In this document: positions 1 through 64,000 of the stretch, piece by piece
How the letters are laid out: each line of letters begins with the position of its first letter
Numbering within the stretch: position 1 is the stretch's first letter
Source: Candidatus Avelusimicrobium cornigerorum
GTDB taxonomy: Bacteria > Elusimicrobiota > Elusimicrobia > Elusimicrobiales > Elusimicrobiaceae
Direction: 5' to 3'
Length of the DNA: 64,000 nucleotides
Assembly (NCBI GenBank): GCA_002309715.1
Contig: DBXW01000005.1
Span: forward strand, 321,613 to 385,612
Program-made: the position numbers and the translations under genes
Notes under the pieces: model-generated
Seen by the model: the letters and a program-made list of their open reading frames with translations, nothing else
Told to the model about the DNA's origin: nothing
The model's database searches: none

Positions 1-2
1 CG

Positions 3-254
3 GTGTGGGGCTCTAAAGGCGTTACCGGGCATACGCTTGGTGCAGCCGGAGCCATAGAGGCGGTGCTTGCCTTGCAAGCACTCAATACGCATACCTTGCC
101 GGCTACGGTCGGATTTACAACGACTGATGATGCTTTGCAACTCGTGCCTACGACTTCTCAACAGACGATTTCCAAACGATTTGCCGTTTCCGATTCGCTA
201 GCCTTTGGCGGGTGTAATGCGGCGGTTGTGCTGGGGGCTAAAGATGCTGCCTAA
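3..254 (+). CDS. Beta-ketoacyl-ACP synthase (FabF/FabB-like), C-terminal fragment; starts before the window
   Basis: GHTLGAAGAIE and SDSLAFGG motifs of the KAS C-terminus. Confidence 0.85.
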   Translation: MWGSKGVTGHTLGAAGAIEAVLALQALNTHTLPATVGFTTTDDALQLVPTTSQQTISKRFAVSDSLAFGGCNAAVVLGAKDAA

Positions 255-1038
255 ACTCTTTATAAACGGAGCCGTTTGCTTGACGGGAGACGCCGCCCCG
301 GAAGATTTTGCGCCTTTTATGGATGTGCGTAAATTGCGTCGGGCAGAGCCTATTTCTAAAAATGTTTTATGGTGTGCGTTTAAGGCATTAGAACAAGCCC
401 AATTAAAAGATACTTCTTCAGCCAATTTAGGTATTAGTTTGGCTATGGGGGCGGGGGCTTTGGAAAGTACACTTAAATTTATGGACAGTATTGTGCAGGA
501 TGGGGACGAACTCTCTTCGCCGACGGCTTTTGCCAGTTCTGTGCACAATTCAACGGCGCTTTTTCTCTCTATGCTTTTGGGGATTCACGGCCCTTGTGTG
601 GTAACGGGGCAACTGGATGCTTCCTTTGCCGCCGCGTTACTTACCGCACAACAATTTTTGGCTAAAAATATGTGTGAGCAAGTGTTGGTGGCAATAACAG
701 AAGACGTTAACCCGCTTTTGGCAGAACAATTGCAAAAAGATCCGCAAATCTTTGCTCCGTTTATCTATCAGCCTTCTTTGCCGCCAACGCGCTTGGCCGG
801 GGCACTTGCGGTAAGTGATAAGCCGACGGCGGCTACGCAATTTGTGTTGGATACGGTTTCTCTTTCCAACACGTCTGATTTGCAAACGCAAAGTACTCCT
901 TGGGTGACTACTTGTTCGTGCGCCCATAGTGCAGCGTTGCTAGACAGTTATTTGCGAAAAAAAGAACCGTTCGTTTTACGTGAACAATTTGCCGGAACGA
1001 TACTTGAAATAGCGGGAGAGCCGTATGTTCAGCCTTGA
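244..1038 (+). CDS. Ketosynthase chain-length-factor-like protein (probably non-catalytic KS)
   Basis: KLRRAEPISK and SSPTAFASSVHNS motifs of the CLF-like family; ATG at 244 overlaps the upstream gene end. Confidence 0.75.
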   Translation: MLPKLFINGAVCLTGDAAPEDFAPFMDVRKLRRAEPISKNVLWCAFKALEQAQLKDTSSANLGISLAMGAGALESTLKFMDSIVQDGDELSSPTAFASSVHNSTALFLSMLLGIHGPCVVTGQLDASFAAALLTAQQFLAKNMCEQVLVAITEDVNPLLAEQLQKDPQIFAPFIYQPSLPPTRLAGALAVSDKPTAATQFVLDTVSLSNTSDLQTQSTPWVTTCSCAHSAALLDSYLRKKEPFVLREQFAGTILEIAGEPYVQP

Positions 1039-2158
1039 GCAAGTCGGTTATATTGTTTACGATATTTTTTCAACGGAACTGGTTAAACAGCGGCGCGATA
1101 CGTTTGCCTTTTTTGATACGCAATCATCTTTAGACTTGCGTCAAATTCCTTCACAAGTTCGCGAGCAAGCAACCGAGCAGGTAGGACTATTTTTTGATTT
1201 TAACCCAGAGCCGTTTTCTTCCCTAGAGCAGTTAATTTTACAGGCTCATACTGCCTATCAAAAAAATAAATTTGTTTATTTGTCCACATCGGGAAGCACC
1301 GGCCAACCCAAACAAATTTTACACACGCAGGAAATGATGGAAATTGAAGGTAAAAGCGTGGGATATCATTTCCGCAACGCTAAACGCCTTATTACACTAA
1401 CCCCGCGGCAACATTTATACGGCCTTTCGTTTGGGGTGTTTTTTCCGGTGGTATACGGTACACCTACACTTCCGCTTGCGCCGCTTCCGATGCAACCGTG
1501 GCAAACGCTTTTGCGCGCCGGAGACGTGGTGGCGGGGTTCCCGTTATTTTGGGAATATTTTTTAAAAGGGGGAAACTCCTTGCCGGCCGGTGTAACGGCG
1601 GTGACTTCTACCGCGCCTTGCCCCAAAGGACTTTTTGACCGATTAAAAAAAGCCGGGGCCGAGCAAGTTTTTGAACTGTATGGGGCGACGGATACGGGCG
1701 GAATCGGCGTGCGGAGTGATGAAAACGCCCCTTTTCAAATCAACGATTTTTGGGAAGTGGACGCCGAACACCAACCGGTTTTAATTCGTCGCAAAGGCAT
1801 TGATAAATGGCTCCCCTTCCCCGACGAAGTAAAATTTGTGTCTCCGCGCGGAATTTTTCCGTTAAAACGTACCGACCGCATGGTGCAAGTAGCGGGCGTA
1901 AATGTGTCGCTTAACCGAGTGGAAAAAGTGTTGCAAGAACACCCGGCTGTAAAAACTTGCCGCGTGCGTTTAATGCGCCCGGAAGAAGGAAAACGCTTAA
2001 AAGCGTTTGTTGTATTAAACGCGGGGTATGACGAACAAATTTTGCCGCAACTGCGCGTATATTTGACCGAGCAATTATCTTCACATGAAATGCCCCGTGC
2101 TTTTACTTTCGGTAGCGCACTTCCCACCGGTGCTATGGGGAAAGACAGCGATTGGTAA
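1025..2158 (+). CDS. AMP-binding acyl-CoA ligase, resembling the 4-coumarate-CoA ligase (PYP-activation type) family
   Basis: STSGSTGQPK AMP-binding motif, YGATDTGG, C-terminal LPTGAMGKDSDW. Confidence 0.75.
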   Translation: MFSLEQVGYIVYDIFSTELVKQRRDTFAFFDTQSSLDLRQIPSQVREQATEQVGLFFDFNPEPFSSLEQLILQAHTAYQKNKFVYLSTSGSTGQPKQILHTQEMMEIEGKSVGYHFRNAKRLITLTPRQHLYGLSFGVFFPVVYGTPTLPLAPLPMQPWQTLLRAGDVVAGFPLFWEYFLKGGNSLPAGVTAVTSTAPCPKGLFDRLKKAGAEQVFELYGATDTGGIGVRSDENAPFQINDFWEVDAEHQPVLIRRKGIDKWLPFPDEVKFVSPRGIFPLKRTDRMVQVAGVNVSLNRVEKVLQEHPAVKTCRVRLMRPEEGKRLKAFVVLNAGYDEQILPQLRVYLTEQLSSHEMPRAFTFGSALPTGAMGKDSDW

Positions 2159-2247
2159 ATTAAGATAGGGAACTTTCCGTAAAAAGATAAAACCTGTAAG
2201 CGTATCTATCACCAAACAGGAAATTACATAAATCACTATTATTTTGC

Positions 2248-2278
2248 TTGACTTGGAGTTAACTCCAACTGCTACAAT
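2248..2278 (+). promoter_or_regulatory. MerR-type promoter/operator
   Basis: TTGACT (2248-53), 19-bp spacer, TACAAT (2273-78); perfect palindrome TTGGAGTTAACTCCAA at 2253-2268, directly upstream of the MerR gene. Confidence 0.9.
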
Positions 2279-2296
2279 ATCTTTATAGGAGGAGTT

Positions 2297-2674
2297 ATGA
2301 CTATTTCTGAAGCAAGTCAACGGTGTCATGTTTCGCCCGATACATTACGTTACTATGAAAAGGCAGGATTGTTATCTGACGTAAACCGTACTGCCGGCGG
2401 AATAAGAGATTACACGGAACGGGACTGCGCCCAAATAGAGTTTGTCAAATGTATGCGTAGTGCGGGACTTTCCATAGAAGTATTAAAAAAATATTTTGAA
2501 CTCTTTAAACGTGGCAAGCGCACGCTTAAAGCCAGACGGGATTTATTAGCTACGGAACGTCAAGCACTGCAAGAACGTTTCGTGAAATTGCAAGACACGC
2601 TTAAACGGTTAGATTATAAAATTTCCGTGTATGACAAGGCCCTTAAATCTAAAACAAAAGAACTTAAATTCTAG
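2297..2674 (+). CDS. MerR-family regulator (AdhR/NmlR-like)
   Basis: TLRYYEKAGLL..RTAGGIRDY HTH and FVKCMRSAGLSIE; GGAGG RBS. Confidence 0.92.
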   Translation: MTISEASQRCHVSPDTLRYYEKAGLLSDVNRTAGGIRDYTERDCAQIEFVKCMRSAGLSIEVLKKYFELFKRGKRTLKARRDLLATERQALQERFVKLQDTLKRLDYKISVYDKALKSKTKELKF

Positions 2675-2682
2675 GAGAGTGT

Positions 2683-3297
2683 ATGATTAAAAAGATACTT
2701 ATTGCATTACTTATTTTGGCCGTTCTCGGTGGGATAATGGCCCTGGCACATCACGTGCGGGTAGCCCAACGCAATAAAAAGGAACTCGCCAATTTTGCTC
2801 AAGAAACACCCTATACTGCCAAGTTGGGCAAAGTGTTGATAATTTACTATTCTTGGACGGGACATACGCAAGACATTGCCGAACAAATTGCCACCCTTAC
2901 CCGGGCAGATATATACCGCATCCAAACGCAGGAAGAATTTAAAAGTTCTCCTGCTTTTTATGCGCGGATCAAAAATGAACTCAACAACAAAATCTATCCT
3001 GCACTGGTTGGTAACTTGCCGGATGTGAATAATTACGACGTGGTATTTGTAGGTGCCCCGGTATGGTGGTACACCATGGCTACGCCGCTTTATTCCTTTT
3101 TGGGACAGGTAGATTTTAAGGGGAAAAAGGTAATTCCTTTCTCTACCCAAGGCAGTAACCCCGGAACGTTTTTGGAAGATTTTAACGCTACTGCCAAAAA
3201 CGCCCAAATGGGTAATTATGCCAATTTTAACAACGTGGGCCCGGAATATAACAAGGCCGTGCATAATAAAATCGTGCATTGGTTAAACAATTTATAG
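2683..3297 (+). CDS. Flavodoxin-like protein with N-terminal membrane anchor
   Basis: YYSWTGHT, GAPVWWYTMATP, PFSTQGSN flavodoxin motifs. Confidence 0.85.
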   Translation: MIKKILIALLILAVLGGIMALAHHVRVAQRNKKELANFAQETPYTAKLGKVLIIYYSWTGHTQDIAEQIATLTRADIYRIQTQEEFKSSPAFYARIKNELNNKIYPALVGNLPDVNNYDVVFVGAPVWWYTMATPLYSFLGQVDFKGKKVIPFSTQGSNPGTFLEDFNATAKNAQMGNYANFNNVGPEYNKAVHNKIVHWLNNL

Positions 3298-3306
3298 GAG
3301 AAAACT

Positions 3307-3846
3307 ATGAGTAGAAAAGTGTTAATTATATCAGCCTCACCCCGCAAGGGCGGCAATTCCGATTCTTTGTGTGACCAATTTCTGTCAGGTGCCAAAGAAG
3401 CCGGACACAATGTGGAAAAAATCTTTTTGCGTGACCATAAAATCAATTATTGTCTCGGTTGCGGCGTATGTAATAATACGCACAAATGCGTGCAAAAAGA
3501 TGATATGAAAGCGTTATTGGATAAAATGGTGGATGCAGATGTAATTGTGTTATCTACTCCGGTTTATTTCTATACTATGGATGCACAATTAAAGACGTTC
3601 ATTGACCGTTGCGTGCCCAGATATACGGAAATTTCCAACAAAGATGTCTATTTTATTGTGTCCGCTGCCGATACCGACAAAAACAATTTGGCCCCCACGA
3701 TAGAAGGCTTGCGCGGCTTTACGCGTGATTGTTTAGACGGTACAAACGAAAAAGGCATTATTTACGGTACCGGTGCCTGGCAAGTCGGCGAAGTAAAGGA
3801 ATTGCCCGCCTATAAACAGGCGTATGAGATGGGCAAAAAATGCTAA
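3307..3846 (+). CDS. NAD(P)H-dependent FMN reductase / iron-sulfur flavoprotein family
   Basis: SASPRKGGNS, CLGCGVC..C, TPVYFYTM. Confidence 0.88.
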   Translation: MSRKVLIISASPRKGGNSDSLCDQFLSGAKEAGHNVEKIFLRDHKINYCLGCGVCNNTHKCVQKDDMKALLDKMVDADVIVLSTPVYFYTMDAQLKTFIDRCVPRYTEISNKDVYFIVSAADTDKNNLAPTIEGLRGFTRDCLDGTNEKGIIYGTGAWQVGEVKELPAYKQAYEMGKKC

Positions 3847-3857
3847 AAGGATATAAC

Positions 3858-4874
3858 ATGAACAAAAAACTATTATTATTAGGAATAATTTTACTGGGAG
3901 GCTTTAGTATGGTAAGTGCTAAAAGTTGGGATAAAGTTTTCGCAAAAAGTGATAAGGTAACGGTCAAAAAAGTTCACTTTAAAAACCGCTATGGGATTAA
4001 ACTAACGGGCGACTTATATATGCCTAAAGGAGTAGCCAAAGATGCCAAACTCCCCGCCATTGCGGTTAGCGGGCCTTTTGGGGCTGTAAAAGAGCAAAGC
4101 AGCGGCTTGTACGCCCAAACAATGGCAGAGCGTGGCTTTATTACCTTGGCGTTTGATCCTTCCTATACGGGGGAATCGGCCGGAAAACCCAGAAATGTGG
4201 CTTCGCCGGATATCAATACGGAAGATTTTAGTGCGGCGGTAGATTATTTAAGTACACGTAACGATGTGGATGAAGATAAAATCGGTATTATCGGCATTTG
4301 CGGTTGGGGCGGCTGGGCATTAAACGCTGCTGCTATGGATACACGCATTAAAGCCACGGTTGCATCTACCATGTATGATATGACACGTGTGAGCGCAAAG
4401 GGGTATAACGATTCTGTGGATGAAAATGCCCGTTATGAAATGCTTAAACAATTAAATAATCAACGCACCCAAGATTATAAAAACGGCACTTATGCCGGGG
4501 CCCCGGGATTGCCGGAAAAATTAACCGGGCAAGAACCGCAATTTGTGCAAGATTATTGGCATTATTATAAAACCCCGCGCGGGTTTCATAAACGTTCCAT
4601 CAATTCTAACGGGAATTGGAACACTACTTCCGCGCTGGGACTTATCAATCAGCCCGCGTTGCAACGCAGCGGCGAAATACGCAATGCCGTACTCGTAATC
4701 CACGGAGAAAAAGCCCACAGCCGTTATTTTGGGGAAGATGCTTTTAAAAAATTAAAAGGCGAAAACAAAGAATTGCTGATTATTCCGGGCGCAAATCATG
4801 TGGATTTGTATGACAATATGGCAAAAATTCCGTTTGATAAAATAGAAAGTTTTTTTAAAACAAACTTAAAATAA
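3858..4874 (+). CDS. Alpha/beta hydrolase with signal peptide
   Basis: GPFGAVKEQ, GICGWGG nucleophile elbow, HVDLYD. Confidence 0.88.
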   Translation: MNKKLLLLGIILLGGFSMVSAKSWDKVFAKSDKVTVKKVHFKNRYGIKLTGDLYMPKGVAKDAKLPAIAVSGPFGAVKEQSSGLYAQTMAERGFITLAFDPSYTGESAGKPRNVASPDINTEDFSAAVDYLSTRNDVDEDKIGIIGICGWGGWALNAAAMDTRIKATVASTMYDMTRVSAKGYNDSVDENARYEMLKQLNNQRTQDYKNGTYAGAPGLPEKLTGQEPQFVQDYWHYYKTPRGFHKRSINSNGNWNTTSALGLINQPALQRSGEIRNAVLVIHGEKAHSRYFGEDAFKKLKGENKELLIIPGANHVDLYDNMAKIPFDKIESFFKTNLK

Positions 4875-4940
4875 GTTGCGTCCAATTTTCTATATCATGG
4901 AATTAAGCAGGGAAATATACATTAGTGAGAATAAATAATT

Positions 4941-5564
4941 ATGAAAGTATTACTTATTAACGGAAGTCCACATCAAGCAGGATGTACCTTTACGGCACTT
5001 AGCGAAATTGCCAATACCCTTAAAAAAAACGGTATTGAAAGCGAAATTTTTCACATTGGCGTAAAGCCGATTGCTAATTGTATTGCTTGCGGGAAATGCC
5101 GCGAAACAGGCAAATGCGTATTTGACGCCGACGGTGTTAATGAGATTGGCGCACAAATAGATGCGTTTGACGCCATTGTGCTCGGCTCGCCTGTTTATTA
5201 TGCGGGGCCATCCGGTCAACTTTGTTCGTTTTGTGATCGGCTATTTTTCTCTAATTCTAAAAAAATGGCCGGCAAATTAGCAGCAGCAGTCGTATCATGC
5301 CGCCGGGGGGGAGCAACGGCTTGTTTTGACCGGCTGAACAAGTATTTTACCATTACCAATATGCAGGTGGTTGGCTCCCAGTATTGGAATATGGTGCACG
5401 GTTTCACGCCGGAAGATGTACGCAAAGACGCGGAAGGTTTGCAAACCATGCGCACATTGGCACAAAATATGGCGTGGCTACTCAAATGTATTGAACTGGG
5501 CAAAAAACACGGCATTAACAAGCCGGAATATGAGCCGATAAAATTTACGAATTTTATCCGGTAA
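4941..5564 (+). CDS. Flavodoxin family iron-sulfur flavoprotein
   Basis: INGSPH, CIACGKC..C, GSPVYYAG, SCRRGGAT. Confidence 0.88.
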   Translation: MKVLLINGSPHQAGCTFTALSEIANTLKKNGIESEIFHIGVKPIANCIACGKCRETGKCVFDADGVNEIGAQIDAFDAIVLGSPVYYAGPSGQLCSFCDRLFFSNSKKMAGKLAAAVVSCRRGGATACFDRLNKYFTITNMQVVGSQYWNMVHGFTPEDVRKDAEGLQTMRTLAQNMAWLLKCIELGKKHGINKPEYEPIKFTNFIR

Positions 5565-5631
5565 CTTAAAGTTCCGTAAGATAGCAATAGCGTTTTAGGG
5601 CAAATGACCATATTTTGCTATAATAACTGTA

Positions 5632-7344
5632 ATGAAAGGCCTTCTTCTCTCTCTTGATTTGCTAGGCGGTCTAGGGGTATTCCTGTTGGGCATCAAAATG
5701 ATGAGCGACGGGTTGCAGAAAGCCGCCGGAGACCGTTTGAGACGGATTATCGCCCGCGCTACCACTAACCGATTTACAGCAACCTTGTCCGGTATTTTAG
5801 CCACCTCTATTATTCAATCTTCTTCTGCCACTACCGTCATGGTAGTGGGGTTTGCCAGTGCGGGGTTGCTTAGTTTATCCCAATCGCTCGGCGTTATTTT
5901 CGGGGCCAATATCGGCACTACCACTACAGCCTGGTTAATTAGTATCCTTGGCTTTAAAGTCAACATTTCCGCGTTTGCTATGCCCATGATCGGCATTGGT
6001 TTCTTCTCGCAATTTATTAAAAAATGGCCGTTAGCGCGTCGTATCGGAGAGGCCATGGTGGGTTTTGGGTTGCTGTTTTTGGGCTTATCGCTTATTCAAG
6101 GGGCGTTGCCCGATATGCAAAATTCATCTGCCGTGGTGGAGTGGATTGTAAAATTTCGGCCCGATACGTTACTTTCATTATTGGGAGTAATCGGCGTAGG
6201 AACGGTGCTGACCGTACTGCTCCAATCTTCCAGTGCAGTTATGGCGGTTACGCTCACTTGTGCTGCTAAAGGGCTGATTGACTATCCCACCGCTTGTGCC
6301 CTTGTGTTGGGCGAAAATATTGGGACCACCATTACCGCCAACATTGCCGCTATCGGCTCTCCGCGAATTGCGAAACGCGCCGCGTTGGGACATATGCTTT
6401 TTAACGTACTGGGGGTAGTGTGGGCGGTGGCATTTTTCCATCCTTTTTTAGGACTCATTGATTGCTTTGTTCCCGGCGAGACTACAGGCACCAACCCCGA
6501 AGTGCTTTTGACCAGCATCCCCTACCATTTAGCCGCTTTTCACACCACGTTTAACATTATAAATACCAGTATCATGCTTATGTTTATAAAACCGTTTGAA
6601 AAACTGATTTTATTTCTCTTGCCTGTTCAGCGTAACGAACAAAACCAAACCGAACTACGCTATCTAAAAGTTGGCGTCACCACTACGCCGGAATTGTTCA
6701 TCGGGGCGGCACGTAAAGAAATAGATATTATGGCCGGTATGGCTACTTCTATTGTGTCCAAGTTACTACACGTGTTGAAAGCCGATACCGACGCGCTGTT
6801 TGAAAATCTTGTACAAGATATATATGCGCAGGAAAAAGCCAGCGATACATTGGAATATAAAATCACAGAATTCTTAAAAAATTTAACCCACGAGCAACTT
6901 TCGCGTGATATGGTGAGTGAAATAATGCACCTATTGGATCAAACAAGTTATTTGGAAAAAATAGCCGACCATGGGGAACGAATTGCCAAACTGCTTACTA
7001 AAGCGCACGATATTAAAGCATTTAACGCGCAAGATTACGAGCGATTGGAAACCATCGGACAACAAGTGCGTAAAATTATTAAACACATGCGTTCCACTAT
7101 TTTGCCCATTGAACAGTTGGATAAATCAACAGTTTTGGACTATGCCCGAAAACAGGAAAACATACTAAACGATATGCGTCATGAACTGCGCGAAGAAAAG
7201 ACATCAAATGACTTTGAAAAAAAACAAATTTCCCCTGCCGGGCTTACTATTTACGCGGACATTTTAACCAGTTTTGAGAAAATGGGCGATTACGCCTTTA
7301 ATGTGGTAGAGTCCAATACGGACCAACCCAAACACGTAAAATAA
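5632..7344 (+). CDS. Na/Pi cotransporter family protein with PhoU-like C-terminus
   Basis: Duplicated QSSS motifs (IQSSSATT, LQSSSAVM), GANIGTT and GENIGTT. Confidence 0.92.
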   Translation: MKGLLLSLDLLGGLGVFLLGIKMMSDGLQKAAGDRLRRIIARATTNRFTATLSGILATSIIQSSSATTVMVVGFASAGLLSLSQSLGVIFGANIGTTTTAWLISILGFKVNISAFAMPMIGIGFFSQFIKKWPLARRIGEAMVGFGLLFLGLSLIQGALPDMQNSSAVVEWIVKFRPDTLLSLLGVIGVGTVLTVLLQSSSAVMAVTLTCAAKGLIDYPTACALVLGENIGTTITANIAAIGSPRIAKRAALGHMLFNVLGVVWAVAFFHPFLGLIDCFVPGETTGTNPEVLLTSIPYHLAAFHTTFNIINTSIMLMFIKPFEKLILFLLPVQRNEQNQTELRYLKVGVTTTPELFIGAARKEIDIMAGMATSIVSKLLHVLKADTDALFENLVQDIYAQEKASDTLEYKITEFLKNLTHEQLSRDMVSEIMHLLDQTSYLEKIADHGERIAKLLTKAHDIKAFNAQDYERLETIGQQVRKIIKHMRSTILPIEQLDKSTVLDYARKQENILNDMRHELREEKTSNDFEKKQISPAGLTIYADILTSFEKMGDYAFNVVESNTDQPKHVK

Positions 7345-7467
7345 GCGGAATGTTTGCGTTTTTATTCAAAGTTGTGAATAGTTTGTCCAATATATCGCCA
7401 CGGTCTATTGCTCCACGCACTGTCCCGAAAGGTATGAAAATTTAGAACAAAAGAAGATTATAAAATT

Positions 7468-8592
7468 ATGAGTACACAAGAATTAGAACTTAACCGCGAA
7501 AAAATCATTGTGAAAACCAGTATCATCGGTATTGTTACCAATATACTGTTAGCGGCTTTTAAGGCAGGGGTGGGCTTTTTGTCCAACTCCATTGCTGTTA
7601 TATTAGATGCCGTCAATAATCTCTCCGATGCGTTGTCCTCGGTCATTACGATTATCGGCGCCAAACTGGCCAACCGTGCCCCGGATAAAAAACATCCGCT
7701 GGGGCATGGGCGTTTGGAGTATATTAGTTCTATGTTGGTAGCGGCCATTGTACTATATGCCGGGGTGACGGCGTTCGTGGAATCTGTCAAAAAGATATTT
7801 CATCCGGAAAATTCTGAATATACGCTCACCGCGCTACTCATTATTGCGGTGGCGGTAGTGGTAAAATTGGTATTAGGCCGCTATGTAAAAGGACAGGGGG
7901 AAAAGGTTAACTCCGGCGCATTAGTGGCATCAGGTTCGGATGCTTCTTTTGATGCTATTTTATCGGCCTCGGTGTTGGCTTGTGCGATTATCCATATGCA
8001 TTTTCATATATCGTTAGAAGCGTATATGGGTGTAATTATTTCAATTGTTATTATCAAAGCAGGCATGGAAATGATACAAGATACGGTGCACGATATATTG
8101 GGCAAACGCGCAGACGTACAACTTTGTAAAGATATCAAACAAATTATTAACGGAGAATCCGGAGTACGCGGTGTGTATGATTTGCTGATTAACGACTATG
8201 GCCCGAATAAGCACTATGCTTCTGTGCATATAGAACTACCCGACACAATGACCGTGGACGAAGTGGACCGTTTAACACGGCAAATAGAAGAAAAAGTGTA
8301 CCATAAAACGGGCGTCATTTTAACGGGCGTAGGGGTATATTCTTATAATACCAAGGATGAAGAAGCCGCGCTTGTGCGCAATAACGTACAGAAGATAGTC
8401 TTGACGCACGATTGGGCGTTACAACTACACGGATTTTATGTGGATATTGCCGAAAAGAAAATGCGCTTTGATGTGGTGCTTAGTTTTGATATTGCCAGAG
8501 AATATGCCCTTGATAGGCTAACGCAAGAAGTACAAGCGGCCTATCCCGCCTATCAGATACACATTACCCCGGATGTGGACTTAACGGATTAG
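7468..8592 (+). CDS. Cation diffusion facilitator transporter
   Basis: DAVNNLSDA, HPLGHGRLEY, six TM segments and a C-terminal dimerisation domain. Confidence 0.92.
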   Translation: MSTQELELNREKIIVKTSIIGIVTNILLAAFKAGVGFLSNSIAVILDAVNNLSDALSSVITIIGAKLANRAPDKKHPLGHGRLEYISSMLVAAIVLYAGVTAFVESVKKIFHPENSEYTLTALLIIAVAVVVKLVLGRYVKGQGEKVNSGALVASGSDASFDAILSASVLACAIIHMHFHISLEAYMGVIISIVIIKAGMEMIQDTVHDILGKRADVQLCKDIKQIINGESGVRGVYDLLINDYGPNKHYASVHIELPDTMTVDEVDRLTRQIEEKVYHKTGVILTGVGVYSYNTKDEEAALVRNNVQKIVLTHDWALQLHGFYVDIAEKKMRFDVVLSFDIAREYALDRLTQEVQAAYPAYQIHITPDVDLTD

Positions 8593-8653
8593 CGTACCCA
8601 ATACAGCCACTCTGCAGGGGATGTGGGCGGTTTTTCCGCAAACAATTTATTGC

Positions 8654-9910
8654 TTAAATTCGGCCCTTAAATTCAAAACCAAGAGCCTCTACGGTCTTTT
8701 GTACTTCTTCGCTAGTGGGAGTTCCTTTAACGTGGGCGATACCGTCGCTTAAATTTACGGTAACTTCTTTGACAGATGGCAACTTGCTGATTGCGTTGAT
8801 TACGGTGCTTTTACAATGGTTGCACCGCATACCGCTGATTTTAAAAGAAATCACGTCATTATCTTTTGTGTTTTCCATAATTTTTTCCTTTTTCTTGTTT
8901 TTCTTGAGCCACATGGCATTGATAAAAAGCGCAACAAGTATCAAGGAGCAAATCATTTTAAAATAGTGAAAGCCCCCATGATGATGTACGGCCGTTACAA
9001 AATGAGACACATCAAACCAACCGGGCGGTAAAAAGTTATCTATAATCAGGCCGCAACCCATGGCCCCAATAATAAGCGTGGTAAGATAAAGCGTAAATGT
9101 TTTTTTGCCCAACACCTTGCCGATAACAAGCATAGAGGCGATATTGGCCGCCGGCCCCGCCATGAGAAGTACAAGTGCCGTTCCGGGGCTCATCCCTTTC
9201 ATCATAAGCGCGATGGCTATGGGTATAGAACCCGTCGCACACACATACATGGGCACGGCTACCAAAAGCACCAGTAACATAGTCAAAATCGTATTATTGC
9301 CAAAGAGCATAAAGAAATTATCCGGCACAAAATAGGTAATTAGCCCCGCAAGCAGTAGGCCGAATAAAAGCATCTTGCCGATATCTTCCATCATTTCTAC
9401 ATACCCATAATGGAAAGCGCTTTTTAATTGCTGGGCAAATGAAAGTTTTTCAGTCGGTTGACTACTTGTCTGCGTAAGGGAAACAGGTGACTTTTCGTTT
9501 AACGTAAAGACGTTGGTTGTAATCCCCGCAAACAGGGCTGTGCATAAGGCAACTACCGGGCGGATGAGAGCAAAAGGAAATCCCATTAGGGAATAAGTCG
9601 CAATAATGGAATCTACCCCTGTCTGCGGAGTGGCTATTAGAAACGCCACGGTGGCCCCCTTGGATGCCCCTTCTTTATAAAGGGCCATAGCGGTAGGGAT
9701 TACCCCGCACGAGCACAAGGGAAGCGGAATGCCAAATAACGTAGCATAAAATACGGATGTCCAACCGCTTTGGGATAAGTATTTAGAAAATAACCGTTGC
9801 GGTACAAAAGCGTGCAGGATTCCGGCAAACAGAAAACCCAGGAGTAGATAAGGGGACATGGTATTAAATATTGAAAAAATGACGATGGCTATTTCTCTTA
9901 TAAACTGCAT
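8654..9910 (-). CDS. SO_0444-like Cu/Zn efflux permease with C-terminal HMA domain
   Basis: PLPLCSCGVIP, YVCATGSIP, C-terminal GMRCNHC. Confidence 0.88.
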   Translation of the reverse strand: MQFIREIAIVIFSIFNTMSPYLLLGFLFAGILHAFVPQRLFSKYLSQSGWTSVFYATLFGIPLPLCSCGVIPTAMALYKEGASKGATVAFLIATPQTGVDSIIATYSLMGFPFALIRPVVALCTALFAGITTNVFTLNEKSPVSLTQTSSQPTEKLSFAQQLKSAFHYGYVEMMEDIGKMLLFGLLLAGLITYFVPDNFFMLFGNNTILTMLLVLLVAVPMYVCATGSIPIAIALMMKGMSPGTALVLLMAGPAANIASMLVIGKVLGKKTFTLYLTTLIIGAMGCGLIIDNFLPPGWFDVSHFVTAVHHHGGFHYFKMICSLILVALFINAMWLKKNKKKEKIMENTKDNDVISFKISGMRCNHCKSTVINAISKLPSVKEVTVNLSDGIAHVKGTPTSEEVQKTVEALGFEFKGRI

Positions 9911-10080
9911 TTTTCTCTCTCGTATTATTTTTGAATTTGTTGTATGGTAATAAATTTCTTTATTTCTTTACACGACATCATATTTTGTCTCATTATCAAC
10001 AATAATATCATAATTTTATTTACTTATTAACAAAAAATGGAATAAAGCGGCAATGTGTTGTCCTTTACTTATCTTTTTGA

Positions 10081-10593
10081 TTGCCGAAAAGTGTAAAAAC
10101 GCGGGTGGGGGAAGGCGATAAAGACGGTAATATGCCAGGCGAGCGGTACGGTTGCCGGTGCGGTATTGAGTGGCTGAGCGAGAAGGAAATGACTGCGGAA
10201 GAAAAAATAGCGGCAGTGCAAATAGATTTTAGCAAAAACAATATATTACCTTGGCTCAATCATGAACAATTAGAAGTATTGGGTAGTAAGAGTAAACCCG
10301 TGCTTTTTAAGAAAAGCACTCTCGGGCGTAATGCGGGGATTAGACATAAAGATATTTTGAAAAGCGAATATGATGAACTGTTAGGGGTTGCACTGTACAG
10401 CCCGGCTTTTCCACCAATAAAAGATCCTGTGCGGAAAAACTATTGGCATTTTATAGGGAAAGCGGGTAAATATAATTCGGTTGTTCTTTTGGATGTAGAA
10501 GATAAAAAAACTCATTTTGAAATAGTGCACTTAATCAAAATGAAAGAAAGGGGGATAACTAAGCTTTTGAGGAAAATAAGAAGACTAACCTAG
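10081..10593 (+). pseudogene. 5'-truncated phage MuF head-morphogenesis gene with a C-terminal BECR/PBECR-like RNase extension
   Basis: MPGERYGCRCG resembles the MuF C-terminal PG..CRC motif; IDFSKNNILP, RHKD, NSVVLLDV, EIVHL resemble PBECR-type domains; in-frame TGA immediately upstream. Confidence 0.6.
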
Positions 10594-10674
10594 GAGGCCT
10601 GCTAACTCTCCATTGTAATCGCAGAAGCGAAAACGTCAGTGGAAGCAGAAATCTCTGAACTTTAGGTTAGTCCT
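10572..10674 (-). ncRNA. Putative structured antisense sRNA
   Basis: 10-bp perfect closing stem (10583-92 with 10663-72), inner stems, upstream minus-strand promoter, U-rich tail on the minus strand. Confidence 0.55.
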
Positions 10675-10680
10675 ACTTAC

Positions 10681-10709
10681 AGTATAGGTGTTTTTTGGGA
10701 AAAAATCAA
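10681..10709 (-). promoter_or_regulatory. Sigma70-like promoter facing the structured RNA
   Basis: Minus strand TTGATT (10709-10704), 17 bp, TATACT (10686-10681). Confidence 0.7.
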
Positions 10710-10723
10710 GGGGTAATTTGAAT

Positions 10724-10891
10724 ATGAAAAAATTATTGGAACTGATGTTAAAACAAAATATACTCCGTGCACCGGAAGGTGCTGACGGAGCAGATGGCGG
10801 TGCGGACGGGAAAACGCCCGATTTGGCCGCCCAGGTAGCCGAATTAAAGAACCTACCGTTTGGGCTATTTGTTGCCAAGTGTAGTGTCTGA
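10724..10891 (+). pseudogene. Truncated phage scaffolding-protein-like N-terminus
   Basis: MKKLLELMLKQNILRAPEGADGADGG looks like a scaffold N-terminus, sits right after MuF, and loses similarity after about 40 aa. Confidence 0.4.
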
Positions 10892-10963
10892 TATTTTGTC
10901 ATATCAAAACCTGGCTAATTTTATGCTGTGCGAACTTATGAATCTCGTTGCGAGAAATACGTT

Positions 10964-10997
10964 GCGACACTATGTTGTCGCGCGGGTTTGTTATCCT
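10964..10997 (+). promoter_or_regulatory. WYL-activator box and promoter, site 1
   Basis: GCGACA-CTATGT-TGTCGC, then GCGGGTTTGT, then TATCCT. Confidence 0.8.
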
Positions 10998-11031
10998 ATA
11001 GGTGTAGTAAAAACTAGATAGGAGAACAACT

Positions 11032-11145
11032 ATGGCTGAACAAAAATACGAATGTAGCAAATGCCGTCAGATGTTTACGTTTACTTTTCCACCTGCCGGG
11101 ATGAAATGCCCGTCTTGCGGTGGGCCACTCTATCGTAGAGGGTAA
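11032..11145 (+). CDS. 37-aa zinc-ribbon microprotein (not in the ORF track)
   Basis: MAEQKYECSKCRQMFTFTFPPAGMKCPSCGGPLYRRG; two CxxC pairs; GGAG RBS. Confidence 0.7.
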   Translation: MAEQKYECSKCRQMFTFTFPPAGMKCPSCGGPLYRRG

Positions 11146-11152
11146 AGTAGAT

Positions 11153-11178
11153 GCCCCGGTCATCACGGGGACCGGGGC
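11153..11178. other. GC-rich hairpin without U-tract
   Basis: GCCCCGGTC-ATCACGGG-GACCGGGGC, 9-bp stem. Confidence 0.6.
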
Positions 11179-11221
11179 TACAAATCGTTAATATGTGGTA
11201 TCATAGGTTTAAGAGGTGCTT

Positions 11222-12688
11222 ATGAATTTATCCAAATCACAATACACAAAATACCGCAGTTGCCCTAAACGCTTGTGGCTGTCCCGCAATAAAAAGGAGG
11301 TGCTAACTCCGCCAAGTCCCGCTTTGCAGAAAATCTTTGATAGAGGACACCAAATCGGCGAACTGGCTTGGAAACGCTTTCCGGGTGGGGTGCTGGTCAA
11401 AGACGGCTACCAAAATCCGCAAGAGGCCATTAAACGCACGCAGGAACTCATGGCGCAAGGTGTTCCGGCTATCTACGAGGCCGCTTTTGCCTATAACGGT
11501 ATTTTGGTATTTGTGGATATTTTGGAAAAAACGCCAACCGGATGGAATTTAGTGGAAGTAAAAAGTAGCGGACGCAAAATTGATCCCATTTATGTGGACG
11601 ACATCTCTATCCAGCGCTATGTGCTTACGCATTGTGGGGTTACGCCGGAGAATTGTTATTTAATGCATATCAATAGCGACTATTTTATGGAAACGGACGA
11701 GCCGGATATAAAACAACTTTTCCTTTTAACACCTATGGATAGCGAACTATTTTCAGATGAGAATATTGAGGAAAATTTAGACGCTATTAAGAAATTACTA
11801 GCGGGCCCTGAGCCGACCGCCGAACTGGATAAAAGTGGGTGTGCGGATTGTGAGTGCCACGACTATTGTTGGAAAGATATTCCGCAAGATTCCGTGTTTG
11901 CCTTGTTACGCGGCAACCGGGCGCGGGAATTTATGGCGCAGGGAATTGTGCGTGTAGCGGATTTGCCGCCGAATAGTTTTGATAATGAAAAATGTAACCG
12001 TTGGGTAGAGGTGTTACGCACCGGGAAACCCTATATTGACCATGCGGCGGTGGCGGCGTGGCTTAATAAACTGGAGTACCCGCTTTATTATTTGGATTTT
12101 GAGACGACGCAACCCGTTGTCCCTTTGTGGAAATACTCGCGGCCCTATCAGCAAATCCCGTTCCAATTCTCGCTCCACGTGCAACGCGAGCCGAACGGTA
12201 AATTTGAGCATTATGAGTATCTTTCTATTGGTAAAGAAGATCCGCGCTATGGTTGCGTGGAGGCCTTGCTTAAATATATCGGCAATAGTGGCACTATATT
12301 GGCTCACTTTATGACTTTTGAGAAGGGGCGTATTAGCGAAATGGCGCACGACTTGCCCATCCCCGAAAAGGATGCTAAACGGCTTTTGGACATGACGGAA
12401 CGCTTTATGGACACCGGCACTCCTTTTAAACAGGATTATTTACACCCCAAAATGCATTGTAGTTGGTCTATCAAAAAGGTTTTGCCCGCCCTTGTGCCGG
12501 ATATGACTTACGAAGGCATGGCAGTTGCCAACGGTGGGGATGCCATGGATGCCTTTGACGTGTTATACGCGCAGAAACTGCCACCTGCCGAGTTAGAGCA
12601 ACTACGCAAAGATTTGCTTAAATATTGCGAGCAAGACACATGGGCCATGGTCAAAATCGTGGATGTGTTACGGGATAGTGTCGCATAA
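11222..12688 (+). CDS. DUF2779 protein (PD-(D/E)XK-like N-terminus, RNase H-like C-terminus)
   Basis: LSKSQY..YRSCPKRLWL, VDIL..LVEVKSS, YLDFET, QQIPFQFSLH, YCEQDT. Confidence 0.85.
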   Translation: MNLSKSQYTKYRSCPKRLWLSRNKKEVLTPPSPALQKIFDRGHQIGELAWKRFPGGVLVKDGYQNPQEAIKRTQELMAQGVPAIYEAAFAYNGILVFVDILEKTPTGWNLVEVKSSGRKIDPIYVDDISIQRYVLTHCGVTPENCYLMHINSDYFMETDEPDIKQLFLLTPMDSELFSDENIEENLDAIKKLLAGPEPTAELDKSGCADCECHDYCWKDIPQDSVFALLRGNRAREFMAQGIVRVADLPPNSFDNEKCNRWVEVLRTGKPYIDHAAVAAWLNKLEYPLYYLDFETTQPVVPLWKYSRPYQQIPFQFSLHVQREPNGKFEHYEYLSIGKEDPRYGCVEALLKYIGNSGTILAHFMTFEKGRISEMAHDLPIPEKDAKRLLDMTERFMDTGTPFKQDYLHPKMHCSWSIKKVLPALVPDMTYEGMAVANGGDAMDAFDVLYAQKLPPAELEQLRKDLLKYCEQDTWAMVKIVDVLRDSVA

Positions 12689-12708
12689 TTAGGAAATCTT
12701 AAGAAAAT

Positions 12709-12743
12709 AATACCGGGTGACAAGGAAATTGCCACCCGGTATT
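12709..12743. terminator. Probable bidirectional terminator
   Basis: AATACCGGGTGACAA / TTGCCACCCGGTATT inverted repeat between convergent genes. Confidence 0.7.
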
Positions 12744-12767
12744 ATTCCATAGCTAATTTGCTTTGAA

Positions 12768-13784
12768 TTATTTTTTTTCTTTCTGCGAATATACTTCCGA
12801 TAGAGCTACTAATAATTCTTTCTTTTGCGTAAATTTACTCTCATTTTCTGAAATTTTTTTTCTCTTTGCATCGCTCGAAAGGAGATAATGTGCCAATCTA
12901 TGACAAGTGGGGCATAGCGTGACTAAATCGTCAACAGAAGTAATAATCAGCTCATCAGTAGTATATAATGGAGTTAAATGATGGGCTTCTGTAATTTTAT
13001 TTTGATATTGAAAGGCGCATTTGGGATTTTGGCACGTATACTTATCTATTTCTTTGCGTCGTGTAACAATTTTACTATTGCGTTTACGTGAGAGGATTCT
13101 AATTTCTTTACGTTCATTTTCTTCTCTCTTGAGTATTTCCCTTTGTTGTTCTCTTGAAATTTTTTTTCGTTCTTCTTCTGAAAAATTACTTCGATATTTG
13201 CTCCAAATTTCTTCACTTATTTTTAAGCATTCTTTGAAATTTTTGATATTCTTCTTTTTGAAAATAAATCTTTGAATTGCCGCATAGGATTTAATGTTTT
13301 CTGAAACATACTCATTTAAGGCTTCTTTTTTAAATACTGCGAGAATGGTGGTTTTTTTTATGTTTTGATAATGGAATGCAATTTTCCATTTGTACGATGC
13401 CCCTAGATCGATTTTATCAATTTTTTCTAATTCATTGTTTTGTGCAAATAGAATAATATTAATAATGTTTTGTTTTACCGTAGCAAAGGCAGATTCTGGA
13501 GAATTTCCATATTTGCTATACCAAGCATACTTGTCAGTATAGGTATATCCTTGTTTTTTATGTTCAGTTCCTATTTTTTGAGGATCTCGTTCATATACTC
13601 CAAATTTGAAAGAACTTCCACCCCAAATACTTCCCAATAATTCTAATCTTTTTTCAATCCAATAGGTGAATGAATTTTTATTACCAACGCATGTATATTG
13701 TTGAAGTGTCATGCTTTTTATTTTTTCTATAGGCCATTGTTTTTGAAATTCTAAAAATAATTCTTTTAGTGATTCTTCTTGCAT
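12768..13784 (-). CDS. HNH endonuclease with an McrB-N-like domain; putative modification-dependent restriction nuclease
   Basis: CQNPKC..EAHH..LVTLCPTCH HNH core; N-terminal WPIEKIKSMTL..SFTYWIE..GSIWGGSSFKFG; AT-rich. Confidence 0.7.
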   Translation of the reverse strand: MQEESLKELFLEFQKQWPIEKIKSMTLQQYTCVGNKNSFTYWIEKRLELLGSIWGGSSFKFGVYERDPQKIGTEHKKQGYTYTDKYAWYSKYGNSPESAFATVKQNIINIILFAQNNELEKIDKIDLGASYKWKIAFHYQNIKKTTILAVFKKEALNEYVSENIKSYAAIQRFIFKKKNIKNFKECLKISEEIWSKYRSNFSEEERKKISREQQREILKREENERKEIRILSRKRNSKIVTRRKEIDKYTCQNPKCAFQYQNKITEAHHLTPLYTTDELIITSVDDLVTLCPTCHRLAHYLLSSDAKRKKISENESKFTQKKELLVALSEVYSQKEKK

Positions 13785-13854
13785 ATCTTTCTCCTTTTAA
13801 TTTCTAATCTATTTTAATTATGTTATATTTGTTTGAATTGGGTGTGTCAACGTG

Positions 13855-14052
13855 TTATTTCCTCATACAGAACATGCTGTGGCTTGTCGATTCTACAAAG
13901 CATTCGATGTCGCCCAAATCGTAGCGGGCAATATTCGCTCCGGCGTATTGGGTAATCGTTTTAACTTGTTCCATTTTGATTTGGATTTGTGCCGCACCAT
14001 ATCCTACTCCGGCGGCCACAAGTAAGGCCAAAATTAAATAAATTTTCTTCAT
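13855..14052 (-). CDS. Small secreted/membrane protein
   Basis: MKKIYLILALLVAAG signal peptide; start overlaps the WYL stop (ATGA). Confidence 0.65.
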   Translation of the reverse strand: MKKIYLILALLVAAGVGYGAAQIQIKMEQVKTITQYAGANIARYDLGDIECFVESTSHSMFCMRK

Positions 14053-14969
14053 TTTACACTCCTTAAATAATCGTTTAAAACATCTTTTACACGTTTATGC
14101 ATAGACGTGGGAGAAATTACCTTAATATGCGGTAGCCAATGCAAAATGGTGGGGAGTATTTCTTCCTCTTTGGCGGCTTTGCACGAGAGGATTATGCGCC
14201 CGTCTTTGAGTTCCTTTTCTAGCTTTTGCAACGGAAAATAGTTTTTTTGTTTAAAGAAATGCGCGCACTCGGCCGATACTTCTAACTGCACCGATAAGGG
14301 GCGTTCCTTTTCAAACCATACATTCGTACTTTCTCGCAGGATTTTATCTATATTTTTATCGTATTTGAATGGTTTATTTGTGGCTTTGGCTGATGTAATT
14401 TTTTCCAAACGGAATTTAAGGAGTTTGTCATCAGTGGTAAGAGCCAAAAGATACCAAAAACCTTCCACCCACATTAACTTAAGCGGACGCATTAAATAGT
14501 CGGCCATTTTACCGCCCTTGTAGCATATTGTTACCCACTCACGCTCACGTACACATTCTTCCAAAGTGCGCGTAATAGGCGTATCTTTATACATTTCTCC
14601 GCTGTTCATTTTGATAAAGAAAGGGTTATCTTGCGGAGCGGCCAATAAGCGGTTTTTAAGCATGGCAAATGAATGACCGAAATTACCACCTAACGAGGAC
14701 GCCATATCACTCATAAGTACCAAAATAGATGCCTCGGCACTAGACAACTTCATTCGTTCTAACGAAAACCCTTCTTCAAATGCGTATACACCGGGATCAG
14801 GGTTCCACAGCGGGAAGTTGGCTTCTTGTATATCATTCATATCCCGCTGAATAGTGCGTACCGCTACACCAACTTCTGCCGCCATGTCTTTTAGGCGGAT
14901 GGCCCCCTTATCCAGGGCGTTAAGTTCATACAAAAGGCGAGTCAGTTTGTTGTGCATTTCTTTTTGCAT
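14049..14969 (-). CDS. wHTH-WYL-WCX transcriptional regulator (YafY/PafBC/DriD-like)
   Basis: GVAVRTIQRDM HTH; PLKL..GFWYLLA..KFRLEKI WYL domain; C-terminal WCX. Confidence 0.92.
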   Translation of the reverse strand: MQKEMHNKLTRLLYELNALDKGAIRLKDMAAEVGVAVRTIQRDMNDIQEANFPLWNPDPGVYAFEEGFSLERMKLSSAEASILVLMSDMASSLGGNFGHSFAMLKNRLLAAPQDNPFFIKMNSGEMYKDTPITRTLEECVREREWVTICYKGGKMADYLMRPLKLMWVEGFWYLLALTTDDKLLKFRLEKITSAKATNKPFKYDKNIDKILRESTNVWFEKERPLSVQLEVSAECAHFFKQKNYFPLQKLEKELKDGRIILSCKAAKEEEILPTILHWLPHIKVISPTSMHKRVKDVLNDYLRSVK

Positions 14970-14977
14970 AGTTACCT

Positions 14978-15091
14978 CTATTTATCCTTTAAACCTTCTA
15001 AAACGTCTTTATATTCAATAATGACTCTTTTAGCTATTTTTATCGTATTACTGGTTTTTTCTTTATCTTTTTTAGAATTGCTGTTAGTCAT
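14978..15091 (-). CDS. 37-aa peptide resembling a Phd-like antitoxin C-terminal helix (not in the ORF track)
   Basis: MTNSNSKKDKEKTSNTIKIAKRVIIEYKDVLEGLKDK; GAGG RBS; its stop overlaps the WYL RBS. Confidence 0.55.
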   Translation of the reverse strand: MTNSNSKKDKEKTSNTIKIAKRVIIEYKDVLEGLKDK

Positions 15092-15112
15092 ATTATCTAT
15101 CCTCTTACAAAA

Positions 15113-15162
15113 AGTATAGCACATAGCAGCGACAAGGTGTTGTCGCAACAGTTTGTTATTCT
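15113..15162. promoter_or_regulatory. WYL box site 2, a symmetric bidirectional promoter
   Basis: GCGACA-AGGTGT-TGTCGC (15129-46); TATTCT 10 bp to the right and minus-strand TATACT 10 bp to the left, both preceded by TGn. Confidence 0.82.
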
Positions 15163-15195
15163 AATCCTATGACGAATAAGGAAATGGAGTGCATT

Positions 15196-15636
15196 ATGCA
15201 GTTTAGTTTGTTTAAGTATTTTGACGCTATCTTGGACGGTGCAGAGCAAAACGGTCTGGCGGCGCTGGAACAACCGGAGGTAAAGAAAGCGCTTGCGGAA
15301 CTAGACAGTTTTTTGCCGCCTTTGTCCGACGTAGCCAAACTGGTGTTTAGTTATTACTATGTGTACCAGTTAAAGCCCCAGCCGTTGTTCATTTCGCAAC
15401 TTGAAAAGGACCTCAATGCGCCAACGCTATATTTGGAACACGAGAAAGTATGGCAAGAACTGGTGGATTTGGATTTATTGGTGCGGGTAATGGGGAGTGA
15501 ATATCTCATGCCGCGTAGCGTAATAGATGCGGTAGCGGTCATTGATTTGGAGTATTATTGGCCCAACGACCGCGTGATTATTGCGCCCGAGCATAAGAAA
15601 GAAGTATTTTGGCGGTGGATACATGGCCAAAAATGA
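15196..15636 (+). CDS. Hypothetical protein
   Basis: GGAG RBS before ATG 15196; first gene after WYL site 2. Confidence 0.7.
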   Translation: MQFSLFKYFDAILDGAEQNGLAALEQPEVKKALAELDSFLPPLSDVAKLVFSYYYVYQLKPQPLFISQLEKDLNAPTLYLEHEKVWQELVDLDLLVRVMGSEYLMPRSVIDAVAVIDLEYYWPNDRVIIAPEHKKEVFWRWIHGQK

Positions 15637-16504
15637 AATAATTTACGTGGCTAAACCCACTCGGTACACGGAGCAGACATACCCCGGACACACGAAATTT
15701 TATGAGCATTTTGTGTCGCAGTTGAGAGAATATCACGAAGTGCGCGCGCTGGAACTACCCGATATATGGGTGCGAGATTTTCTACCTGTGCAAAATGTGC
15801 AAACCGGAGAGCTATACCAACTCTTTTTTGACCCGCGCTATGCCAATTATACGCCTAAATTTACGGCGGCTATCCGCGAACAGGTACGGGGTGCTTTCCC
15901 GCGTGTTAAACCGTGTAATGTGCGTATAGACGGGGGAAATATCGTGCTGTCCCCTGGCAAAAAACGGGCATTTTGCTTGGAAAAACAAACGATTTTCCAT
16001 AAATCAAACCCCGGGCAAAAGGAACACGCGGAGCAAGAATTAAAGCGTGCGCTCGGTGTGCAGGAAATTTTATGGCTACCACAGCAAAAAGGCGACAAAA
16101 TCGGCCATATAGACGGGTATATCCAGTTTTTGGGAGATAATCTCATGGAAGGTGCGACAAACATTTTTGACGGAGATATTGCCCTTGAAACGTTGCTTGA
16201 TGATAAATCTAGCAATTTGTTAGCTAGTTTTCATCATTTTAAGACGGTGCCTTTGTTATGCCGGATAGACGAAAATAATTGGCTAAGTGCTAAAGGCCTT
16301 TACGTGAACTTTTTGGAAACGTCCCGCGCCGTTTTTGTGCCACAATTTAATTTGCCCGAAGATGACAAAATTGTTACTATAATGAAAAAGCACATCCATA
16401 AGCCGCTTGTGCGCGTGGATTGTGAACAAATATCGCAGTACGGCGGTGCGGTGCATTGTTTAACGAGGGAATATGAAAGATCAACAGTTGAAAAATATTT
16501 TTGA
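15623..16504 (+). CDS. Agmatine/peptidyl-arginine deiminase family protein
   Basis: WVRD, DGGN, GHIDG and GGAVHC catalytic motifs. Confidence 0.88.
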   Translation: MAKNEIIYVAKPTRYTEQTYPGHTKFYEHFVSQLREYHEVRALELPDIWVRDFLPVQNVQTGELYQLFFDPRYANYTPKFTAAIREQVRGAFPRVKPCNVRIDGGNIVLSPGKKRAFCLEKQTIFHKSNPGQKEHAEQELKRALGVQEILWLPQQKGDKIGHIDGYIQFLGDNLMEGATNIFDGDIALETLLDDKSSNLLASFHHFKTVPLLCRIDENNWLSAKGLYVNFLETSRAVFVPQFNLPEDDKIVTIMKKHIHKPLVRVDCEQISQYGGAVHCLTREYERSTVEKYF

Positions 16505-16952
16505 AGATGCCTTAAGACATGAATTAAGGCCGGCAGTCCAAAAGAAATTGGCGCAGTTGTATCCTGATATTAAATATGAATATTTTGAAAAGGAAGTACG
16601 ACGAATCGGTAAATTACGCAACAAAAAAAAAGGATTTAAGGATTTTGTGAGTTGGTATCTAGAACGTTGGGAAGCTGATGGAAGTGCTGTTTGCAAATAC
16701 TGCGGCATTAGTGAAAAAGAATGTGCGGAAATTTTACAACCGCTTACCAAACGGGCTAAAACGCGCAGCCAGCATTTAGAGATAGAACAGAAGAGCGCTA
16801 ATGATGGTTATAGTGAGAATAACTGTATTTTAGCATGTTATGTTTGTAACAATGCCAAAAGTGATTTTATGAGCGAGGATGAGTTTAAAAAACTTATTCC
16901 GGGTATCCAAGCGTTTTGGAAAAGTCAACGGGAAAAGAAAAAGCAAAATTAG
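16473..16952 (+). CDS. Small HNH-like zinc-binding endonuclease
   Basis: CKYCG..LEIEQK..GYSENNCILACYVCNNAKSD. Confidence 0.75.
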   Translation: MKDQQLKNIFEDALRHELRPAVQKKLAQLYPDIKYEYFEKEVRRIGKLRNKKKGFKDFVSWYLERWEADGSAVCKYCGISEKECAEILQPLTKRAKTRSQHLEIEQKSANDGYSENNCILACYVCNNAKSDFMSEDEFKKLIPGIQAFWKSQREKKKQN

Positions 16953-16976
16953 TTTTTTTAAGTAGTTTTTTATTTC

Positions 16977-17008
16977 AAAAGACCTAGGTTTTGGCCTAGG
17001 TCTTTTTT
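16977..17008 (+). terminator. Intrinsic terminator
   Basis: AAAAGACCTAGG / CCTAGGTCTTTT followed by a T-run. Confidence 0.75.
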
Positions 17009-17018
17009 GTGACTTTTG

Positions 17019-17054
17019 TTGCGACATAGTGCTGTCGCAAGGGTTTGTTATCCT
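17019..17054 (+). promoter_or_regulatory. WYL box site 3
   Basis: TTGCGACA-TAGTGC-TGTCGCAA; TATCCT 10 bp after TGTCGC. Confidence 0.82.
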
Positions 17055-17087
17055 ATAAGTAATCTAACGAAAAAGGAGAACAAAATT

Positions 17088-19082
17088 ATGGAATACACTT
17101 ACGAACAATACGAGGCATTTTACTACCTACACAAGCTGTTGCCCTATCTGCAAAGTTTCGGCGATTTTGAAGATAATTTTTCTTGGTTTAGCCGGGCCTG
17201 TGGCCGTAAGCCTCTTATAGCATTTCGGCCCCTGAAAAAAGACACTCGGGAAGATCATATTAAATTTAATAAGAAGATCATTGAATTTTTGGATAAACAC
17301 GCACCTTGCTATTTGGAACAACCGCTATCCGTTCCCCGGAAAAATGTACGGGAATTGAGTAAACTGTTTGGCCTTTCCTCTCCCGAAGAAAATTTGGTAG
17401 CTTTTTTTACCCTTGCGCGTAGGAACCGTTTATTCAACAAAACGCTGCAGCGTTTTCAGCATGATTATTGCGAGAATAGGGAAGTGCTGGAATTAATAGC
17501 CGAAAAGACAGGGAATAATATCGGTTTTTTATTGAAATCCACTGCTCCGCTTATGAAATTGGGTATTTTACAGCGTCGGGGATATTCTGCGGACTATGCT
17601 GCCAGCCCGTGGCTGGAAGAATTTGTGAATAATCCGCATAAGGATTACGATGCCGTTTGTACGAGCATTTTGGGGAGCCCGACGACGTGCCAGGTTGCTC
17701 TTACTTCAAAAGACTTTAAATATGTGGAAGCGGCCGATTTGGCTTTGCGGCTTATGAAGCAAGCCAAACATACCAAAGGGTTTAATATTCTTTTATATGG
17801 TGTTCCCGGCACGGGAAAGACAAGTTTTGCCAAATATCTGGCTCAAGCGGCTAAACTCCGTTTGTACCCGGTAGGAGTATGTAATGAGGGGGAAGAAGAA
17901 AAAAATTATCGTTTGCAACAATTTTACCGCAAACAATATTTGTTGGAAAAAATAGATAATACGTGTATTCTTTTTGACGAGGGGGAAGATATGTTCTCTA
18001 GTTTGGAAACTCGTACCAATAAAATAGAAATCAATAATCTGTTGGAAAATAATGAAGTCCCTGTTATTTGGACGACCAATAAAATTCATCACATGGATCC
18101 GGCCTATATCCGGCGTTTTACGCTCGCGGTATGTTTTAACAAGCCTCCAATAGAAGTGCGCCAAAAAATTTGGAATAAGTACCTAACGGAAAATAAAATT
18201 ACATGCGGCAAGGAAGATACATTAAAACTTGCCAAAAAGTACGAAGTACCGCCATCCATGATTGCAGGGGCGGCGCAGGCGGCCCGTATGGCTAAAGGGG
18301 ATTTGAATACAGTTAAAGACCACCTGTCTTTTATGACGCAAGCTCTTAACGGCGGCTACAAAAAGCCGGAAGAAAACAAAAAAGAACATGAATTTTGCCC
18401 GGCGCTTATTCATGCGGATATAGATTTAAACGCATTGACTTCTCAATTAAAATGTTTGGGCCGTCTTAATTTCTCGCTTTGTTTGTATGGGGCTAGCGGG
18501 ACGGGTAAATCGGCTTACGCTCGGTATTTGGCCGATCAGTTAGGGTTAGATGTTTTGCACCGCAGAGCGTCGGATTTATTGTCTATGTGGGTTGGCGGAA
18601 CCGAGAAAAATATTGCCGAGGCATTCTCTGAGGCTAAGGAAGCCAAAGCTATGCTGATTTTTGATGAAGCCGATAGTTTCTTGCGTGATCGTTCTACGGC
18701 ATCACACTCATGGGAAGTGTCCGGCGTGAACGAAATGCTGACATGGATGGAGAGCCACCCCTATCCGTTTGTCTGTACGACCAATTTAATGGATACATTG
18801 GATCCGGCCAGTTTACGTCGGTTTAGTTTTAAGGTCAAATATGACTTTTTGACAAGAGAGCAGGTACAAGAAGCGTTTTCCTACTTTTTCGGCTTACATA
18901 TAACGCCTCGGCAAGTGGCGGGGTTAGATAAACTGACGCCCGGCGATTTTGCCCTTGTAAAGAACAAAGCCGAAATTTTGGGGAAAACTTCACAGTTTGA
19001 TGCCATCAGAGAAATGTTGGAAACCGAGCAAAAACTTAAACACAATTCCTATGGTAGCGGCATCGGTTTCCGCGTAAATTAA
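17088..19082 (+). CDS. AAA+ ATPase with two AAA modules
   Basis: GVPGTGKT/LFDE and GASGTGKS/LIFDEAD; DPAYIRRF and DPASLRRF Arg fingers. Confidence 0.9.
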   Translation: MEYTYEQYEAFYYLHKLLPYLQSFGDFEDNFSWFSRACGRKPLIAFRPLKKDTREDHIKFNKKIIEFLDKHAPCYLEQPLSVPRKNVRELSKLFGLSSPEENLVAFFTLARRNRLFNKTLQRFQHDYCENREVLELIAEKTGNNIGFLLKSTAPLMKLGILQRRGYSADYAASPWLEEFVNNPHKDYDAVCTSILGSPTTCQVALTSKDFKYVEAADLALRLMKQAKHTKGFNILLYGVPGTGKTSFAKYLAQAAKLRLYPVGVCNEGEEEKNYRLQQFYRKQYLLEKIDNTCILFDEGEDMFSSLETRTNKIEINNLLENNEVPVIWTTNKIHHMDPAYIRRFTLAVCFNKPPIEVRQKIWNKYLTENKITCGKEDTLKLAKKYEVPPSMIAGAAQAARMAKGDLNTVKDHLSFMTQALNGGYKKPEENKKEHEFCPALIHADIDLNALTSQLKCLGRLNFSLCLYGASGTGKSAYARYLADQLGLDVLHRRASDLLSMWVGGTEKNIAEAFSEAKEAKAMLIFDEADSFLRDRSTASHSWEVSGVNEMLTWMESHPYPFVCTTNLMDTLDPASLRRFSFKVKYDFLTREQVQEAFSYFFGLHITPRQVAGLDKLTPGDFALVKNKAEILGKTSQFDAIREMLETEQKLKHNSYGSGIGFRVN

Positions 19083-19095
19083 AGGAGAAAGAATT

Positions 19096-19881
19096 ATGAT
19101 AACAATGAAAGAACAAGCAGAGCAGTTCCGGAAACTTTTACACTATATGAATATGCCTAAAAAAGCAACCAATAATGGTATTGCAATCCCTTATGAAAAC
19201 TTGGCAAATGCGTGCATAGAGTTCGCACCCGGCGAGTGTTATAGTTTCTTCGGCAGTCAAGATACAAATACATTGTCTTGTTGGAAAACAAACTTACTGT
19301 TGAAATTATTGCAAAATGGGGTATCTGTCTGCGTGTTGGAAGGCGGCGATACTTTCCGGCACGATTTTGCAGAACTGGCTTGTTTGCAAGCCAAAATTGA
19401 TCCGGATATGATGTTGAGCGGACAGGGGGATGTGGAAGATTTTCAAGCGTTTACGCTTGGCCTTAAAGAAATCGCCCTATTCCCTATGGTATGGACGACG
19501 GATGAGGAAATTCCGTCAAACTTGAAAGGGCCAATGATTTGCGTAAAAAATATGACATTAGATGAGTGGCACGAGAACGCTGAAACGTTGTGGGTACAAG
19601 CCAGAGAGCGCAATGTGGTGCTATTTTTATTTGTAACTATACCACATTATGTGCCACTTAAATTTGATAGTTTATATCATCCGCATAAAATTATTGTGCC
19701 GGAAAATTTATCTTCCTATGTAGGGATGGTAAAAATGGAGCAAAGTGCCGGTTCCCCGTTAGAAAAGCAGCGGATGCAATTAGCACTTACTATCAAACAA
19801 ACAGAATCTTTTACGGTAGAGCATTTGTATTTTGATATTGACTCGCATTCCCGAGAGATTAGTGTGGCTTCACACATATAG
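19096..19881 (+). CDS. Degenerate DnaB/RecA-fold protein lacking a Walker A motif
   Basis: FAPGECYSF..GVSVCVLE..LACLQAKID..LSGQ..EDF follows the DnaB helicase pattern, but has no GKT. Confidence 0.5.
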   Translation: MITMKEQAEQFRKLLHYMNMPKKATNNGIAIPYENLANACIEFAPGECYSFFGSQDTNTLSCWKTNLLLKLLQNGVSVCVLEGGDTFRHDFAELACLQAKIDPDMMLSGQGDVEDFQAFTLGLKEIALFPMVWTTDEEIPSNLKGPMICVKNMTLDEWHENAETLWVQARERNVVLFLFVTIPHYVPLKFDSLYHPHKIIVPENLSSYVGMVKMEQSAGSPLEKQRMQLALTIKQTESFTVEHLYFDIDSHSREISVASHI

Positions 19882-19897
19882 CCATGGGAAGACTATT

Positions 19898-20569
19898 ATG
19901 AACAAATATCAAATGATCCGCAAGTGGAAACGCAGTAAAGAAGACGAAGATGTACAATTAGAGGCACTTTTTGACGCGTTGTATGCGCTTAAAAAGGTGA
20001 CAGAGGATGATTTATTTATTGAGTTGCACCTTAAGCGGCTTAGAGATAGAGGATATATTTATCCCAAGAGGGAAGCCGTGCGGCACTTTATGTGTTATCA
20101 ATTCGCCTACGAAGCAGAGCCATTTTTGGATAAAATGAACTGTTATCATCATAGCCCGATTGATTTGGCTAATCAAATTTATGAACGTATTTCCAAAGCC
20201 ATTGAACACGAAGATGAGGGCGTAGCATTTTATACATGTACGGGGGCTCCTGCTGTGATGGGCACGATCGTGTGCATGGGCAAAATGCAAGACGGAAAGT
20301 ATATCACTAATCCAACCGAAGGTGCGCCGCGCCAATTGGTGGACAAACTAACTCCCAACGATATTTTGATGTTTTTAACTAAATACGGCAAATGGCTCAA
20401 GGATCCGCTTCTGATGTTTGGCGTGTGGCGAACGTACGCTAAAAACAAGTATGGACCGTGGCTTATGTGCTTATGCCACCATTTGGGCACGGGCCGGCGT
20501 GAAGATTATTACGAGTATGCCTTTGATGCCGGATTAGATGCTATTGACTATATTGGCACGGAATTTTAA
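19898..20569 (+). CDS. Hypothetical protein
   Basis: 223-aa ORF continuing the operon. Confidence 0.7.
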   Translation: MNKYQMIRKWKRSKEDEDVQLEALFDALYALKKVTEDDLFIELHLKRLRDRGYIYPKREAVRHFMCYQFAYEAEPFLDKMNCYHHSPIDLANQIYERISKAIEHEDEGVAFYTCTGAPAVMGTIVCMGKMQDGKYITNPTEGAPRQLVDKLTPNDILMFLTKYGKWLKDPLLMFGVWRTYAKNKYGPWLMCLCHHLGTGRREDYYEYAFDAGLDAIDYIGTEF

Positions 20570-20578
20570 GTGTCAGTT

Positions 20579-20753
20579 TGGATCCTGCGAATTTGGTGGT
20601 TAGAGAAAAAGGCCCGAAATGGGCCTTTTTGGCGCCCATCTAAAAGCACTCTATGACCTAAACGGATAAAAACTGCGTAATTTTCCCGACGTGAGTGGGG
20701 AAAACTAGCCAACAAAAAAGGCACCTCCTACAAGATGCCTTTTCAAATGGTGG
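20579..20753. repeat. 175-bp island-end element, copy A, ending in a tRNA-like 3' end (TGGTGG)
   Basis: Same length as 42121-42295 and aligns with it throughout; weaker match to 43562-43735. Confidence 0.85.
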
Positions 20754-20810
20754 GGCAGAAATTTTTGATGGGGTGCGGGTTCTTAGAACGCAGAGTGGTA
20801 ATGCGCAATT

Positions 20811-20966
20811 CCCTGTTTAACAGGCAATTAACAGGCAAAAAACAGGCATTAGCCGGTTTATCCTTTGGATTCCGGAGCCATGCTGATATATGTGCCTTCG
20901 TCTTAGAAATAGTTGCTGAAATATCCGCCAATTCCCTACGCAGAGAAACAGGGAAGGATCAGGGAA
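20811..20966. repeat. 11-bp-period AACAGG repeats
   Basis: TTAACAGGCAA x2 plus AAAACAGGCAT (20817-20849); ACAGGGAA and TCAGGGAA at 20948 and 20959. Confidence 0.7.
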
Positions 20967-20996
20967 ATTACAAAAACAAAGCAAGGAAAAGTTGCT

Positions 20997-22136
20997 CTAT
21001 TGAACTTCCCTTTTCCAATGATCATAAATCGTTTTAATCGCTTGTGTTGATTTATAATCTAATTCATCATTTTTGGTCCAATCACTAGAAATTTTTCTAG
21101 CAGAAATAACTTTTTTCATTTCTTCCACAATTAACTTAGATTTTTTTTCTAAATAACTATGGAATCGAGCCCGTTCTTCGTCAGAACGGAAAATGATAAT
21201 ACGCTGATTTATTGGTTTGGTAAAACATTCTAATGAGCGGCTTATGGATTGAGTTTGAATAAATTTATTAAATAACCATAATAACGAGTTTTGCACGACA
21301 TAAAAATATGTGAACCATTTTTGTTTGTTACTCGATGGGGCGAATTCTTGATGAGGTACTGCAATATGGATACGACCTCCATCTAAACTGACATGATATT
21401 CTGAGTGAATAATGTGATCGTAAACCTTAAAGTCAGCTCTTTCCCAAGTGGCATCTTTGTCAGGAAAAATTTTAGATAAAAAATTCTTATGGTTGGTTTC
21501 GTATCCTTCTAATGTTAGGGAAAATTCTGGCGCAAATTCATAATAATAACGGCCAGTATATTCATCACTTCTCATCCAGTGCTCCGGTGAAGAGAGATAG
21601 TATTCTAATTTCATTAGGGGAGTTGCATCTATACGAAAACGTTTTTTAAATAAATACTCAACCTTGTCATTATCAGCAGTGGAATCTATAGGTGTGTTGG
21701 AGTCTTGAATCCTTGTATAGATATTCCCTTCGTGAGCGCACTTATTTCCGTCGTTGCATTTTTCGCGGAGAACAAAAGGAGTATTGCGCGAATTTTTTAT
21801 GGTTACCACATGTAGGGTTTTAGTGTTTATTGGGAGAGAATCAACAATTGTCTCAGGGCGGAAGTCCCCTACAAACTTCTTGCTACGTAGGAAGTCATTG
21901 AGTTGTTGCGTGTTCAATGCGTTCTCTGTTGTGGAGAGCCCGACAATTTGCGCGTTATCATTGACGCCAAAAATTAAGTAGGCGTCACGGTTTTCTAAAT
22001 TATTTGATAGACATATAATATCGTGAAGTAATTCGGCTTTGTTATTATGCCACGTTTCTTTGAAATCCCAATAACCGCCTTCTCGTTTTTTTGCTATGAG
22101 TTCAAGTACAATTTGTTTTATGTTTGTGTTGGGCAT
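20997..22136 (-). CDS. AlbA_2 (Schlafen-like) domain protein
   Basis: EGGYWDFKE..LLHDIICLSN..YLIFGVND; IYTRIQDSN. Confidence 0.85.
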   Translation of the reverse strand: MPNTNIKQIVLELIAKKREGGYWDFKETWHNNKAELLHDIICLSNNLENRDAYLIFGVNDNAQIVGLSTTENALNTQQLNDFLRSKKFVGDFRPETIVDSLPINTKTLHVVTIKNSRNTPFVLREKCNDGNKCAHEGNIYTRIQDSNTPIDSTADNDKVEYLFKKRFRIDATPLMKLEYYLSSPEHWMRSDEYTGRYYYEFAPEFSLTLEGYETNHKNFLSKIFPDKDATWERADFKVYDHIIHSEYHVSLDGGRIHIAVPHQEFAPSSNKQKWFTYFYVVQNSLLWLFNKFIQTQSISRSLECFTKPINQRIIIFRSDEERARFHSYLEKKSKLIVEEMKKVISARKISSDWTKNDELDYKSTQAIKTIYDHWKREVQ

Positions 22137-22141
22137 TTAAT

Positions 22142-22978
22142 TTATTTCTTTTTAATCTGTCTCTTCGGTGTAAAGTCCGGCAGGGAACTTTTGGATGTAA
22201 CTACCTTGGTTCCGGTGGCTTCTTCAAATTGTAAACGCGCTTGTTTGGCAAGTTTGCCGCCTTTACGCCCGGCTGCTTTATTTTCTTGCACGCCTTCTGC
22301 TTGGTCTTTCTCCGCAATTTGACGGGTGGATAACTCAGCCAAAGCCGTAAAAAGCAGTTCTGCTTCACTCATATGCTCGCGCAGGTTTTCATGCTCTAAC
22401 CCTTTTAACTTTTTGTGTTGGGCAACGGACAAATCACTCCACTCTTGGTGGATGACGTTTGTGAGCATGGCAAAATCGTCCGATTTGGTAACTCCGTGCG
22501 CTTGCCAGTAATCGGTTAGTTTATTGCGGGTTTCTTGGCCCGTCATGCGCTGTTGTATCCATTGTTTGCTACGGCCTTGCTTTTTCCAAGTTTGGCGCGC
22601 GCGATCCAGGGCCTTTGATGGGTCCGCGGTTTCCTGGATGCGCTCATAGCCCACTTTGGCCAGCCACAATTTAAATGGCTCAGCTTTGGGGCTAGGGATG
22701 GACTGGATAAGGCGTAAAAGCTGTTCCGGGGTGGCTACATCCGTCTTATAAAACTTGCCATCTGCCGCCTGTAATTTCAGTTGACTACAATTTGTAGCCA
22801 ACTGACTTCCCTCGGCTTTTAAACGGGTTTTTAAGACGCTCCAATATTTTCTAGGGTTATTGCTTTGAGTAAGCGCATAAATTACATCCACAATAGAAAA
22901 ATACCACGTTTCTGTCTTTTCGTCATAGTGGCGACGGATTTTAAAATCTTCAAAAATAGCAAGTGCTGATTTAGTCAT
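22142..22978 (-). CDS. Bro-N domain protein (antirepressor-like)
   Basis: IRRHYDE..WYFSIVDV..PRKYWSVLKTRL; QSIPSPKAEPFKLWLA. Confidence 0.88.
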   Translation of the reverse strand: MTKSALAIFEDFKIRRHYDEKTETWYFSIVDVIYALTQSNNPRKYWSVLKTRLKAEGSQLATNCSQLKLQAADGKFYKTDVATPEQLLRLIQSIPSPKAEPFKLWLAKVGYERIQETADPSKALDRARQTWKKQGRSKQWIQQRMTGQETRNKLTDYWQAHGVTKSDDFAMLTNVIHQEWSDLSVAQHKKLKGLEHENLREHMSEAELLFTALAELSTRQIAEKDQAEGVQENKAAGRKGGKLAKQARLQFEEATGTKVVTSKSSLPDFTPKRQIKKK

Positions 22979-22988
22979 ATAATCTCCT

Positions 22989-23573
22989 TTAATTCATTCT
23001 CACAAGTTTGGCTAAAATTTGGACGGACGCGTCTGCCGGGAACGGCTCATATTTGGACTTATTGTCCGATACCAACCGGTAGGCGGGGCCGTTTTCGGTG
23101 TTGTACCGCCCAAGGCGCTTAATTTTGAGCCCGTCTTCGCGGCGGCATAATACCACACTTCCAACAGAGGGCAACTGGCTAGTCTTACGGAACATTAGCA
23201 TATCCCCGTCACTAATAGACGGCTCCATAGAATCGCCCTTGGCCTTAATAAAAAACAAATCCTGCGTAGGGGTGGGCAAAAACTTAGTGGGCATATTCAC
23301 ATAGTCCACAATGTTTTCTTCGGCAAAAATGTCCGTATCCCCGCATTGGGCAAATCCGTAAAAGGGGATGGGGGTAAACTCATCCACGGGCCTGTGCGTG
23401 GCAATTAGCGCGTGCCCGTTACGCTCTAAAAAGTTTTCTTTAATCAGTTTGCGGATATGCACGTGCACGGTGCTGACCGATTTTAAGCCAACCACTTTAG
23501 CCAGTTCTGCCAAAGTGATTTGCGGGTTTTGTTGGACGAGTTCTAAAATTTGTTTTTGTTTTGCCGAAAGCAT
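22989..23573 (-). CDS. LexA-like S24 autopeptidase repressor
   Basis: wHTH; KGDSMEP (Ser) and KIKRL (Lys); FAQCG putative Cys-Gly cleavage site; GGAG RBS before ATG 23573. Confidence 0.88.
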   Translation of the reverse strand: MLSAKQKQILELVQQNPQITLAELAKVVGLKSVSTVHVHIRKLIKENFLERNGHALIATHRPVDEFTPIPFYGFAQCGDTDIFAEENIVDYVNMPTKFLPTPTQDLFFIKAKGDSMEPSISDGDMLMFRKTSQLPSVGSVVLCRREDGLKIKRLGRYNTENGPAYRLVSDNKSKYEPFPADASVQILAKLVRMN

Positions 23574-23621
23574 AGTGTTCTCCAATACAAACAGTATAAC
23601 TTTTTTTACGCGTTTAGTCAA

Positions 23622-23672
23622 TTTCTATTAAAAATAGAAAAAGTTGACATAAAATAGAAAATATGTTTTAAT
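23622..23672 (+). promoter_or_regulatory. Operator palindrome and rightward promoter
   Basis: TTTCTATT-AAA-AATAGAAA (23622-40); TTGACA (23644), 17 bp, TTTAAT; extra AATAGAAA half-site in the spacer. Confidence 0.7.
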
Positions 23673-23769
23673 GTAGCGTGGGTTTTGCCGTTATCGGCAA
23701 AAAATAGACTAACTCTAGAGGGATAAAATTATGACGGAAACAAATAAAACATAACACAAGGAGCAGTAT

Positions 23770-24816
23770 ATGAACGAAAACGAAGTAAAAGAAGTAACCG
23801 CGCAAGCGGAGTCCACCATGCCCAAACAGTACGAAGTAGGGTACGGTAAGCCGCCCAAGAAAACGCAATTCAAGCCAGGCCAAAGCGGTAACCCCAAAGG
23901 CCGCACCAAGGGAAGTAAAAACGGTATCTACACCTATATCCAGCGTGAATTAAACTCGTCCATTACGCTTACGGACGGTTCTAAAATTACCAAAGAACAG
24001 GGTTTTGCAAGACAACTAACCAATAAGGCACTTCGTGGCGATATCCAAAGCCAAAAGCTATTATTTAACATCCACCAAAAAGGGCAACGCAAAGATAAGG
24101 CCGAGCTGTTTATGGGCCGCCTGATTAAAGAGGGGTACGTGACGGAAGAAATGATAGATAATTTCTTGTACCACAATAAAATCATATCATCTGCCAAGCC
24201 GTGCGACCCGATGAAGTGCGATTTGAACTTGAATGCTATGTTTAAGCAGATAGGTGGCCGGAAGGCGTTTGGTACCGCACTTATTCTGTCGGACTTATTA
24301 TGCACGTATGCGTGCCTGTTTATTTTGGAAAACCTTTGGGAAGAAATATCCCAAGATTATTCATATTGGCAAGGTGTAGAGGACGCAACCGCTAACCTTG
24401 CCGAGGAACAAAAGGCAACGCTTTATCAAACATTAGCCGCAAACCGCCCCATAGCGCGAATTACAGATGAAGAGTACGAACAAATCCAAAAAGTAATAGA
24501 ACTGGTGCGCGTTGGGTTTATGCGGCAATTTAAAGAATATATGGACCTAATGGCGGAGAAAAGCGAGTATACCACGGTTGAGTGGGAGTTTAAGCGCGGC
24601 GATATGCTAACCCAAGCGCTAAAAAAGACGCACTTTCAATGGGAAATGAAAGAACTAAACGGCAGTTACGAGCATTTCAAAGGAGTATATCAATCGGCTC
24701 AAACCTTACCGAGTGTCGGCCAATGTGCCAAGTATATTGACGAATTGGGCATTAGCGAAGAAGATGCCATGCAAACAATAAGGGAATTATTGATTCCTTT
24801 GTTTGCCAAACGGTAA
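23770..24816 (+). CDS. DUF5681 domain protein
   Basis: YEVGYGKPPKKTQFKPGQSGNPKGR. Confidence 0.85.
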   Translation: MNENEVKEVTAQAESTMPKQYEVGYGKPPKKTQFKPGQSGNPKGRTKGSKNGIYTYIQRELNSSITLTDGSKITKEQGFARQLTNKALRGDIQSQKLLFNIHQKGQRKDKAELFMGRLIKEGYVTEEMIDNFLYHNKIISSAKPCDPMKCDLNLNAMFKQIGGRKAFGTALILSDLLCTYACLFILENLWEEISQDYSYWQGVEDATANLAEEQKATLYQTLAANRPIARITDEEYEQIQKVIELVRVGFMRQFKEYMDLMAEKSEYTTVEWEFKRGDMLTQALKKTHFQWEMKELNGSYEHFKGVYQSAQTLPSVGQCAKYIDELGISEEDAMQTIRELLIPLFAKR

Positions 24817-24857
24817 AAATTAACAACCCGGCAGCAATATTTACTAGTATCGCCGGG

Positions 24858-25883
24858 TTAACTTAATCCTATTTTTTTTATACTGTCTTCATTGAAACCA
24901 GACTCAAGTATGTGTAAATTTCCATTTTTGTTCTGCAAATCAAACAAATCATACCATCCTTGTTCTATATCCATCATTGGTTTAAGGGTGACGATAAAAA
25001 TCTCACATTCTGGATTTAATTGTGTTTGCAATACAAATCGTGTCGCTACATCTGTGAAGGGAATTGAGTAGCCAATAATATATAATTTGGTCGTTTGAGT
25101 TAAATTGTCTTTAAAAACATGCCATTGAAAATCTAGAAGTTTTGTTTTTAATTCAAAATTTTTAAGCATAGTTGGGGGGACTATTAAACATTGGAGTCCT
25201 TGTCGATATTCTGGTAAAGTATGGCTGGAAACGATTCTAACTCCATTTTGAAAATCCGGATCATATAACCAGTTAATGGAACCATGTAATTTATAAAGTT
25301 TGATGGATTTTCTCCAATAATCTCTAGCATCGTTATTGAAGAAGCTTGTGTTACTGTTATCCATAGTTTTTATGGTATAGATTGGATCAAAATCGTGGTT
25401 AGGATAGTTTAAAGATTGGGCAAGAAGATTTTCCAATACTAAATCATAATTAAAAGTGAATATTTCGGCTCGTTCATTATGTAAGCGTTTGGCAAAATTA
25501 TGAAGCCAAGGAACTTGTAATATGCTCTTTTCTTGATTTTTTCTTTCGAAGATTTTCACTATTAAATCTGTGATATACCGATATAGAATTGCTTTTAGGT
25601 GTTGATCTTTGTAATCTTCATAAGCAAAATCCGAGGATAAGAAAGTCATGATATCTTCGAAATTGGATCGATTTTTATCAGGATCTTGTTCCTCGATTGA
25701 TCGAATGTTTCCAATATTAGGTTGAACAATATATTGATCCCATATGTTTTTAATATCATTATCTGAAACAGACGTTATTCCTTCGGAAATTTCTTTTGTC
25801 AATTCATGAAGTAAAGGCATGCTGTTGCCTGCTATTGCTCGTGAGAAACCTGCTCCTAAAATAAAAATTTCTTTTTCTTCCAT
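24858..25883 (-). CDS. SIR2-like protein, putative NADase effector
   Basis: ILGAGFS, TFNYD, KLHGSINW, IIGYS; AT-rich. Confidence 0.88.
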   Translation of the reverse strand: MEEKEIFILGAGFSRAIAGNSMPLLHELTKEISEGITSVSDNDIKNIWDQYIVQPNIGNIRSIEEQDPDKNRSNFEDIMTFLSSDFAYEDYKDQHLKAILYRYITDLIVKIFERKNQEKSILQVPWLHNFAKRLHNERAEIFTFNYDLVLENLLAQSLNYPNHDFDPIYTIKTMDNSNTSFFNNDARDYWRKSIKLYKLHGSINWLYDPDFQNGVRIVSSHTLPEYRQGLQCLIVPPTMLKNFELKTKLLDFQWHVFKDNLTQTTKLYIIGYSIPFTDVATRFVLQTQLNPECEIFIVTLKPMMDIEQGWYDLFDLQNKNGNLHILESGFNEDSIKKIGLS

Positions 25884-26020
25884 ATTCTATTATTTATCCT
25901 CAAAGGTATATTAAACTGTATTACAGATAGAACATCGTGAAGATATTTATCTTCGTTATAATAGTATAACAAAATGAAATTATCATTGATATCATGAGAG
26001 AAAGATTTTCTTAAATTAGC

Positions 26021-26052
26021 TTGACTTATCGCCCGATAGTAAGCGTGAATGT
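26021..26052 (+). promoter_or_regulatory. Duplicated promoter element, copy 1
   Basis: TTGACTTATC-GCCCG-ATAGTAAGCG-TG-AATGT. Confidence 0.65.
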
Positions 26053-26090
26053 AGTACGAAGTAAAAATCGCTTACTTAAGGAGATAAGTT

Positions 26091-26399
26091 ATGAAGAAAA
26101 ACACTAAAAAATCAGCACCCAAAACTACATCTGCAAAACCCGCAGTTCTGCGCGTGGTAAGTCCTATCATGCAAGCAGAAACTGCGCTTGAAAACTTGCC
26201 GGTCCGGCCACGCGATAATCGCTTGCCTGCGCCGGGTAGCATCATCACTAAAACCTACCGCGGTAAAACCATAGAAGTAAAAGTATTGGAAAATGGCTTT
26301 GAATATGAAGGAAAAGTATTCAAAAGCATCTCGCGCGTGGCGATGACGATCGTTAAACGCCAAATCAGCGGTTATGTGTTCTTTGGACTTACCAAATGA
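26091..26399 (+). CDS. DUF2924 domain protein
   Basis: LPAPGSIITKTYRG..EYEGKVFKSISRVA..SGYVFFGL. Confidence 0.88.
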   Translation: MKKNTKKSAPKTTSAKPAVLRVVSPIMQAETALENLPVRPRDNRLPAPGSIITKTYRGKTIEVKVLENGFEYEGKVFKSISRVAMTIVKRQISGYVFFGLTK

Positions 26400-26599
26400 C
26401 ACCGCGCCAACTGCCACCAGTATCGGGGAGATTTGTAAAGGGCCGCTCGGGTAATCCCCTGGGGCGGCCTCCCCGAAATCTTTGTGAAAGAGATATTGTT
26501 TTGTTAGTCGCTAAATTTTTGGAAACTTTAGCCAAGGCCTATTGTAATCAAAGCCGTTCGGTGGAAAAAATCCGTCAGATTAAAGATATTTTGTCATGA
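26396..26599 (+). CDS. Small DUF5681-like protein
   Basis: RFVKGRSGNPLGRP; 4-bp overlaps with both neighbours. Confidence 0.7.
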   Translation: MTPRQLPPVSGRFVKGRSGNPLGRPPRNLCERDIVLLVAKFLETLAKAYCNQSRSVEKIRQIKDILS

Positions 26600-27036
26600 G
26601 AAGAAAATGCTACTTGCCCAAAAGTTATGAAGAATTAAAAGAATTATCTCCCAAAGAACTGCGGTTTTATTGGAATGTTTTCTATCCCAGTCCTTTGCGA
26701 GGTGTTAAGGCCAAGCTACGCCCTTTGTGGTATGCCATTCAATGTGAATTAGGGCGTTGCAAATTGCAAGAAAAATACATCACGCGGCTTGATCGTTATG
26801 CGAGCAATCCCGACAAGTATATTGAGCATGCGCATAAAAAGCGTTATGCGCTGGCCGTGGGCACGATTCTTACAAAAACTTATAAAGGACGGACGTATCA
26901 GGTGACCGTAAAAGGGGAAAACGCCTACGAGTGGGAAGGGAAAACATATCCCAATTTAACAGCACTAGCGGAGAAAATTGTGCGGGCCCACGTTAGCGGC
27001 CCCAAATTTTTTGGGTTAACGCGTAAAAAACTATGA
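26596..27036 (+). CDS. DUF2924 domain protein
   Basis: GTILTKTYKG..EWEGKTYPNLTALA..SGPKFFGL. Confidence 0.88.
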   Translation: MRRKCYLPKSYEELKELSPKELRFYWNVFYPSPLRGVKAKLRPLWYAIQCELGRCKLQEKYITRLDRYASNPDKYIEHAHKKRYALAVGTILTKTYKGRTYQVTVKGENAYEWEGKTYPNLTALAEKIVRAHVSGPKFFGLTRKKL

Positions 27037-27468
27037 ATTCATTGTCTGATTGTATATTGCAGATATAATATCGCATATATCTTGTATAGACAAAGTGATT
27101 TGAAATGTCCGTTTTTTATTTATGGGATTATAATCAGTAAAAGAGATCTTTTCTATATTTTCTTCTCCAATTATATTATCAAAAAAATGTCCATGGGCAA
27201 CGGAATTTCTTAGATGTTTGAACAAAGCTTCACTTGTTCGTTTAGATATTTTTATTTTTTCTGTTATACGAGGTATTTTTATGTTTTTTAATAACTCTGT
27301 TTCTTTTTCTTGGGGCAATATAATAAGTCCTAAAAAAGAATTTATTATTGCTGTAACTTCCCATGGATATCGAGAAGGATTTCGCTTGTTTTGATCAATA
27401 TAGAGATCTAAATTTTCTTTTGTTCTTTTTATAAAATCTTTTATCCCATCTTGTTTGCTGTATAACAC
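27031..27468 (-). CDS. HEPN family nuclease (pEK499_p136-like)
   Basis: YPWEVTAIINSFLGLIILP; RNSVAH (RxxxxH); GTG start. Confidence 0.8.
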   Translation of the reverse strand: MLYSKQDGIKDFIKRTKENLDLYIDQNKRNPSRYPWEVTAIINSFLGLIILPQEKETELLKNIKIPRITEKIKISKRTSEALFKHLRNSVAHGHFFDNIIGEENIEKISFTDYNPINKKRTFQITLSIQDICDIISAIYNQTMNS

Positions 27469-27500
27469 TTGACTTATCTCCCTATAGTAAGCGGTAATGT
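27469..27500 (+). promoter_or_regulatory. Duplicated promoter element, copy 2
   Basis: TTGACTTATC-TCCCT-ATAGTAAGCG-GT-AATGT; 28/32 identical to copy 1. Confidence 0.65.
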
Positions 27501-27520
27501 GTATAGGAGAATTATACTAA

Positions 27521-29149
27521 ATGGCAAAAATTAATTGTGCAATATACACCCGTAAATCTACGGAGCGCGGGCTGGAAATGGAGTTTAACTCGCTCCAAAA
27601 TCAGGAAGAGGCGTGCAAGGCCTATATTCTCTCGCAAGCATTTAACGGGTGGGAGTATTATAAAACTTTTGAGGATGGTGGGATTAGCGGTGGCACGATG
27701 GAGCGCCCCGGCTTACAGGCTCTTTTGGGAGAAATCCGCGCCCGCAATATACAAGTGGTTGTTGTCTACAAGGTGGACCGTCTGTCTCGCTCTATTTTTG
27801 ACTTCCATAAAATGATGCAGGAGTTTGCCAAGTATGAGTGCAACTTTGTATCTATCACGCAGTCTTTTGATACAAGCAATTCCATGGGTAAATTAACCCT
27901 CAATATGCTCTTATCTTTTGCACAATTTGAGCGGGAAGTATCCGCCGAGCGTGTGCGCGATAAAATTGCTGCCAGTAAGGCCAAAGGGCTATGGATGGGG
28001 GGTAATTTGCCATTAGGATATGACCTCAACGACAGGCATCTTGTGGTAAATGAGCCGGAAGCTGAGATCGTGCGGCAAGTGTTTCAAAAATATCTTGAAG
28101 TGCAAAATATGCTTGGAATGGCTGAATGGCTAAATAAACAGGGGATACATACCAAAAAATGGGTTACCAAACACAGCCAGCGTACGCGGGGCGGCGAACC
28201 GTTTAAGAAAAACACCGTGCAACGTATGCTGACAAATCCTGTTTACCTCGGCAAAATCACGCATTACAGACAAAATAAAATTTATAACGGAGTGCATAAA
28301 CCTATTATTACGCGTGAATTGTGGGAACAGGTCCAACAAGTAATTCGGCGACGTTTTCATGATCCCAATGCGTTTAACCACTATAAGTTCCATAAAACGG
28401 TTTTGGCGGATAAGTTATACGATGATAAAGGGAAAAAATTCCGTTTTACTTCCTCAAAAAGTCACCGGAGAAAAATACTGTATTACTACAACGGTGTAGG
28501 CGGGCATTACTTGCCCGTGGAGCAGTTGGATGGATTTGTGCTTGATATGCTCCGGCAAACAGATTTGGAGGAATTAGAGCCCCTGGCCGATGGAATTGGC
28601 ATAACGGATAAACAAATGCAGTCTTGGATTGTTAAGGCAACATGCCAGACGGCAGGGAAAGCGCATTATTTGACGATTCTTTTAGATGAAAAACAAATAA
28701 AAACCGATTTAATCAATTGCCCGAAAATAACGGAGAAATTAGAGAGAAAACCCCTTTCGCTAGAACGGATGGAAGGTAATTTATATGTGCGCGGGAAATT
28801 TGTGGTTGCCAATGTATCCTCTGTAAAATTGCGAAATGGCACAGCGCGCAATATTTTAACTGTACGGCAACTCAATGAAAGTTTAGTTCGCGCCTTGGCA
28901 CGAGGTTGGCAACTTAAAAAGATAAGCGAACGCGGCGGGGGAATGAGAGTTTTGGAAAAAGAAGTGCACATGACGAAACGCACGATTACGCGGTATATTA
29001 ACCTATGCTATTTATCCCCGCGCATAGTAACTGATATTTTAGAATACAGAAATACAAATAATGTGACTTTACGTGAGCTTATGAATGTTGCGGAAGGGGA
29101 GGTGAACTTTGAAGATCAGGAAAAACGATGGATAAAGCAAGATGTTTAA
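27521..29149 (+). CDS. Large serine recombinase
   Basis: CAIYTRKS catalytic Ser; VYKVDRLSRS; FAQFERE; recombinase DNA-binding domain. Confidence 0.95.
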   Translation: MAKINCAIYTRKSTERGLEMEFNSLQNQEEACKAYILSQAFNGWEYYKTFEDGGISGGTMERPGLQALLGEIRARNIQVVVVYKVDRLSRSIFDFHKMMQEFAKYECNFVSITQSFDTSNSMGKLTLNMLLSFAQFEREVSAERVRDKIAASKAKGLWMGGNLPLGYDLNDRHLVVNEPEAEIVRQVFQKYLEVQNMLGMAEWLNKQGIHTKKWVTKHSQRTRGGEPFKKNTVQRMLTNPVYLGKITHYRQNKIYNGVHKPIITRELWEQVQQVIRRRFHDPNAFNHYKFHKTVLADKLYDDKGKKFRFTSSKSHRRKILYYYNGVGGHYLPVEQLDGFVLDMLRQTDLEELEPLADGIGITDKQMQSWIVKATCQTAGKAHYLTILLDEKQIKTDLINCPKITEKLERKPLSLERMEGNLYVRGKFVVANVSSVKLRNGTARNILTVRQLNESLVRALARGWQLKKISERGGGMRVLEKEVHMTKRTITRYINLCYLSPRIVTDILEYRNTNNVTLRELMNVAEGEVNFEDQEKRWIKQDV

Positions 29150-29255
29150 GAGAACTCTGCAGGGAAAACTGTGGTAAAAGATAGGACATATTTATTAAAA
29201 TAACATAAAGCCCTATTTTGGCACCGAAATTGGGCCGATAGGGATAGGAATAGTT

Positions 29256-29894
29256 ATGCAATTACAAAATAAAAGCCCATACAGTGCTTCTATGACAGGT
29301 TGTGGTTTCATGTTAGAAGAAATGAACCGTATCCTGCCGTTACTTATGGACCCAGCTTCAGACACCTTGTTGAAAAAGGAAGTTGTTGAAAATTCCTACT
29401 TAATGATCAATACAGAAAACACCAGAAAAAGAGCGGTGGTCGAACTTGTAAAAAGATATCAGTCTGTACCACAAGAATTTTGGAAAGAATATTTGTCTTT
29501 TTCCAAAGAGGCTCAGTGTGTAGCTATGTATTTTGTAAATTTAAAGTGTTATCGTCTCTTTTTTGATTTGCATTTAAATCTTGTTCTTAAGAAATGGCAT
29601 TCTATTCGCCAAACATTGACTAGAACGGATGTATTGATGGAAATAAATGCAATTGCTACCCAAGATGATTTCGTAGATAGTTGGAGTGATAATACGAAAA
29701 TCAAAGTGGCAAGTGCCTTCCTGTCTTTTCTACGTAAAGTTAAATTTTTGGAACCAAATGGGGAACAACTTAAGCCGATTTCTTTGACTGATGAAGAATT
29801 TGCATTTTATTTGAAAATACGAGAAAATTGGTTCTTGGAAGCTTGTCTCCTGCAGCCGTATGAAATTGAGCGTATTACAAAGGTGCTTGTATGA
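29256..29894 (+). CDS. brxA: BREX BrxA (DUF1819)
   Basis: YSASMTG.. family pattern; first gene of the BREX operon. Confidence 0.8.
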   Translation: MQLQNKSPYSASMTGCGFMLEEMNRILPLLMDPASDTLLKKEVVENSYLMINTENTRKRAVVELVKRYQSVPQEFWKEYLSFSKEAQCVAMYFVNLKCYRLFFDLHLNLVLKKWHSIRQTLTRTDVLMEINAIATQDDFVDSWSDNTKIKVASAFLSFLRKVKFLEPNGEQLKPISLTDEEFAFYLKIRENWFLEACLLQPYEIERITKVLV

Positions 29895-30499
29895 AAAATA
29901 TGAGTTTAAAAGAATTGGAAGAAAAATTGCGTAGCAATGAGTTCCAAAATACAGAAAATGATATTTTTTATAATTTTTTTATCTATCTGTATGATCCGGC
30001 TGATGAATATATAATGCGAGCACAGATACGTGAGTTTAAACAAAATCTTTTGCGTCCTGTTGATTATGTAGATGTTTTAACAATAGATATTTTCGAGGAA
30101 CTATGTAATTTTTTGAATAATCAACCGTACGGTAATTTTAATTCATCTTTATTGCAATATTTGCTTGAAAAAGATAAAGATGATCATGAAGCGGTGCTTC
30201 GACTATTAACAGGAAAAGCTAATTGTTCGGAATTCTATAAATATCTTGATAAGCACATTAAAGAACACATCAGTATTAGTGACGACAAAAAGCGGCCCTA
30301 TGTATTTTTATATGGACTAGGAAAAATTTTCCCGTATATGAGAATAAGTACGTTGTTGGCTAATTACGAGCAATACAACAAAAGCAGTCGTTATAAAATA
30401 ATTGTATTTTATCCCGGGAATAAAGAAGGTAATAATTACCGACTTTTTAACATTTTGGAAGATCATCATACATATCGTGCAACTTTAATGAATGGGTAA
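29891..30499 (+). CDS. brxB: BREX BrxB (DUF1788)
   Basis: FFIYLYDP..; GLGKIFPYMR; IIVFYPG. Confidence 0.82.
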   Translation: MKNMSLKELEEKLRSNEFQNTENDIFYNFFIYLYDPADEYIMRAQIREFKQNLLRPVDYVDVLTIDIFEELCNFLNNQPYGNFNSSLLQYLLEKDKDDHEAVLRLLTGKANCSEFYKYLDKHIKEHISISDDKKRPYVFLYGLGKIFPYMRISTLLANYEQYNKSSRYKIIVFYPGNKEGNNYRLFNILEDHHTYRATLMNG

Positions 30500-30504
30500 A
30501 TCAT

Positions 30505-33500
30505 ATGAAATTGGAAGAAATATATCTTAAGGACATTACAAGAGCTGTTAATCCTGCGGTATCTGCTAGCGATTTGGCTGAAGAAACTGCAAAAATCGAA
30601 ATAGATGAATATGTGTTTACAGATGAAATTGTAAATAGCCTGTATAAGATTTTGTCGGCCATCCGGAAACGTCAGTTAAGTCATAATGGAATTTGGATTA
30701 ATGGATATTTTGGCACTGGGAAATCTCATTTTTTGAAATATTTGGACTATTGTTTAGATACGCGTTTCCAAGAGAAAGCTTTAGGACGCTTGGAAGAAGC
30801 TGTCAAAGATTTAGATCCTTTTAAGAATCCTACGAATAATTTAGATGTTTCTGTTAGTGAGATGCACGATCTGGTTTCATGGATTAAATCAGCAAAAGTA
30901 GATACCATTTTGTTTAACATTGGCACAGTGAATAATATTCGAGGAAATGAGCAATGTGTCTTTTTGGATGCCTTTTGGCATGAATTTAATTCATTTAGAG
31001 GATATAATCGCTCAAATTTGGCATTAGCTCGTTATTTTGAAAAAGTGTTGGATGAAAAGGGAAAATTTCTTGAATTCAAACAACAGATAAAAAAACAATT
31101 GGGGTTAAATTGGGAACAAAGCGGAGCTGATTTAGCTATTACAGAATTAGATACCGTACTTAAAATAGGCAAAGGAGTCGTTCCATCTTTATCAATTGAT
31201 TCCATTAAGAAAAGAATTGAAGATGATGATGCATTGGTCAGCGTAGAAAGTTTCTGCGAAGAATTAAAACAATATCTTCAAGAAAAAGATGATAAATACC
31301 GCTTGATTTTTCTTGTAGATGAAATCAGTCAATTTATAGACGCCCGTCGAGGATTATTACTTCAGCTACAGGAGATTGTTACACGTTTGCATGAGAAGTG
31401 TAACGATAAGATATGGATTGCGGCTACTGCACAACAGGACTTACAAGAAATTCTTGAAAGTTGTCAAATTAATGCGACCAGCGAAGACTATGGAAAAATC
31501 ATGGGACGCTTCGAAGTCAAAGTTTCATTGACGGGCACCAAGTCTGAGTATATTACTCAAAAGCGTATTTTAGATAAAAACGGAGCAGCGGCTATAAAAC
31601 TTGGGGAGCTCTATGATAAAAAGCGTAATGCGATCGCGGCTCAATTTCAATTGCCGCCTTCTTATAATGCGTTTGCAAATAAGGATGAATTTATAAAATT
31701 CTATCCTTTTGTGCCTTATCAATTCCGATTAATTGAGCAGGTCTTTAACTCCTTCGAGCGTTTGGACTTTGTAGATAGAGAAGTGAAAGGAAATGAAAGA
31801 TCTATTATCAAGGTTACGCACAGTACAGCTAAAAAGGCAAAAGATTGGCCTGTAGGAAGCTTTATTCCATTTGACTCCTTCTTTGGTCCAATGTTTAAGG
31901 GAGCTCTTGTCGCTAAAGGACAAAGAGCAATAAGAAATGCCAATAATGTGATTGCCGAATATTCAGATAAAGAAATGGGGCAAAGGGTGGTTAATATCTT
32001 GTTTATGGTCTGTAACTTATCGCAGAATGATAAGCTCCTATTCCCCGCAACGGTTGATAATATTACATGTTTGCTCATGAATGATGTGGATACTCAAAAA
32101 TTGACCTTAAAAGAAAATGTACAAAAGGCTTTGGACTATTTGATGGATAGAAATATTATCAGAACCGAAGTTTCAAAGTCAGGAATGGTGTCTTATGCGT
32201 TCTATAGTGAAGATGAAAGCGAAGTAGCCTCTTTGATTAAAAATCAAAATATAGATAATAATACGATGGCAGAGGAATTGAAGGAATTGTTTATTAATTA
32301 TATCACTCCCCAGCCGCGAGAAACTTTTGAATCCAGTAAATTCACAATAGGTGCTAGCATTATGGAAAAAAATTTCTTGAGTAATAATGCAGATATCACC
32401 TTAAATTTTGTTATGGAATCTGCGGAAGATTCTGCTGAGCAATTTGCATTTACCAATACTCCCAAAGTCTTAGCATTTTTCATGGCGGAGGAGTATAAGA
32501 ATCAGAAAGAATTACGAAATAAGTTTTATTGGTATTGTCAGGCCCAGACATATTTAAGAAATAATCGTGCAACCAGTGAGGAACGAGCTAAAACTTTGCA
32601 AGAGTTTAAGCAACGTGCTGCCGATTTATATAGAAGCAAAATTGAAAAGGGATTTCGTGATTTGTTTGATAAAAGCACAGTAATATCCGGTACTACAGTA
32701 TTAGACATAGGAGCCAATAAAGGAAAAACTCGTTACGAAATGGCTTTAAAAAAGCACTTCCAAAATGTGTTTCCGCAGGCTTCTTTAGTTGCTGATTTGC
32801 CGGTTACTTCTACTGATTTGAATCGAGAAATATTGCAACCTAGTAAAAATGTTCAGCTTACGCCTGTTTCAGAAGCTGAACAGCGGGTAAAGGACTATTT
32901 GATTAAACATCAGCCGGAAGTAAATGTAAATGATATTGTGCAGAACTTTGCAGCTGCTCCATATGGGTGGAGTGAAATATGTACACTCGCTATTCTTAAC
33001 CTACTCGTATTAAGAAATGAATATATGTTTCTGTACAACAATAATCCACATGTGGAAAGACAAGTGGTTGCTCAAAAAATATGTAAAGAAAAACAAAAAT
33101 TCACAATTAGAACAGCAGAGAAAATATCGCAAGAGCTTATTAACAACTTTATAAATAGCTGGCGTACCATTTATAACAAAGTAGCTACTTTTGTACCCGA
33201 AATGGATCCTCGTACAATTTACGAAGAAGCGCAGTCTCAATTAGCTAACGAGGAATCTGCTTTGGATGATGTGTATAGGAAGATTCGGGATTATCCCTTT
33301 GGCAAAACAGTGCAAGATTTACGTCAATTAGTGGATACATGGCGGCAGAAACGTGATATACAAGAATTCTTTAAGCAGATTATTGCTGACGCGGCGCAGG
33401 CCCAGCAATTAGAAGATAAGTATAAGCAAATTGTTGAATTTTGTGCCGATCAGTTTGCTCGCTATCAAGAGTATTTGCAATTTATCCGGGATAATGAGGC

Positions 33501-33999
33501 CAATTTCGAGCAACTAAGTGGTTGCGAAAAGGCAGTAAATGCCATGTTGGCACTTAAACAAAATGCATGGCCGATAGATGATATGCCTAGTTATAAAAAA
33601 TTGCGTGACGAGTTGCAAACGCAATTGGAACAGGTAAAAAAATCTCTTCGTCAACAGATTGCGGATGCTTATACGCACGAGATTGAGCAGTTGCATTCGT
33701 TAGCCGAGGAAAACCAGGTGCCATATAATAAAACCGCTAACGATGTTATTGCGGATAAAACTAAATCGGATAATATTCTCGTTTTAAAGAATGTGTTAAA
33801 TGAAAAGAGTTCCTTCTATCAAGAGGAATTGGATTCTATCTTAAATCACGGGAATAAAGGTGTTGTTAAATTCGTTAAGTTAAATACACGTAATTCTACC
33901 CCTATTACGAATGAAAAAGAAGTGGATGCCTATTTAAATCAATTAAAAGGGCAGTTAATGGAACACATTTCCAAAGGGGATAAGATAATCATTTCGTAA
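30505..33999 (+). CDS. brxC: BREX P-loop ATPase BrxC
   Basis: GYFGTGKS Walker A; FLVDEISQF; YPFVPYQF. Confidence 0.92.
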   Translation: MKLEEIYLKDITRAVNPAVSASDLAEETAKIEIDEYVFTDEIVNSLYKILSAIRKRQLSHNGIWINGYFGTGKSHFLKYLDYCLDTRFQEKALGRLEEAVKDLDPFKNPTNNLDVSVSEMHDLVSWIKSAKVDTILFNIGTVNNIRGNEQCVFLDAFWHEFNSFRGYNRSNLALARYFEKVLDEKGKFLEFKQQIKKQLGLNWEQSGADLAITELDTVLKIGKGVVPSLSIDSIKKRIEDDDALVSVESFCEELKQYLQEKDDKYRLIFLVDEISQFIDARRGLLLQLQEIVTRLHEKCNDKIWIAATAQQDLQEILESCQINATSEDYGKIMGRFEVKVSLTGTKSEYITQKRILDKNGAAAIKLGELYDKKRNAIAAQFQLPPSYNAFANKDEFIKFYPFVPYQFRLIEQVFNSFERLDFVDREVKGNERSIIKVTHSTAKKAKDWPVGSFIPFDSFFGPMFKGALVAKGQRAIRNANNVIAEYSDKEMGQRVVNILFMVCNLSQNDKLLFPATVDNITCLLMNDVDTQKLTLKENVQKALDYLMDRNIIRTEVSKSGMVSYAFYSEDESEVASLIKNQNIDNNTMAEELKELFINYITPQPRETFESSKFTIGASIMEKNFLSNNADITLNFVMESAEDSAEQFAFTNTPKVLAFFMAEEYKNQKELRNKFYWYCQAQTYLRNNRATSEERAKTLQEFKQRAADLYRSKIEKGFRDLFDKSTVISGTTVLDIGANKGKTRYEMALKKHFQNVFPQASLVADLPVTSTDLNREILQPSKNVQLTPVSEAEQRVKDYLIKHQPEVNVNDIVQNFAAAPYGWSEICTLAILNLLVLRNEYMFLYNNNPHVERQVVAQKICKEKQKFTIRTAEKISQELINNFINSWRTIYNKVATFVPEMDPRTIYEEAQSQLANEESALDDVYRKIRDYPFGKTVQDLRQLVDTWRQKRDIQEFFKQIIADAAQAQQLEDKYKQIVEFCADQFARYQEYLQFIRDNEANFEQLSGCEKAVNAMLALKQNAWPIDDMPSYKKLRDELQTQLEQVKKSLRQQIADAYTHEIEQLHSLAEENQVPYNKTANDVIADKTKSDNILVLKNVLNEKSSFYQEELDSILNHGNKGVVKFVKLNTRNSTPITNEKEVDAYLNQLKGQLMEHISKGDKIIIS

Positions 34000-34003
34000 A
34001 ATT

Positions 34004-37000
34004 ATGGAAACTAGCCAAATAAAGAAATTCGCTCAACAAGCAAGAACAATATTAAAACAAGGAATACAAAATAAAATATCTTCCTTGGGTTTTGATGCTA
34101 GCGGTCATGTGCCGGCAGATAAAATGCCCATAAAGGGGCAAGATCATGTTGTATTCATGGGGCAAGTTATTGAAGATGTTTCCTTTTACGATAAATGGCA
34201 GTCGTTGTATACCCATGTAACAGAAAAGGGTATTGCACAGGTATGCGAGGAAGCAGCTTACACTTGGTTTAACCGCCTCGTGGCTATTCGTATTTTAATG
34301 AAAAATAACCTGATAGAGCCTGTTTTAGCGTATCCCAATCCATCTTTACGTATTCCACGCATTGTAGCAGATGCCCGTCGCGGTATTTACCCACAAATGA
34401 CAGCCTACGACCGCAAACAACTTAATCAATTGCTAGATGATGATACCAAAACAACGGAACAATTTGGGTTGCTGATAGTGAATTATTGCCGAAATAACCC
34501 TGTGTTAGCGGCTTGTTTTGGGGATATTAATGACTATACAGAATTACTATTGCCTATTAACATTTTAGCGGCAAATGGTTTTGTGGATTTGCTTAACAAC
34601 ACTACTTTTATTACGGATGAAGATTATAAACAGAGTGAACTGATAGGCTGGCTGTATCAGTTTTATATTTCCGAGAAGAAAGATGAGGTTTTTGCTTCTA
34701 AACAAAAACGTAAACCGGAAGATATTCCGGCAGCTACCCAAATTTTCACGCCAAATTGGATTGTAAAATACATGGTTCAGAATACGTTGGGGCGAATCTA
34801 TTTAGACAATAATCCCAACGCACAGAGTATCAAATCCCAAATGAAATATTTGGTGGAACCGGGTGCTCCCAGCCCTGAAGAGTTGATTTTCCATTATACA
34901 GATGTACATCAACTGACAATTGCCGATTTAGCGTGCGGATCGGGCCACATATTAAACGAAGCTTTTGATTTGTTGCTTTCCATTTACATTGAGGAAGGAT
35001 ATAATCGCCGCCAGGCCATTAAGGAGATTTTTGAATATAATCTATTGGGAATAGATTTGGATACACGGGCCAAACAGCTGGCCATGTTTGCACTCTTGTT
35101 AAAAGCATGTCAAAAAGATAAATCCTTTTTAGATGCCCAAACATTGCCCCGTGTATTGGATATGCATGTAGCGGACCTTGTAATTGAACTTAATGCTAAA
35201 GCCAATTTGTCAACTATATTGAACGAATTTTTTGCCGGAGCGAATGAGACCACCCTCAAGGAAACAATGGTGGCTCTGAAATTGCTTGAACAAGGGAAGA
35301 ATTTGGGCTCTATTATGCGGTTTGAACTATCGGACTCCACCCGTGCGGCTATTGCTATGCGGTACCAAGAATGGAAAGGAAAAATCGTTAATCGGGAAAT
35401 AAAAATACTTTTATCCGCTTTTGAAGTAATATTGGCTTTGACGGATAAGTATGCCACTTTGGTAATGAATCCACCATACATGCATAGTAGCGATATGAAT
35501 GTGGATCTTTCCAAGTATGTTAAAGAAAACTATTCTGACGGAAAAGCTGACCTATTTTCCGTATTCATGCTCCTTTCTAACAATTTATTGGCTCGGAAGG
35601 GGAAATATGGCATGATAAGTATGCAAGGATGGATGTTTTTATCTTCATTTGAAAAATTACGCAGTTCCTTGCTTACACAACAACATATAGATAATTTGCT
35701 TCATCTCGGTCCGCGTACTTTTGATGAATTATCCGGAGAAGTGGTGCAAAATGTGGCTTTTGTTGTTAGTAAAAATAAATATTCCGCAAGTGGTATCTAT
35801 TACCGTCTTGTAGACGGCAAAAATTGTTCTGATAAAGAAAGGATGTTTTTAAATGCTGAAAATCTTAAAGGGGTATATTATCCTAATGTTAATCAGAAAA
35901 ATTTTGAAAAAATACCCGGTTGCCCGTTGGGGTATTGGGTTAAATCAACCGTTTGGCAAATGTATGACACCAATCCAACTATTGGAGAGATTGCTCAACC
36001 AAAAGTTGGAATGCAAACATCAAACAATGACAAATATTTACGTCTTTGGTTTGAGATAACATTTAATGAATTTAATGGAACAAGCACAGGATTAAAATGG
36101 ATAAAATATCTTAAAGGTGGAACTTTTAGAAGATGGTACGGAAACATGGAGCACCTTCTTTGGTATAACAAAACCCCATCATTTGTATTACAACAAGATA
36201 ATGCAAGAGTTTTGGAATTAGATTTCTTGGAAAAAAGGAAATGCACATGGAGTGATATCACTTCGGGGAAAAATGCATTTAGATTTGCTCCGGCAGACAC
36301 ATTCTATGATATATCAGGTCATTGCTATTTCCCATCTAAAGATAATCAATACTGGACTTTAGGCGCTGTTAATACTCCCGTTTTCCATTTGTTAAAAAAA
36401 GTTTTTAATTCAACATATCATTGTCAATGTGGTGATGTTGCTAAATATGTGTTGCCGACATTGAAAGAGGATGAAAAACAAATAATTTCAGATCTTGTTA
36501 AGCAAAATATTTTCGTCAGTAGAATTGATTGGGATGCTCATGAAACTTCTTGGGATTTCCAAGAGAATGAATTGTTACGTTTGAGCAAGGAACATCCTGC
36601 CTATTCTTTGGAAAAACTGACGGAAGAGTATCAAAAATACTGGGCAGATAAGTTTTTAACACTTCATAAAAACGAAGAAGAACTCAATCGCCAATTTATT
36701 GATATTTACGGCTTGCAGGACGAACTGACACCGGATGTGCCATTAGATGAGGTAACCATTCTTCAACAAGGTGAGATTACCATAGAAAATAATGAGTTAA
36801 AGTGGAACAAAGACGAAATTGTAAAACAACTTATATCGTATGCAGTAGGTTGTATGATGGGGCGTTACCGCTTAGATAAACCGGGATTGCACATTGCACA
36901 TCCCAACCCAATAGACGAAGAAATATCTACCTATTCTTATAACGGCCAATCGTTTAGTATAGACAAAGATGCTATTCTGCCATTAATGACGCGGGATAGT

Positions 37001-37525
37001 GCCTTCTCTGACAATGCCACTGAATGCTTTAAGCGTTTTCTTAAAGTGGCGTTTGGAGCCGAAAACCTAACGGGAAATCTTAATTTTATAGAATCTGTTC
37101 TCGGTAAAGATATAGAAACCTATTTTGTGAAGGACTTTTGGAAAGATCACTTAAAACGTTACCAAAATAGGCCCATTTACTGGTTATTCCGTTCCGATAA
37201 GGGGGCTTTCCAATGTTTAGTGTATATGCACCGCATGAACCCATATACAGCGGAGCAAGTGCGTACGCGCTATTTATTGCCACATATAGAATATTTAACT
37301 ACCCGCCTGGCAGAATTAGAAAGCCGTGCCGCTGAATTGAACAGCCGTGAACGCCGCTTAAAAACTAAGTTTGAAAAAGATTTAGTGGAATGCCAAGAGT
37401 ACCACGATCGCTTACATCGAGTGGCCGATAGACAGATTGCATTTGATTTGGATGACGGCGTAGTGGTAAATTATGCCAAATTTGAAGATGTACTTGCTAA
37501 AATAAAAAAAGCAGAGAAGAAATAA
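34004..37525 (+). CDS. pglX: BREX-1 adenine methyltransferase PglX (BrxX)
   Basis: AYTWFNRL, IPAATQIFTP, DLACGSGH, NPPY, RPIYW, DLDDGVVVNY. Confidence 0.95.
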   Translation: METSQIKKFAQQARTILKQGIQNKISSLGFDASGHVPADKMPIKGQDHVVFMGQVIEDVSFYDKWQSLYTHVTEKGIAQVCEEAAYTWFNRLVAIRILMKNNLIEPVLAYPNPSLRIPRIVADARRGIYPQMTAYDRKQLNQLLDDDTKTTEQFGLLIVNYCRNNPVLAACFGDINDYTELLLPINILAANGFVDLLNNTTFITDEDYKQSELIGWLYQFYISEKKDEVFASKQKRKPEDIPAATQIFTPNWIVKYMVQNTLGRIYLDNNPNAQSIKSQMKYLVEPGAPSPEELIFHYTDVHQLTIADLACGSGHILNEAFDLLLSIYIEEGYNRRQAIKEIFEYNLLGIDLDTRAKQLAMFALLLKACQKDKSFLDAQTLPRVLDMHVADLVIELNAKANLSTILNEFFAGANETTLKETMVALKLLEQGKNLGSIMRFELSDSTRAAIAMRYQEWKGKIVNREIKILLSAFEVILALTDKYATLVMNPPYMHSSDMNVDLSKYVKENYSDGKADLFSVFMLLSNNLLARKGKYGMISMQGWMFLSSFEKLRSSLLTQQHIDNLLHLGPRTFDELSGEVVQNVAFVVSKNKYSASGIYYRLVDGKNCSDKERMFLNAENLKGVYYPNVNQKNFEKIPGCPLGYWVKSTVWQMYDTNPTIGEIAQPKVGMQTSNNDKYLRLWFEITFNEFNGTSTGLKWIKYLKGGTFRRWYGNMEHLLWYNKTPSFVLQQDNARVLELDFLEKRKCTWSDITSGKNAFRFAPADTFYDISGHCYFPSKDNQYWTLGAVNTPVFHLLKKVFNSTYHCQCGDVAKYVLPTLKEDEKQIISDLVKQNIFVSRIDWDAHETSWDFQENELLRLSKEHPAYSLEKLTEEYQKYWADKFLTLHKNEEELNRQFIDIYGLQDELTPDVPLDEVTILQQGEITIENNELKWNKDEIVKQLISYAVGCMMGRYRLDKPGLHIAHPNPIDEEISTYSYNGQSFSIDKDAILPLMTRDSAFSDNATECFKRFLKVAFGAENLTGNLNFIESVLGKDIETYFVKDFWKDHLKRYQNRPIYWLFRSDKGAFQCLVYMHRMNPYTAEQVRTRYLLPHIEYLTTRLAELESRAAELNSRERRLKTKFEKDLVECQEYHDRLHRVADRQIAFDLDDGVVVNYAKFEDVLAKIKKAEKK

Positions 37526-37528
37526 ACC

Positions 37529-40054
37529 ATGAGTATTCAAACGAATATATATAACTATTTTGACAGGAATCCCGAATTAAAGGTTCTTTTTGTATTTGAC
37601 CCTATGATCTGTGCTGAATTGACAGAGGCCGAATGGCAAAATGGCTATAAAGCTATTTTTTTTGACGGCGCGTGGTTTAGGACCAAATATGCATTGGAAC
37701 ATGATTGGAAGGATCTAAAAGTAATATTATTGTTTGATTTTATTCGTCCCAGCAATTTGAGTAAGTTCCCGCTTGCCGGTGAGTTGGCTGCTAATATGGA
37801 GTATAAAGCGGAGGATTACGAGGCTTTCCTGCAACAATATAGACTAAGTGCCGAAAAATTCGGTTCCTATGTCCGGCGACATATTGGCGAACTACAATTA
37901 TCCAAAATAGACAAAATTTTGCACGATTATTATACTTCAGATGCCTTTAGCATAGATGTGGCTAATAGAGGGTTTATTTGCGCCTATATGGGGGAGAGCA
38001 AGTTGCTTGAATGGAATGAGATTATTATCCGTCTTATGATGCTTGCCCTACCGGAAGATAAAAGGAAAGAAACCAGTTTTTATGTGGCTTTGTGTAAAAA
38101 CCAGGATGCCAAAGATGCCCTACAAGAACAACTAAAGAGAATTTTTAATCTTTCGTATGAGGAAAATTCCCTTTCTAAAATGAAGAAAATAGTGGAGTGC
38201 TTTAAGTATAATCTGATAACCTCCAATTTGGTGGCTGTTGCCTCTGACAACTACAAAGATTATAAGATTACTAATTCCGTACAATTGGAATCTATGCAAA
38301 AGTTGCTTTCGACCGGGTTAAATCAACTGCCGGCCAAACGAGGAAGATTTTTGCAGGTTTTGGATGTTGTGGGTGCAGATATACATGTGGAAGAGATTGT
38401 TCGTGCCTATGGAATAGAAGCAGATTTCTTTTATGTGCCCGATTCTCTTTGTATTCAAATTGTTCAAAAGGCACTGGAAGATATTTCTGTGACGGATTCT
38501 ATGCTTTTACAAGACAAAATGCGAAACTTGCTACTACAACAGCAAGAATCATCGCTTGTGCCGGCTATAGAATATGTGATTAGACTGATAAAATATTATG
38601 ATAAACGCAAACAGATAACATCTTTTGTGAAATCCACCCCACAGGAGTACATTAAACTTTATCAAGAAGAATATTATTTGTTAGATATGTACTACCGGCA
38701 GAGTTTGGAATATTATTTTCAAATAAATGTAGAAAATGAGTCTTTTAATGAAAGTTTATCTTCCGCTAAAAGAGATTTAGATGCAGATTATGCCTATTAT
38801 TGTCAGGAATTAAACAGAGAGTGGCTAAGATGTTGGAGTGAGAAAGGGAACACTTATAAATCATTGGGAATAGTACCTAAACAACAGGATATTTATACCC
38901 AAGAACGCAATCCGGGGGTAAAACAAGTTTTTATTATAAGTGATGCATTCCGTTATGAACTAGCGGTAGAGTTGTTAAATCGTGAGCTATCCCAAGAAAA
39001 AAATATAGCAGAATTACATTATGCCGTTGCAATGTTGCCCACTGAAACGAAATATACTAAGCCGGCACTTTTGCCTCATCAAACCCTTGAACTACAGGGG
39101 GCAGATATGGTGGTAGATGGGCAAGTTCTCAATACAGTAACCAAACGGATGCAGCATCTAAACAAATATGTTAACGGGGCTGTATGTGTTGATTACAACG
39201 ACTGGGATCAAAAAACCAGAGAAGAAAAGCGAGAAATTTGTAAGAATCCTCTTGTATATATTTTTCACAATACTCTCGATAAGGGTGGTCATGATGCCAC
39301 TGCTAGAGAATTAACGAGGACTTGCCAAGAAGCTATTGCGCAACTTAGAGACCTGATTACAAAATTACATTCCACTATGCATGTGACGGATGTGGTATTA
39401 ACCGCCGACCATGGCTTTCTTTATAATGATATCGTGTTTGCCGACAAAGACAAACAAATTGTAACTGAAAATGTATTGGAACAGAAAACCCGTTATTATT
39501 TGACAACGTCTAATGTTCCTATTATGAATGTAGTAAAATTCCCATTAAACGAAGTATCAGCCATGAAAGGGGATTGTTATGTAGCGGTTCCTTTTGGAAC
39601 TAATCGTTTTAATGCTCCCGGTGGTGGGTATGATTTTGCTCATGGAGGGGTTTCGTTGCAAGAGATGATTATCCCGGTTCTTCACAGCAAGCATAAACGA
39701 GTAGAGACCAAAGAAAAAGTAGGAGTGACATTGATTTCTACGGATTTGAAGATGGTTTCTAGTAGTTTGAAATTTCAAATTATTCAAAGTGATGTGGTAT
39801 CTATGGAAAAAACACCACGTCATATTGTATGTGCTGTTTATGTTAATGACAAACCTGTCACAACATTAAAAAAACTATTCCTAAATAGTACGGATTCAAC
39901 GCCTGCTAGTCGTATTTTGGAAGTGGAGCTTGTTCTCAATACATCTGTTAATACTAGTATCATGGAGCTGCGTATTTATGATGAAAATGATATGCTTAAT
40001 CCTCTGATCAAACAGAATGTAAAGAATAACACTTTGATAGAGAGAGATTTTTAG
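37529..40054 (+). CDS. pglZ: BREX PglZ (BrxZ) alkaline-phosphatase-fold protein
   Basis: IISDAFRYE, LPTET, TADHGF, FAHGG. Confidence 0.93.
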   Translation: MSIQTNIYNYFDRNPELKVLFVFDPMICAELTEAEWQNGYKAIFFDGAWFRTKYALEHDWKDLKVILLFDFIRPSNLSKFPLAGELAANMEYKAEDYEAFLQQYRLSAEKFGSYVRRHIGELQLSKIDKILHDYYTSDAFSIDVANRGFICAYMGESKLLEWNEIIIRLMMLALPEDKRKETSFYVALCKNQDAKDALQEQLKRIFNLSYEENSLSKMKKIVECFKYNLITSNLVAVASDNYKDYKITNSVQLESMQKLLSTGLNQLPAKRGRFLQVLDVVGADIHVEEIVRAYGIEADFFYVPDSLCIQIVQKALEDISVTDSMLLQDKMRNLLLQQQESSLVPAIEYVIRLIKYYDKRKQITSFVKSTPQEYIKLYQEEYYLLDMYYRQSLEYYFQINVENESFNESLSSAKRDLDADYAYYCQELNREWLRCWSEKGNTYKSLGIVPKQQDIYTQERNPGVKQVFIISDAFRYELAVELLNRELSQEKNIAELHYAVAMLPTETKYTKPALLPHQTLELQGADMVVDGQVLNTVTKRMQHLNKYVNGAVCVDYNDWDQKTREEKREICKNPLVYIFHNTLDKGGHDATARELTRTCQEAIAQLRDLITKLHSTMHVTDVVLTADHGFLYNDIVFADKDKQIVTENVLEQKTRYYLTTSNVPIMNVVKFPLNEVSAMKGDCYVAVPFGTNRFNAPGGGYDFAHGGVSLQEMIIPVLHSKHKRVETKEKVGVTLISTDLKMVSSSLKFQIIQSDVVSMEKTPRHIVCAVYVNDKPVTTLKKLFLNSTDSTPASRILEVELVLNTSVNTSIMELRIYDENDMLNPLIKQNVKNNTLIERDF

Positions 40055-40062
40055 GAGATTAT

Positions 40063-42117
40063 ATGCCATTACAAGAAAAAATAATGAAGTGTTTTGATGG
40101 AAAAGTGGTTCGCAAAGATTTGGCTTTTTTAATAAAAGGTGGACTGCCTGTCCCTACGTTTGTATTGGAGTATTTATTAAGTCAGTACTGCGCCAGTGAC
40201 GATGAACAGGTTATTAAAGAGGGAGTGGAACAGGTAAAACAGATAATACAGGAAAATTATGTCCATAGAGCCGATGCTGAGGCGGTCAAAGGTAAGATCC
40301 ATGATTGTGGTAAATATAAAATTATTGATAAAGTAAATGTTTTTTTAAATGAAAAATCAGACGAATATCAAGCATCTTTTGCTAACTTAGGCTTATCAGG
40401 AGTCCCAATAGGGGCAAAATACGTGCAAGAAAATCCAAAATTACTTTCTGGAAATGGAGTATGGTGTATTGTTTCATTAGGATACATAAGTGGGGAAGAT
40501 GTACGTGTTCGTTGGGATATTCAGACATTAAAGCCAATTCAAATTTCTAATATCGATTTGGAATATTATATTGCTCAAAGAAAGAATTTTACTACCGAAG
40601 AATGGATTGATTTTCTAATCCATACAATGGGATTAAATCCAGAAGAATTAAATAGAAGGGAAAAGTTTATTACGTTAGCTCGTCTTTTACCTTTTGTAGA
40701 AAATAACTTTAATTTTGTAGAACTTGGGCCTAAGGGAACCGGAAAATCTCATGTTTTCCAAGATTTGTCACCGAATGGGGTGCTAGTTAGTGGTGGAGAT
40801 GTGACGAGTGCTCGATTGTTCGTTAAAATGAGCGGTAATCGCGAAATCCTTGGGTTAGTTGGGTATTGGGATCTTGTGGCTTGGGACGAATTTGAACAAC
40901 AAAAAGGGCGTTCCATAGATGCGGTTCTTATAGATACAATGCAAAACTATCTTGCCAATAAGGCATTTAACAGAGGAAAGTCGACGCATGAAGCGAGTGC
41001 TTCAATGGTTTTTGTCGGTAATACGAAGCATACTGTTCCTTACATGTTAAAAAATACTCATTTGTTTGAATCTATTCCCGTTGCATTTATTAAAGGAGCT
41101 TTCTTAGATCGTATTCATTTGTATAATCCCGGTTGGGAAATAAGAATGCTGAAAAAAGGAAGTTTTTCTCATGGGTATGGTCTAATTACAGATTATATTG
41201 CTGCAGTACTTCATGAATTTAGAAATCAAGATTTAACCAATTGGCTCCAAAAATATGCTAAATTTGACTCGTCGCTATCGGAAAGAGATCATTTAGCAAT
41301 CCGTAAAACATTTTCTGGAATGATAAAATTATTGTATCCCGATGGTAATATTACTGATGAAGAGGCCTATGAATTGGTAGATTTTGCCGCGGAAGGACGT
41401 AAGCGTGTAAAAGAGCAACTTTATATTATAGATGGGACATTTAAATTGGAACCGGCAGTATTCCAATATATTAATTTGAAAAGCGGAGAGAAAACAGAAA
41501 TAGAAACATTAGAATGTGTTAATTTTGAGCATTCTACCCCGTTGGTATTGCCTTCGAATCAAAAGTCCGAAATAGGACAAAAAGAGCAAGAATCTAAAGT
41601 TCCTAATGCGGAAAAGAAAAAAATAGTATTGCAAGAAAAACGATTACCTGTGCGTATGGGGCAAACAGGCATTTCGTACGAGACACTATTTGCTGATTAT
41701 TTAAAAGGAGCCAACAAAATCGTTATAGAAGACCCCTATATTCGAACATTTTGGCAGATAAAAAATTTAGTAGAATTTTTCTCTATGCTTGAAAAGACAC
41801 GCCCGGTCGAGGGGCTTGACGTCCATTTAATTACCACGAAAGATGAGACTGAAGAGAAGATAAATAGATTGCTGGAGGATTTGGAAGCAATAAAATCAGA
41901 TGTGAGTAATGTAGGTATAAATTTTACTTATGAATTCAATGAATTCCACGATAGATGTATTAAAACAGATACTGGATGGATTATTTCATTAGGAAGAGGA
42001 TTAGATATTTTCGAGCCCTGTGATAAATTCTCTTTAAGTGCTTTGGATCAAAAACGTCGTAAATGTAAGGATTTTAGTGTCATTTACTCTCAAGGAGACC
42101 CTGACAAATTGCCCTAA
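40063..42117 (+). CDS. brxL: BrxL with a C-terminal PLD/HKD-like (MIT_C-type) domain instead of Lon protease
   Basis: VVRKDL, ELGPKGTGKS; C-terminal EDPYIR..FHDR..TDTGW..GRGLD. Confidence 0.9.
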   Translation: MPLQEKIMKCFDGKVVRKDLAFLIKGGLPVPTFVLEYLLSQYCASDDEQVIKEGVEQVKQIIQENYVHRADAEAVKGKIHDCGKYKIIDKVNVFLNEKSDEYQASFANLGLSGVPIGAKYVQENPKLLSGNGVWCIVSLGYISGEDVRVRWDIQTLKPIQISNIDLEYYIAQRKNFTTEEWIDFLIHTMGLNPEELNRREKFITLARLLPFVENNFNFVELGPKGTGKSHVFQDLSPNGVLVSGGDVTSARLFVKMSGNREILGLVGYWDLVAWDEFEQQKGRSIDAVLIDTMQNYLANKAFNRGKSTHEASASMVFVGNTKHTVPYMLKNTHLFESIPVAFIKGAFLDRIHLYNPGWEIRMLKKGSFSHGYGLITDYIAAVLHEFRNQDLTNWLQKYAKFDSSLSERDHLAIRKTFSGMIKLLYPDGNITDEEAYELVDFAAEGRKRVKEQLYIIDGTFKLEPAVFQYINLKSGEKTEIETLECVNFEHSTPLVLPSNQKSEIGQKEQESKVPNAEKKKIVLQEKRLPVRMGQTGISYETLFADYLKGANKIVIEDPYIRTFWQIKNLVEFFSMLEKTRPVEGLDVHLITTKDETEEKINRLLEDLEAIKSDVSNVGINFTYEFNEFHDRCIKTDTGWIISLGRGLDIFEPCDKFSLSALDQKRRKCKDFSVIYSQGDPDKLP

Positions 42118-42120
42118 CTT

Positions 42121-42295
42121 TGGATCTTGCGAAATTCGCAGTTAGAGAAAAAGGCCCATTTCGGGCCTTTTTGACGCGTATCTAAAAGCACTCTATGACC
42201 TAAACGGATAAAAATCACGTAATTTTCCCGACGAGCGTGGGAGAAATAGGCCAACAAAAAAGGCATCTCTTACAAGATGCCTTTTCAAATGGTGG
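42121..42295. repeat. 175-bp island-end element, copy B
   Basis: Direct repeat of 20579-20753. Confidence 0.85.
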
Positions 42296-42324
42296 TCCGC
42301 GCGAGACTTGAACCTGTGACCTTC
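42290..42324 (-). repeat. tRNA 3'-end relic, direct repeat 1
   Basis: Minus strand reads GAAGGTCACAGGTTCAAGTCTCGCGCGGACCACCA; 26/28 identical to 43499-43526. Confidence 0.75.
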
Positions 42325-42504
42325 TGGATTTTTCTCTCGTGTAAGAGGTGTTGTGGGGGCAAATCCGCCCAATGTGGGCTTTATAGAGTGGGGTGGGTAT
42401 AGGTACCCGCAGAAAAAATCACAGAGACAAATGTTAAGAGTAATCCTTCAATTCCCCGAAGGAGGATAACTCCCATGTTAAGATTAAATGTTAAGCAACT
42501 TTTT

Positions 42505-42564
42505 CCGTTATCGGCAAAATATAATTATTTATTTATAAAATATAACTTGATTTATTGCCGATAA
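42505..42564. promoter_or_regulatory. Inverted TTATCGGCAA / TTGCCGATAA boxes upstream of HTH-Fic
   Basis: 42508-17 and 42555-64 are reverse complements. Confidence 0.55.
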
Positions 42565-42595
42565 TGAGTTATACTAGTAGTAACAGGAGGGGGTT

Positions 42596-43486
42596 ATGGA
42601 ATATATCTCGGCAGTACAAGCGGCTAAAAAGTGGAAAATTTCGGAGCGGAGCGTGCGTAATTATTGTGCGCATGGCCGTATTGCGGGGGCTTTTTTAACC
42701 GGCAAGACATGGAACATTCCAGCAGAGGCCTCTAAACCTATGCGTAAGCCCAAACAAAGCAAGCACGCTAATACCTTACTTAATATATTAAAAGCCGAGC
42801 AATCTTCCAAACAACATGGCGGTATTTATCATAAGATACAAATTGACCTTACTTATAATTCCAACCATATAGAAGGCAGTCAACTCACCCATGACCAAAC
42901 TCGCTATATTTTTGAAACAAACACGATTGGTGTGGAAGATAATACCGTAAAGGTAGATGATATCGTAGAAACCGCAAACCACTTTAAATGTATTGATATG
43001 ATTATTGATAACGCCAACTATAAACCCAGCGAACATTTCCTAAAAGAATTACATGGTGTGCTTAAAAACGGGACGTCGGATAGCCGCAAGGCCTGGTTTG
43101 CGGTGGGGGATTATAAACGCAAACCCAATGAGGTGGGGGGACATCACACCACGCGCCCGGAACACGTAGCGGCCAAAATGAAAGAACTGATTACAAAGTA
43201 TAACCGCAAAAACAAACACACCTTTGAAGAACTATTGGATTTTCATTACCAATTTGAAGCCATTCACCCATTTCAAGACGGGAATGGACGTATTGGGCGG
43301 CTGATACTGTTTAAGGAGTGTTTGCGTAATAATATCGTTCCGTTTATCATTACGGACAAGATAAAGATGTTCTATTATAAAGGACTTAATGAGTGGCCGA
43401 AAAATCACGAACGCTTAACTGATACTTGTTTATCAGCACAAGACCAAATGAAAGCGGTGCTAGATTATTTTAAGATTACCTATTAA
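42596..43486 (+). CDS. HTH-Fic protein
   Basis: N-terminal HTH; SNHIEG inhibitory motif; HPFQDGNGRIGR. Confidence 0.93.
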   Translation: MEYISAVQAAKKWKISERSVRNYCAHGRIAGAFLTGKTWNIPAEASKPMRKPKQSKHANTLLNILKAEQSSKQHGGIYHKIQIDLTYNSNHIEGSQLTHDQTRYIFETNTIGVEDNTVKVDDIVETANHFKCIDMIIDNANYKPSEHFLKELHGVLKNGTSDSRKAWFAVGDYKRKPNEVGGHHTTRPEHVAAKMKELITKYNRKNKHTFEELLDFHYQFEAIHPFQDGNGRIGRLILFKECLRNNIVPFIITDKIKMFYYKGLNEWPKNHERLTDTCLSAQDQMKAVLDYFKITY

Positions 43487-43494
43487 AACAGTTT

Positions 43495-43526
43495 GATACC
43501 GCGCAGGACTTGAACCTGTGACCTTC
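43495..43526 (-). repeat. tRNA 3'-end relic, direct repeat 2
   Basis: Minus strand GAAGGTCACAGGTTCAAGTCCTGCGCGGTATC. Confidence 0.7.
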
Positions 43527-43561
43527 CACGTATTAGTAAAGAAAAAAGCAAAGCCCAAAAG

Positions 43562-43732
43562 TGGATCTTGCGATTTTTGCCGTTAGAGAACTAGGGCCGA
43601 ATTATCCGTATTTTTTGCAAGGGATAAAGCACTCTATGACGGGGAAGGATAAGAAATCAGAACTTTTCTCGTCGGTAAAAGATAAACTTAAATACAAAAA
43701 AATCCCCGTCTCTACGACGGGGAAAATCAATT
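43562..43732. repeat. Diverged end element, copy C, abutting the tRNA-Val 3' end
   Basis: Shares TGGATCTTGCGA, GTTAGAGAA and AAAGCACTCTATGAC with copies A/B; terminator hairpin near 43703-43724. Confidence 0.7.
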
Positions 43733-43805
43733 TGGACCGGAAGGGACTCGAACCCCTGACCTCCTGCGTGTAAAGCAGGCGCTCTACCAACTAAGCTACC
43801 GATCC
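43733..43805 (-). tRNA. tRNA-Val(TAC), CCA not encoded
   Basis: GGATCGG acceptor, D-arm TAGCTTAGTTGGTAGAGC, CCTGC-TTTACAC-GCAGG anticodon arm, GTTCGAG T-loop. Confidence 0.96.
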
Positions 43806-43881
43806 GTAAAACTTTTAAAGCGATACTTTATTATATCAAATTCATTTCAACTTATACAACTTATCCTTTGTATCGCAACGA

Positions 43882-44406
43882 TTATTTCTCACACTTCCCT
43901 TCGCAACAAGCACATTCGCACGAAGTTTCCGCTTGGGGTGTTGTTCGGGCCCATTCGTCGGCTTCCGGCCCCCATTTGGCGCGCACGGCATCCGGCAATT
44001 TGTAGAGCAAACTTACGCACTTGGCTGATACTGTTCCGTCGGGCAAAATAATTTCGCCTTCTACTTGCGCGCGAGAACCGCCTCCTTTTATCAGCCGTCC
44101 CACGGCTCGCAAGGGCGTATTTGTCGGAGTGTTGTGTTTATAGACTACTTCCATTTTAAGCGTAACCATTAAATTGTTGAAATTGTTGTTAAGTAACACC
44201 GCGCGGCCGGAAGTCTCATCCAAAATCGTAGCGATAATACCCCCATGTACCGTGCCGGGATAAGAACAATAATTATCTCCCAACGTAAAAGTAGTTTCTA
44301 CTTGTTGCTTTTCATCGTCGTTAAACCATTCCAAGTGCAAGCCAAAGGGATTATTTTTGCCGCACGCAAAACAATTTAATGAAGTGGGTTGACGTAATTT
44401 TTTCAT
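43882..44406 (-). CDS. PaaI-family hotdog thioesterase
   Basis: CFACGKNNPFGL; VHGGIIATILDE. Confidence 0.9.
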   Translation of the reverse strand: MKKLRQPTSLNCFACGKNNPFGLHLEWFNDDEKQQVETTFTLGDNYCSYPGTVHGGIIATILDETSGRAVLLNNNFNNLMVTLKMEVVYKHNTPTNTPLRAVGRLIKGGGSRAQVEGEIILPDGTVSAKCVSLLYKLPDAVRAKWGPEADEWARTTPQAETSCECACCEGKCEK

Positions 44407-44449
44407 AACTCCTCCTACTTATATTATACTTTTTTGCTAAACTAAACTT

Positions 44450-45073
44450 ATGAGTATGGAAATAGAATTTAAGTGGGAAGCCAATATGCCGCGCGCTTTT
44501 TATAAGATGCAACGCGCTGTTTTGTTATCGGGAATATCTATATTATCGGGACAACCTATAAGGATAACCGACGTGTATTTAGACACACCTACCCGCGATT
44601 TTGAAAAACAAAAAATTGCATTTCGCGTGCGCAACACAAATCAAAAATGGGAAGCCACTTTTAAAACACGTACCCAAGTGATAAACGGCAAAGCAGTTCG
44701 GCGCGAAGAAACGCTTTTGCTGCCGGGCGTAAAAAATTTGCCGCAAGCATTGGATTTTTTGCGACGTAAAAAAACATGGAAAAATCTTTGCATAGAAAAT
44801 TTAAAACCACTTTTTGTTTTGAAAAACCGACGCCAAATCCAGGCAATTAGTTGGCATAAAATGCAGGCGGAACTTGCGTTTGATGCGTGTGAAATTTTAG
44901 TTTATGGCCGGCGGGTGCGTTTTAAGGAAATTGAAATGGAACTTAAAAAAGGTTCCGCTCAAACACTTGAAAAATTAGCCGAGCAACTTACTCAAATAAG
45001 CGGGCTTAAACGAGCAACGATTTCTAAAGTGAAAACAGCATTGGCTTTGCGCGTATTATGGGGGGGAAAATGA
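44450..45073 (+). CDS. CYTH domain protein
   Basis: EIEFKW, YLDT, FRVR, EIEMELK. Confidence 0.9.
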   Translation: MSMEIEFKWEANMPRAFYKMQRAVLLSGISILSGQPIRITDVYLDTPTRDFEKQKIAFRVRNTNQKWEATFKTRTQVINGKAVRREETLLLPGVKNLPQALDFLRRKKTWKNLCIENLKPLFVLKNRRQIQAISWHKMQAELAFDACEILVYGRRVRFKEIEMELKKGSAQTLEKLAEQLTQISGLKRATISKVKTALALRVLWGGK

Positions 45074-45486
45074 CGCCCGTGCTTGCGCTTTTTTTTACGC
45101 TCATCGCCCCCGGAAGCGGACATGTGTTGACGGGGAATTATACGCAAGCCGTTGTAATAGGTGTATTGTTCGCGCTTGGGAAAAGTGCGTTCTTGCCGCT
45201 GGCCTTGCGCGCTTTTCGGGTGCAAACTTTAAAGCGCACATTGCAATTTTTTTATGTGTGCAATTGGTGCTATATAGTGCTTATTTTTTATGCGTTAATC
45301 AGCGCGTTTTTTTGCGCACTTAAAACACAAAAATTATTTTTATGGCAAGCAATTTTAGTTGCGCTTATGCTGATTTTGATGCAAAAGAATACGCAAAATA
45401 AAAATATTTTTTCCGCGCTGTGCGGACGCGCAGGTGTATGGGAAATTATGCAGGGGATGTATAATTCCCCGACGGAGAAAAAATAA
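45070..45486 (+). CDS. Hypothetical membrane protein
   Basis: Several hydrophobic segments; overlaps the CYTH stop. Confidence 0.65.
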   Translation: MTPVLALFFTLIAPGSGHVLTGNYTQAVVIGVLFALGKSAFLPLALRAFRVQTLKRTLQFFYVCNWCYIVLIFYALISAFFCALKTQKLFLWQAILVALMLILMQKNTQNKNIFSALCGRAGVWEIMQGMYNSPTEKK

Positions 45487-45625
45487 ATCAATGGGTTTGT
45501 GACGAAAAAAAACAGACTTGATTTTTTGTTAAAAAATATTTTAAGACGGAAAAAAAGTTGCATTTTTAAAAAATTTGTGCTATTATTTTCTTGAGGTTAA
45601 AACTAGTTGTCTTAGGAGAATAAAC

Positions 45626-45853
45626 ATGGCCGTTAAAAAAACCGTGAAAAAAGTAACGAAAAAAGTAGCCGCTAAAAAACCGGCTAAAAAAGCCTGTGCT
45701 AAGAAAACTTGCAAAAAGGCTTGTGCGAAAAAAGTAACCGTGAAAAAAGCCGCTGTTAAAAAAACAGCCAAAAAAGTAACCAAAAAACCGGCGAAAAAAG
45801 TAACCAAAAAAGTTGCTAAAAAACCGGCGAAAAAAGTAGCAAAAAAGAAATAA
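45626..45853 (+). CDS. Histone H1-like Lys/Ala-rich protein
   Basis: Repeats of KKVT/KKPA/KKAC; GGAG RBS; followed by a terminator. Confidence 0.85.
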   Translation: MAVKKTVKKVTKKVAAKKPAKKACAKKTCKKACAKKVTVKKAAVKKTAKKVTKKPAKKVTKKVAKKPAKKVAKKK

Positions 45854-45865
45854 TTTAGTACCAAC

Positions 45866-45904
45866 AAAACACCGCCCGGCTTAATCGGCCGGGCGGTGTT
45901 TTTT
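45866..45904 (+). terminator. Intrinsic terminator
   Basis: AAAACACCGCCCGGC / GCCGGGCGGTGTTTT. Confidence 0.9.
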
Positions 45905-45960
45905 GTGTTCGCATTTTCCTTTTTAATAATTATCCCGCCGACATTTTACAGAAAAATAGG

Positions 45961-46071
45961 CCAAAAGACCTAAACAACAATAGGTCTTTTGGTTATTTTA
46001 GACAAGGGCTAAAGACCTAACTCAAATTAGGTCTTTTGGCCGTTGCGGCCCAATTTCATTATGTTTACAAT
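45961..46071 (+). promoter_or_regulatory. Two AAAGACCTA-N8-TAGGTCTTT palindromes and a sigma70 promoter
   Basis: Palindromes at 45961-92 and 46011-36; TTGCGG (46043), 17 bp, TACAAT (46066). Confidence 0.7.
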
Positions 46072-46104
46072 GGGGGTATAAGGGAGTTTTTTAGGAGCGA
46101 TGAT

Positions 46105-49100
46105 ATGAAAACAAAATTAAGTATCAGCGTTATTGAAGTAATTAAAAGAAGCATTAGTCTAACCCTTGCCTTTATTATGCTAGGCAATCTGATGGCCGAG
46201 GCTATGCCTAAACAAACTACGGCTGTCCGGCATCAACAAATTGTTAACGCTATTGAACAACAACTTCAACTGTCTCCGACCGAAAAACTACGAATTATAA
46301 ATGAGCAACTATTAAAAGGTTTTACTGATTCTTCCGAAAAAACTTCCGAAACGATAGATAAAGAAACCCAAGAAATTATTGCCGCGTTTACCCCAAAAAG
46401 CAGAGAAGAATTTTTAAATGAGTATAAAAAATTGGCGGATGATAGTTTGGCTAAAGAACAAAAAGCCCTACAGGCCGAGTACAATAAACAAATTGAGGCG
46501 CTTCAAACTTCCCTGGACGAATCTTACGCACTGGCCCAACAGGAAGCATTGGATGAATCCGGCAAAATCGCGGATGATAAAGTTTTACAACTTGGCATAT
46601 ATAAATCCTATTTAAAAGACGAGCAGGAAAAGAATTTGGCCGAACTAAAGGCAAATTTTGAACAAGCCCAAAACAAATTAAATAAAGATTTTTCTTCCTA
46701 TATAAACGATGGAGATAATGCTTATAGAGAGTATTTGGACTCTTTTTCCCAAGCCCAACAAGATTTTCGTAGGGCGGTCAATGAACAACTTAATGCGTTC
46801 TTGCAAGAGGCTATTGATGCCTATAAAGAGGTTTCCGATACTGCCCAATCCTACAGCATTTCTGCGCGTACAACCGATTTAGAAAAGGTGAAAACGGCTG
46901 CCCAGGCTATGGAAAATTTTCTATCCATTATCACCGTTTTGGCTTCCATAGAAGATCATGAGGCCATTTTTCAGGGAGTAGATTTGGCGTATATTCATAA
47001 ATTTCTCCAATCGTTTATTAAAAACGGAGCGTGCAGTACACACCAAGAAACAACGTATGATCCTCAGGCCGACTACAATACATCCTCTTATGCGCCTATC
47101 GGCGGGAGCCCAAGTGCCGCCAAAATGTATGCGGTACAATCGGCCAAACGATATTCGGTTGAACTTGATAAACCCAAAACTTGTGAATATGCATTGACGG
47201 CGTTAATCCCTTACGGTACGTTGAAAGGGGCACCGGCCGTCGTGGCGGAGTTTGTAAAATCGCACTATCAGAGCGCCACATTTGCCACGGTACTTTTATT
47301 CGGTACCCGGTCTTTGTTACTATCCAAAGAGCCGCAACGCGTTGCCGTACTTAAACCGATTGTTGAAAAGAGTATTCGCTTAGAAAATGATGCCCGCGCG
47401 GGCAAAACCGGAAGTTGGACTGATTCATTACACTTTTTAGACTTTTTACAAATCGGTTATTGGACACGCAAAACCATTACTGACGGTCCTTATGTAAATC
47501 ACAACGTGGCGGCTTCGGGACAGCAAGCCAATGGAGAAGATAACCTGTGGGAAGATTTCGCCAAACTTTTAGCGGGGGAAATGCACCAAGGCAACCAAAA
47601 CGCCAAAGAAATTTTAACATTATCGGTTAACCAATGCGAACTTAAAACATCCGGCGGTTATTCGTGGTTCGGTCAGCAAGATAATAATAAACAATGGCTG
47701 GAATGCGGTGGTATTTATCCGTTCTTATTCGGGGTACTAAGATACGCCCCCGAATTGGCGGAAAGTTTAAAAGTACATTCTTGGCCCAATAAACCGACGG
47801 TGTCCGGGTATGCTATGGGCGGATACAACGGTAAATCTCGTTATGTTACTCCGGAAGAAGCCGATGCAAATAAACAATGGCTCAAAGAGCATGATATCTT
47901 GGAAAAATTTACAAAAGCCGAAGTATTGGCCATGGATTTTTACAGCAAGGTTTTTGAAGGCCAAACTATGCTTGAGAAACAGCGTATTGATAATATCATT
48001 GCCCGTTCCAACATTTTGAACAAACATAAAAAGATGCTCCCGTATAAAAAAGGGGACGATACCTATAAAAGCATAGAAAGACTTACCAATGTGGGGCTCG
48101 TGCTCAATGCGCTGGCAGATTATGCCGATCAACTTATCGCGTTGGTGCTGTTGACTAAATTAGGCGCGAGTGCGTTAGGTAAAGTTTTTACGATATTCAA
48201 AACGCTGACTAAAGCCAAGACCATCCGTGCGATGATTCTGTCATTTAAACTAATTCCCAATTTAAGTTTAGCAAAAGGTGTTAAAATGGCAAATGCTTTT
48301 AAGGCAGCCGGCTTAAACCCGCAAATCCTTCTTAAACTAAATGCGATTCCCCAAAAGATCAAACAAATCAAGCGGTTCAAAACTAAAACATTGGCTAATT
48401 TCAGAAGTGCTTACGCAACCACCTATGTTTTCAAGCCGTTTGTGACGGTAAAATCGGTTAATAGTATGAAAGGAGCCGTCGGTTCGGTCGGAATAACTAA
48501 AGTGGCGGGGGCCACCAAATTGACCGGCGTATCCGGGGCGGTTTCGGAAGTACATACGGTAGGCGGCACGGCTTTTTGGGGCGGAAAGGGCCGGATTGTT
48601 CGGCCTAAGCCGTTAACCCGGGAAGCGGCCCAAAAAGAAATTCCGCTGTATGGGAAAGGGAGTCCGGCTTATCCGTGGAATACAAAAGAAAAAGCCAATT
48701 TTGAATTAAATAAAGAAGGCGTAACCGCTCAGTATTTTGCGTTGGAAGTAAATGAAGACGGTACTGCGGTTAAACGGTTGGTGGAAATCAAGGACTTAGG
48801 TTTTAAGGACAAAGTGCTTTATATCAACGGGCAAATGGCAAAAACTTTTAAGGCCTATATCCCGATGGACCAGTTGGAAAGCCTATCGGCCATTGCCAAA
48901 GACAGCGGATTTGGGTTTGATTTTAAGGGAGTATGGGTTCGCTTGTACCGGGAAGGAGAATTGCCCGAGGATATCAAAACATTTAGCGAAGTCAAACAAA
49001 CGGCCGGAAATGTGGGACAAATTGCCAGAGCCAAGAAAATAAAAGGAGTCAAGAAAAATAAAGGAACTCCTATTGAGCCGGATGAAAAAGTAATTCCGCT

Positions 49101-51537
49101 CAAACAAAAAGAAGACCTCGGCTTCTGGGGTAATTTACGTAAAAAATTGAAAACCAGACATGAAAAACGTCTTTCCTTAGACGAAAATACCTACGTTGTA
49201 CCGTTGTACGATGAAACCGGCACCCGGCAAATTCTCGGAGTGGGATTAAACCCCGGCGATAAAGTACAAGCCGTATTGCTTGAAAAGTTGGATCCGAAAA
49301 CTTTTAAGGAATGGAAAGCGGCTAAAGATTCTAAATGGTTTAGGAAAAAAACGGCAAAAGTGGAAGATATTGTTCCCGATGCTAAGTTAATATACAAAGA
49401 CGGTAAAATATTTTTACAAGAAGGTAAAAAATTAAAATGGTTAGAGGAATACAAAGGCGTGGGTATTCCGAAAACGGTTTTCTCCAACGTAACGGACATT
49501 CGTGAAGTAGAGAAAGTTCAAGCCGTCAAAGAAGCCAAGGAAGCGGCCAATGTGGCCAAGGCTACCAAATTTCTAAATCAATTATTTGCGTTGGGCGGTG
49601 CCGAAGGTAAGGGTGGGCTCATTTTGTGTCAAACAAAAGACAAATTGGGCTTTGCCAAAATGCTCAACGTGCTTAGTTACAGCGCAGCGAGCAGTGCCTT
49701 AATGATGACGTTGGAAGCGGACGTAGGGCCGTTTATCAGTACAGCAGTCGGTCTCGGGTTGCCGTATATTTCCGCGTTTTTGGCTCCGATACTAGCCCCC
49801 TTTGTGGAGCGGTTCGGCGCGCGTACAGTAGTGTTGGCATCTTTAGGTTTGGCGACCGCTTCGCTGGCGTATGTAATGTTGTCGGGTTGGTATGGGGATG
49901 GCATGGAATGGAACGAAAAAACCGGGAAAAAGGATATTTTGAAGGCGTCAAAATGGCCGCTTATTATCAACGCTTTTCTGACGGGTATAGCGGCTACCGG
50001 TTTGCGGGCTTCTTCCAACGCGATATTAAAAGCGTATGAAACTTCTCCAAGTACGTTAGTAGGATCTATGGTGTGGAAGAGCGTCGGTGCTTTAACGACA
50101 ACGGCTCTGCCGTTAGGGTGGTATTTATGCGCCGGGCTTCGGGAAGATAAAACGGTGGATTTCTCTTTCGCGTTTCCGATAATGTTTGTCCTTACAGTAG
50201 CGGCGGCGGCCGGGATACGTCTTAATTTCCCGAAAAAAGCCAATCCCGCGGCCGAGATTACCGCTCAGACAATAAGAGATTCGTTTGCGTACATACGACC
50301 GGTTTGGTGGGGCTTTTGGAACGGTGAAGCCGGAAAAGTAGGGCCCTTGGCGCGCAATGTATGGGGTATGATGTTGATGAGTTCCATGGAAGGTTATGTA
50401 TATTTCAAGGCGATTTCTGCGGTATACCGCGACATTGCCAAAGGACAGTTCAGTTTAGATGATACCCCAGCCAAATTAGTTGCAGCGGTTGCCTCGGCTA
50501 TTCCGCAAGTATTTGTAAGAAGCAGTGGTTTGGGCAAAGTTAAACAAATTGAAAGAGCCAGTAATTTTAAGTTGGGGGTGGTTAATTCCATCGCTCTTTC
50601 ATTAGCCGGGACACTGCTTTATATGTTGCCCTTGGATAATGCTGATAACGGAACGAAGATTTTTCAGGGGTTGCTCAGCGGGATTTTACTGGGGATGGGT
50701 ACGGCCAATATCTTCCAATACACCCAAAAAGTAACCTTGAACCGCGCCGACTTGCTAGGTATTAAACCGGCGCATACTACCACGGTATTTTCTGTAGCCA
50801 ATTTGGGGCTTGCGTTGCCACTCTTTCCGGCTGCCTTTGCGAAGAGTCTGAAGGAAAACAAAGGATATTCCGAGGCGGAAGCCAACCAAAAAACCTCAAG
50901 TATACCGCTTGGTTTTTACTTATTCGGAATGATGTTATTCGGGATGGGTGAAGGCGTAATCGGAAACGTGTTTAGACCGGTAGCCAAAGCGTTGAATTTG
51001 GGTTGGAAAATAGGCGCAACCGGCGATGCGTTAGACCAAGTTAAGAAATCGGCAATACCTGCTCCTGCGGTGGATCCTTACACTACCTCTCCGATAGTCC
51101 CCGGTTTCGGGACCATTAAGCGCCCCTTGTTAACGCCTCAGGAAATAGACGATGCGTTTTTGGAGCAGCAAACGCAAGAACAACGGGATACGTTTGTTCG
51201 TTCTGTCCAAGCCAAGCATATGCAAAGTTTCTTTGGGAACAGTTTCCTCAGCCGCTACTTGGACTTGGAAAGCGGCGAGGTGAAAAACGCAGAACAGGAA
51301 CGTGTAACGGAAGAAAAACCGCTTTACGAGCGGTTGTATGAAGCGGAAGTGGAACGACAAAATCAAGCCATACGGAACAAAATATACTGTGGGCTGCTAT
51401 TATACAATCACTTCAAGATTCTTTTTCCGGGAATCGGCCTGACTGCTTTAATGAAAGCGGCAATTGATTCACGGAATTCGTTTCATCCAAAGTTTTCCCA
51501 GTCAAAAAGGGAGCCGGTGTTACAAGGTGCTAATTAA
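46105..51537 (+). CDS. Giant (~1810 aa) protein: signal peptide, coiled coil, unknown middle, C-terminal MFS-like multi-TM domain
   Basis: GGAG RBS; hydrophobic N-terminus; PFVERFGARTVV MFS loop-like motif and multiple TM helices at about 49660-50960. Confidence 0.8.
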   Translation: MKTKLSISVIEVIKRSISLTLAFIMLGNLMAEAMPKQTTAVRHQQIVNAIEQQLQLSPTEKLRIINEQLLKGFTDSSEKTSETIDKETQEIIAAFTPKSREEFLNEYKKLADDSLAKEQKALQAEYNKQIEALQTSLDESYALAQQEALDESGKIADDKVLQLGIYKSYLKDEQEKNLAELKANFEQAQNKLNKDFSSYINDGDNAYREYLDSFSQAQQDFRRAVNEQLNAFLQEAIDAYKEVSDTAQSYSISARTTDLEKVKTAAQAMENFLSIITVLASIEDHEAIFQGVDLAYIHKFLQSFIKNGACSTHQETTYDPQADYNTSSYAPIGGSPSAAKMYAVQSAKRYSVELDKPKTCEYALTALIPYGTLKGAPAVVAEFVKSHYQSATFATVLLFGTRSLLLSKEPQRVAVLKPIVEKSIRLENDARAGKTGSWTDSLHFLDFLQIGYWTRKTITDGPYVNHNVAASGQQANGEDNLWEDFAKLLAGEMHQGNQNAKEILTLSVNQCELKTSGGYSWFGQQDNNKQWLECGGIYPFLFGVLRYAPELAESLKVHSWPNKPTVSGYAMGGYNGKSRYVTPEEADANKQWLKEHDILEKFTKAEVLAMDFYSKVFEGQTMLEKQRIDNIIARSNILNKHKKMLPYKKGDDTYKSIERLTNVGLVLNALADYADQLIALVLLTKLGASALGKVFTIFKTLTKAKTIRAMILSFKLIPNLSLAKGVKMANAFKAAGLNPQILLKLNAIPQKIKQIKRFKTKTLANFRSAYATTYVFKPFVTVKSVNSMKGAVGSVGITKVAGATKLTGVSGAVSEVHTVGGTAFWGGKGRIVRPKPLTREAAQKEIPLYGKGSPAYPWNTKEKANFELNKEGVTAQYFALEVNEDGTAVKRLVEIKDLGFKDKVLYINGQMAKTFKAYIPMDQLESLSAIAKDSGFGFDFKGVWVRLYREGELPEDIKTFSEVKQTAGNVGQIARAKKIKGVKKNKGTPIEPDEKVIPLKQKEDLGFWGNLRKKLKTRHEKRLSLDENTYVVPLYDETGTRQILGVGLNPGDKVQAVLLEKLDPKTFKEWKAAKDSKWFRKKTAKVEDIVPDAKLIYKDGKIFLQEGKKLKWLEEYKGVGIPKTVFSNVTDIREVEKVQAVKEAKEAANVAKATKFLNQLFALGGAEGKGGLILCQTKDKLGFAKMLNVLSYSAASSALMMTLEADVGPFISTAVGLGLPYISAFLAPILAPFVERFGARTVVLASLGLATASLAYVMLSGWYGDGMEWNEKTGKKDILKASKWPLIINAFLTGIAATGLRASSNAILKAYETSPSTLVGSMVWKSVGALTTTALPLGWYLCAGLREDKTVDFSFAFPIMFVLTVAAAAGIRLNFPKKANPAAEITAQTIRDSFAYIRPVWWGFWNGEAGKVGPLARNVWGMMLMSSMEGYVYFKAISAVYRDIAKGQFSLDDTPAKLVAAVASAIPQVFVRSSGLGKVKQIERASNFKLGVVNSIALSLAGTLLYMLPLDNADNGTKIFQGLLSGILLGMGTANIFQYTQKVTLNRADLLGIKPAHTTTVFSVANLGLALPLFPAAFAKSLKENKGYSEAEANQKTSSIPLGFYLFGMMLFGMGEGVIGNVFRPVAKALNLGWKIGATGDALDQVKKSAIPAPAVDPYTTSPIVPGFGTIKRPLLTPQEIDDAFLEQQTQEQRDTFVRSVQAKHMQSFFGNSFLSRYLDLESGEVKNAEQERVTEEKPLYERLYEAEVERQNQAIRNKIYCGLLLYNHFKILFPGIGLTALMKAAIDSRNSFHPKFSQSKREPVLQGAN

Positions 51538-51561
51538 CTTTTCCCTAAAACAACCTACTCT

Positions 51562-51588
51562 GTATCCCCCGGTCTGCCCCGGGGGATA
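51562..51588. terminator. Hairpin terminator
   Basis: GTATCCCCCGG / CCGGGGGATAC. Confidence 0.7.
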
Positions 51589-51682
51589 CTTATTTTAGCA
51601 AAGCATATCACGGGAGAGTTCTTCCTTTCGGATGGCCGAAATACGCCCGCTTTTAATACAAATTTCATATAATATATGAAGT

Positions 51683-52963
51683 ATGGGAATAATTTTACTT
51701 TTCCTAACCAATTTAATTTTTCCGCTGGCTGCGTTAGGGGTAGTGCTTGGTTTTTTGTTTTCCGGGCGCCGCGGGTTGCTTGCTCATTTGACACAAGAAT
51801 TGCGCGAACGCTTCGGTTTGGAAAAAGAAAACGAAATCATACAAGATGCTGTTTGGTTCCACTGCGCTAGCGTAGGGGAAGTGCTTTCCATTAAAGAAAT
51901 AATTTCTCGTTTTAAAGAGATTTACGGCCGAGATGTGCTTATTACAACTTCCACCCAAGCCGGAAAAGAAACGGCCCTTCAAAATCCGCAAGTCAAACAA
52001 GCCTTGCTCGTGCCGCTTGATTTTTATCCTTCTTGCCGCCGGTTTATCCGGTTAGCCCGTCCGCACCGTTTATTCGTGGTGGAACGTGAAATTTGGCCCA
52101 ATTTGTTGGAAGCGGCCTACCAAGCCAAAGTGCCGACGGCTTTACTCAACGGGCGCATTTCGGCCCGTTCGGCGCGTGCTTATATGCTTATCAAACCGCT
52201 TTTCTCGCGGGCGTTTAAACACCTGGCTTTTGCCGCGCTTCAAACGCAGGAAGACGCATCCCGATATATACGTTTGGGCTTGCCGAAAGAACATTGCTTT
52301 GTATGCGGTAATGTGAAGTACGATACCTTAACCGATACTCCTATTAACACGGATCAAGCCGATGAACTGTTTAAGAAATTAGGTTGGGGGGGCAAACAGG
52401 TAATTGTGTTGGGAAGTACACATCCGCAAGAAGAAACGATGCTTCTTCGGGCCGCGCCGGAGTTAGTAAAAAAAGATATTAAAATTGTTTTTGCGCCGCG
52501 TCATTTGGAACGTATGCCGGAAATCCGCGCGACATTACGCCAAAGCGGGCTGATTCACGCTTTTGCCAGCGATGAAAAATTGGTTAAAAATGCCGAGATT
52601 TTATGTGTGGATAAAATGGGTTTGTTATCGGCATTTTATTCACGTGCCACATTAGCGTTTGTAGGCGGATCGGTCGTTCCGCGCGGAGCGCATAATTTGT
52701 TGGAACCGGCCATTTTGGCAAAGACCGTTTTGTTTGGTAAGTATTTTTATAATACGCCGTATCCGGCGCACTCTTTGTTGGAAAATGGCGGCGGGGTATT
52801 GGTGGATGAATATAATTTTAAAGCGATTGTGTTGCGTCTATTGGCTGATAAAGAGCAATTAAATAATATGTCTCAAAAAGCACGCAATACCGCATTAAGT
52901 TTTAAAGGAGCAACCCAAAAAATTATAGAAGTGGTAGAAAATTATGAACGAAAATCTTACTGA
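51683..52963 (+). CDS. waaA: Kdo transferase
   Basis: WFHCASVGE, VERE.WPN, GNVKYD, GSTH, HNLLEPA. Confidence 0.93.
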   Translation: MGIILLFLTNLIFPLAALGVVLGFLFSGRRGLLAHLTQELRERFGLEKENEIIQDAVWFHCASVGEVLSIKEIISRFKEIYGRDVLITTSTQAGKETALQNPQVKQALLVPLDFYPSCRRFIRLARPHRLFVVEREIWPNLLEAAYQAKVPTALLNGRISARSARAYMLIKPLFSRAFKHLAFAALQTQEDASRYIRLGLPKEHCFVCGNVKYDTLTDTPINTDQADELFKKLGWGGKQVIVLGSTHPQEETMLLRAAPELVKKDIKIVFAPRHLERMPEIRATLRQSGLIHAFASDEKLVKNAEILCVDKMGLLSAFYSRATLAFVGGSVVPRGAHNLLEPAILAKTVLFGKYFYNTPYPAHSLLENGGGVLVDEYNFKAIVLRLLADKEQLNNMSQKARNTALSFKGATQKIIEVVENYERKSY

Positions 52964-54497
52964 AAAACAACCCAATGTTTTGGTGATTCGCCTATCTTCT
53001 TTAGGCGATATTGCACTTACGTCACCCGTCTATAAAAATATCAAGGCGGCCTGGCCCAATGCTCGTATTACCCTGTTGGTTAAGCCACAGTTTGCCCAGG
53101 TATTGGCGGGGCATCCGGATATTGATGAAATTATGGTGGCTAAACCCAGTTTGATTTCCAACATCCGCCAAATTCGCGCGGGGGGATTTACCCACCTACT
53201 AGATTTGCATTGCACGCTTAAAACGATGCTTATGAGCATGTTTAGTCGTGTGCCTAACCGGATTCGTTACGATAAAAATTCGTTGGAACGCCGCTTGTTT
53301 GTGCGTTTTCGTAAAATGTCCCCGGTGTTGGAACGCCATACGCTAGACAAGTATTTAAAAGCATTGGAAGCGTGGAACATCCCGGTGAAGTACCGCGAAC
53401 CCAAAATGGGGGATTGGGCCTATAAACACGTAGAAGGAAATGGAAAGAAAGTAAACACGATTGCCATTTTCCAAACTTCGTTTATCGGCGACAGTGTGTT
53501 GACAACACCGTTAATTCGCAAGACGGCAAAACTTTTTCCGGAAGCCAAAATTGTAGTAATCACGCGTCCGCAGACGGAAGATATTTTCCGTCCGATGAAG
53601 GAAGTATCCCAAATTATCCTAAACGATAAAAAAGGGTGGAATAAAATTGCCGGTGTGTGGAAAACTGCCAATGCCATTAAAGCCACGAAAGCGGATATTT
53701 TGTTAGTGCCGCACCGCAGTTTTAGAAGTGCTCTTATTGCGTGGCTTTCGCGTGTGCCGGTGCGTATTGGTTTTACTTCCAGCGAAGGGCGTTTTTTATA
53801 TACAAAGACGGTTCCGTTCTCTTGGATGATACACGATGCCGAGCGCAATTTGTCTTTATTGCAAGGAATCGTAAAAGAAAAATTTACTGCTGAAAAATTA
53901 AACATGGACTATGCTTCCTCGGCTGAAGAAAACGTGGAACGCTTGATGAAAGATTTTAATTTGGAAGGCAAAACGTTGGTCGGTATCCATGCCGGCAGCG
54001 CTTGGCCGACTAAATGCTGGCCCATGGAGTATTACGTTAAACTCATCAGCCGCCTTCAAACCGAACTCGGTGTTCAGGCCGTTCTCGTAGGGGGGGGCAA
54101 AAAGGATACCGATTTGGGTGAAAAAATCTGCCAACTTTCCACCGGGCACGCGGCGAGTCTATGCGGTAAAACCAGCCTGGCGGACTTGATGGCGCTTATG
54201 CAGCATTTAAAATTATTTATTACTAACGATTCGGGGCCTATGCATATTGCCACTGCGTTTGATGTGCCCACCTTGGCAATTTTTGGACCGACCACGCGGG
54301 AATTGGGTTTCTTCCCGTATGGAGAAGGGCACCGTGTGATGGAAGTGCCAAACTTGTCTTGCCGGCCGTGCGCTTTGCACGGGGGAAAGAAATGCCCCGA
54401 GGGCCATTTTAAATGTATGCGCGATATTTTGCCGGACGATGTGTTTAATGTAGCAAAAGAAATGTTGGAAAAAAATAACGCGCTTGAAAAGAAGTAA
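52944..54497 (+). CDS. waaF: GT9 heptosyltransferase (WaaF-like) with an extra N-terminal GT9 half-domain
   Basis: RLSSLGD near aa 15 and QTSFIGD near aa 177; DSGPMHIA. Confidence 0.85.
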   Translation: MNENLTEKQPNVLVIRLSSLGDIALTSPVYKNIKAAWPNARITLLVKPQFAQVLAGHPDIDEIMVAKPSLISNIRQIRAGGFTHLLDLHCTLKTMLMSMFSRVPNRIRYDKNSLERRLFVRFRKMSPVLERHTLDKYLKALEAWNIPVKYREPKMGDWAYKHVEGNGKKVNTIAIFQTSFIGDSVLTTPLIRKTAKLFPEAKIVVITRPQTEDIFRPMKEVSQIILNDKKGWNKIAGVWKTANAIKATKADILLVPHRSFRSALIAWLSRVPVRIGFTSSEGRFLYTKTVPFSWMIHDAERNLSLLQGIVKEKFTAEKLNMDYASSAEENVERLMKDFNLEGKTLVGIHAGSAWPTKCWPMEYYVKLISRLQTELGVQAVLVGGGKKDTDLGEKICQLSTGHAASLCGKTSLADLMALMQHLKLFITNDSGPMHIATAFDVPTLAIFGPTTRELGFFPYGEGHRVMEVPNLSCRPCALHGGKKCPEGHFKCMRDILPDDVFNVAKEMLEKNNALEKK

Positions 54498-54515
54498 GCA
54501 ATCGTTTGCAGTTAT

Positions 54516-54551
54516 AAAATATCCCCCGAATTTTTATCCGGGGGATATTTT
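54516..54551. terminator. Bidirectional terminator
   Basis: AAAATATCCCCCG / CGGGGGATATTTT between convergent genes. Confidence 0.85.
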
Positions 54552-54571
54552 TGTGCCGGGAAGGAAAAAGT

Positions 54572-55468
54572 TTAATGCTCTTCTACCTTTTTTTGGATAA
54601 GCCACAAACTGACAAATACTAAACCCATCCCGATGATTTCCGCTTTTAACGGGATTCGGTGACGAAAAATCATATCCGTTAGCATGGCTACAATCGGGGT
54701 AAAATAGGTAACAGAGGCCATCCGCGTAGCTCCCCAGCGTTGGATAAGAGCCACCATCAGCAGGAAAGCCACTGCGGAAGAAAATACGCCGGCCACAACA
54801 ATAGAGACAATCACTTTCCCCGAGAACGCGCTTAAAGGCGGTATCGGTTCGGCAAGGGTGGCAATAATCAGCAGTGCCCCGGCCGAAAGTAAGTATTGAT
54901 AAAACGTATTTGCTTCCAACGAAACAGCGTTGCTGTCCACCATAATTTTTTTGGTAAGTACATTGCCTAGGCCATACGACCACGCCATAATAAGCAAAGC
55001 AAAACAACCATATAATGCCATGGGCGAAGTGTTAATTTGCCGGGCAGATAATGTCGGGCTAACAATGACGAGTAGGCCGATTAAACCGATCGTTACCCCT
55101 AATGCACGCCGCCATGTAAAGCGGTCCACTCCTTTTAAAAGGATAGCCCCGGCAATAAAACTCCATATCGGTACCGTTCCGTTAAAAATACCCCCCAGCG
55201 TGGGATCTACAAATTGTTGTCCCCAGGACAAGGCCGCAAACGGCAGTAAAATAAGCAGTAGCCCAATCGTGCCGGGCCGCCACAATTCTTTGATGGGGCA
55301 TTTTAAATTTTTCCGGCGAACGCCGTAGAAAATGATAAAGAAAAGTAACCCGGCCATTACCCTAAAAAAGGTACTCCACCACGGCGGTAAGGCCTCTACC
55401 ATATTTTTTGAAGCCAAAAAGGCAGTTCCCCAGCATAAGGCCAGACAAATTGCTAATACATAACTCAT
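54572..55468 (-). CDS. EamA/DMT family transporter
   Basis: About ten TM segments; WGTAF. Confidence 0.9.
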   Translation of the reverse strand: MSYVLAICLALCWGTAFLASKNMVEALPPWWSTFFRVMAGLLFFIIFYGVRRKNLKCPIKELWRPGTIGLLLILLPFAALSWGQQFVDPTLGGIFNGTVPIWSFIAGAILLKGVDRFTWRRALGVTIGLIGLLVIVSPTLSARQINTSPMALYGCFALLIMAWSYGLGNVLTKKIMVDSNAVSLEANTFYQYLLSAGALLIIATLAEPIPPLSAFSGKVIVSIVVAGVFSSAVAFLLMVALIQRWGATRMASVTYFTPIVAMLTDMIFRHRIPLKAEIIGMGLVFVSLWLIQKKVEEH

Positions 55469-55538
55469 ACAATTCTCCTTTTTTTCATTATAATAAATTT
55501 CTGTCTGGGCCGTTCGTGAAATCGTATAATATATAGTG

Positions 55539-56432
55539 ATGAAAAAAATAGTTTTTTGGGTAATGATAGCAGTAATATTAGCGGTGGTTGGCGGATATAT
55601 TTTTAAGCCGTCGCACTCCGCTCCGGCGGTCTCAGGGCTACAAGTAGTGGCTTCCGGCTATGTGCCGTATACGATAGCCAAGCAGATGGTGGGGGAGCAC
55701 GCGCAAGTGTCTATGCTTTTGCCGCCAAACGCTGAACCGCATGCTTTTGAGCCGACGCCGGGCGATATGGTGGCGGTGCACAAGGCGGATGTTTTTGTGT
55801 ATGTTTCCGATGATTTGGAACCGTGGGCTAAAGACGTGCTGGGCGGTGCCGGTGCGAATACACGCGTGGTGCAGTTAGCGTCAACGTTGCCTAAGAGTAA
55901 TGATCTACACGTGTGGATGGATTTTGATAACGTACGAACTATGGCGCGCACGTTGGTCGGTGCATTAGCGCAAGCGGATCCGTCACAGGCGCAGGTTTAC
56001 CAAGACAACTTGGCCCATTTTGAAGAAGAAATCTCGTCGCTGGATAATGAATTTGCCCACGCGTTAGCCAACTGCCAAAGCCGTGAAGTAGTACATGTGG
56101 GCCATTTAGCCTTTTCGGCGTTGGCTAAACGATATAATTTAAAACTTTCTGCGTTAGCGGGGGCTTCGCACGATGGGGAACATTCCGCCCGTAAATTGGC
56201 CGATTTGGTCAAATACATTCGCGCTCGCAACGTGAAAGTGGTATTTACCGAAGAAGCCGTTTCTCCCCGTCTGGCGCAAACGGTGGCGGTGGAAACGGGT
56301 GCATCTTTATTGCCGCTTTATACCATTGAACACGTTTCCAAAGATGATTTTAAAAAGGCCGTTTCCTATAAGGAACTAATGCGTCGCAATTTGGAAAATT
56401 TAAAACAAGGATTAGTATGTCAGGCGTCATAG
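55539..56432 (+). CDS. Zn/Mn ABC transporter substrate-binding protein (ZnuA-like)
   Basis: EPHAFEP, DLHVW, HLAFSAL. Confidence 0.9.
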   Translation: MKKIVFWVMIAVILAVVGGYIFKPSHSAPAVSGLQVVASGYVPYTIAKQMVGEHAQVSMLLPPNAEPHAFEPTPGDMVAVHKADVFVYVSDDLEPWAKDVLGGAGANTRVVQLASTLPKSNDLHVWMDFDNVRTMARTLVGALAQADPSQAQVYQDNLAHFEEEISSLDNEFAHALANCQSREVVHVGHLAFSALAKRYNLKLSALAGASHDGEHSARKLADLVKYIRARNVKVVFTEEAVSPRLAQTVAVETGASLLPLYTIEHVSKDDFKKAVSYKELMRRNLENLKQGLVCQAS

Positions 56433-57208
56433 AAGCGAACCATATTCATTTTGCCTATACGAGTGCTCCGGTGTTGGAAGACATTTCTTTTACGGTGAGT
56501 GCGGGTGATTATATCGGTCTTATCGGCCCTAACGGCGGGGGAAAAACCACCTTGCTTAAAGTTCTATTGGGTTTGGAAAAGGGCCGCGGAGAAATTAAAT
56601 TATTCGGCACACCGCTTGGCGAGTTTACGGGCTGGCACAAAATCGGGTATTTGGCTCAAAAAAGTCCGGTGGCACAGAGCCGTTTTCCCATTGCGGCCGA
56701 AGAAGTAGTGCTGATGGGGATTCCCGGTCGCGGTGCGCGAGTAACACGGGAAGAATTAAAAGAAGTGTACGCGGCGATGCAACAAACCCGAACGCGCCAA
56801 TTTACCGGAAAGATTTTTAACGACTTATCTATCGGACAACAACAACGTGTGCTGTTGGCGCGTGCGTTGGTGAGCAAGCCGCAACTGTTAATTTTAGACG
56901 AACCTTCCACTGCGTTAGATGCCGGCTCGCGCGAAATGTTTTTTGATTTACTGGGCAAACTCAATAAACAAAACGGTACGACGATTTTGCTTATCACGCA
57001 CGATACCGGTGAAGTGGGAAAATATATTTCTAAATTTATGTACGTGGATAAGAACTTAGTGTTTTTCGGCACAAAGGAAGAATTTTGCCACTCACAAAAA
57101 GTGGCCGAAAAATTGGGGCCGTTTGCCCAACATACCATTGATCACCTGCATAATACACACGGACATTGTCCGTTAGGCGCGTCTTGCCGGGAGTGTAAGC
57201 ATGATTGA
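56417..57208 (+). CDS. Metal ABC transporter ATPase (ZnuC-like)
   Basis: GPNGGGKT, LSIGQQQR, ILDEP. Confidence 0.92.
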   Translation: MSGVIEANHIHFAYTSAPVLEDISFTVSAGDYIGLIGPNGGGKTTLLKVLLGLEKGRGEIKLFGTPLGEFTGWHKIGYLAQKSPVAQSRFPIAAEEVVLMGIPGRGARVTREELKEVYAAMQQTRTRQFTGKIFNDLSIGQQQRVLLARALVSKPQLLILDEPSTALDAGSREMFFDLLGKLNKQNGTTILLITHDTGEVGKYISKFMYVDKNLVFFGTKEEFCHSQKVAEKLGPFAQHTIDHLHNTHGHCPLGASCRECKHD

Positions 57209-58010
57209 GTTTTTAAGTTATTCCTTTGTGCAACGCGGACTTGTGGCCGGCAGTTTGGTGGCGGCTGCTTGTGCGCTACTGGGCGTATTTTTGGTGCTCA
57301 AGCGTTTGTCGCTTATCGGCGATGGGATGAGCCACATTTGTTTGATGGGAGTGGCGGTGGCGCTTCTTACTTCTACTAACCCGGTGTATATGTCTATCCC
57401 GATAGTAGCGGTGTCTTCGTTGGGCATTATGAAGATTTCCCGGAAATTTAAAATTTATGGGGATGCTGCTATCGGTATTGTCAGTGCGGCGGGGTTATCG
57501 GTGGGGTTACTTTTAACGGCGTTGGCCGGCGGTTTTAATACCGATTTACTCGGCTTTTTGTTTGGCAGTATTTTAACCGTCAGCCGTGGCGAAGCAGGGC
57601 TTTGTATGTTGTTGTTGCTAGTGGTAGTTGGCGGTATTGTCAGTTTTTACCGATTGTTGGTGGCCACTTGTTTTGATGAATCTTTTGCCCGCACGCGTGG
57701 AGTAAAAACGCAATTGGTTAATGCGGGCCTTGTGCTTATTACGTCGGTAGCGGTGGTGCTTTCGTTTAAGGTGGTAGGGATATTTTTAATTTCTGCACTT
57801 ATCATTATCCCGCCGGTCAGCGCGTTACTTGTTTCGCGTACATTTAAACAAGTGCTTTGGTTGGCGACCGGGTTTAGTGTAGTCAGCGTGTGGTTGGGGG
57901 TGTATGGCTCTTTTGTGTTTAATATCCCGTCAGGAGCGGCGATTATTTTAGTCAATTTGGTGTTTTTATCCGGCTGTTATTTATATAACAAAAGGGGGCA
58001 CCGTGGGTAA
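57201..58010 (+). CDS. Metal ABC transporter permease (ZnuB-like)
   Basis: GDGMSH, FLFGSIL. Confidence 0.92.
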   Translation: MIEFLSYSFVQRGLVAGSLVAAACALLGVFLVLKRLSLIGDGMSHICLMGVAVALLTSTNPVYMSIPIVAVSSLGIMKISRKFKIYGDAAIGIVSAAGLSVGLLLTALAGGFNTDLLGFLFGSILTVSRGEAGLCMLLLLVVVGGIVSFYRLLVATCFDESFARTRGVKTQLVNAGLVLITSVAVVLSFKVVGIFLISALIIIPPVSALLVSRTFKQVLWLATGFSVVSVWLGVYGSFVFNIPSGAAIILVNLVFLSGCYLYNKRGHRG

Positions 58011-58638
58011 GGGGAAGAACGGACCGGAAGTATTACTCAAAGAACTCAAAAAATTATACCCCAAGCACGTTATTCCGTTGCACCACAAAAACGCGTGGGA
58101 ACTGTTGTGTGCGGTTATTTTATCCGCCCAATGTACCGATGCACGTGTGAATTTGATTACCCCGCATTTATTTAAAAAATATCCTACTGCATACGATTTG
58201 GCCAATGCCAAAATTCAAGACGTGGAAAAGATTATTCATTCGGCAGGTTTTTTTCATAGCAAGGCGTTGTCTTTAATAGAAACCTCTAAATGTTTATGCG
58301 AGGTATACGGCGGTGAAGTGCCGCAGACAATGGAAGATCTGCTGACGTTACGCGGCGTGGCACGCAAAACGGCCAACGTAATGTTGGGTGATTATTTTAA
58401 AAAGCCTGCCGGCATTGTAGTGGATACGCACGTTAAGCGGTTGGCTTTCCGATTAGGGCTGACGCGCAATACCGATCCGGTGAAAGTGGAAAAAGATTTA
58501 ATGAAAATTATTCCCTACAAATACTGGGGTTGGCTGGCGATTGCACTTATTTTACACGGACGTAGCGTGTGTAGTGCACGCAAGCCGTTATGCGAAAAAT
58601 GCACGCTTCGGCCGTGGTGTGCCCAAAATAAGGTGTAG
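58003..58638 (+). CDS. nth: Endonuclease III
   Basis: LSAQCTD, GVARKTAN, VDTHV, C-terminal 4Fe-4S cysteines. Confidence 0.95.
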   Translation: MGKGKNGPEVLLKELKKLYPKHVIPLHHKNAWELLCAVILSAQCTDARVNLITPHLFKKYPTAYDLANAKIQDVEKIIHSAGFFHSKALSLIETSKCLCEVYGGEVPQTMEDLLTLRGVARKTANVMLGDYFKKPAGIVVDTHVKRLAFRLGLTRNTDPVKVEKDLMKIIPYKYWGWLAIALILHGRSVCSARKPLCEKCTLRPWCAQNKV

Positions 58639-58688
58639 GCGCAATGAGCGGCCCCGTCTGGCGGCTTTTTGCCGGGGAAAAAGCCGCT

Positions 58689-60194
58689 TTATTTATCTTC
58701 CAAACGAGGGAAAAGCGGCGGGTATTTTTCAATTTTCCCGGCTTGTAAGCGACGCGCCATTTCCGGGCCGATGGTGGGCATAAAGGGCGTGAGCCATTTG
58801 GCTACGTAGCGCAAACAGGCCACAAGTTCTAATAATACTTCTTGGGCGGCGGTTACGTCGGTTTTGGCTAACTCCCACGGTTTTTTCTCGTCAACAAGTT
58901 TATTTAAGTCACCGGCAAAGCCGTAGATTTGTTCTAACACTTTATCAAAAGCCAGGTCCTCATAGGCTGCGTCAATTATTTTTTCTATTTCACCGGTTTT
59001 GGCAAGCAGTTTGTAATTGCCTTCAATTTTTTCCGGTAACTCGCCGATATTTTTGGCAGCCATATTAAGCGTGCGGGAAAGCAAGTTGCCGACATTGTTG
59101 GCTAAATCGGAGTTATAGCGGTTTTTAAAACTTGTCATAGAGAAATCCCCATCTTGTCCGAAGGGCACTTCGCGGAATAAAAACGCGCGTACCGGGTCCA
59201 CGCCGTATTTGGCGGCTACTTCGGCGGGGTTTACAATGTTGCCCATGGTTTTGGACATTTTTTCCCCTTCCACGGTCCACCAACCGTGCGCAAAAACTTT
59301 TTTAGGCAGCGGTACATTGAGTGCCATTAAAACAGCGGGCCAAATTACCGTGTGAAAACGAAAAATTTCTTTGCCTACCATGTGCAAATCAGCCGGCCAT
59401 AAATCTTCAAATTTGTCTACGCCGATTTTTTTAAGTTGCGCTTCGTGTTCCGTTTTATCATTGCAAATATGCGTACCAAAACCCGCACCGGAAATATAGT
59501 TAATAAGAGCATCAAACCAAACATAAATAGTATGTTTGGGGTTACTGGGTACCGGGATACCCCACGCTACCTTGGTGCGAGTAACGGATAAATCTTGCAA
59601 ACCTCCTTTGACAAAATTGATAATTTCATTGGCGCGTGTTTTGGGACTTAAAAATTCCGGGTGTTCTTCGTAGTATTTTAAAAGCGGTTTTTCATAACGC
59701 GACAATTTGAAAAAATACGTTTCTTCGTGCACTTCGGTCAAAGGGCGTTTATGTACGGGGCAGAGATTGCCTTCCAAAATTTCGCTGTCGTTATAGTATT
59801 GTTCGCACGAAACGCAGTATTTGCCGGTATAAGAACCTAAATAAATATCCCCTGTTTTGAGCAATTTTTCAAAAATGGCTTGTACGACGTGTTCGTGGTA
59901 CGGGTCGGTGGTACGGATAAAATCGTCGTAGGAAATGTTTAACGTTTTCCACATGGCTTTGTATTTGGCGGCCACGTCATCGGCCCATGCTTTGGGAGTG
60001 ACGTTGTTAGCAGCGGCGGTTTTTTCAATATTGGCACCGTGTTCATCGGTACCGGTCAAATAGTGTACGTCAAAACCTTGCTGGCGTTTGTAGCGGGCCA
60101 GAATATCCTGTGCAATAGTCGTATAAGCATGGCCGATATGCGGCACGGAATTTACATAATACAAGGGTGTGGTAAGATAATATTTTTTAGACAT
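58689..60194 (-). CDS. metG: Methionyl-tRNA synthetase, short form
   Basis: HIGH, GTDEHG, KMSKT. Confidence 0.96.
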   Translation of the reverse strand: MSKKYYLTTPLYYVNSVPHIGHAYTTIAQDILARYKRQQGFDVHYLTGTDEHGANIEKTAAANNVTPKAWADDVAAKYKAMWKTLNISYDDFIRTTDPYHEHVVQAIFEKLLKTGDIYLGSYTGKYCVSCEQYYNDSEILEGNLCPVHKRPLTEVHEETYFFKLSRYEKPLLKYYEEHPEFLSPKTRANEIINFVKGGLQDLSVTRTKVAWGIPVPSNPKHTIYVWFDALINYISGAGFGTHICNDKTEHEAQLKKIGVDKFEDLWPADLHMVGKEIFRFHTVIWPAVLMALNVPLPKKVFAHGWWTVEGEKMSKTMGNIVNPAEVAAKYGVDPVRAFLFREVPFGQDGDFSMTSFKNRYNSDLANNVGNLLSRTLNMAAKNIGELPEKIEGNYKLLAKTGEIEKIIDAAYEDLAFDKVLEQIYGFAGDLNKLVDEKKPWELAKTDVTAAQEVLLELVACLRYVAKWLTPFMPTIGPEMARRLQAGKIEKYPPLFPRLEDK

Positions 60195-61221
60195 AAGCAT
60201 TCTCCGTATCAAAAATGGGTAATGATATCCCGTCTAGACTCATTAAAGCAGTTTCTACAATAAGTGCGGGGGAAACATTACGCGATAAACTGCGTTTATA
60301 GTTTTCAAATTGTTTTAAAATTTGCATATAGCGGTGTTGGTCCGCCTTGTCGGCCCGAAGCCAACTTTGGTGTAGGGCCATTAGCAGTACGTCTAAAATG
60401 GCTTGGGCTTCTTGTCGGCCTGTTGCTAACGTGCGGCTCAATCCGGTAGCCACGGCAGCCGGGCCTTGTGCGGAACATCCTTTTTGATTAAATCCGGCTT
60501 GTTTAAGTAGTGTAAGTGCCCCATCGGCTTTCAATGCGCCGGATACCGAACCTCCGCTATAAGCCGCGCACAGGGAAGGGTTTTCTGTTTCTAATTGGTT
60601 GTCTTGTAAAATTTGTTCTATATGTTGGTGTGAAAGGGGGGCAAACGCAAGCGGTTGGCAACGCGACAAAATCGTACGCAACATAGCCGAGCGTTTGTTA
60701 GTAATCAAAATCCATACGGTTTTGGCAGGGGGTTCTTCAATAAATTTAAGAAGAGCATTGGCCGCTGCCCCTTGCATAGATTGGGCTTGGTCAATAATCA
60801 TTACCTTGTAGCCATTGCCCACGGCCTTTTGTTGGGATTTAGCCGCTACTTCGCGGATAGTGTCTACACTTAAGTGTTGTTGTTTGGCAAGTTCTTTTTC
60901 CAATTCTTCTTCGTAGCCGGAAGCAGAAAAATCTTTTTTTATTTTTCGTCTTGCTTGATATAAAAAATCGGCAAACAGTACATCCGGGTGGGTTTGTTGG
61001 CCGATGGCTTTGCAAGAAGCACATACGCCACAGGCTTGCCCGGATTGTCGGGCTTGCGGATCTAAACAATTTAACGTTTTGGCAAATTCTAAAGCGGTTT
61101 TTGCCTTGCCTACTCCGTCGGGCCCGTAAAACAACAAAGCCCCCGGCACGCGTTTTTTATTGACGAGTGTTTGTAAGTAAGAAATGGCTTTTTCCTGGCC
61201 GAGGATTTCAGTAAACGGCAT
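60187..61221 (-). CDS. holB: DNA polymerase III delta-prime subunit
   Basis: GPDGVGK, CGVCASC, ANALLKFIEEP, TILSRC. Confidence 0.9.
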   Translation of the reverse strand: MPFTEILGQEKAISYLQTLVNKKRVPGALLFYGPDGVGKAKTALEFAKTLNCLDPQARQSGQACGVCASCKAIGQQTHPDVLFADFLYQARRKIKKDFSASGYEEELEKELAKQQHLSVDTIREVAAKSQQKAVGNGYKVMIIDQAQSMQGAAANALLKFIEEPPAKTVWILITNKRSAMLRTILSRCQPLAFAPLSHQHIEQILQDNQLETENPSLCAAYSGGSVSGALKADGALTLLKQAGFNQKGCSAQGPAAVATGLSRTLATGRQEAQAILDVLLMALHQSWLRADKADQHRYMQILKQFENYKRSLSRNVSPALIVETALMSLDGISLPIFDTENAYV

Positions 61222-61836
61222 TTAGATTTGATGTTCGGCCAACAATTCCCGCACGTTGGCTTGTATGTCCATAATATTTTTATCCGCATCTATCAGGTAA
61301 GCGTTGGGAGTGCGTTTAATCATATCCAGATATCCCCGGCGCATTTTTTGACGGAAGGCTAAATCTTCTTGTTCCAAACGGTCGGAAAACAGATATTCTC
61401 CGCGTTGCGTGAAGTACTTATCCGACATTAAAAACACAAGCGTAATATCCGGCTTGAGCCCGACGGTTGCGATGCGGTTTAGGGTATCAATAATTTTTAA
61501 ATCAATGCCCCGGCCATAACCCTGATAGGCACAGGTTGACATTGTGTAGCGCTCGCAAATAACAGTTTTCCCGGCGTTGATGGCGGGGATAATTTTTTCT
61601 TCTGTGTGTTGGGCGCGGGATGCTTCGTAAAGCAAAAGTTCCGTCATGGGGGAAACTTCCGCCCCCGGCTCCAGCACAATTTGGCGGATGCGTTCCGCGG
61701 TGGGGGTTCCGCCGGGTTCGCGGGTTAAGAGCACATCTTTGCCTTGCTCAATAAAATAATTTACAAGCATCTTGGCCTGTGTTGATTTTCCACAACGGTC
61801 AGGTCCTTCTAATACGATAAATTTTCCTTTCTTCAT
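61222..61836 (-). CDS. tmk: Thymidylate kinase
   Basis: EGPDRCGKST, TREPGGT, ICERY. Confidence 0.95.
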   Translation of the reverse strand: MKKGKFIVLEGPDRCGKSTQAKMLVNYFIEQGKDVLLTREPGGTPTAERIRQIVLEPGAEVSPMTELLLYEASRAQHTEEKIIPAINAGKTVICERYTMSTCAYQGYGRGIDLKIIDTLNRIATVGLKPDITLVFLMSDKYFTQRGEYLFSDRLEQEDLAFRQKMRRGYLDMIKRTPNAYLIDADKNIMDIQANVRELLAEHQI

Positions 61837-62429
61837 GCGAGACCTTCTTGCGAAGTAATAATTTTGGTTTCCGGTTTTTTGGGCAATACCCAACCCCTTT
61901 GGGTTTCTTCAATCAGCGGTTCCAGTTTGCCCTGGGCTTGCAAAATAAAATCTATAATTTCGCGATAAGCGCCGTCTCCCCCGTTTCGGGTAGATACAAA
62001 ATGTGCGGCCCGTTTTACTGGTGCTACTGCACCCGGTACAGTAGCGGCAAAGCCGACAGATTTTAAGAGCGGCAAATCGGTAATATCATCGCCAATATAG
62101 GCAATTTGGTCGGCGGTTAATTTTTCGCGTTTTAAAATATCTTCCAGGGGGGCTAATTTGGATAAGAAACCTTGATAAATGTAGGTATAGCCTAAAATAT
62201 CTGCGCGGCGCACGGTGGTTTCGTGGCGGCGCCCGGTAATAATGCCCAGAATCAGGCCAGCCTTACGGCAAAGAAGTGCTGCGATACCGTCTTGCGTATG
62301 GAAAGACTTAAATTCGTCTATGTGACCGTTTTCTGTCAGAAAAAAGTTTACTTTTCCGTCTGTTAAAATGCCATCTACGTCGGTTAGGATGGCTTTTACT
62401 TTTTTGGCACGTTCTAAAGCGTTTTGCAT
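61833..62429 (-). CDS. kdsC: KDO 8-phosphate phosphatase
   Basis: DVDGILTDG, YIGDDITD, GGDGAYRE. Confidence 0.9.
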   Translation of the reverse strand: MQNALERAKKVKAILTDVDGILTDGKVNFFLTENGHIDEFKSFHTQDGIAALLCRKAGLILGIITGRRHETTVRRADILGYTYIYQGFLSKLAPLEDILKREKLTADQIAYIGDDITDLPLLKSVGFAATVPGAVAPVKRAAHFVSTRNGGDGAYREIIDFILQAQGKLEPLIEETQRGWVLPKKPETKIITSQEGLA

Positions 62430-62552
62430 ACAACTATTATAGCAAATTTTCCGGGGTTTCCTTTTAAGCGAAAATGGACTGATAATTTTTAAATTTGCGC
62501 GCGCGTGCGCGTATTTTTATATAATAAAGGTACTCATTTTTAAGGGGTATTT

Positions 62553-64000
62553 ATGGCTAAACGATTTACTGAAAATGCACAAAAGATTATTTTAATTGCT
62601 CAAGAAGAGGCCAAACGTCTCAATCACGATTATGTCGGAACGGAACACATTTTGCTGGGCTTAAGTGCCATTGATGGCACGGTGTCGCACCGGATTTTGT
62701 CCGGCTTGGGAGTTACCTTTCGCAAGGTACGCCAAGAGATTGAAAAGATGGTAGGTATCGGCGATACCATTATGCTTTTGGGCGAAATTCCGTTTACGCC
62801 GCGTGCCAAAGCCGTGTTGGAGTTTTCGGTGGAAGAATCCCAAATGTTAGGGACCGAGCATATCGGTACGGAACATATTTTACTGGGGCTTATCCACGAA
62901 GAAGAAGGCATGGCCGGTAAGATTTTGGAAAATTTAGGTCTTACTCTAACGGTGGTGCGCGACGCGGTACTTAACTTTTTAGGCAATGCCGAGCCGGAAG
63001 ATTTAGCGGAAAAGAGCACCGGCCCCTCGCAAGAGATCAATTTAAATGCTTTCCCAAAAGCGGAAGGCAAGCAAGCGCAATCCAACGCGAATAAGAAATC
63101 AAAAACCCCAACGTTGGATGAATATACGCGCGATTTAACGCGTTTGGCTGCCCAGCACAAATTGGATCCGGTCATCGGGCGCGAAGAAGAAATTGAACGC
63201 GTGGTGCAGATTTTGGCTCGTCGCACGAAAAATAACCCGGTGCTTATCGGCGAGCCGGGCGTAGGAAAGACGGCTATTGTGGAAGGCCTTGCCCAAAAAA
63301 TTGCTCGCGGGGAAATTTCCGATTTATTATCCGGCAAGCGGTTGCTTGCTTTGGATATGGCCTCTGTAATTGCCGGGACCAAATATCGCGGTGAATTTGA
63401 ACAACGCTTAAAAAATATCATTGATGAGATGGCGGCTTCGCAAGATGCTATTATCTTTATTGATGAGTTGCACACTATTATCGGCGCAGGCGCGGCGGAA
63501 GGCTCTATGGACGCATCCAATATGCTTAAACCTGCTTTGGCGCGCGGTGAAGTGCAGTGTATCGGTGCTACTACGTTTGACGAATATCGCAAATACGTGG
63601 AAACCGATACCGCATTGGAGCGCCGCTTCCAACCGGTTGTTATTGAACCGCCGGATGCCGAGGAAACGATTTCCATTTTAAAGGGCGTGCGTGCCAAATA
63701 CGAACAGCACCACAAAGTAAAGTATACCGACGGAGCCATCCGCGCGGCGGCGATGATTTCCGACCGCTATATTTCCGACCGTGCTTTGCCGGATAAAGCG
63801 TTAGATTTATTTGATGAAGCCGGTGCGCGTGCGCGTCTTAAACACGCTACACTTCCGCCGGAAATTAAACAAAAACAGGCGGAGTATAATCAGGCTGTTT
63901 TGGAAAAAGACGAAGCACTTGCCAGTAAAGAATTTGAAAAAGCGGCCGCGGCCAAAGATACCGAAGAACGGTTAAAAGAATATATTGACCATTTGAAGGA
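62553..64000 (+). CDS. clpC: ClpC ATP-dependent Clp protease ATPase, partial (runs off the window; absent from the ORF track)
   Basis: MAKRFTENAQK..GTEHILLGL repeat domains, KNNPVLIGEPGVGKT, FIDELHT. Confidence 0.93.
   Translation, partial: MAKRFTENAQKIILIAQEEAKRLNHDYVGTEHILLGLSAIDGTVSHRILSGLGVTFRKVRQEIEKMVGIGDTIMLLGEIPFTPRAKAVLEFSVEESQMLGTEHIGTEHILLGLIHEEEGMAGKILENLGLTLTVVRDAVLNFLGNAEPEDLAEKSTGPSQEINLNAFPKAEGKQAQSNANKKSKTPTLDEYTRDLTRLAAQHKLDPVIGREEEIERVVQILARRTKNNPVLIGEPGVGKTAIVEGLAQKIARGEISDLLSGKRLLALDMASVIAGTKYRGEFEQRLKNIIDEMAASQDAIIFIDELHTIIGAGAAEGSMDASNMLKPALARGEVQCIGATTFDEYRKYVETDTALERRFQPVVIEPPDAEETISILKGVRAKYEQHHKVKYTDGAIRAAAMISDRYISDRALPDKALDLFDEAGARARLKHATLPPEIKQKQAEYNQAVLEKDEALASKEFEKAAAAKDTEERLKEYIDHLK

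Follow-up and report, generated by a model that had tools for sequence, protein, structure and literature searches.

A probable terminal module of serine recombinase islands in a layered array at the tRNA-Val gene of Candidatus Avelusimicrobium cornigerorum

What are the three similar stretches of about 175 bp that lie beside tRNA-type 3' ends in Candidatus Avelusimicrobium cornigerorum? The window analyzed here is a 64,000-nt stretch of its genome (GCA_002309715.1, contig DBXW01000005.1, 321,613-385,612, forward strand). A preliminary description had reported three homologous copies, A, B and C, and a repeat search bore out their positions: A and B are 86% identical across 177 nt, and C matches them at 72-80% across sub-blocks. 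There are exactly three occurrences of the 15-mer AAAGCACTCTATGAC, whereas shuffled sequence gives an expectation of 0.09. In the 1.38-Mb genome, a profile search found only three full copies (E values of 1.6e-48, 2.8e-44 and 4.6e-34), all at the tRNA-Val locus; the element is thus no dispersed repeat. Judging from sequence comparison, it is probably the recombinase-proximal terminal module of integrative islands that were stacked at tRNA-Val by a serine recombinase.

The evidence supports a layered tandem array that arose by successive insertions at tRNA-Val (Table 1). Its three layers are an old cargo block ending in A, an intact 21.5-kb island ending in B, and a 1.4-kb Fic remnant ending in C. 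Together with their cargo blocks, A, B and C stand head to tail at a single tRNA, each with its own end sequence, and comparable arrays were found at G017:C9, G021:C2 and L091. Elements that accumulate in tandem at tRNA genes are a familiar phenomenon, and this array falls into that general class, with a little-studied family of recombinases as its builder. It extends to about 15100, beyond the interval first described (from 20579), because in a relative (G020, locus L058) the genes up to 14979 sit 1.5 kb from tRNA-Val.

Table 1. Features of the array (positions in the window)
Feature	Position	Strand	Remarks
Layer S, oldest cargo operon	15169..20569	+	Pfam and PADLOC matches; ends 8 nt before element A
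Element A, terminal module of the oldest layer	20577..20753	-	Hairpin -16.9 kcal/mol
Putative crossover dinucleotide CC, distal junction (attL-like)	20752..20753	-	...TTCTGCC / CC / ACCA + element A
Island 1, 21.5 kb	20754..42295	+	Sole unit with intact mobility genes; Pfam, PHROGs, PADLOC; boundaries from junctions and left ends of relatives
Non-coding left end of island 1	20754..20996	-	74-91% identity to left ends of G022, G025, G011 and G036
Short DUF2924-C-like gene	26091-26399	+	Constant partner of recombinase
Full DUF2924 gene	26596-27036	+	Constant partner of recombinase
Large serine recombinase, 542 aa	27521..29149	+	Resolvase and Recombinase domains
Cargo slot, recombinase stop to element B	29256..42117	+	BREX type 1 operon
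Element B, probable recombinase-proximal terminal module of island 1 (P' side of att site)	42119..42295	-	Hairpin 2 -17.3 kcal/mol, hairpin 1 -15.6 kcal/mol
frag2, decayed tRNA-Val(tac) 3' part	42296..42345	-	Anticodon loop to acceptor end; ACAGG/CCTGT T-stem and CCA variant
Fic/DOC gene with flanks	42346..43496	+	Gene 42596-43486, PDC-S04/SoFic-like; bounded by frag2 and frag1
frag1, second decayed tRNA-Val 3' part	43497..43544	-	Keeps anticodon-loop CTTTAC with 4-nt insert
Element C, divergent terminal module	43562..43736	-	Adjoins live tRNA; hairpin 1 degenerate
Resident tRNA-Val(tac), integration target	43733..43805	-	73 nt, no encoded CCA; ARAGORN; Rfam 72 bits

Three unknown proteins are encoded in layer S, besides a PAD-type deiminase, a small HNH protein and an IetA-like double AAA ATPase; the layer now has neither a recombinase nor a left end. 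The block is absent from G020 (L058); in G008 and G031 it adjoins tRNA-Pro(cgg) together with its element. This synteny counts against our preferred reading, since an extra rearrangement is needed to place S and A at tRNA-Val. In the tRNA sense, element A reads CC-ACCA, terminator hairpin 2, conserved blocks, hairpin 1 and ...GCAGGATCCA.

Island 1 opens with a left end in which three direct copies of GCCTGTT are spaced about 11 bp from one another; it also contains the palindrome CCTGTTTAACAGG at 20811-20826. Its gene order is AlbA_2/PDC-S50, Bro-N, a LexA-like S24 repressor, DUF5681, SIR2, a short DUF2924-C paralogue, DUF2924, HEPN, the large serine recombinase, BREX type 1 and element B. The recombinase matches PF00239 at 1.1e-38 and PF07508 at 2.6e-20 (Pfam) and a PHROG integrase at 2.3e-97; no Pfam zinc-ribbon model was matched at E <= 0.001, and the length of the protein leaves room for such a domain. 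The BREX operon comprises brxA, brxB, brxC, pglX, pglZ and brxL, with six Pfam families matched in order; its GC content is 0.35-0.38 versus 0.40-0.44 in the surroundings, and it separates recombinase and element by 13 kb. In relatives the same slot holds nothing (12-18 bp), an antisense gene of about 0.9 kb, or Fic.

This arrangement recurs among 40 recombinase loci compared by tblastn. Nearly all have the DUF2924-C-like and DUF2924 genes just upstream of the recombinase, the full-length partner being present in Alphaproteobacteria too. Loci with recombinases at least 67% identical to that of island 1 have the element and tRNA-Val(tac) downstream, in convergent orientation, and those at 54-59% have the element and tRNA-Pro(cgg). 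In Alphaproteobacterial loci at 41-43%, tRNA-Gln lies about 225 bp downstream (0.9 kb in one locus). The recombinase tree divides cleanly by tRNA target, and the island 1 enzyme falls in its Val-targeting clade. In the intact islands of relatives the element is found 0.01-2 kb downstream of the pair of DUF2924 and large serine recombinase genes, the shortest spacing from recombinase to element being 12-18 bp (L105, L055), and in G033, G021:C2 and G010:C6 the island is flanked by a pair of elements. The islands with this module appear, from these comparisons, to be a family in gut and rumen Elusimicrobiaceae.

All 52 element copies from related genomes begin at the terminal bases of either tRNA-Val(tac) or tRNA-Pro(cgg), and all have sharp borders at CC-ACCA and GGATCC. 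Hairpin 2 (-16 to -17 kcal/mol, followed by a U-run) covaries over these copies, several of its pairs showing 15-19 double changes each. The invariant blocks of the module are CGNCG, TTTTTAT, GGTCTTAGAG, TTCTCTAAC and GCAGGATCC; our guess is that they are most likely protein-binding or insulating DNA. An Rfam 15 covariance-model search assigned the element to no family: only tRNA scored above threshold, and other models reached at most 20-25 bits against thresholds of about 50.

A comparison with empty tRNA-Val loci, which the preliminary description had proposed, separates host from island sequence. Three such loci (G021:C1, G030:C7, G010:C3) carry CCACCA with a terminator hairpin and nothing more of the element, which assigns its remainder to the island; behind the tRNA in two other relatives (G020:C3, G026:C5), no homology to element or recombinase was found. 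At the occupied locus G034:C10 the tRNA side has the full element and the far junction the hairpin only. G026:C13 is reversed, with the hairpin only on the tRNA side and the full element distally, which counts against our preferred reading. In six genomes (G000, G022, G025, G011, G036 and G034) the left-end homology stops at CTGCC, followed by CC and a host-specific trailer; because of this stop, we infer a crossover at the CC at tRNA positions 71-72. The hybrid junctions share a short core with the empty site and have their boundary at CC, yet their sides share up to 45 nt, which is above the usual. For canonical large serine recombinases an attP of about 50 bp suffices, with few bases common to attB, so that neither the 45-nt shared segment nor the 175-bp conserved module is explained by the canonical model, another point against our preferred reading. 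Of the proposal that the 175 bp are a recombination or accessory site, one part is supported, namely a recombination site within the first 2-8 nt; about 130 of the 175 bp fall outside any plausible serine recombinase att site.

The tRNA-like strings beside the elements had been read as relics of different earlier tRNA targets. All are present on the minus strand: ..CTGCCCCACCA at 20758-20748 next to A, ..GCGCGGACCACCA at 42302-42290 next to B, and the tRNA-Val(tac) end ..CCGGTCCA at 43733 next to C. As foreign relics, the first two were rejected. CTGCCCCACCA is the left end of the island, whose conserved terminus CTGCC is homologous in five genomes, joined to the target CC-ACCA; GCGCGGACCACCA is part of a displaced 3' part of tRNA-Val(tac), whose T-arm and CCA variant is intact in other species. 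In G025, the counterpart of frag2 still reads ...GTCCTGTCCGAA/CCACCA, closely resembling the intact tRNA of G011, G015 and G010, and frag2 appears by this comparison to be the tRNA arm joined by island 1.

A further tRNA fragment, frag1, was overlooked in the preliminary description; it forms with frag2 a 28-nt direct repeat with two mismatches. The Fic unit between them is bounded by tRNA repeats of the anticodon-loop type, which points to an insertion route other than the acceptor end; this mismatch with acceptor-end insertion also weighs against our preferred reading. The block of Fic, frag1 and C occurs in the cargo slot of the G036 recombinase island (L057), and in L091 it lies next to a second C-type module. 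C-type modules stand directly behind recombinases in L091. Since element C starts with (T)CCAAATTG, it encodes no CCA. The earlier proposal of successive integrations is supported, with DUF2924/serine recombinase elements as the main builders; the recombinase is kept in only one of the three units.

These features suggest a common island plan: a left end with GCCTGTT repeats, variable genes, the short DUF2924-C gene, DUF2924, the large serine recombinase, the cargo slot and the 175-bp module. The recombinase would cross over at the CC closing the acceptor stem of tRNA-Val(tac), and a sister clade would use tRNA-Pro(cgg) as its target. The module opens with CC-A(CCA), followed by a rho-independent terminator; insertion would thereby supply the tRNA with a fresh discriminator, CCA and terminator, and the original trailer would be displaced to the far end of the island, beside ...CTGCC. 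The new junction between tRNA and module would resemble the original target, letting the next island insert there and move the older one outward; that such a junction can serve as a target is suggested because the left end of island 1 adjoins the full element A. The order of events would then be S cargo with A, island 1 with BREX in its cargo slot and B, and last the Fic remnant with C, which may have entered deeper in the tRNA, at the anticodon loop, leaving two displaced tRNA 3' parts. The remainder of the module would include a second, bidirectional terminator serving the recombinase and cargo operon.

A bolder and rather unlikely extension treats the module as a portable landing pad. The island would bring a copy of the right arm of its target (CC-ACCA and terminator), the tRNA junction would again be a competent target and the far junction would be like the island's own site. 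Head-to-tail stacking would be open-ended and excision possibly independent of a further factor, with control shifting to the two DUF2924 proteins, which would bind the invariant blocks inside the module and, at the left end, the GCCTGTT repeats. Serine integrases generally recombine attP with attB by the recombinase, and excision requires a directionality factor.

Other origins of the element deserve consideration. It could be the native chromosomal 3' flank of tRNA-Pro and tRNA-Val, possibly with a regulatory role or a gene for a small RNA, with the islands swapped in by homologous recombination. A query of B plus frag2 was matched in 33 of 36 genomes of the genus, many matches covering the hairpin or tRNA part only. 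Full copies also lie beside tRNA-Pro(cgg) with no recombinase near (G008, G031:C12), which counts against our preferred reading as well; remnant logic would make them island-borne. The S-A junction is orthologous to a tRNA-Pro flank and the tRNA-proximal two thirds of A resemble Val-type copies, suggesting recombination inside the element, and the TAGAG/CTCTA helix varies by G-U only, in the tRNA sense. We nevertheless regard a native flank as improbable: nothing past a plain terminator is present at several of the tRNA-Val sites or at tRNA-Pro in two genomes (G000, G022), the element follows the recombinase wherever one is present, even at 12 bp, and its type goes with recombinase clade and island, not with host. 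The missing Rfam match and a scan of B and C with their immediate surroundings, which found no promoter-like site, also argue against it.

The sharp borders of the 52 copies would also suit a miniature cassette of cis-mobilizable-like type, non-autonomous but equipped with an att site and moved in trans by the recombinase, with the copies as independent insertions and not as ends of larger islands. C plus 27 bp plus frag1 does recur as a compact gene-free module, duplicated in L091, and inserts of about 200 bp, distinguished by a junction type of their own, lie at the tRNA in G036 and G031:C9. Such a cassette is very improbable, given that in the genomes examined every copy sits at a tRNA-Val or tRNA-Pro end and no isolated element between two junctions was seen, and that cargo operons run directly up to A and B, their stop codons 1-9 nt from the border. 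Least credible of all is that the repeats are plain att duplications left by the tyrosine integrase of a classical tRNA island, with the serine recombinase as a passenger. Fragments frag1 and frag2 do show the anticodon-loop-to-3'-end repeats left by such islands, and 45 nt of shared CCACCA and hairpin is long for a serine recombinase; however, no tyrosine recombinase was found among the scanned ORFs of at least 70 aa at 17000-47000, the spacing and order of the recombinase gene, both its partners and the tRNA are constant from phylum to phylum, and the tRNA target is predicted by recombinase clade.

Island building at tRNA gene ends is usually credited to tyrosine integrases. Here the builders would be serine recombinases with DUF2924 partners, and the locus offers base-level anatomy (target dinucleotide, left end, terminal module and cargo slot) for a route of defence-island assembly that is widespread but has hardly been studied. 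The cargo slot, with BREX here and other single genes in relatives, is a good place to search for new defence genes. Serine integrases are widely used genome-engineering tools, and both attP and attB are predicted here as short, defined sequences open to direct testing. A post-insertion junction that can be reused would, if true, be new for serine integrases.

In gene neighborhood, island 1 resembles the edges of Wolbachia prophage WO and phage AcaML1, where DUF2924 lies beside a large serine recombinase (PMC11376236, PMC10299305); for AcaML1, the listed integration site is 'srrA', with direct repeats of 10 bp (PMC3826726). Those are complete phages, whereas island 1 is without structural genes, and no 175-bp module has been described for them.

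The ICE/IME/CIME arrays of streptococci and the tycheposon arrays of Prochlorococcus share with the present array insertion at the tRNA 3' part, newcomers that displace older elements outward, partial tRNA copies and decayed elements as marks of older events, and adaptive or defensive cargo. They differ in that a large serine recombinase with two DUF2924-type partners is present here, the junction lies at the last acceptor-stem CC, so that almost no tRNA is duplicated, and the islands carry a conserved 175-bp module and not just a partial tRNA. Among tycheposons, 27 of 937 elements have a large serine recombinase in place of the tyrosine one (bioRxiv 10.1101/2020.12.28.424599). Their hallmark is a deep-branching tyrosine recombinase, and none occurs among the scanned ORFs at 17000-47000; the element acts like a tycheposon but is not a member.

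Elements with large serine recombinases, such as Bxb1, phiC31 and SCCmec with CcrAB, likewise have Resolvase and Recombinase domains and the gene at the element edge, and the junctions here are compatible with a 2-nt crossover that makes long perfect direct repeats unnecessary. SCCmec targets the 3' end of orfX and restores the gene, and the present islands would likewise target the 3' end of a conserved gene and restore it. In contrast to these systems, the target here is a tRNA end, element and host sides share the CCACCA and terminator, the DUF2924 partners are constant, and the junction formed by insertion seems reusable as a target.

Three copies of the element (A, B and C) are present in the window, and this observation is real according to both a repeat search and a genome-wide profile search. 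In the repeat search, A and B share 86% identity over 177 nt, and C is 72-80% identical to the other copies in sub-blocks; the 15-mer AAAGCACTCTATGAC occurs three times versus 0.09 expected. When the genome (1.38 Mb, 12 contigs) was searched with the element profile, A, B and C were the only full copies (E = 1.6e-48 to 4.6e-34). Every string quoted in the preliminary description was found in the sequence, and its interpretation is supported in part: the succession of related islands is retained, and the relics of different tRNA targets are not. tRNA-Val(tac) is the sole tRNA of the window. Besides frag2, the tRNA-like 3' piece beside B, there is another one that was overlooked earlier (frag1); the two share a repeat of 28 nt with two mismatches.

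Positions of the features discussed (window coordinates unless a locus of a relative is named)
Feature	Position	Strand	Remark
Operon S: deiminase, HNH protein, IetA-like double AAA ATPase	15169-20569		left of A; stop 8 nt from A
Element A	20577-20753	-	
Island 1	20754-42295		ends in B
AlbA_2/Schlafen gene			between A and B, 1st; PADLOC PDC-S50
Bro-N			between A and B, 2nd
LexA-like S24 repressor			between A and B, 3rd
DUF5681			between A and B, 4th
SIR2	24858-25883	-	between A and B, 5th
Short DUF2924-C-like gene	26091-26399		between A and B, 6th
DUF2924			between A and B, 7th
HEPN	27031-27468	-	between A and B, 8th
Large serine recombinase			between A and B, 9th; 542 aa
BREX type 1 operon, complete			between A and B, last; brxL stop 1 nt from B
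Element B	42119-42295	-	
frag2	42296-42345		
Fic gene, single			between B and C; PDC-S04/SoFic-like
frag1	43497-43544		
Element C	43562-43736	-	
tRNA-Val(tac)	43733-43805	-	
DUF5677 protein gene, cargo slot	L090:7589-8443	-	
272-aa gene, cargo slot	L116:7597-8415	-	unrelated to that of L090; no family
Third-class junction	L057 (G036) 9836-10046		
Third-class junction	L056 (G031:C9) 5963-6158		
Locus with reversed order	L080 (G026:C13) 5732-9428		

The cargo slot, which extends from the recombinase stop codon to the GGATCC border of the element, is occupied in the window by the 12.9-kb BREX operon of lower GC content (0.35-0.38). Among relatives, it measures 12-18 bp in L105 and G015, holds Fic in G036 and contains an antisense gene of ~0.9 kb in many loci. 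The slot genes of L090 and L116 are single, AT-rich and antisense; neither is found in PADLOC, and both are candidate single-gene defence cargo. Slot contents could be swapped by homologous recombination via the flanking recombinase gene and the element. HEPN and SIR2 are also single genes, lodged antisense within the mobility core. Because DUF2924 adjoins the recombinase in many relatives, with no HEPN gene between them, the HEPN and SIR2 sites can be regarded as additional small cargo slots. The short DUF2924 reading frame looks truncated, yet it is no pseudogene: this paralogue of the C-terminal half of DUF2924 lies beside the full gene, ~200 bp upstream, in nearly all Elusimicrobia loci examined.

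The recombinase-bearing relatives are Elusimicrobiaceae MAGs of gut and rumen (Elusimicrobium and Avelusimicrobium). At the DNA level, a query of B plus frag2 matched 33 of 36 same-genus genomes, many of them over the hairpin/tRNA part only, and none of 24 genomes of other families. A survey of 40 loci found via the recombinase protein showed that recombinases at least 67% identical to that of the window are followed by the element and then a convergent tRNA-Val(tac), 0.01-2 kb downstream, and those with 54-59% identity by the element and tRNA-Pro(cgg). At three alphaproteobacterial loci (41-43% identity), tRNA-Gln(ttg) is located ~225 bp downstream in two cases and 0.9 kb in the third, and no homology to the element was detected. 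In the recombinase tree, Val and Pro targets fall into separate clades; the target is visible at 13 loci of the first, including that of the source genome G000, and at 7 of the second. The full DUF2924 gene lies directly upstream of the recombinase at every locus, Alphaproteobacteria included; its profile has no match among PDB sequences, and its AlphaFold2 model (pLDDT 74) has no Foldseek match at E <= 0.001.

Altogether, 52 distinct full copies of the element were recovered when the fetched loci were searched with its profile. Read in the tRNA sense, all of them start with the last bases of a tRNA, namely CC-ACCA or CC-AAATT behind tRNA-Val(tac) and CC-GACCA behind tRNA-Pro(cgg), and end in ...GCAGGATCC(A). 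CC-A(CCA) comes first, then hairpin 2, which has a U-run and folds at -16 to -17 kcal/mol in all three window copies. An invariant CG-N-CG is next, followed by TTTTTAT(C), GGTC(T/A)TAGAG and ~18 variable nt. Then comes hairpin 1 between A- and T-runs, a bidirectional terminator that is good in A/B and degenerate in C-type copies; TTCTCTAAC and the terminal GCAGGATCC complete the element. Several pairs of hairpin 2 show 15-19 compensatory double changes across the 52 copies. Pairing between TAGAG and CTCTA is intact in 97% of cells, with changes only to G-U in the tRNA sense. This pattern hints at an RNA or cruciform stem, but no double changes of the helix occur among the copies, so it is uninformative and no proof of pairing. 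Another candidate helix (columns 50-56/67-73), paired in only 61%, was rejected. As predicted terminators, the two hairpins make sense where transcripts of the tRNA and of the recombinase/cargo genes converge; a pair of hairpins lacking sequence homology is present at the same place in the alphaproteobacterial relatives. Rfam reported tRNA only at gathering and permissive thresholds. A sigma-70-type promoter scan of 41900-43900 gave no site within or beside B and C, and fewer sites in total than in shuffles.

Comparison of empty and occupied sites separates island DNA from host DNA. At empty tRNA-Val sites (G021:C1, G030:C7, G010:C3), the tRNA is followed by CCACCA, one terminator hairpin and then unrelated sequence; at G020:C3 and G026:C5, a homology search detected neither the element nor the recombinase behind the tRNA. 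The occupied site G034:C10 begins with tRNA, CCACCA, hairpin and the remainder of the element, and continues with ~14 kb containing recombinase and DUF2924, the island left end (the non-coding end opposite the element), CCACCA, a hairpin and a native flank matching the gene after the empty site of G021:C1. Element positions ~47-175 therefore move with the island; just the first ~45 nt imitate the target. In G022 and G011 the distal copy is likewise only the hairpin. Since the element begins 12-18 bp behind the recombinase gene in G015 and L105, it represents the island terminus on the recombinase side. The usual order is reversed in L080: behind tRNA-Pro(cgg) there is just the hairpin, and after ~3.5 kb an island left end adjoins a full element. 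The 47-nt copies of CGACCA plus hairpin, two in number, are identical; the locus may have arisen when an island without the module inserted recently, or it may be a deletion derivative.

The left ends also define the junction. Those of the G000, G022, G025, G011 and G036 islands are non-coding and 74-91% identical; GCCTGTT is repeated three times in them, and a CCTGTTTAACAGG palindrome is present as well. Homology among them ends at ...TT(C/G)CTGCC, followed by CC and a trailer that differs by genome: G000 has the full element A there, G022, G011 and G025 have unrelated terminator hairpins, and G036 has CC-AAATT with a hairpin. With ...CCGGT-CC-A on the tRNA side, these sequences give a common core CC(A) at tRNA positions 71-73. 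The position, deduced from homology boundaries, fits a 2-nt crossover as would be expected of a serine recombinase. Pro-type islands have a like design, ...GTGCC followed by CC-GACCA. By eye, dyad symmetry around CC is limited to GGT-CC-ACC in the tRNA, with nothing convincing in the island site. An excised circle of island 1 would join ...TTTCTGCC-CC-ACCATTTGAAAAGG of element B, and its loss would leave an empty site joining frag2 to element A.

Whether the tRNA-like pieces derive from other tRNAs was weighed for each of them. The string CTGCCCCACCA had been taken for a relic of a different tRNA, and a tRNA-Pro origin was considered until the left-end alignment, after which it was dropped; with the boundary at CTGCC, CTGCCCCACCA is the island's own end joined to CC-ACCA. 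The T-arm of frag1 and frag2 is also that of tRNA-Val(cac) and tRNA-Val(gac), but the fragments match best the tRNA-Val(tac) variant that other species carry. frag2 reads ...CTTACACG...CCAGAAGGTCACAGGTTCAAGTC..GCGCGGA-CC-ACCA; its G025 counterpart still ends in GTCCTGTCCGAA-CCACCA, and the intact tRNA-Val(tac) of G011, G015, G010 and G034 ends in GTCCTGTCCGGT-CCACCA. Hence frag2, the arm that island 1 joined, is the 3' part of tRNA-Val(tac) from the anticodon loop onward, in the ACAGG/CCTGT T-stem variant, and does not come from another tRNA. Two T-stem variants of tRNA-Val(tac), GGGG/CCCT and ACAGG/CCTGT, occur in the genus, with or without encoded CCA (43733-43805 and relatives); in the nearly identical 5' half, they differ by a single C/T change in the D-loop. 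Trailer type tracks the island, as expected if islands replace all sequence past CC.

frag1 resembles frag2 and retains the anticodon-loop CTTTAC, and the two flank the 1.15-kb Fic segment. Such repeats from anticodon loop to 3' end mark insertion within the tRNA rather than at its end. The Fic-frag1-C block is found in the cargo slot of G036 immediately behind the recombinase, and in L091 a module of C, 27 bp and frag1 is present twice. We read 42346-43765 as the remnant of a further unit that gave the tRNA its present 3' part and element C by an uncertain route. A third junction class lies 18 nt from the tRNA-Val 3' end in G036 and G031:C9. A conserved end of ~55 nt (CAAAAACCGCGAGCCCGGCCTGCAG...) precedes it, and the insert, just ~200 bp, is a miniature or decayed element of a different family.

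In G020, the counterparts of the window genes up to 14979 are located 1.5 kb from tRNA-Val, which makes ~28.7 kb (15100-43732) accessory in G000. The left end of island 1 adjoins full element A and no plain terminator, indicating that island 1 entered where the tRNA already bore S and A; the Fic/C unit would then have inserted between the tRNA body and frag2. We infer the age order, oldest first, as S-A, island 1 with B, and Fic with C; the model as a whole is probably correct. S-A does not have a clean history. Operon S with element A is syntenic with the tRNA-Pro(cgg) locus of G008 and G031:C12, and where the last S gene meets A, the junction is orthologous to the S-element-tRNA-Pro(cgg) order of these genomes. 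The two thirds of A nearest to the tRNA belong to the Val type. The tRNA-Pro pair of G000 (G000:C3:310326-310640, outside the window) is encoded on the other strand, 31.7 kb upstream of A, and is inverted with respect to G022, where its orientation relative to tRNA-Val is opposite. No element is present behind this pair; a long inverted repeat (AAAACACTTTAGTTC...GAACTAAAGTGTTTT) was noted there. A single inversion moving S-A from tRNA-Pro to tRNA-Val was rejected, as the expected reciprocal junction after tRNA-Pro(cgg) is missing. The locus looks like a rearrangement anchored at the tRNA-Pro and tRNA-Val ends.

Accretion at tRNA sites, in which newcomers displace older elements outward and partial tRNAs stay behind, is an established process; examples are known from streptococci (PMC5704250, PMC7563491) and from the tycheposons of Prochlorococcus, where large serine recombinases occur in 27 of 937 elements (bioRxiv 10.1101/2020.12.28.424599). 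As in those systems, serial integration at one tRNA places older units outward at this locus. DUF2924 receives only passing mentions, in three papers of the searchable literature, its position beside a large serine recombinase in Wolbachia phage WO among them, and coverage of the DUF2924/serine-recombinase family there is thin. To these systems the window adds a base-level junction at the acceptor-end CC, the presence within one genus of two recombinase clades that differ in target, a conserved 175-bp terminal module, and evidence for the junction of an earlier island serving again as a target.
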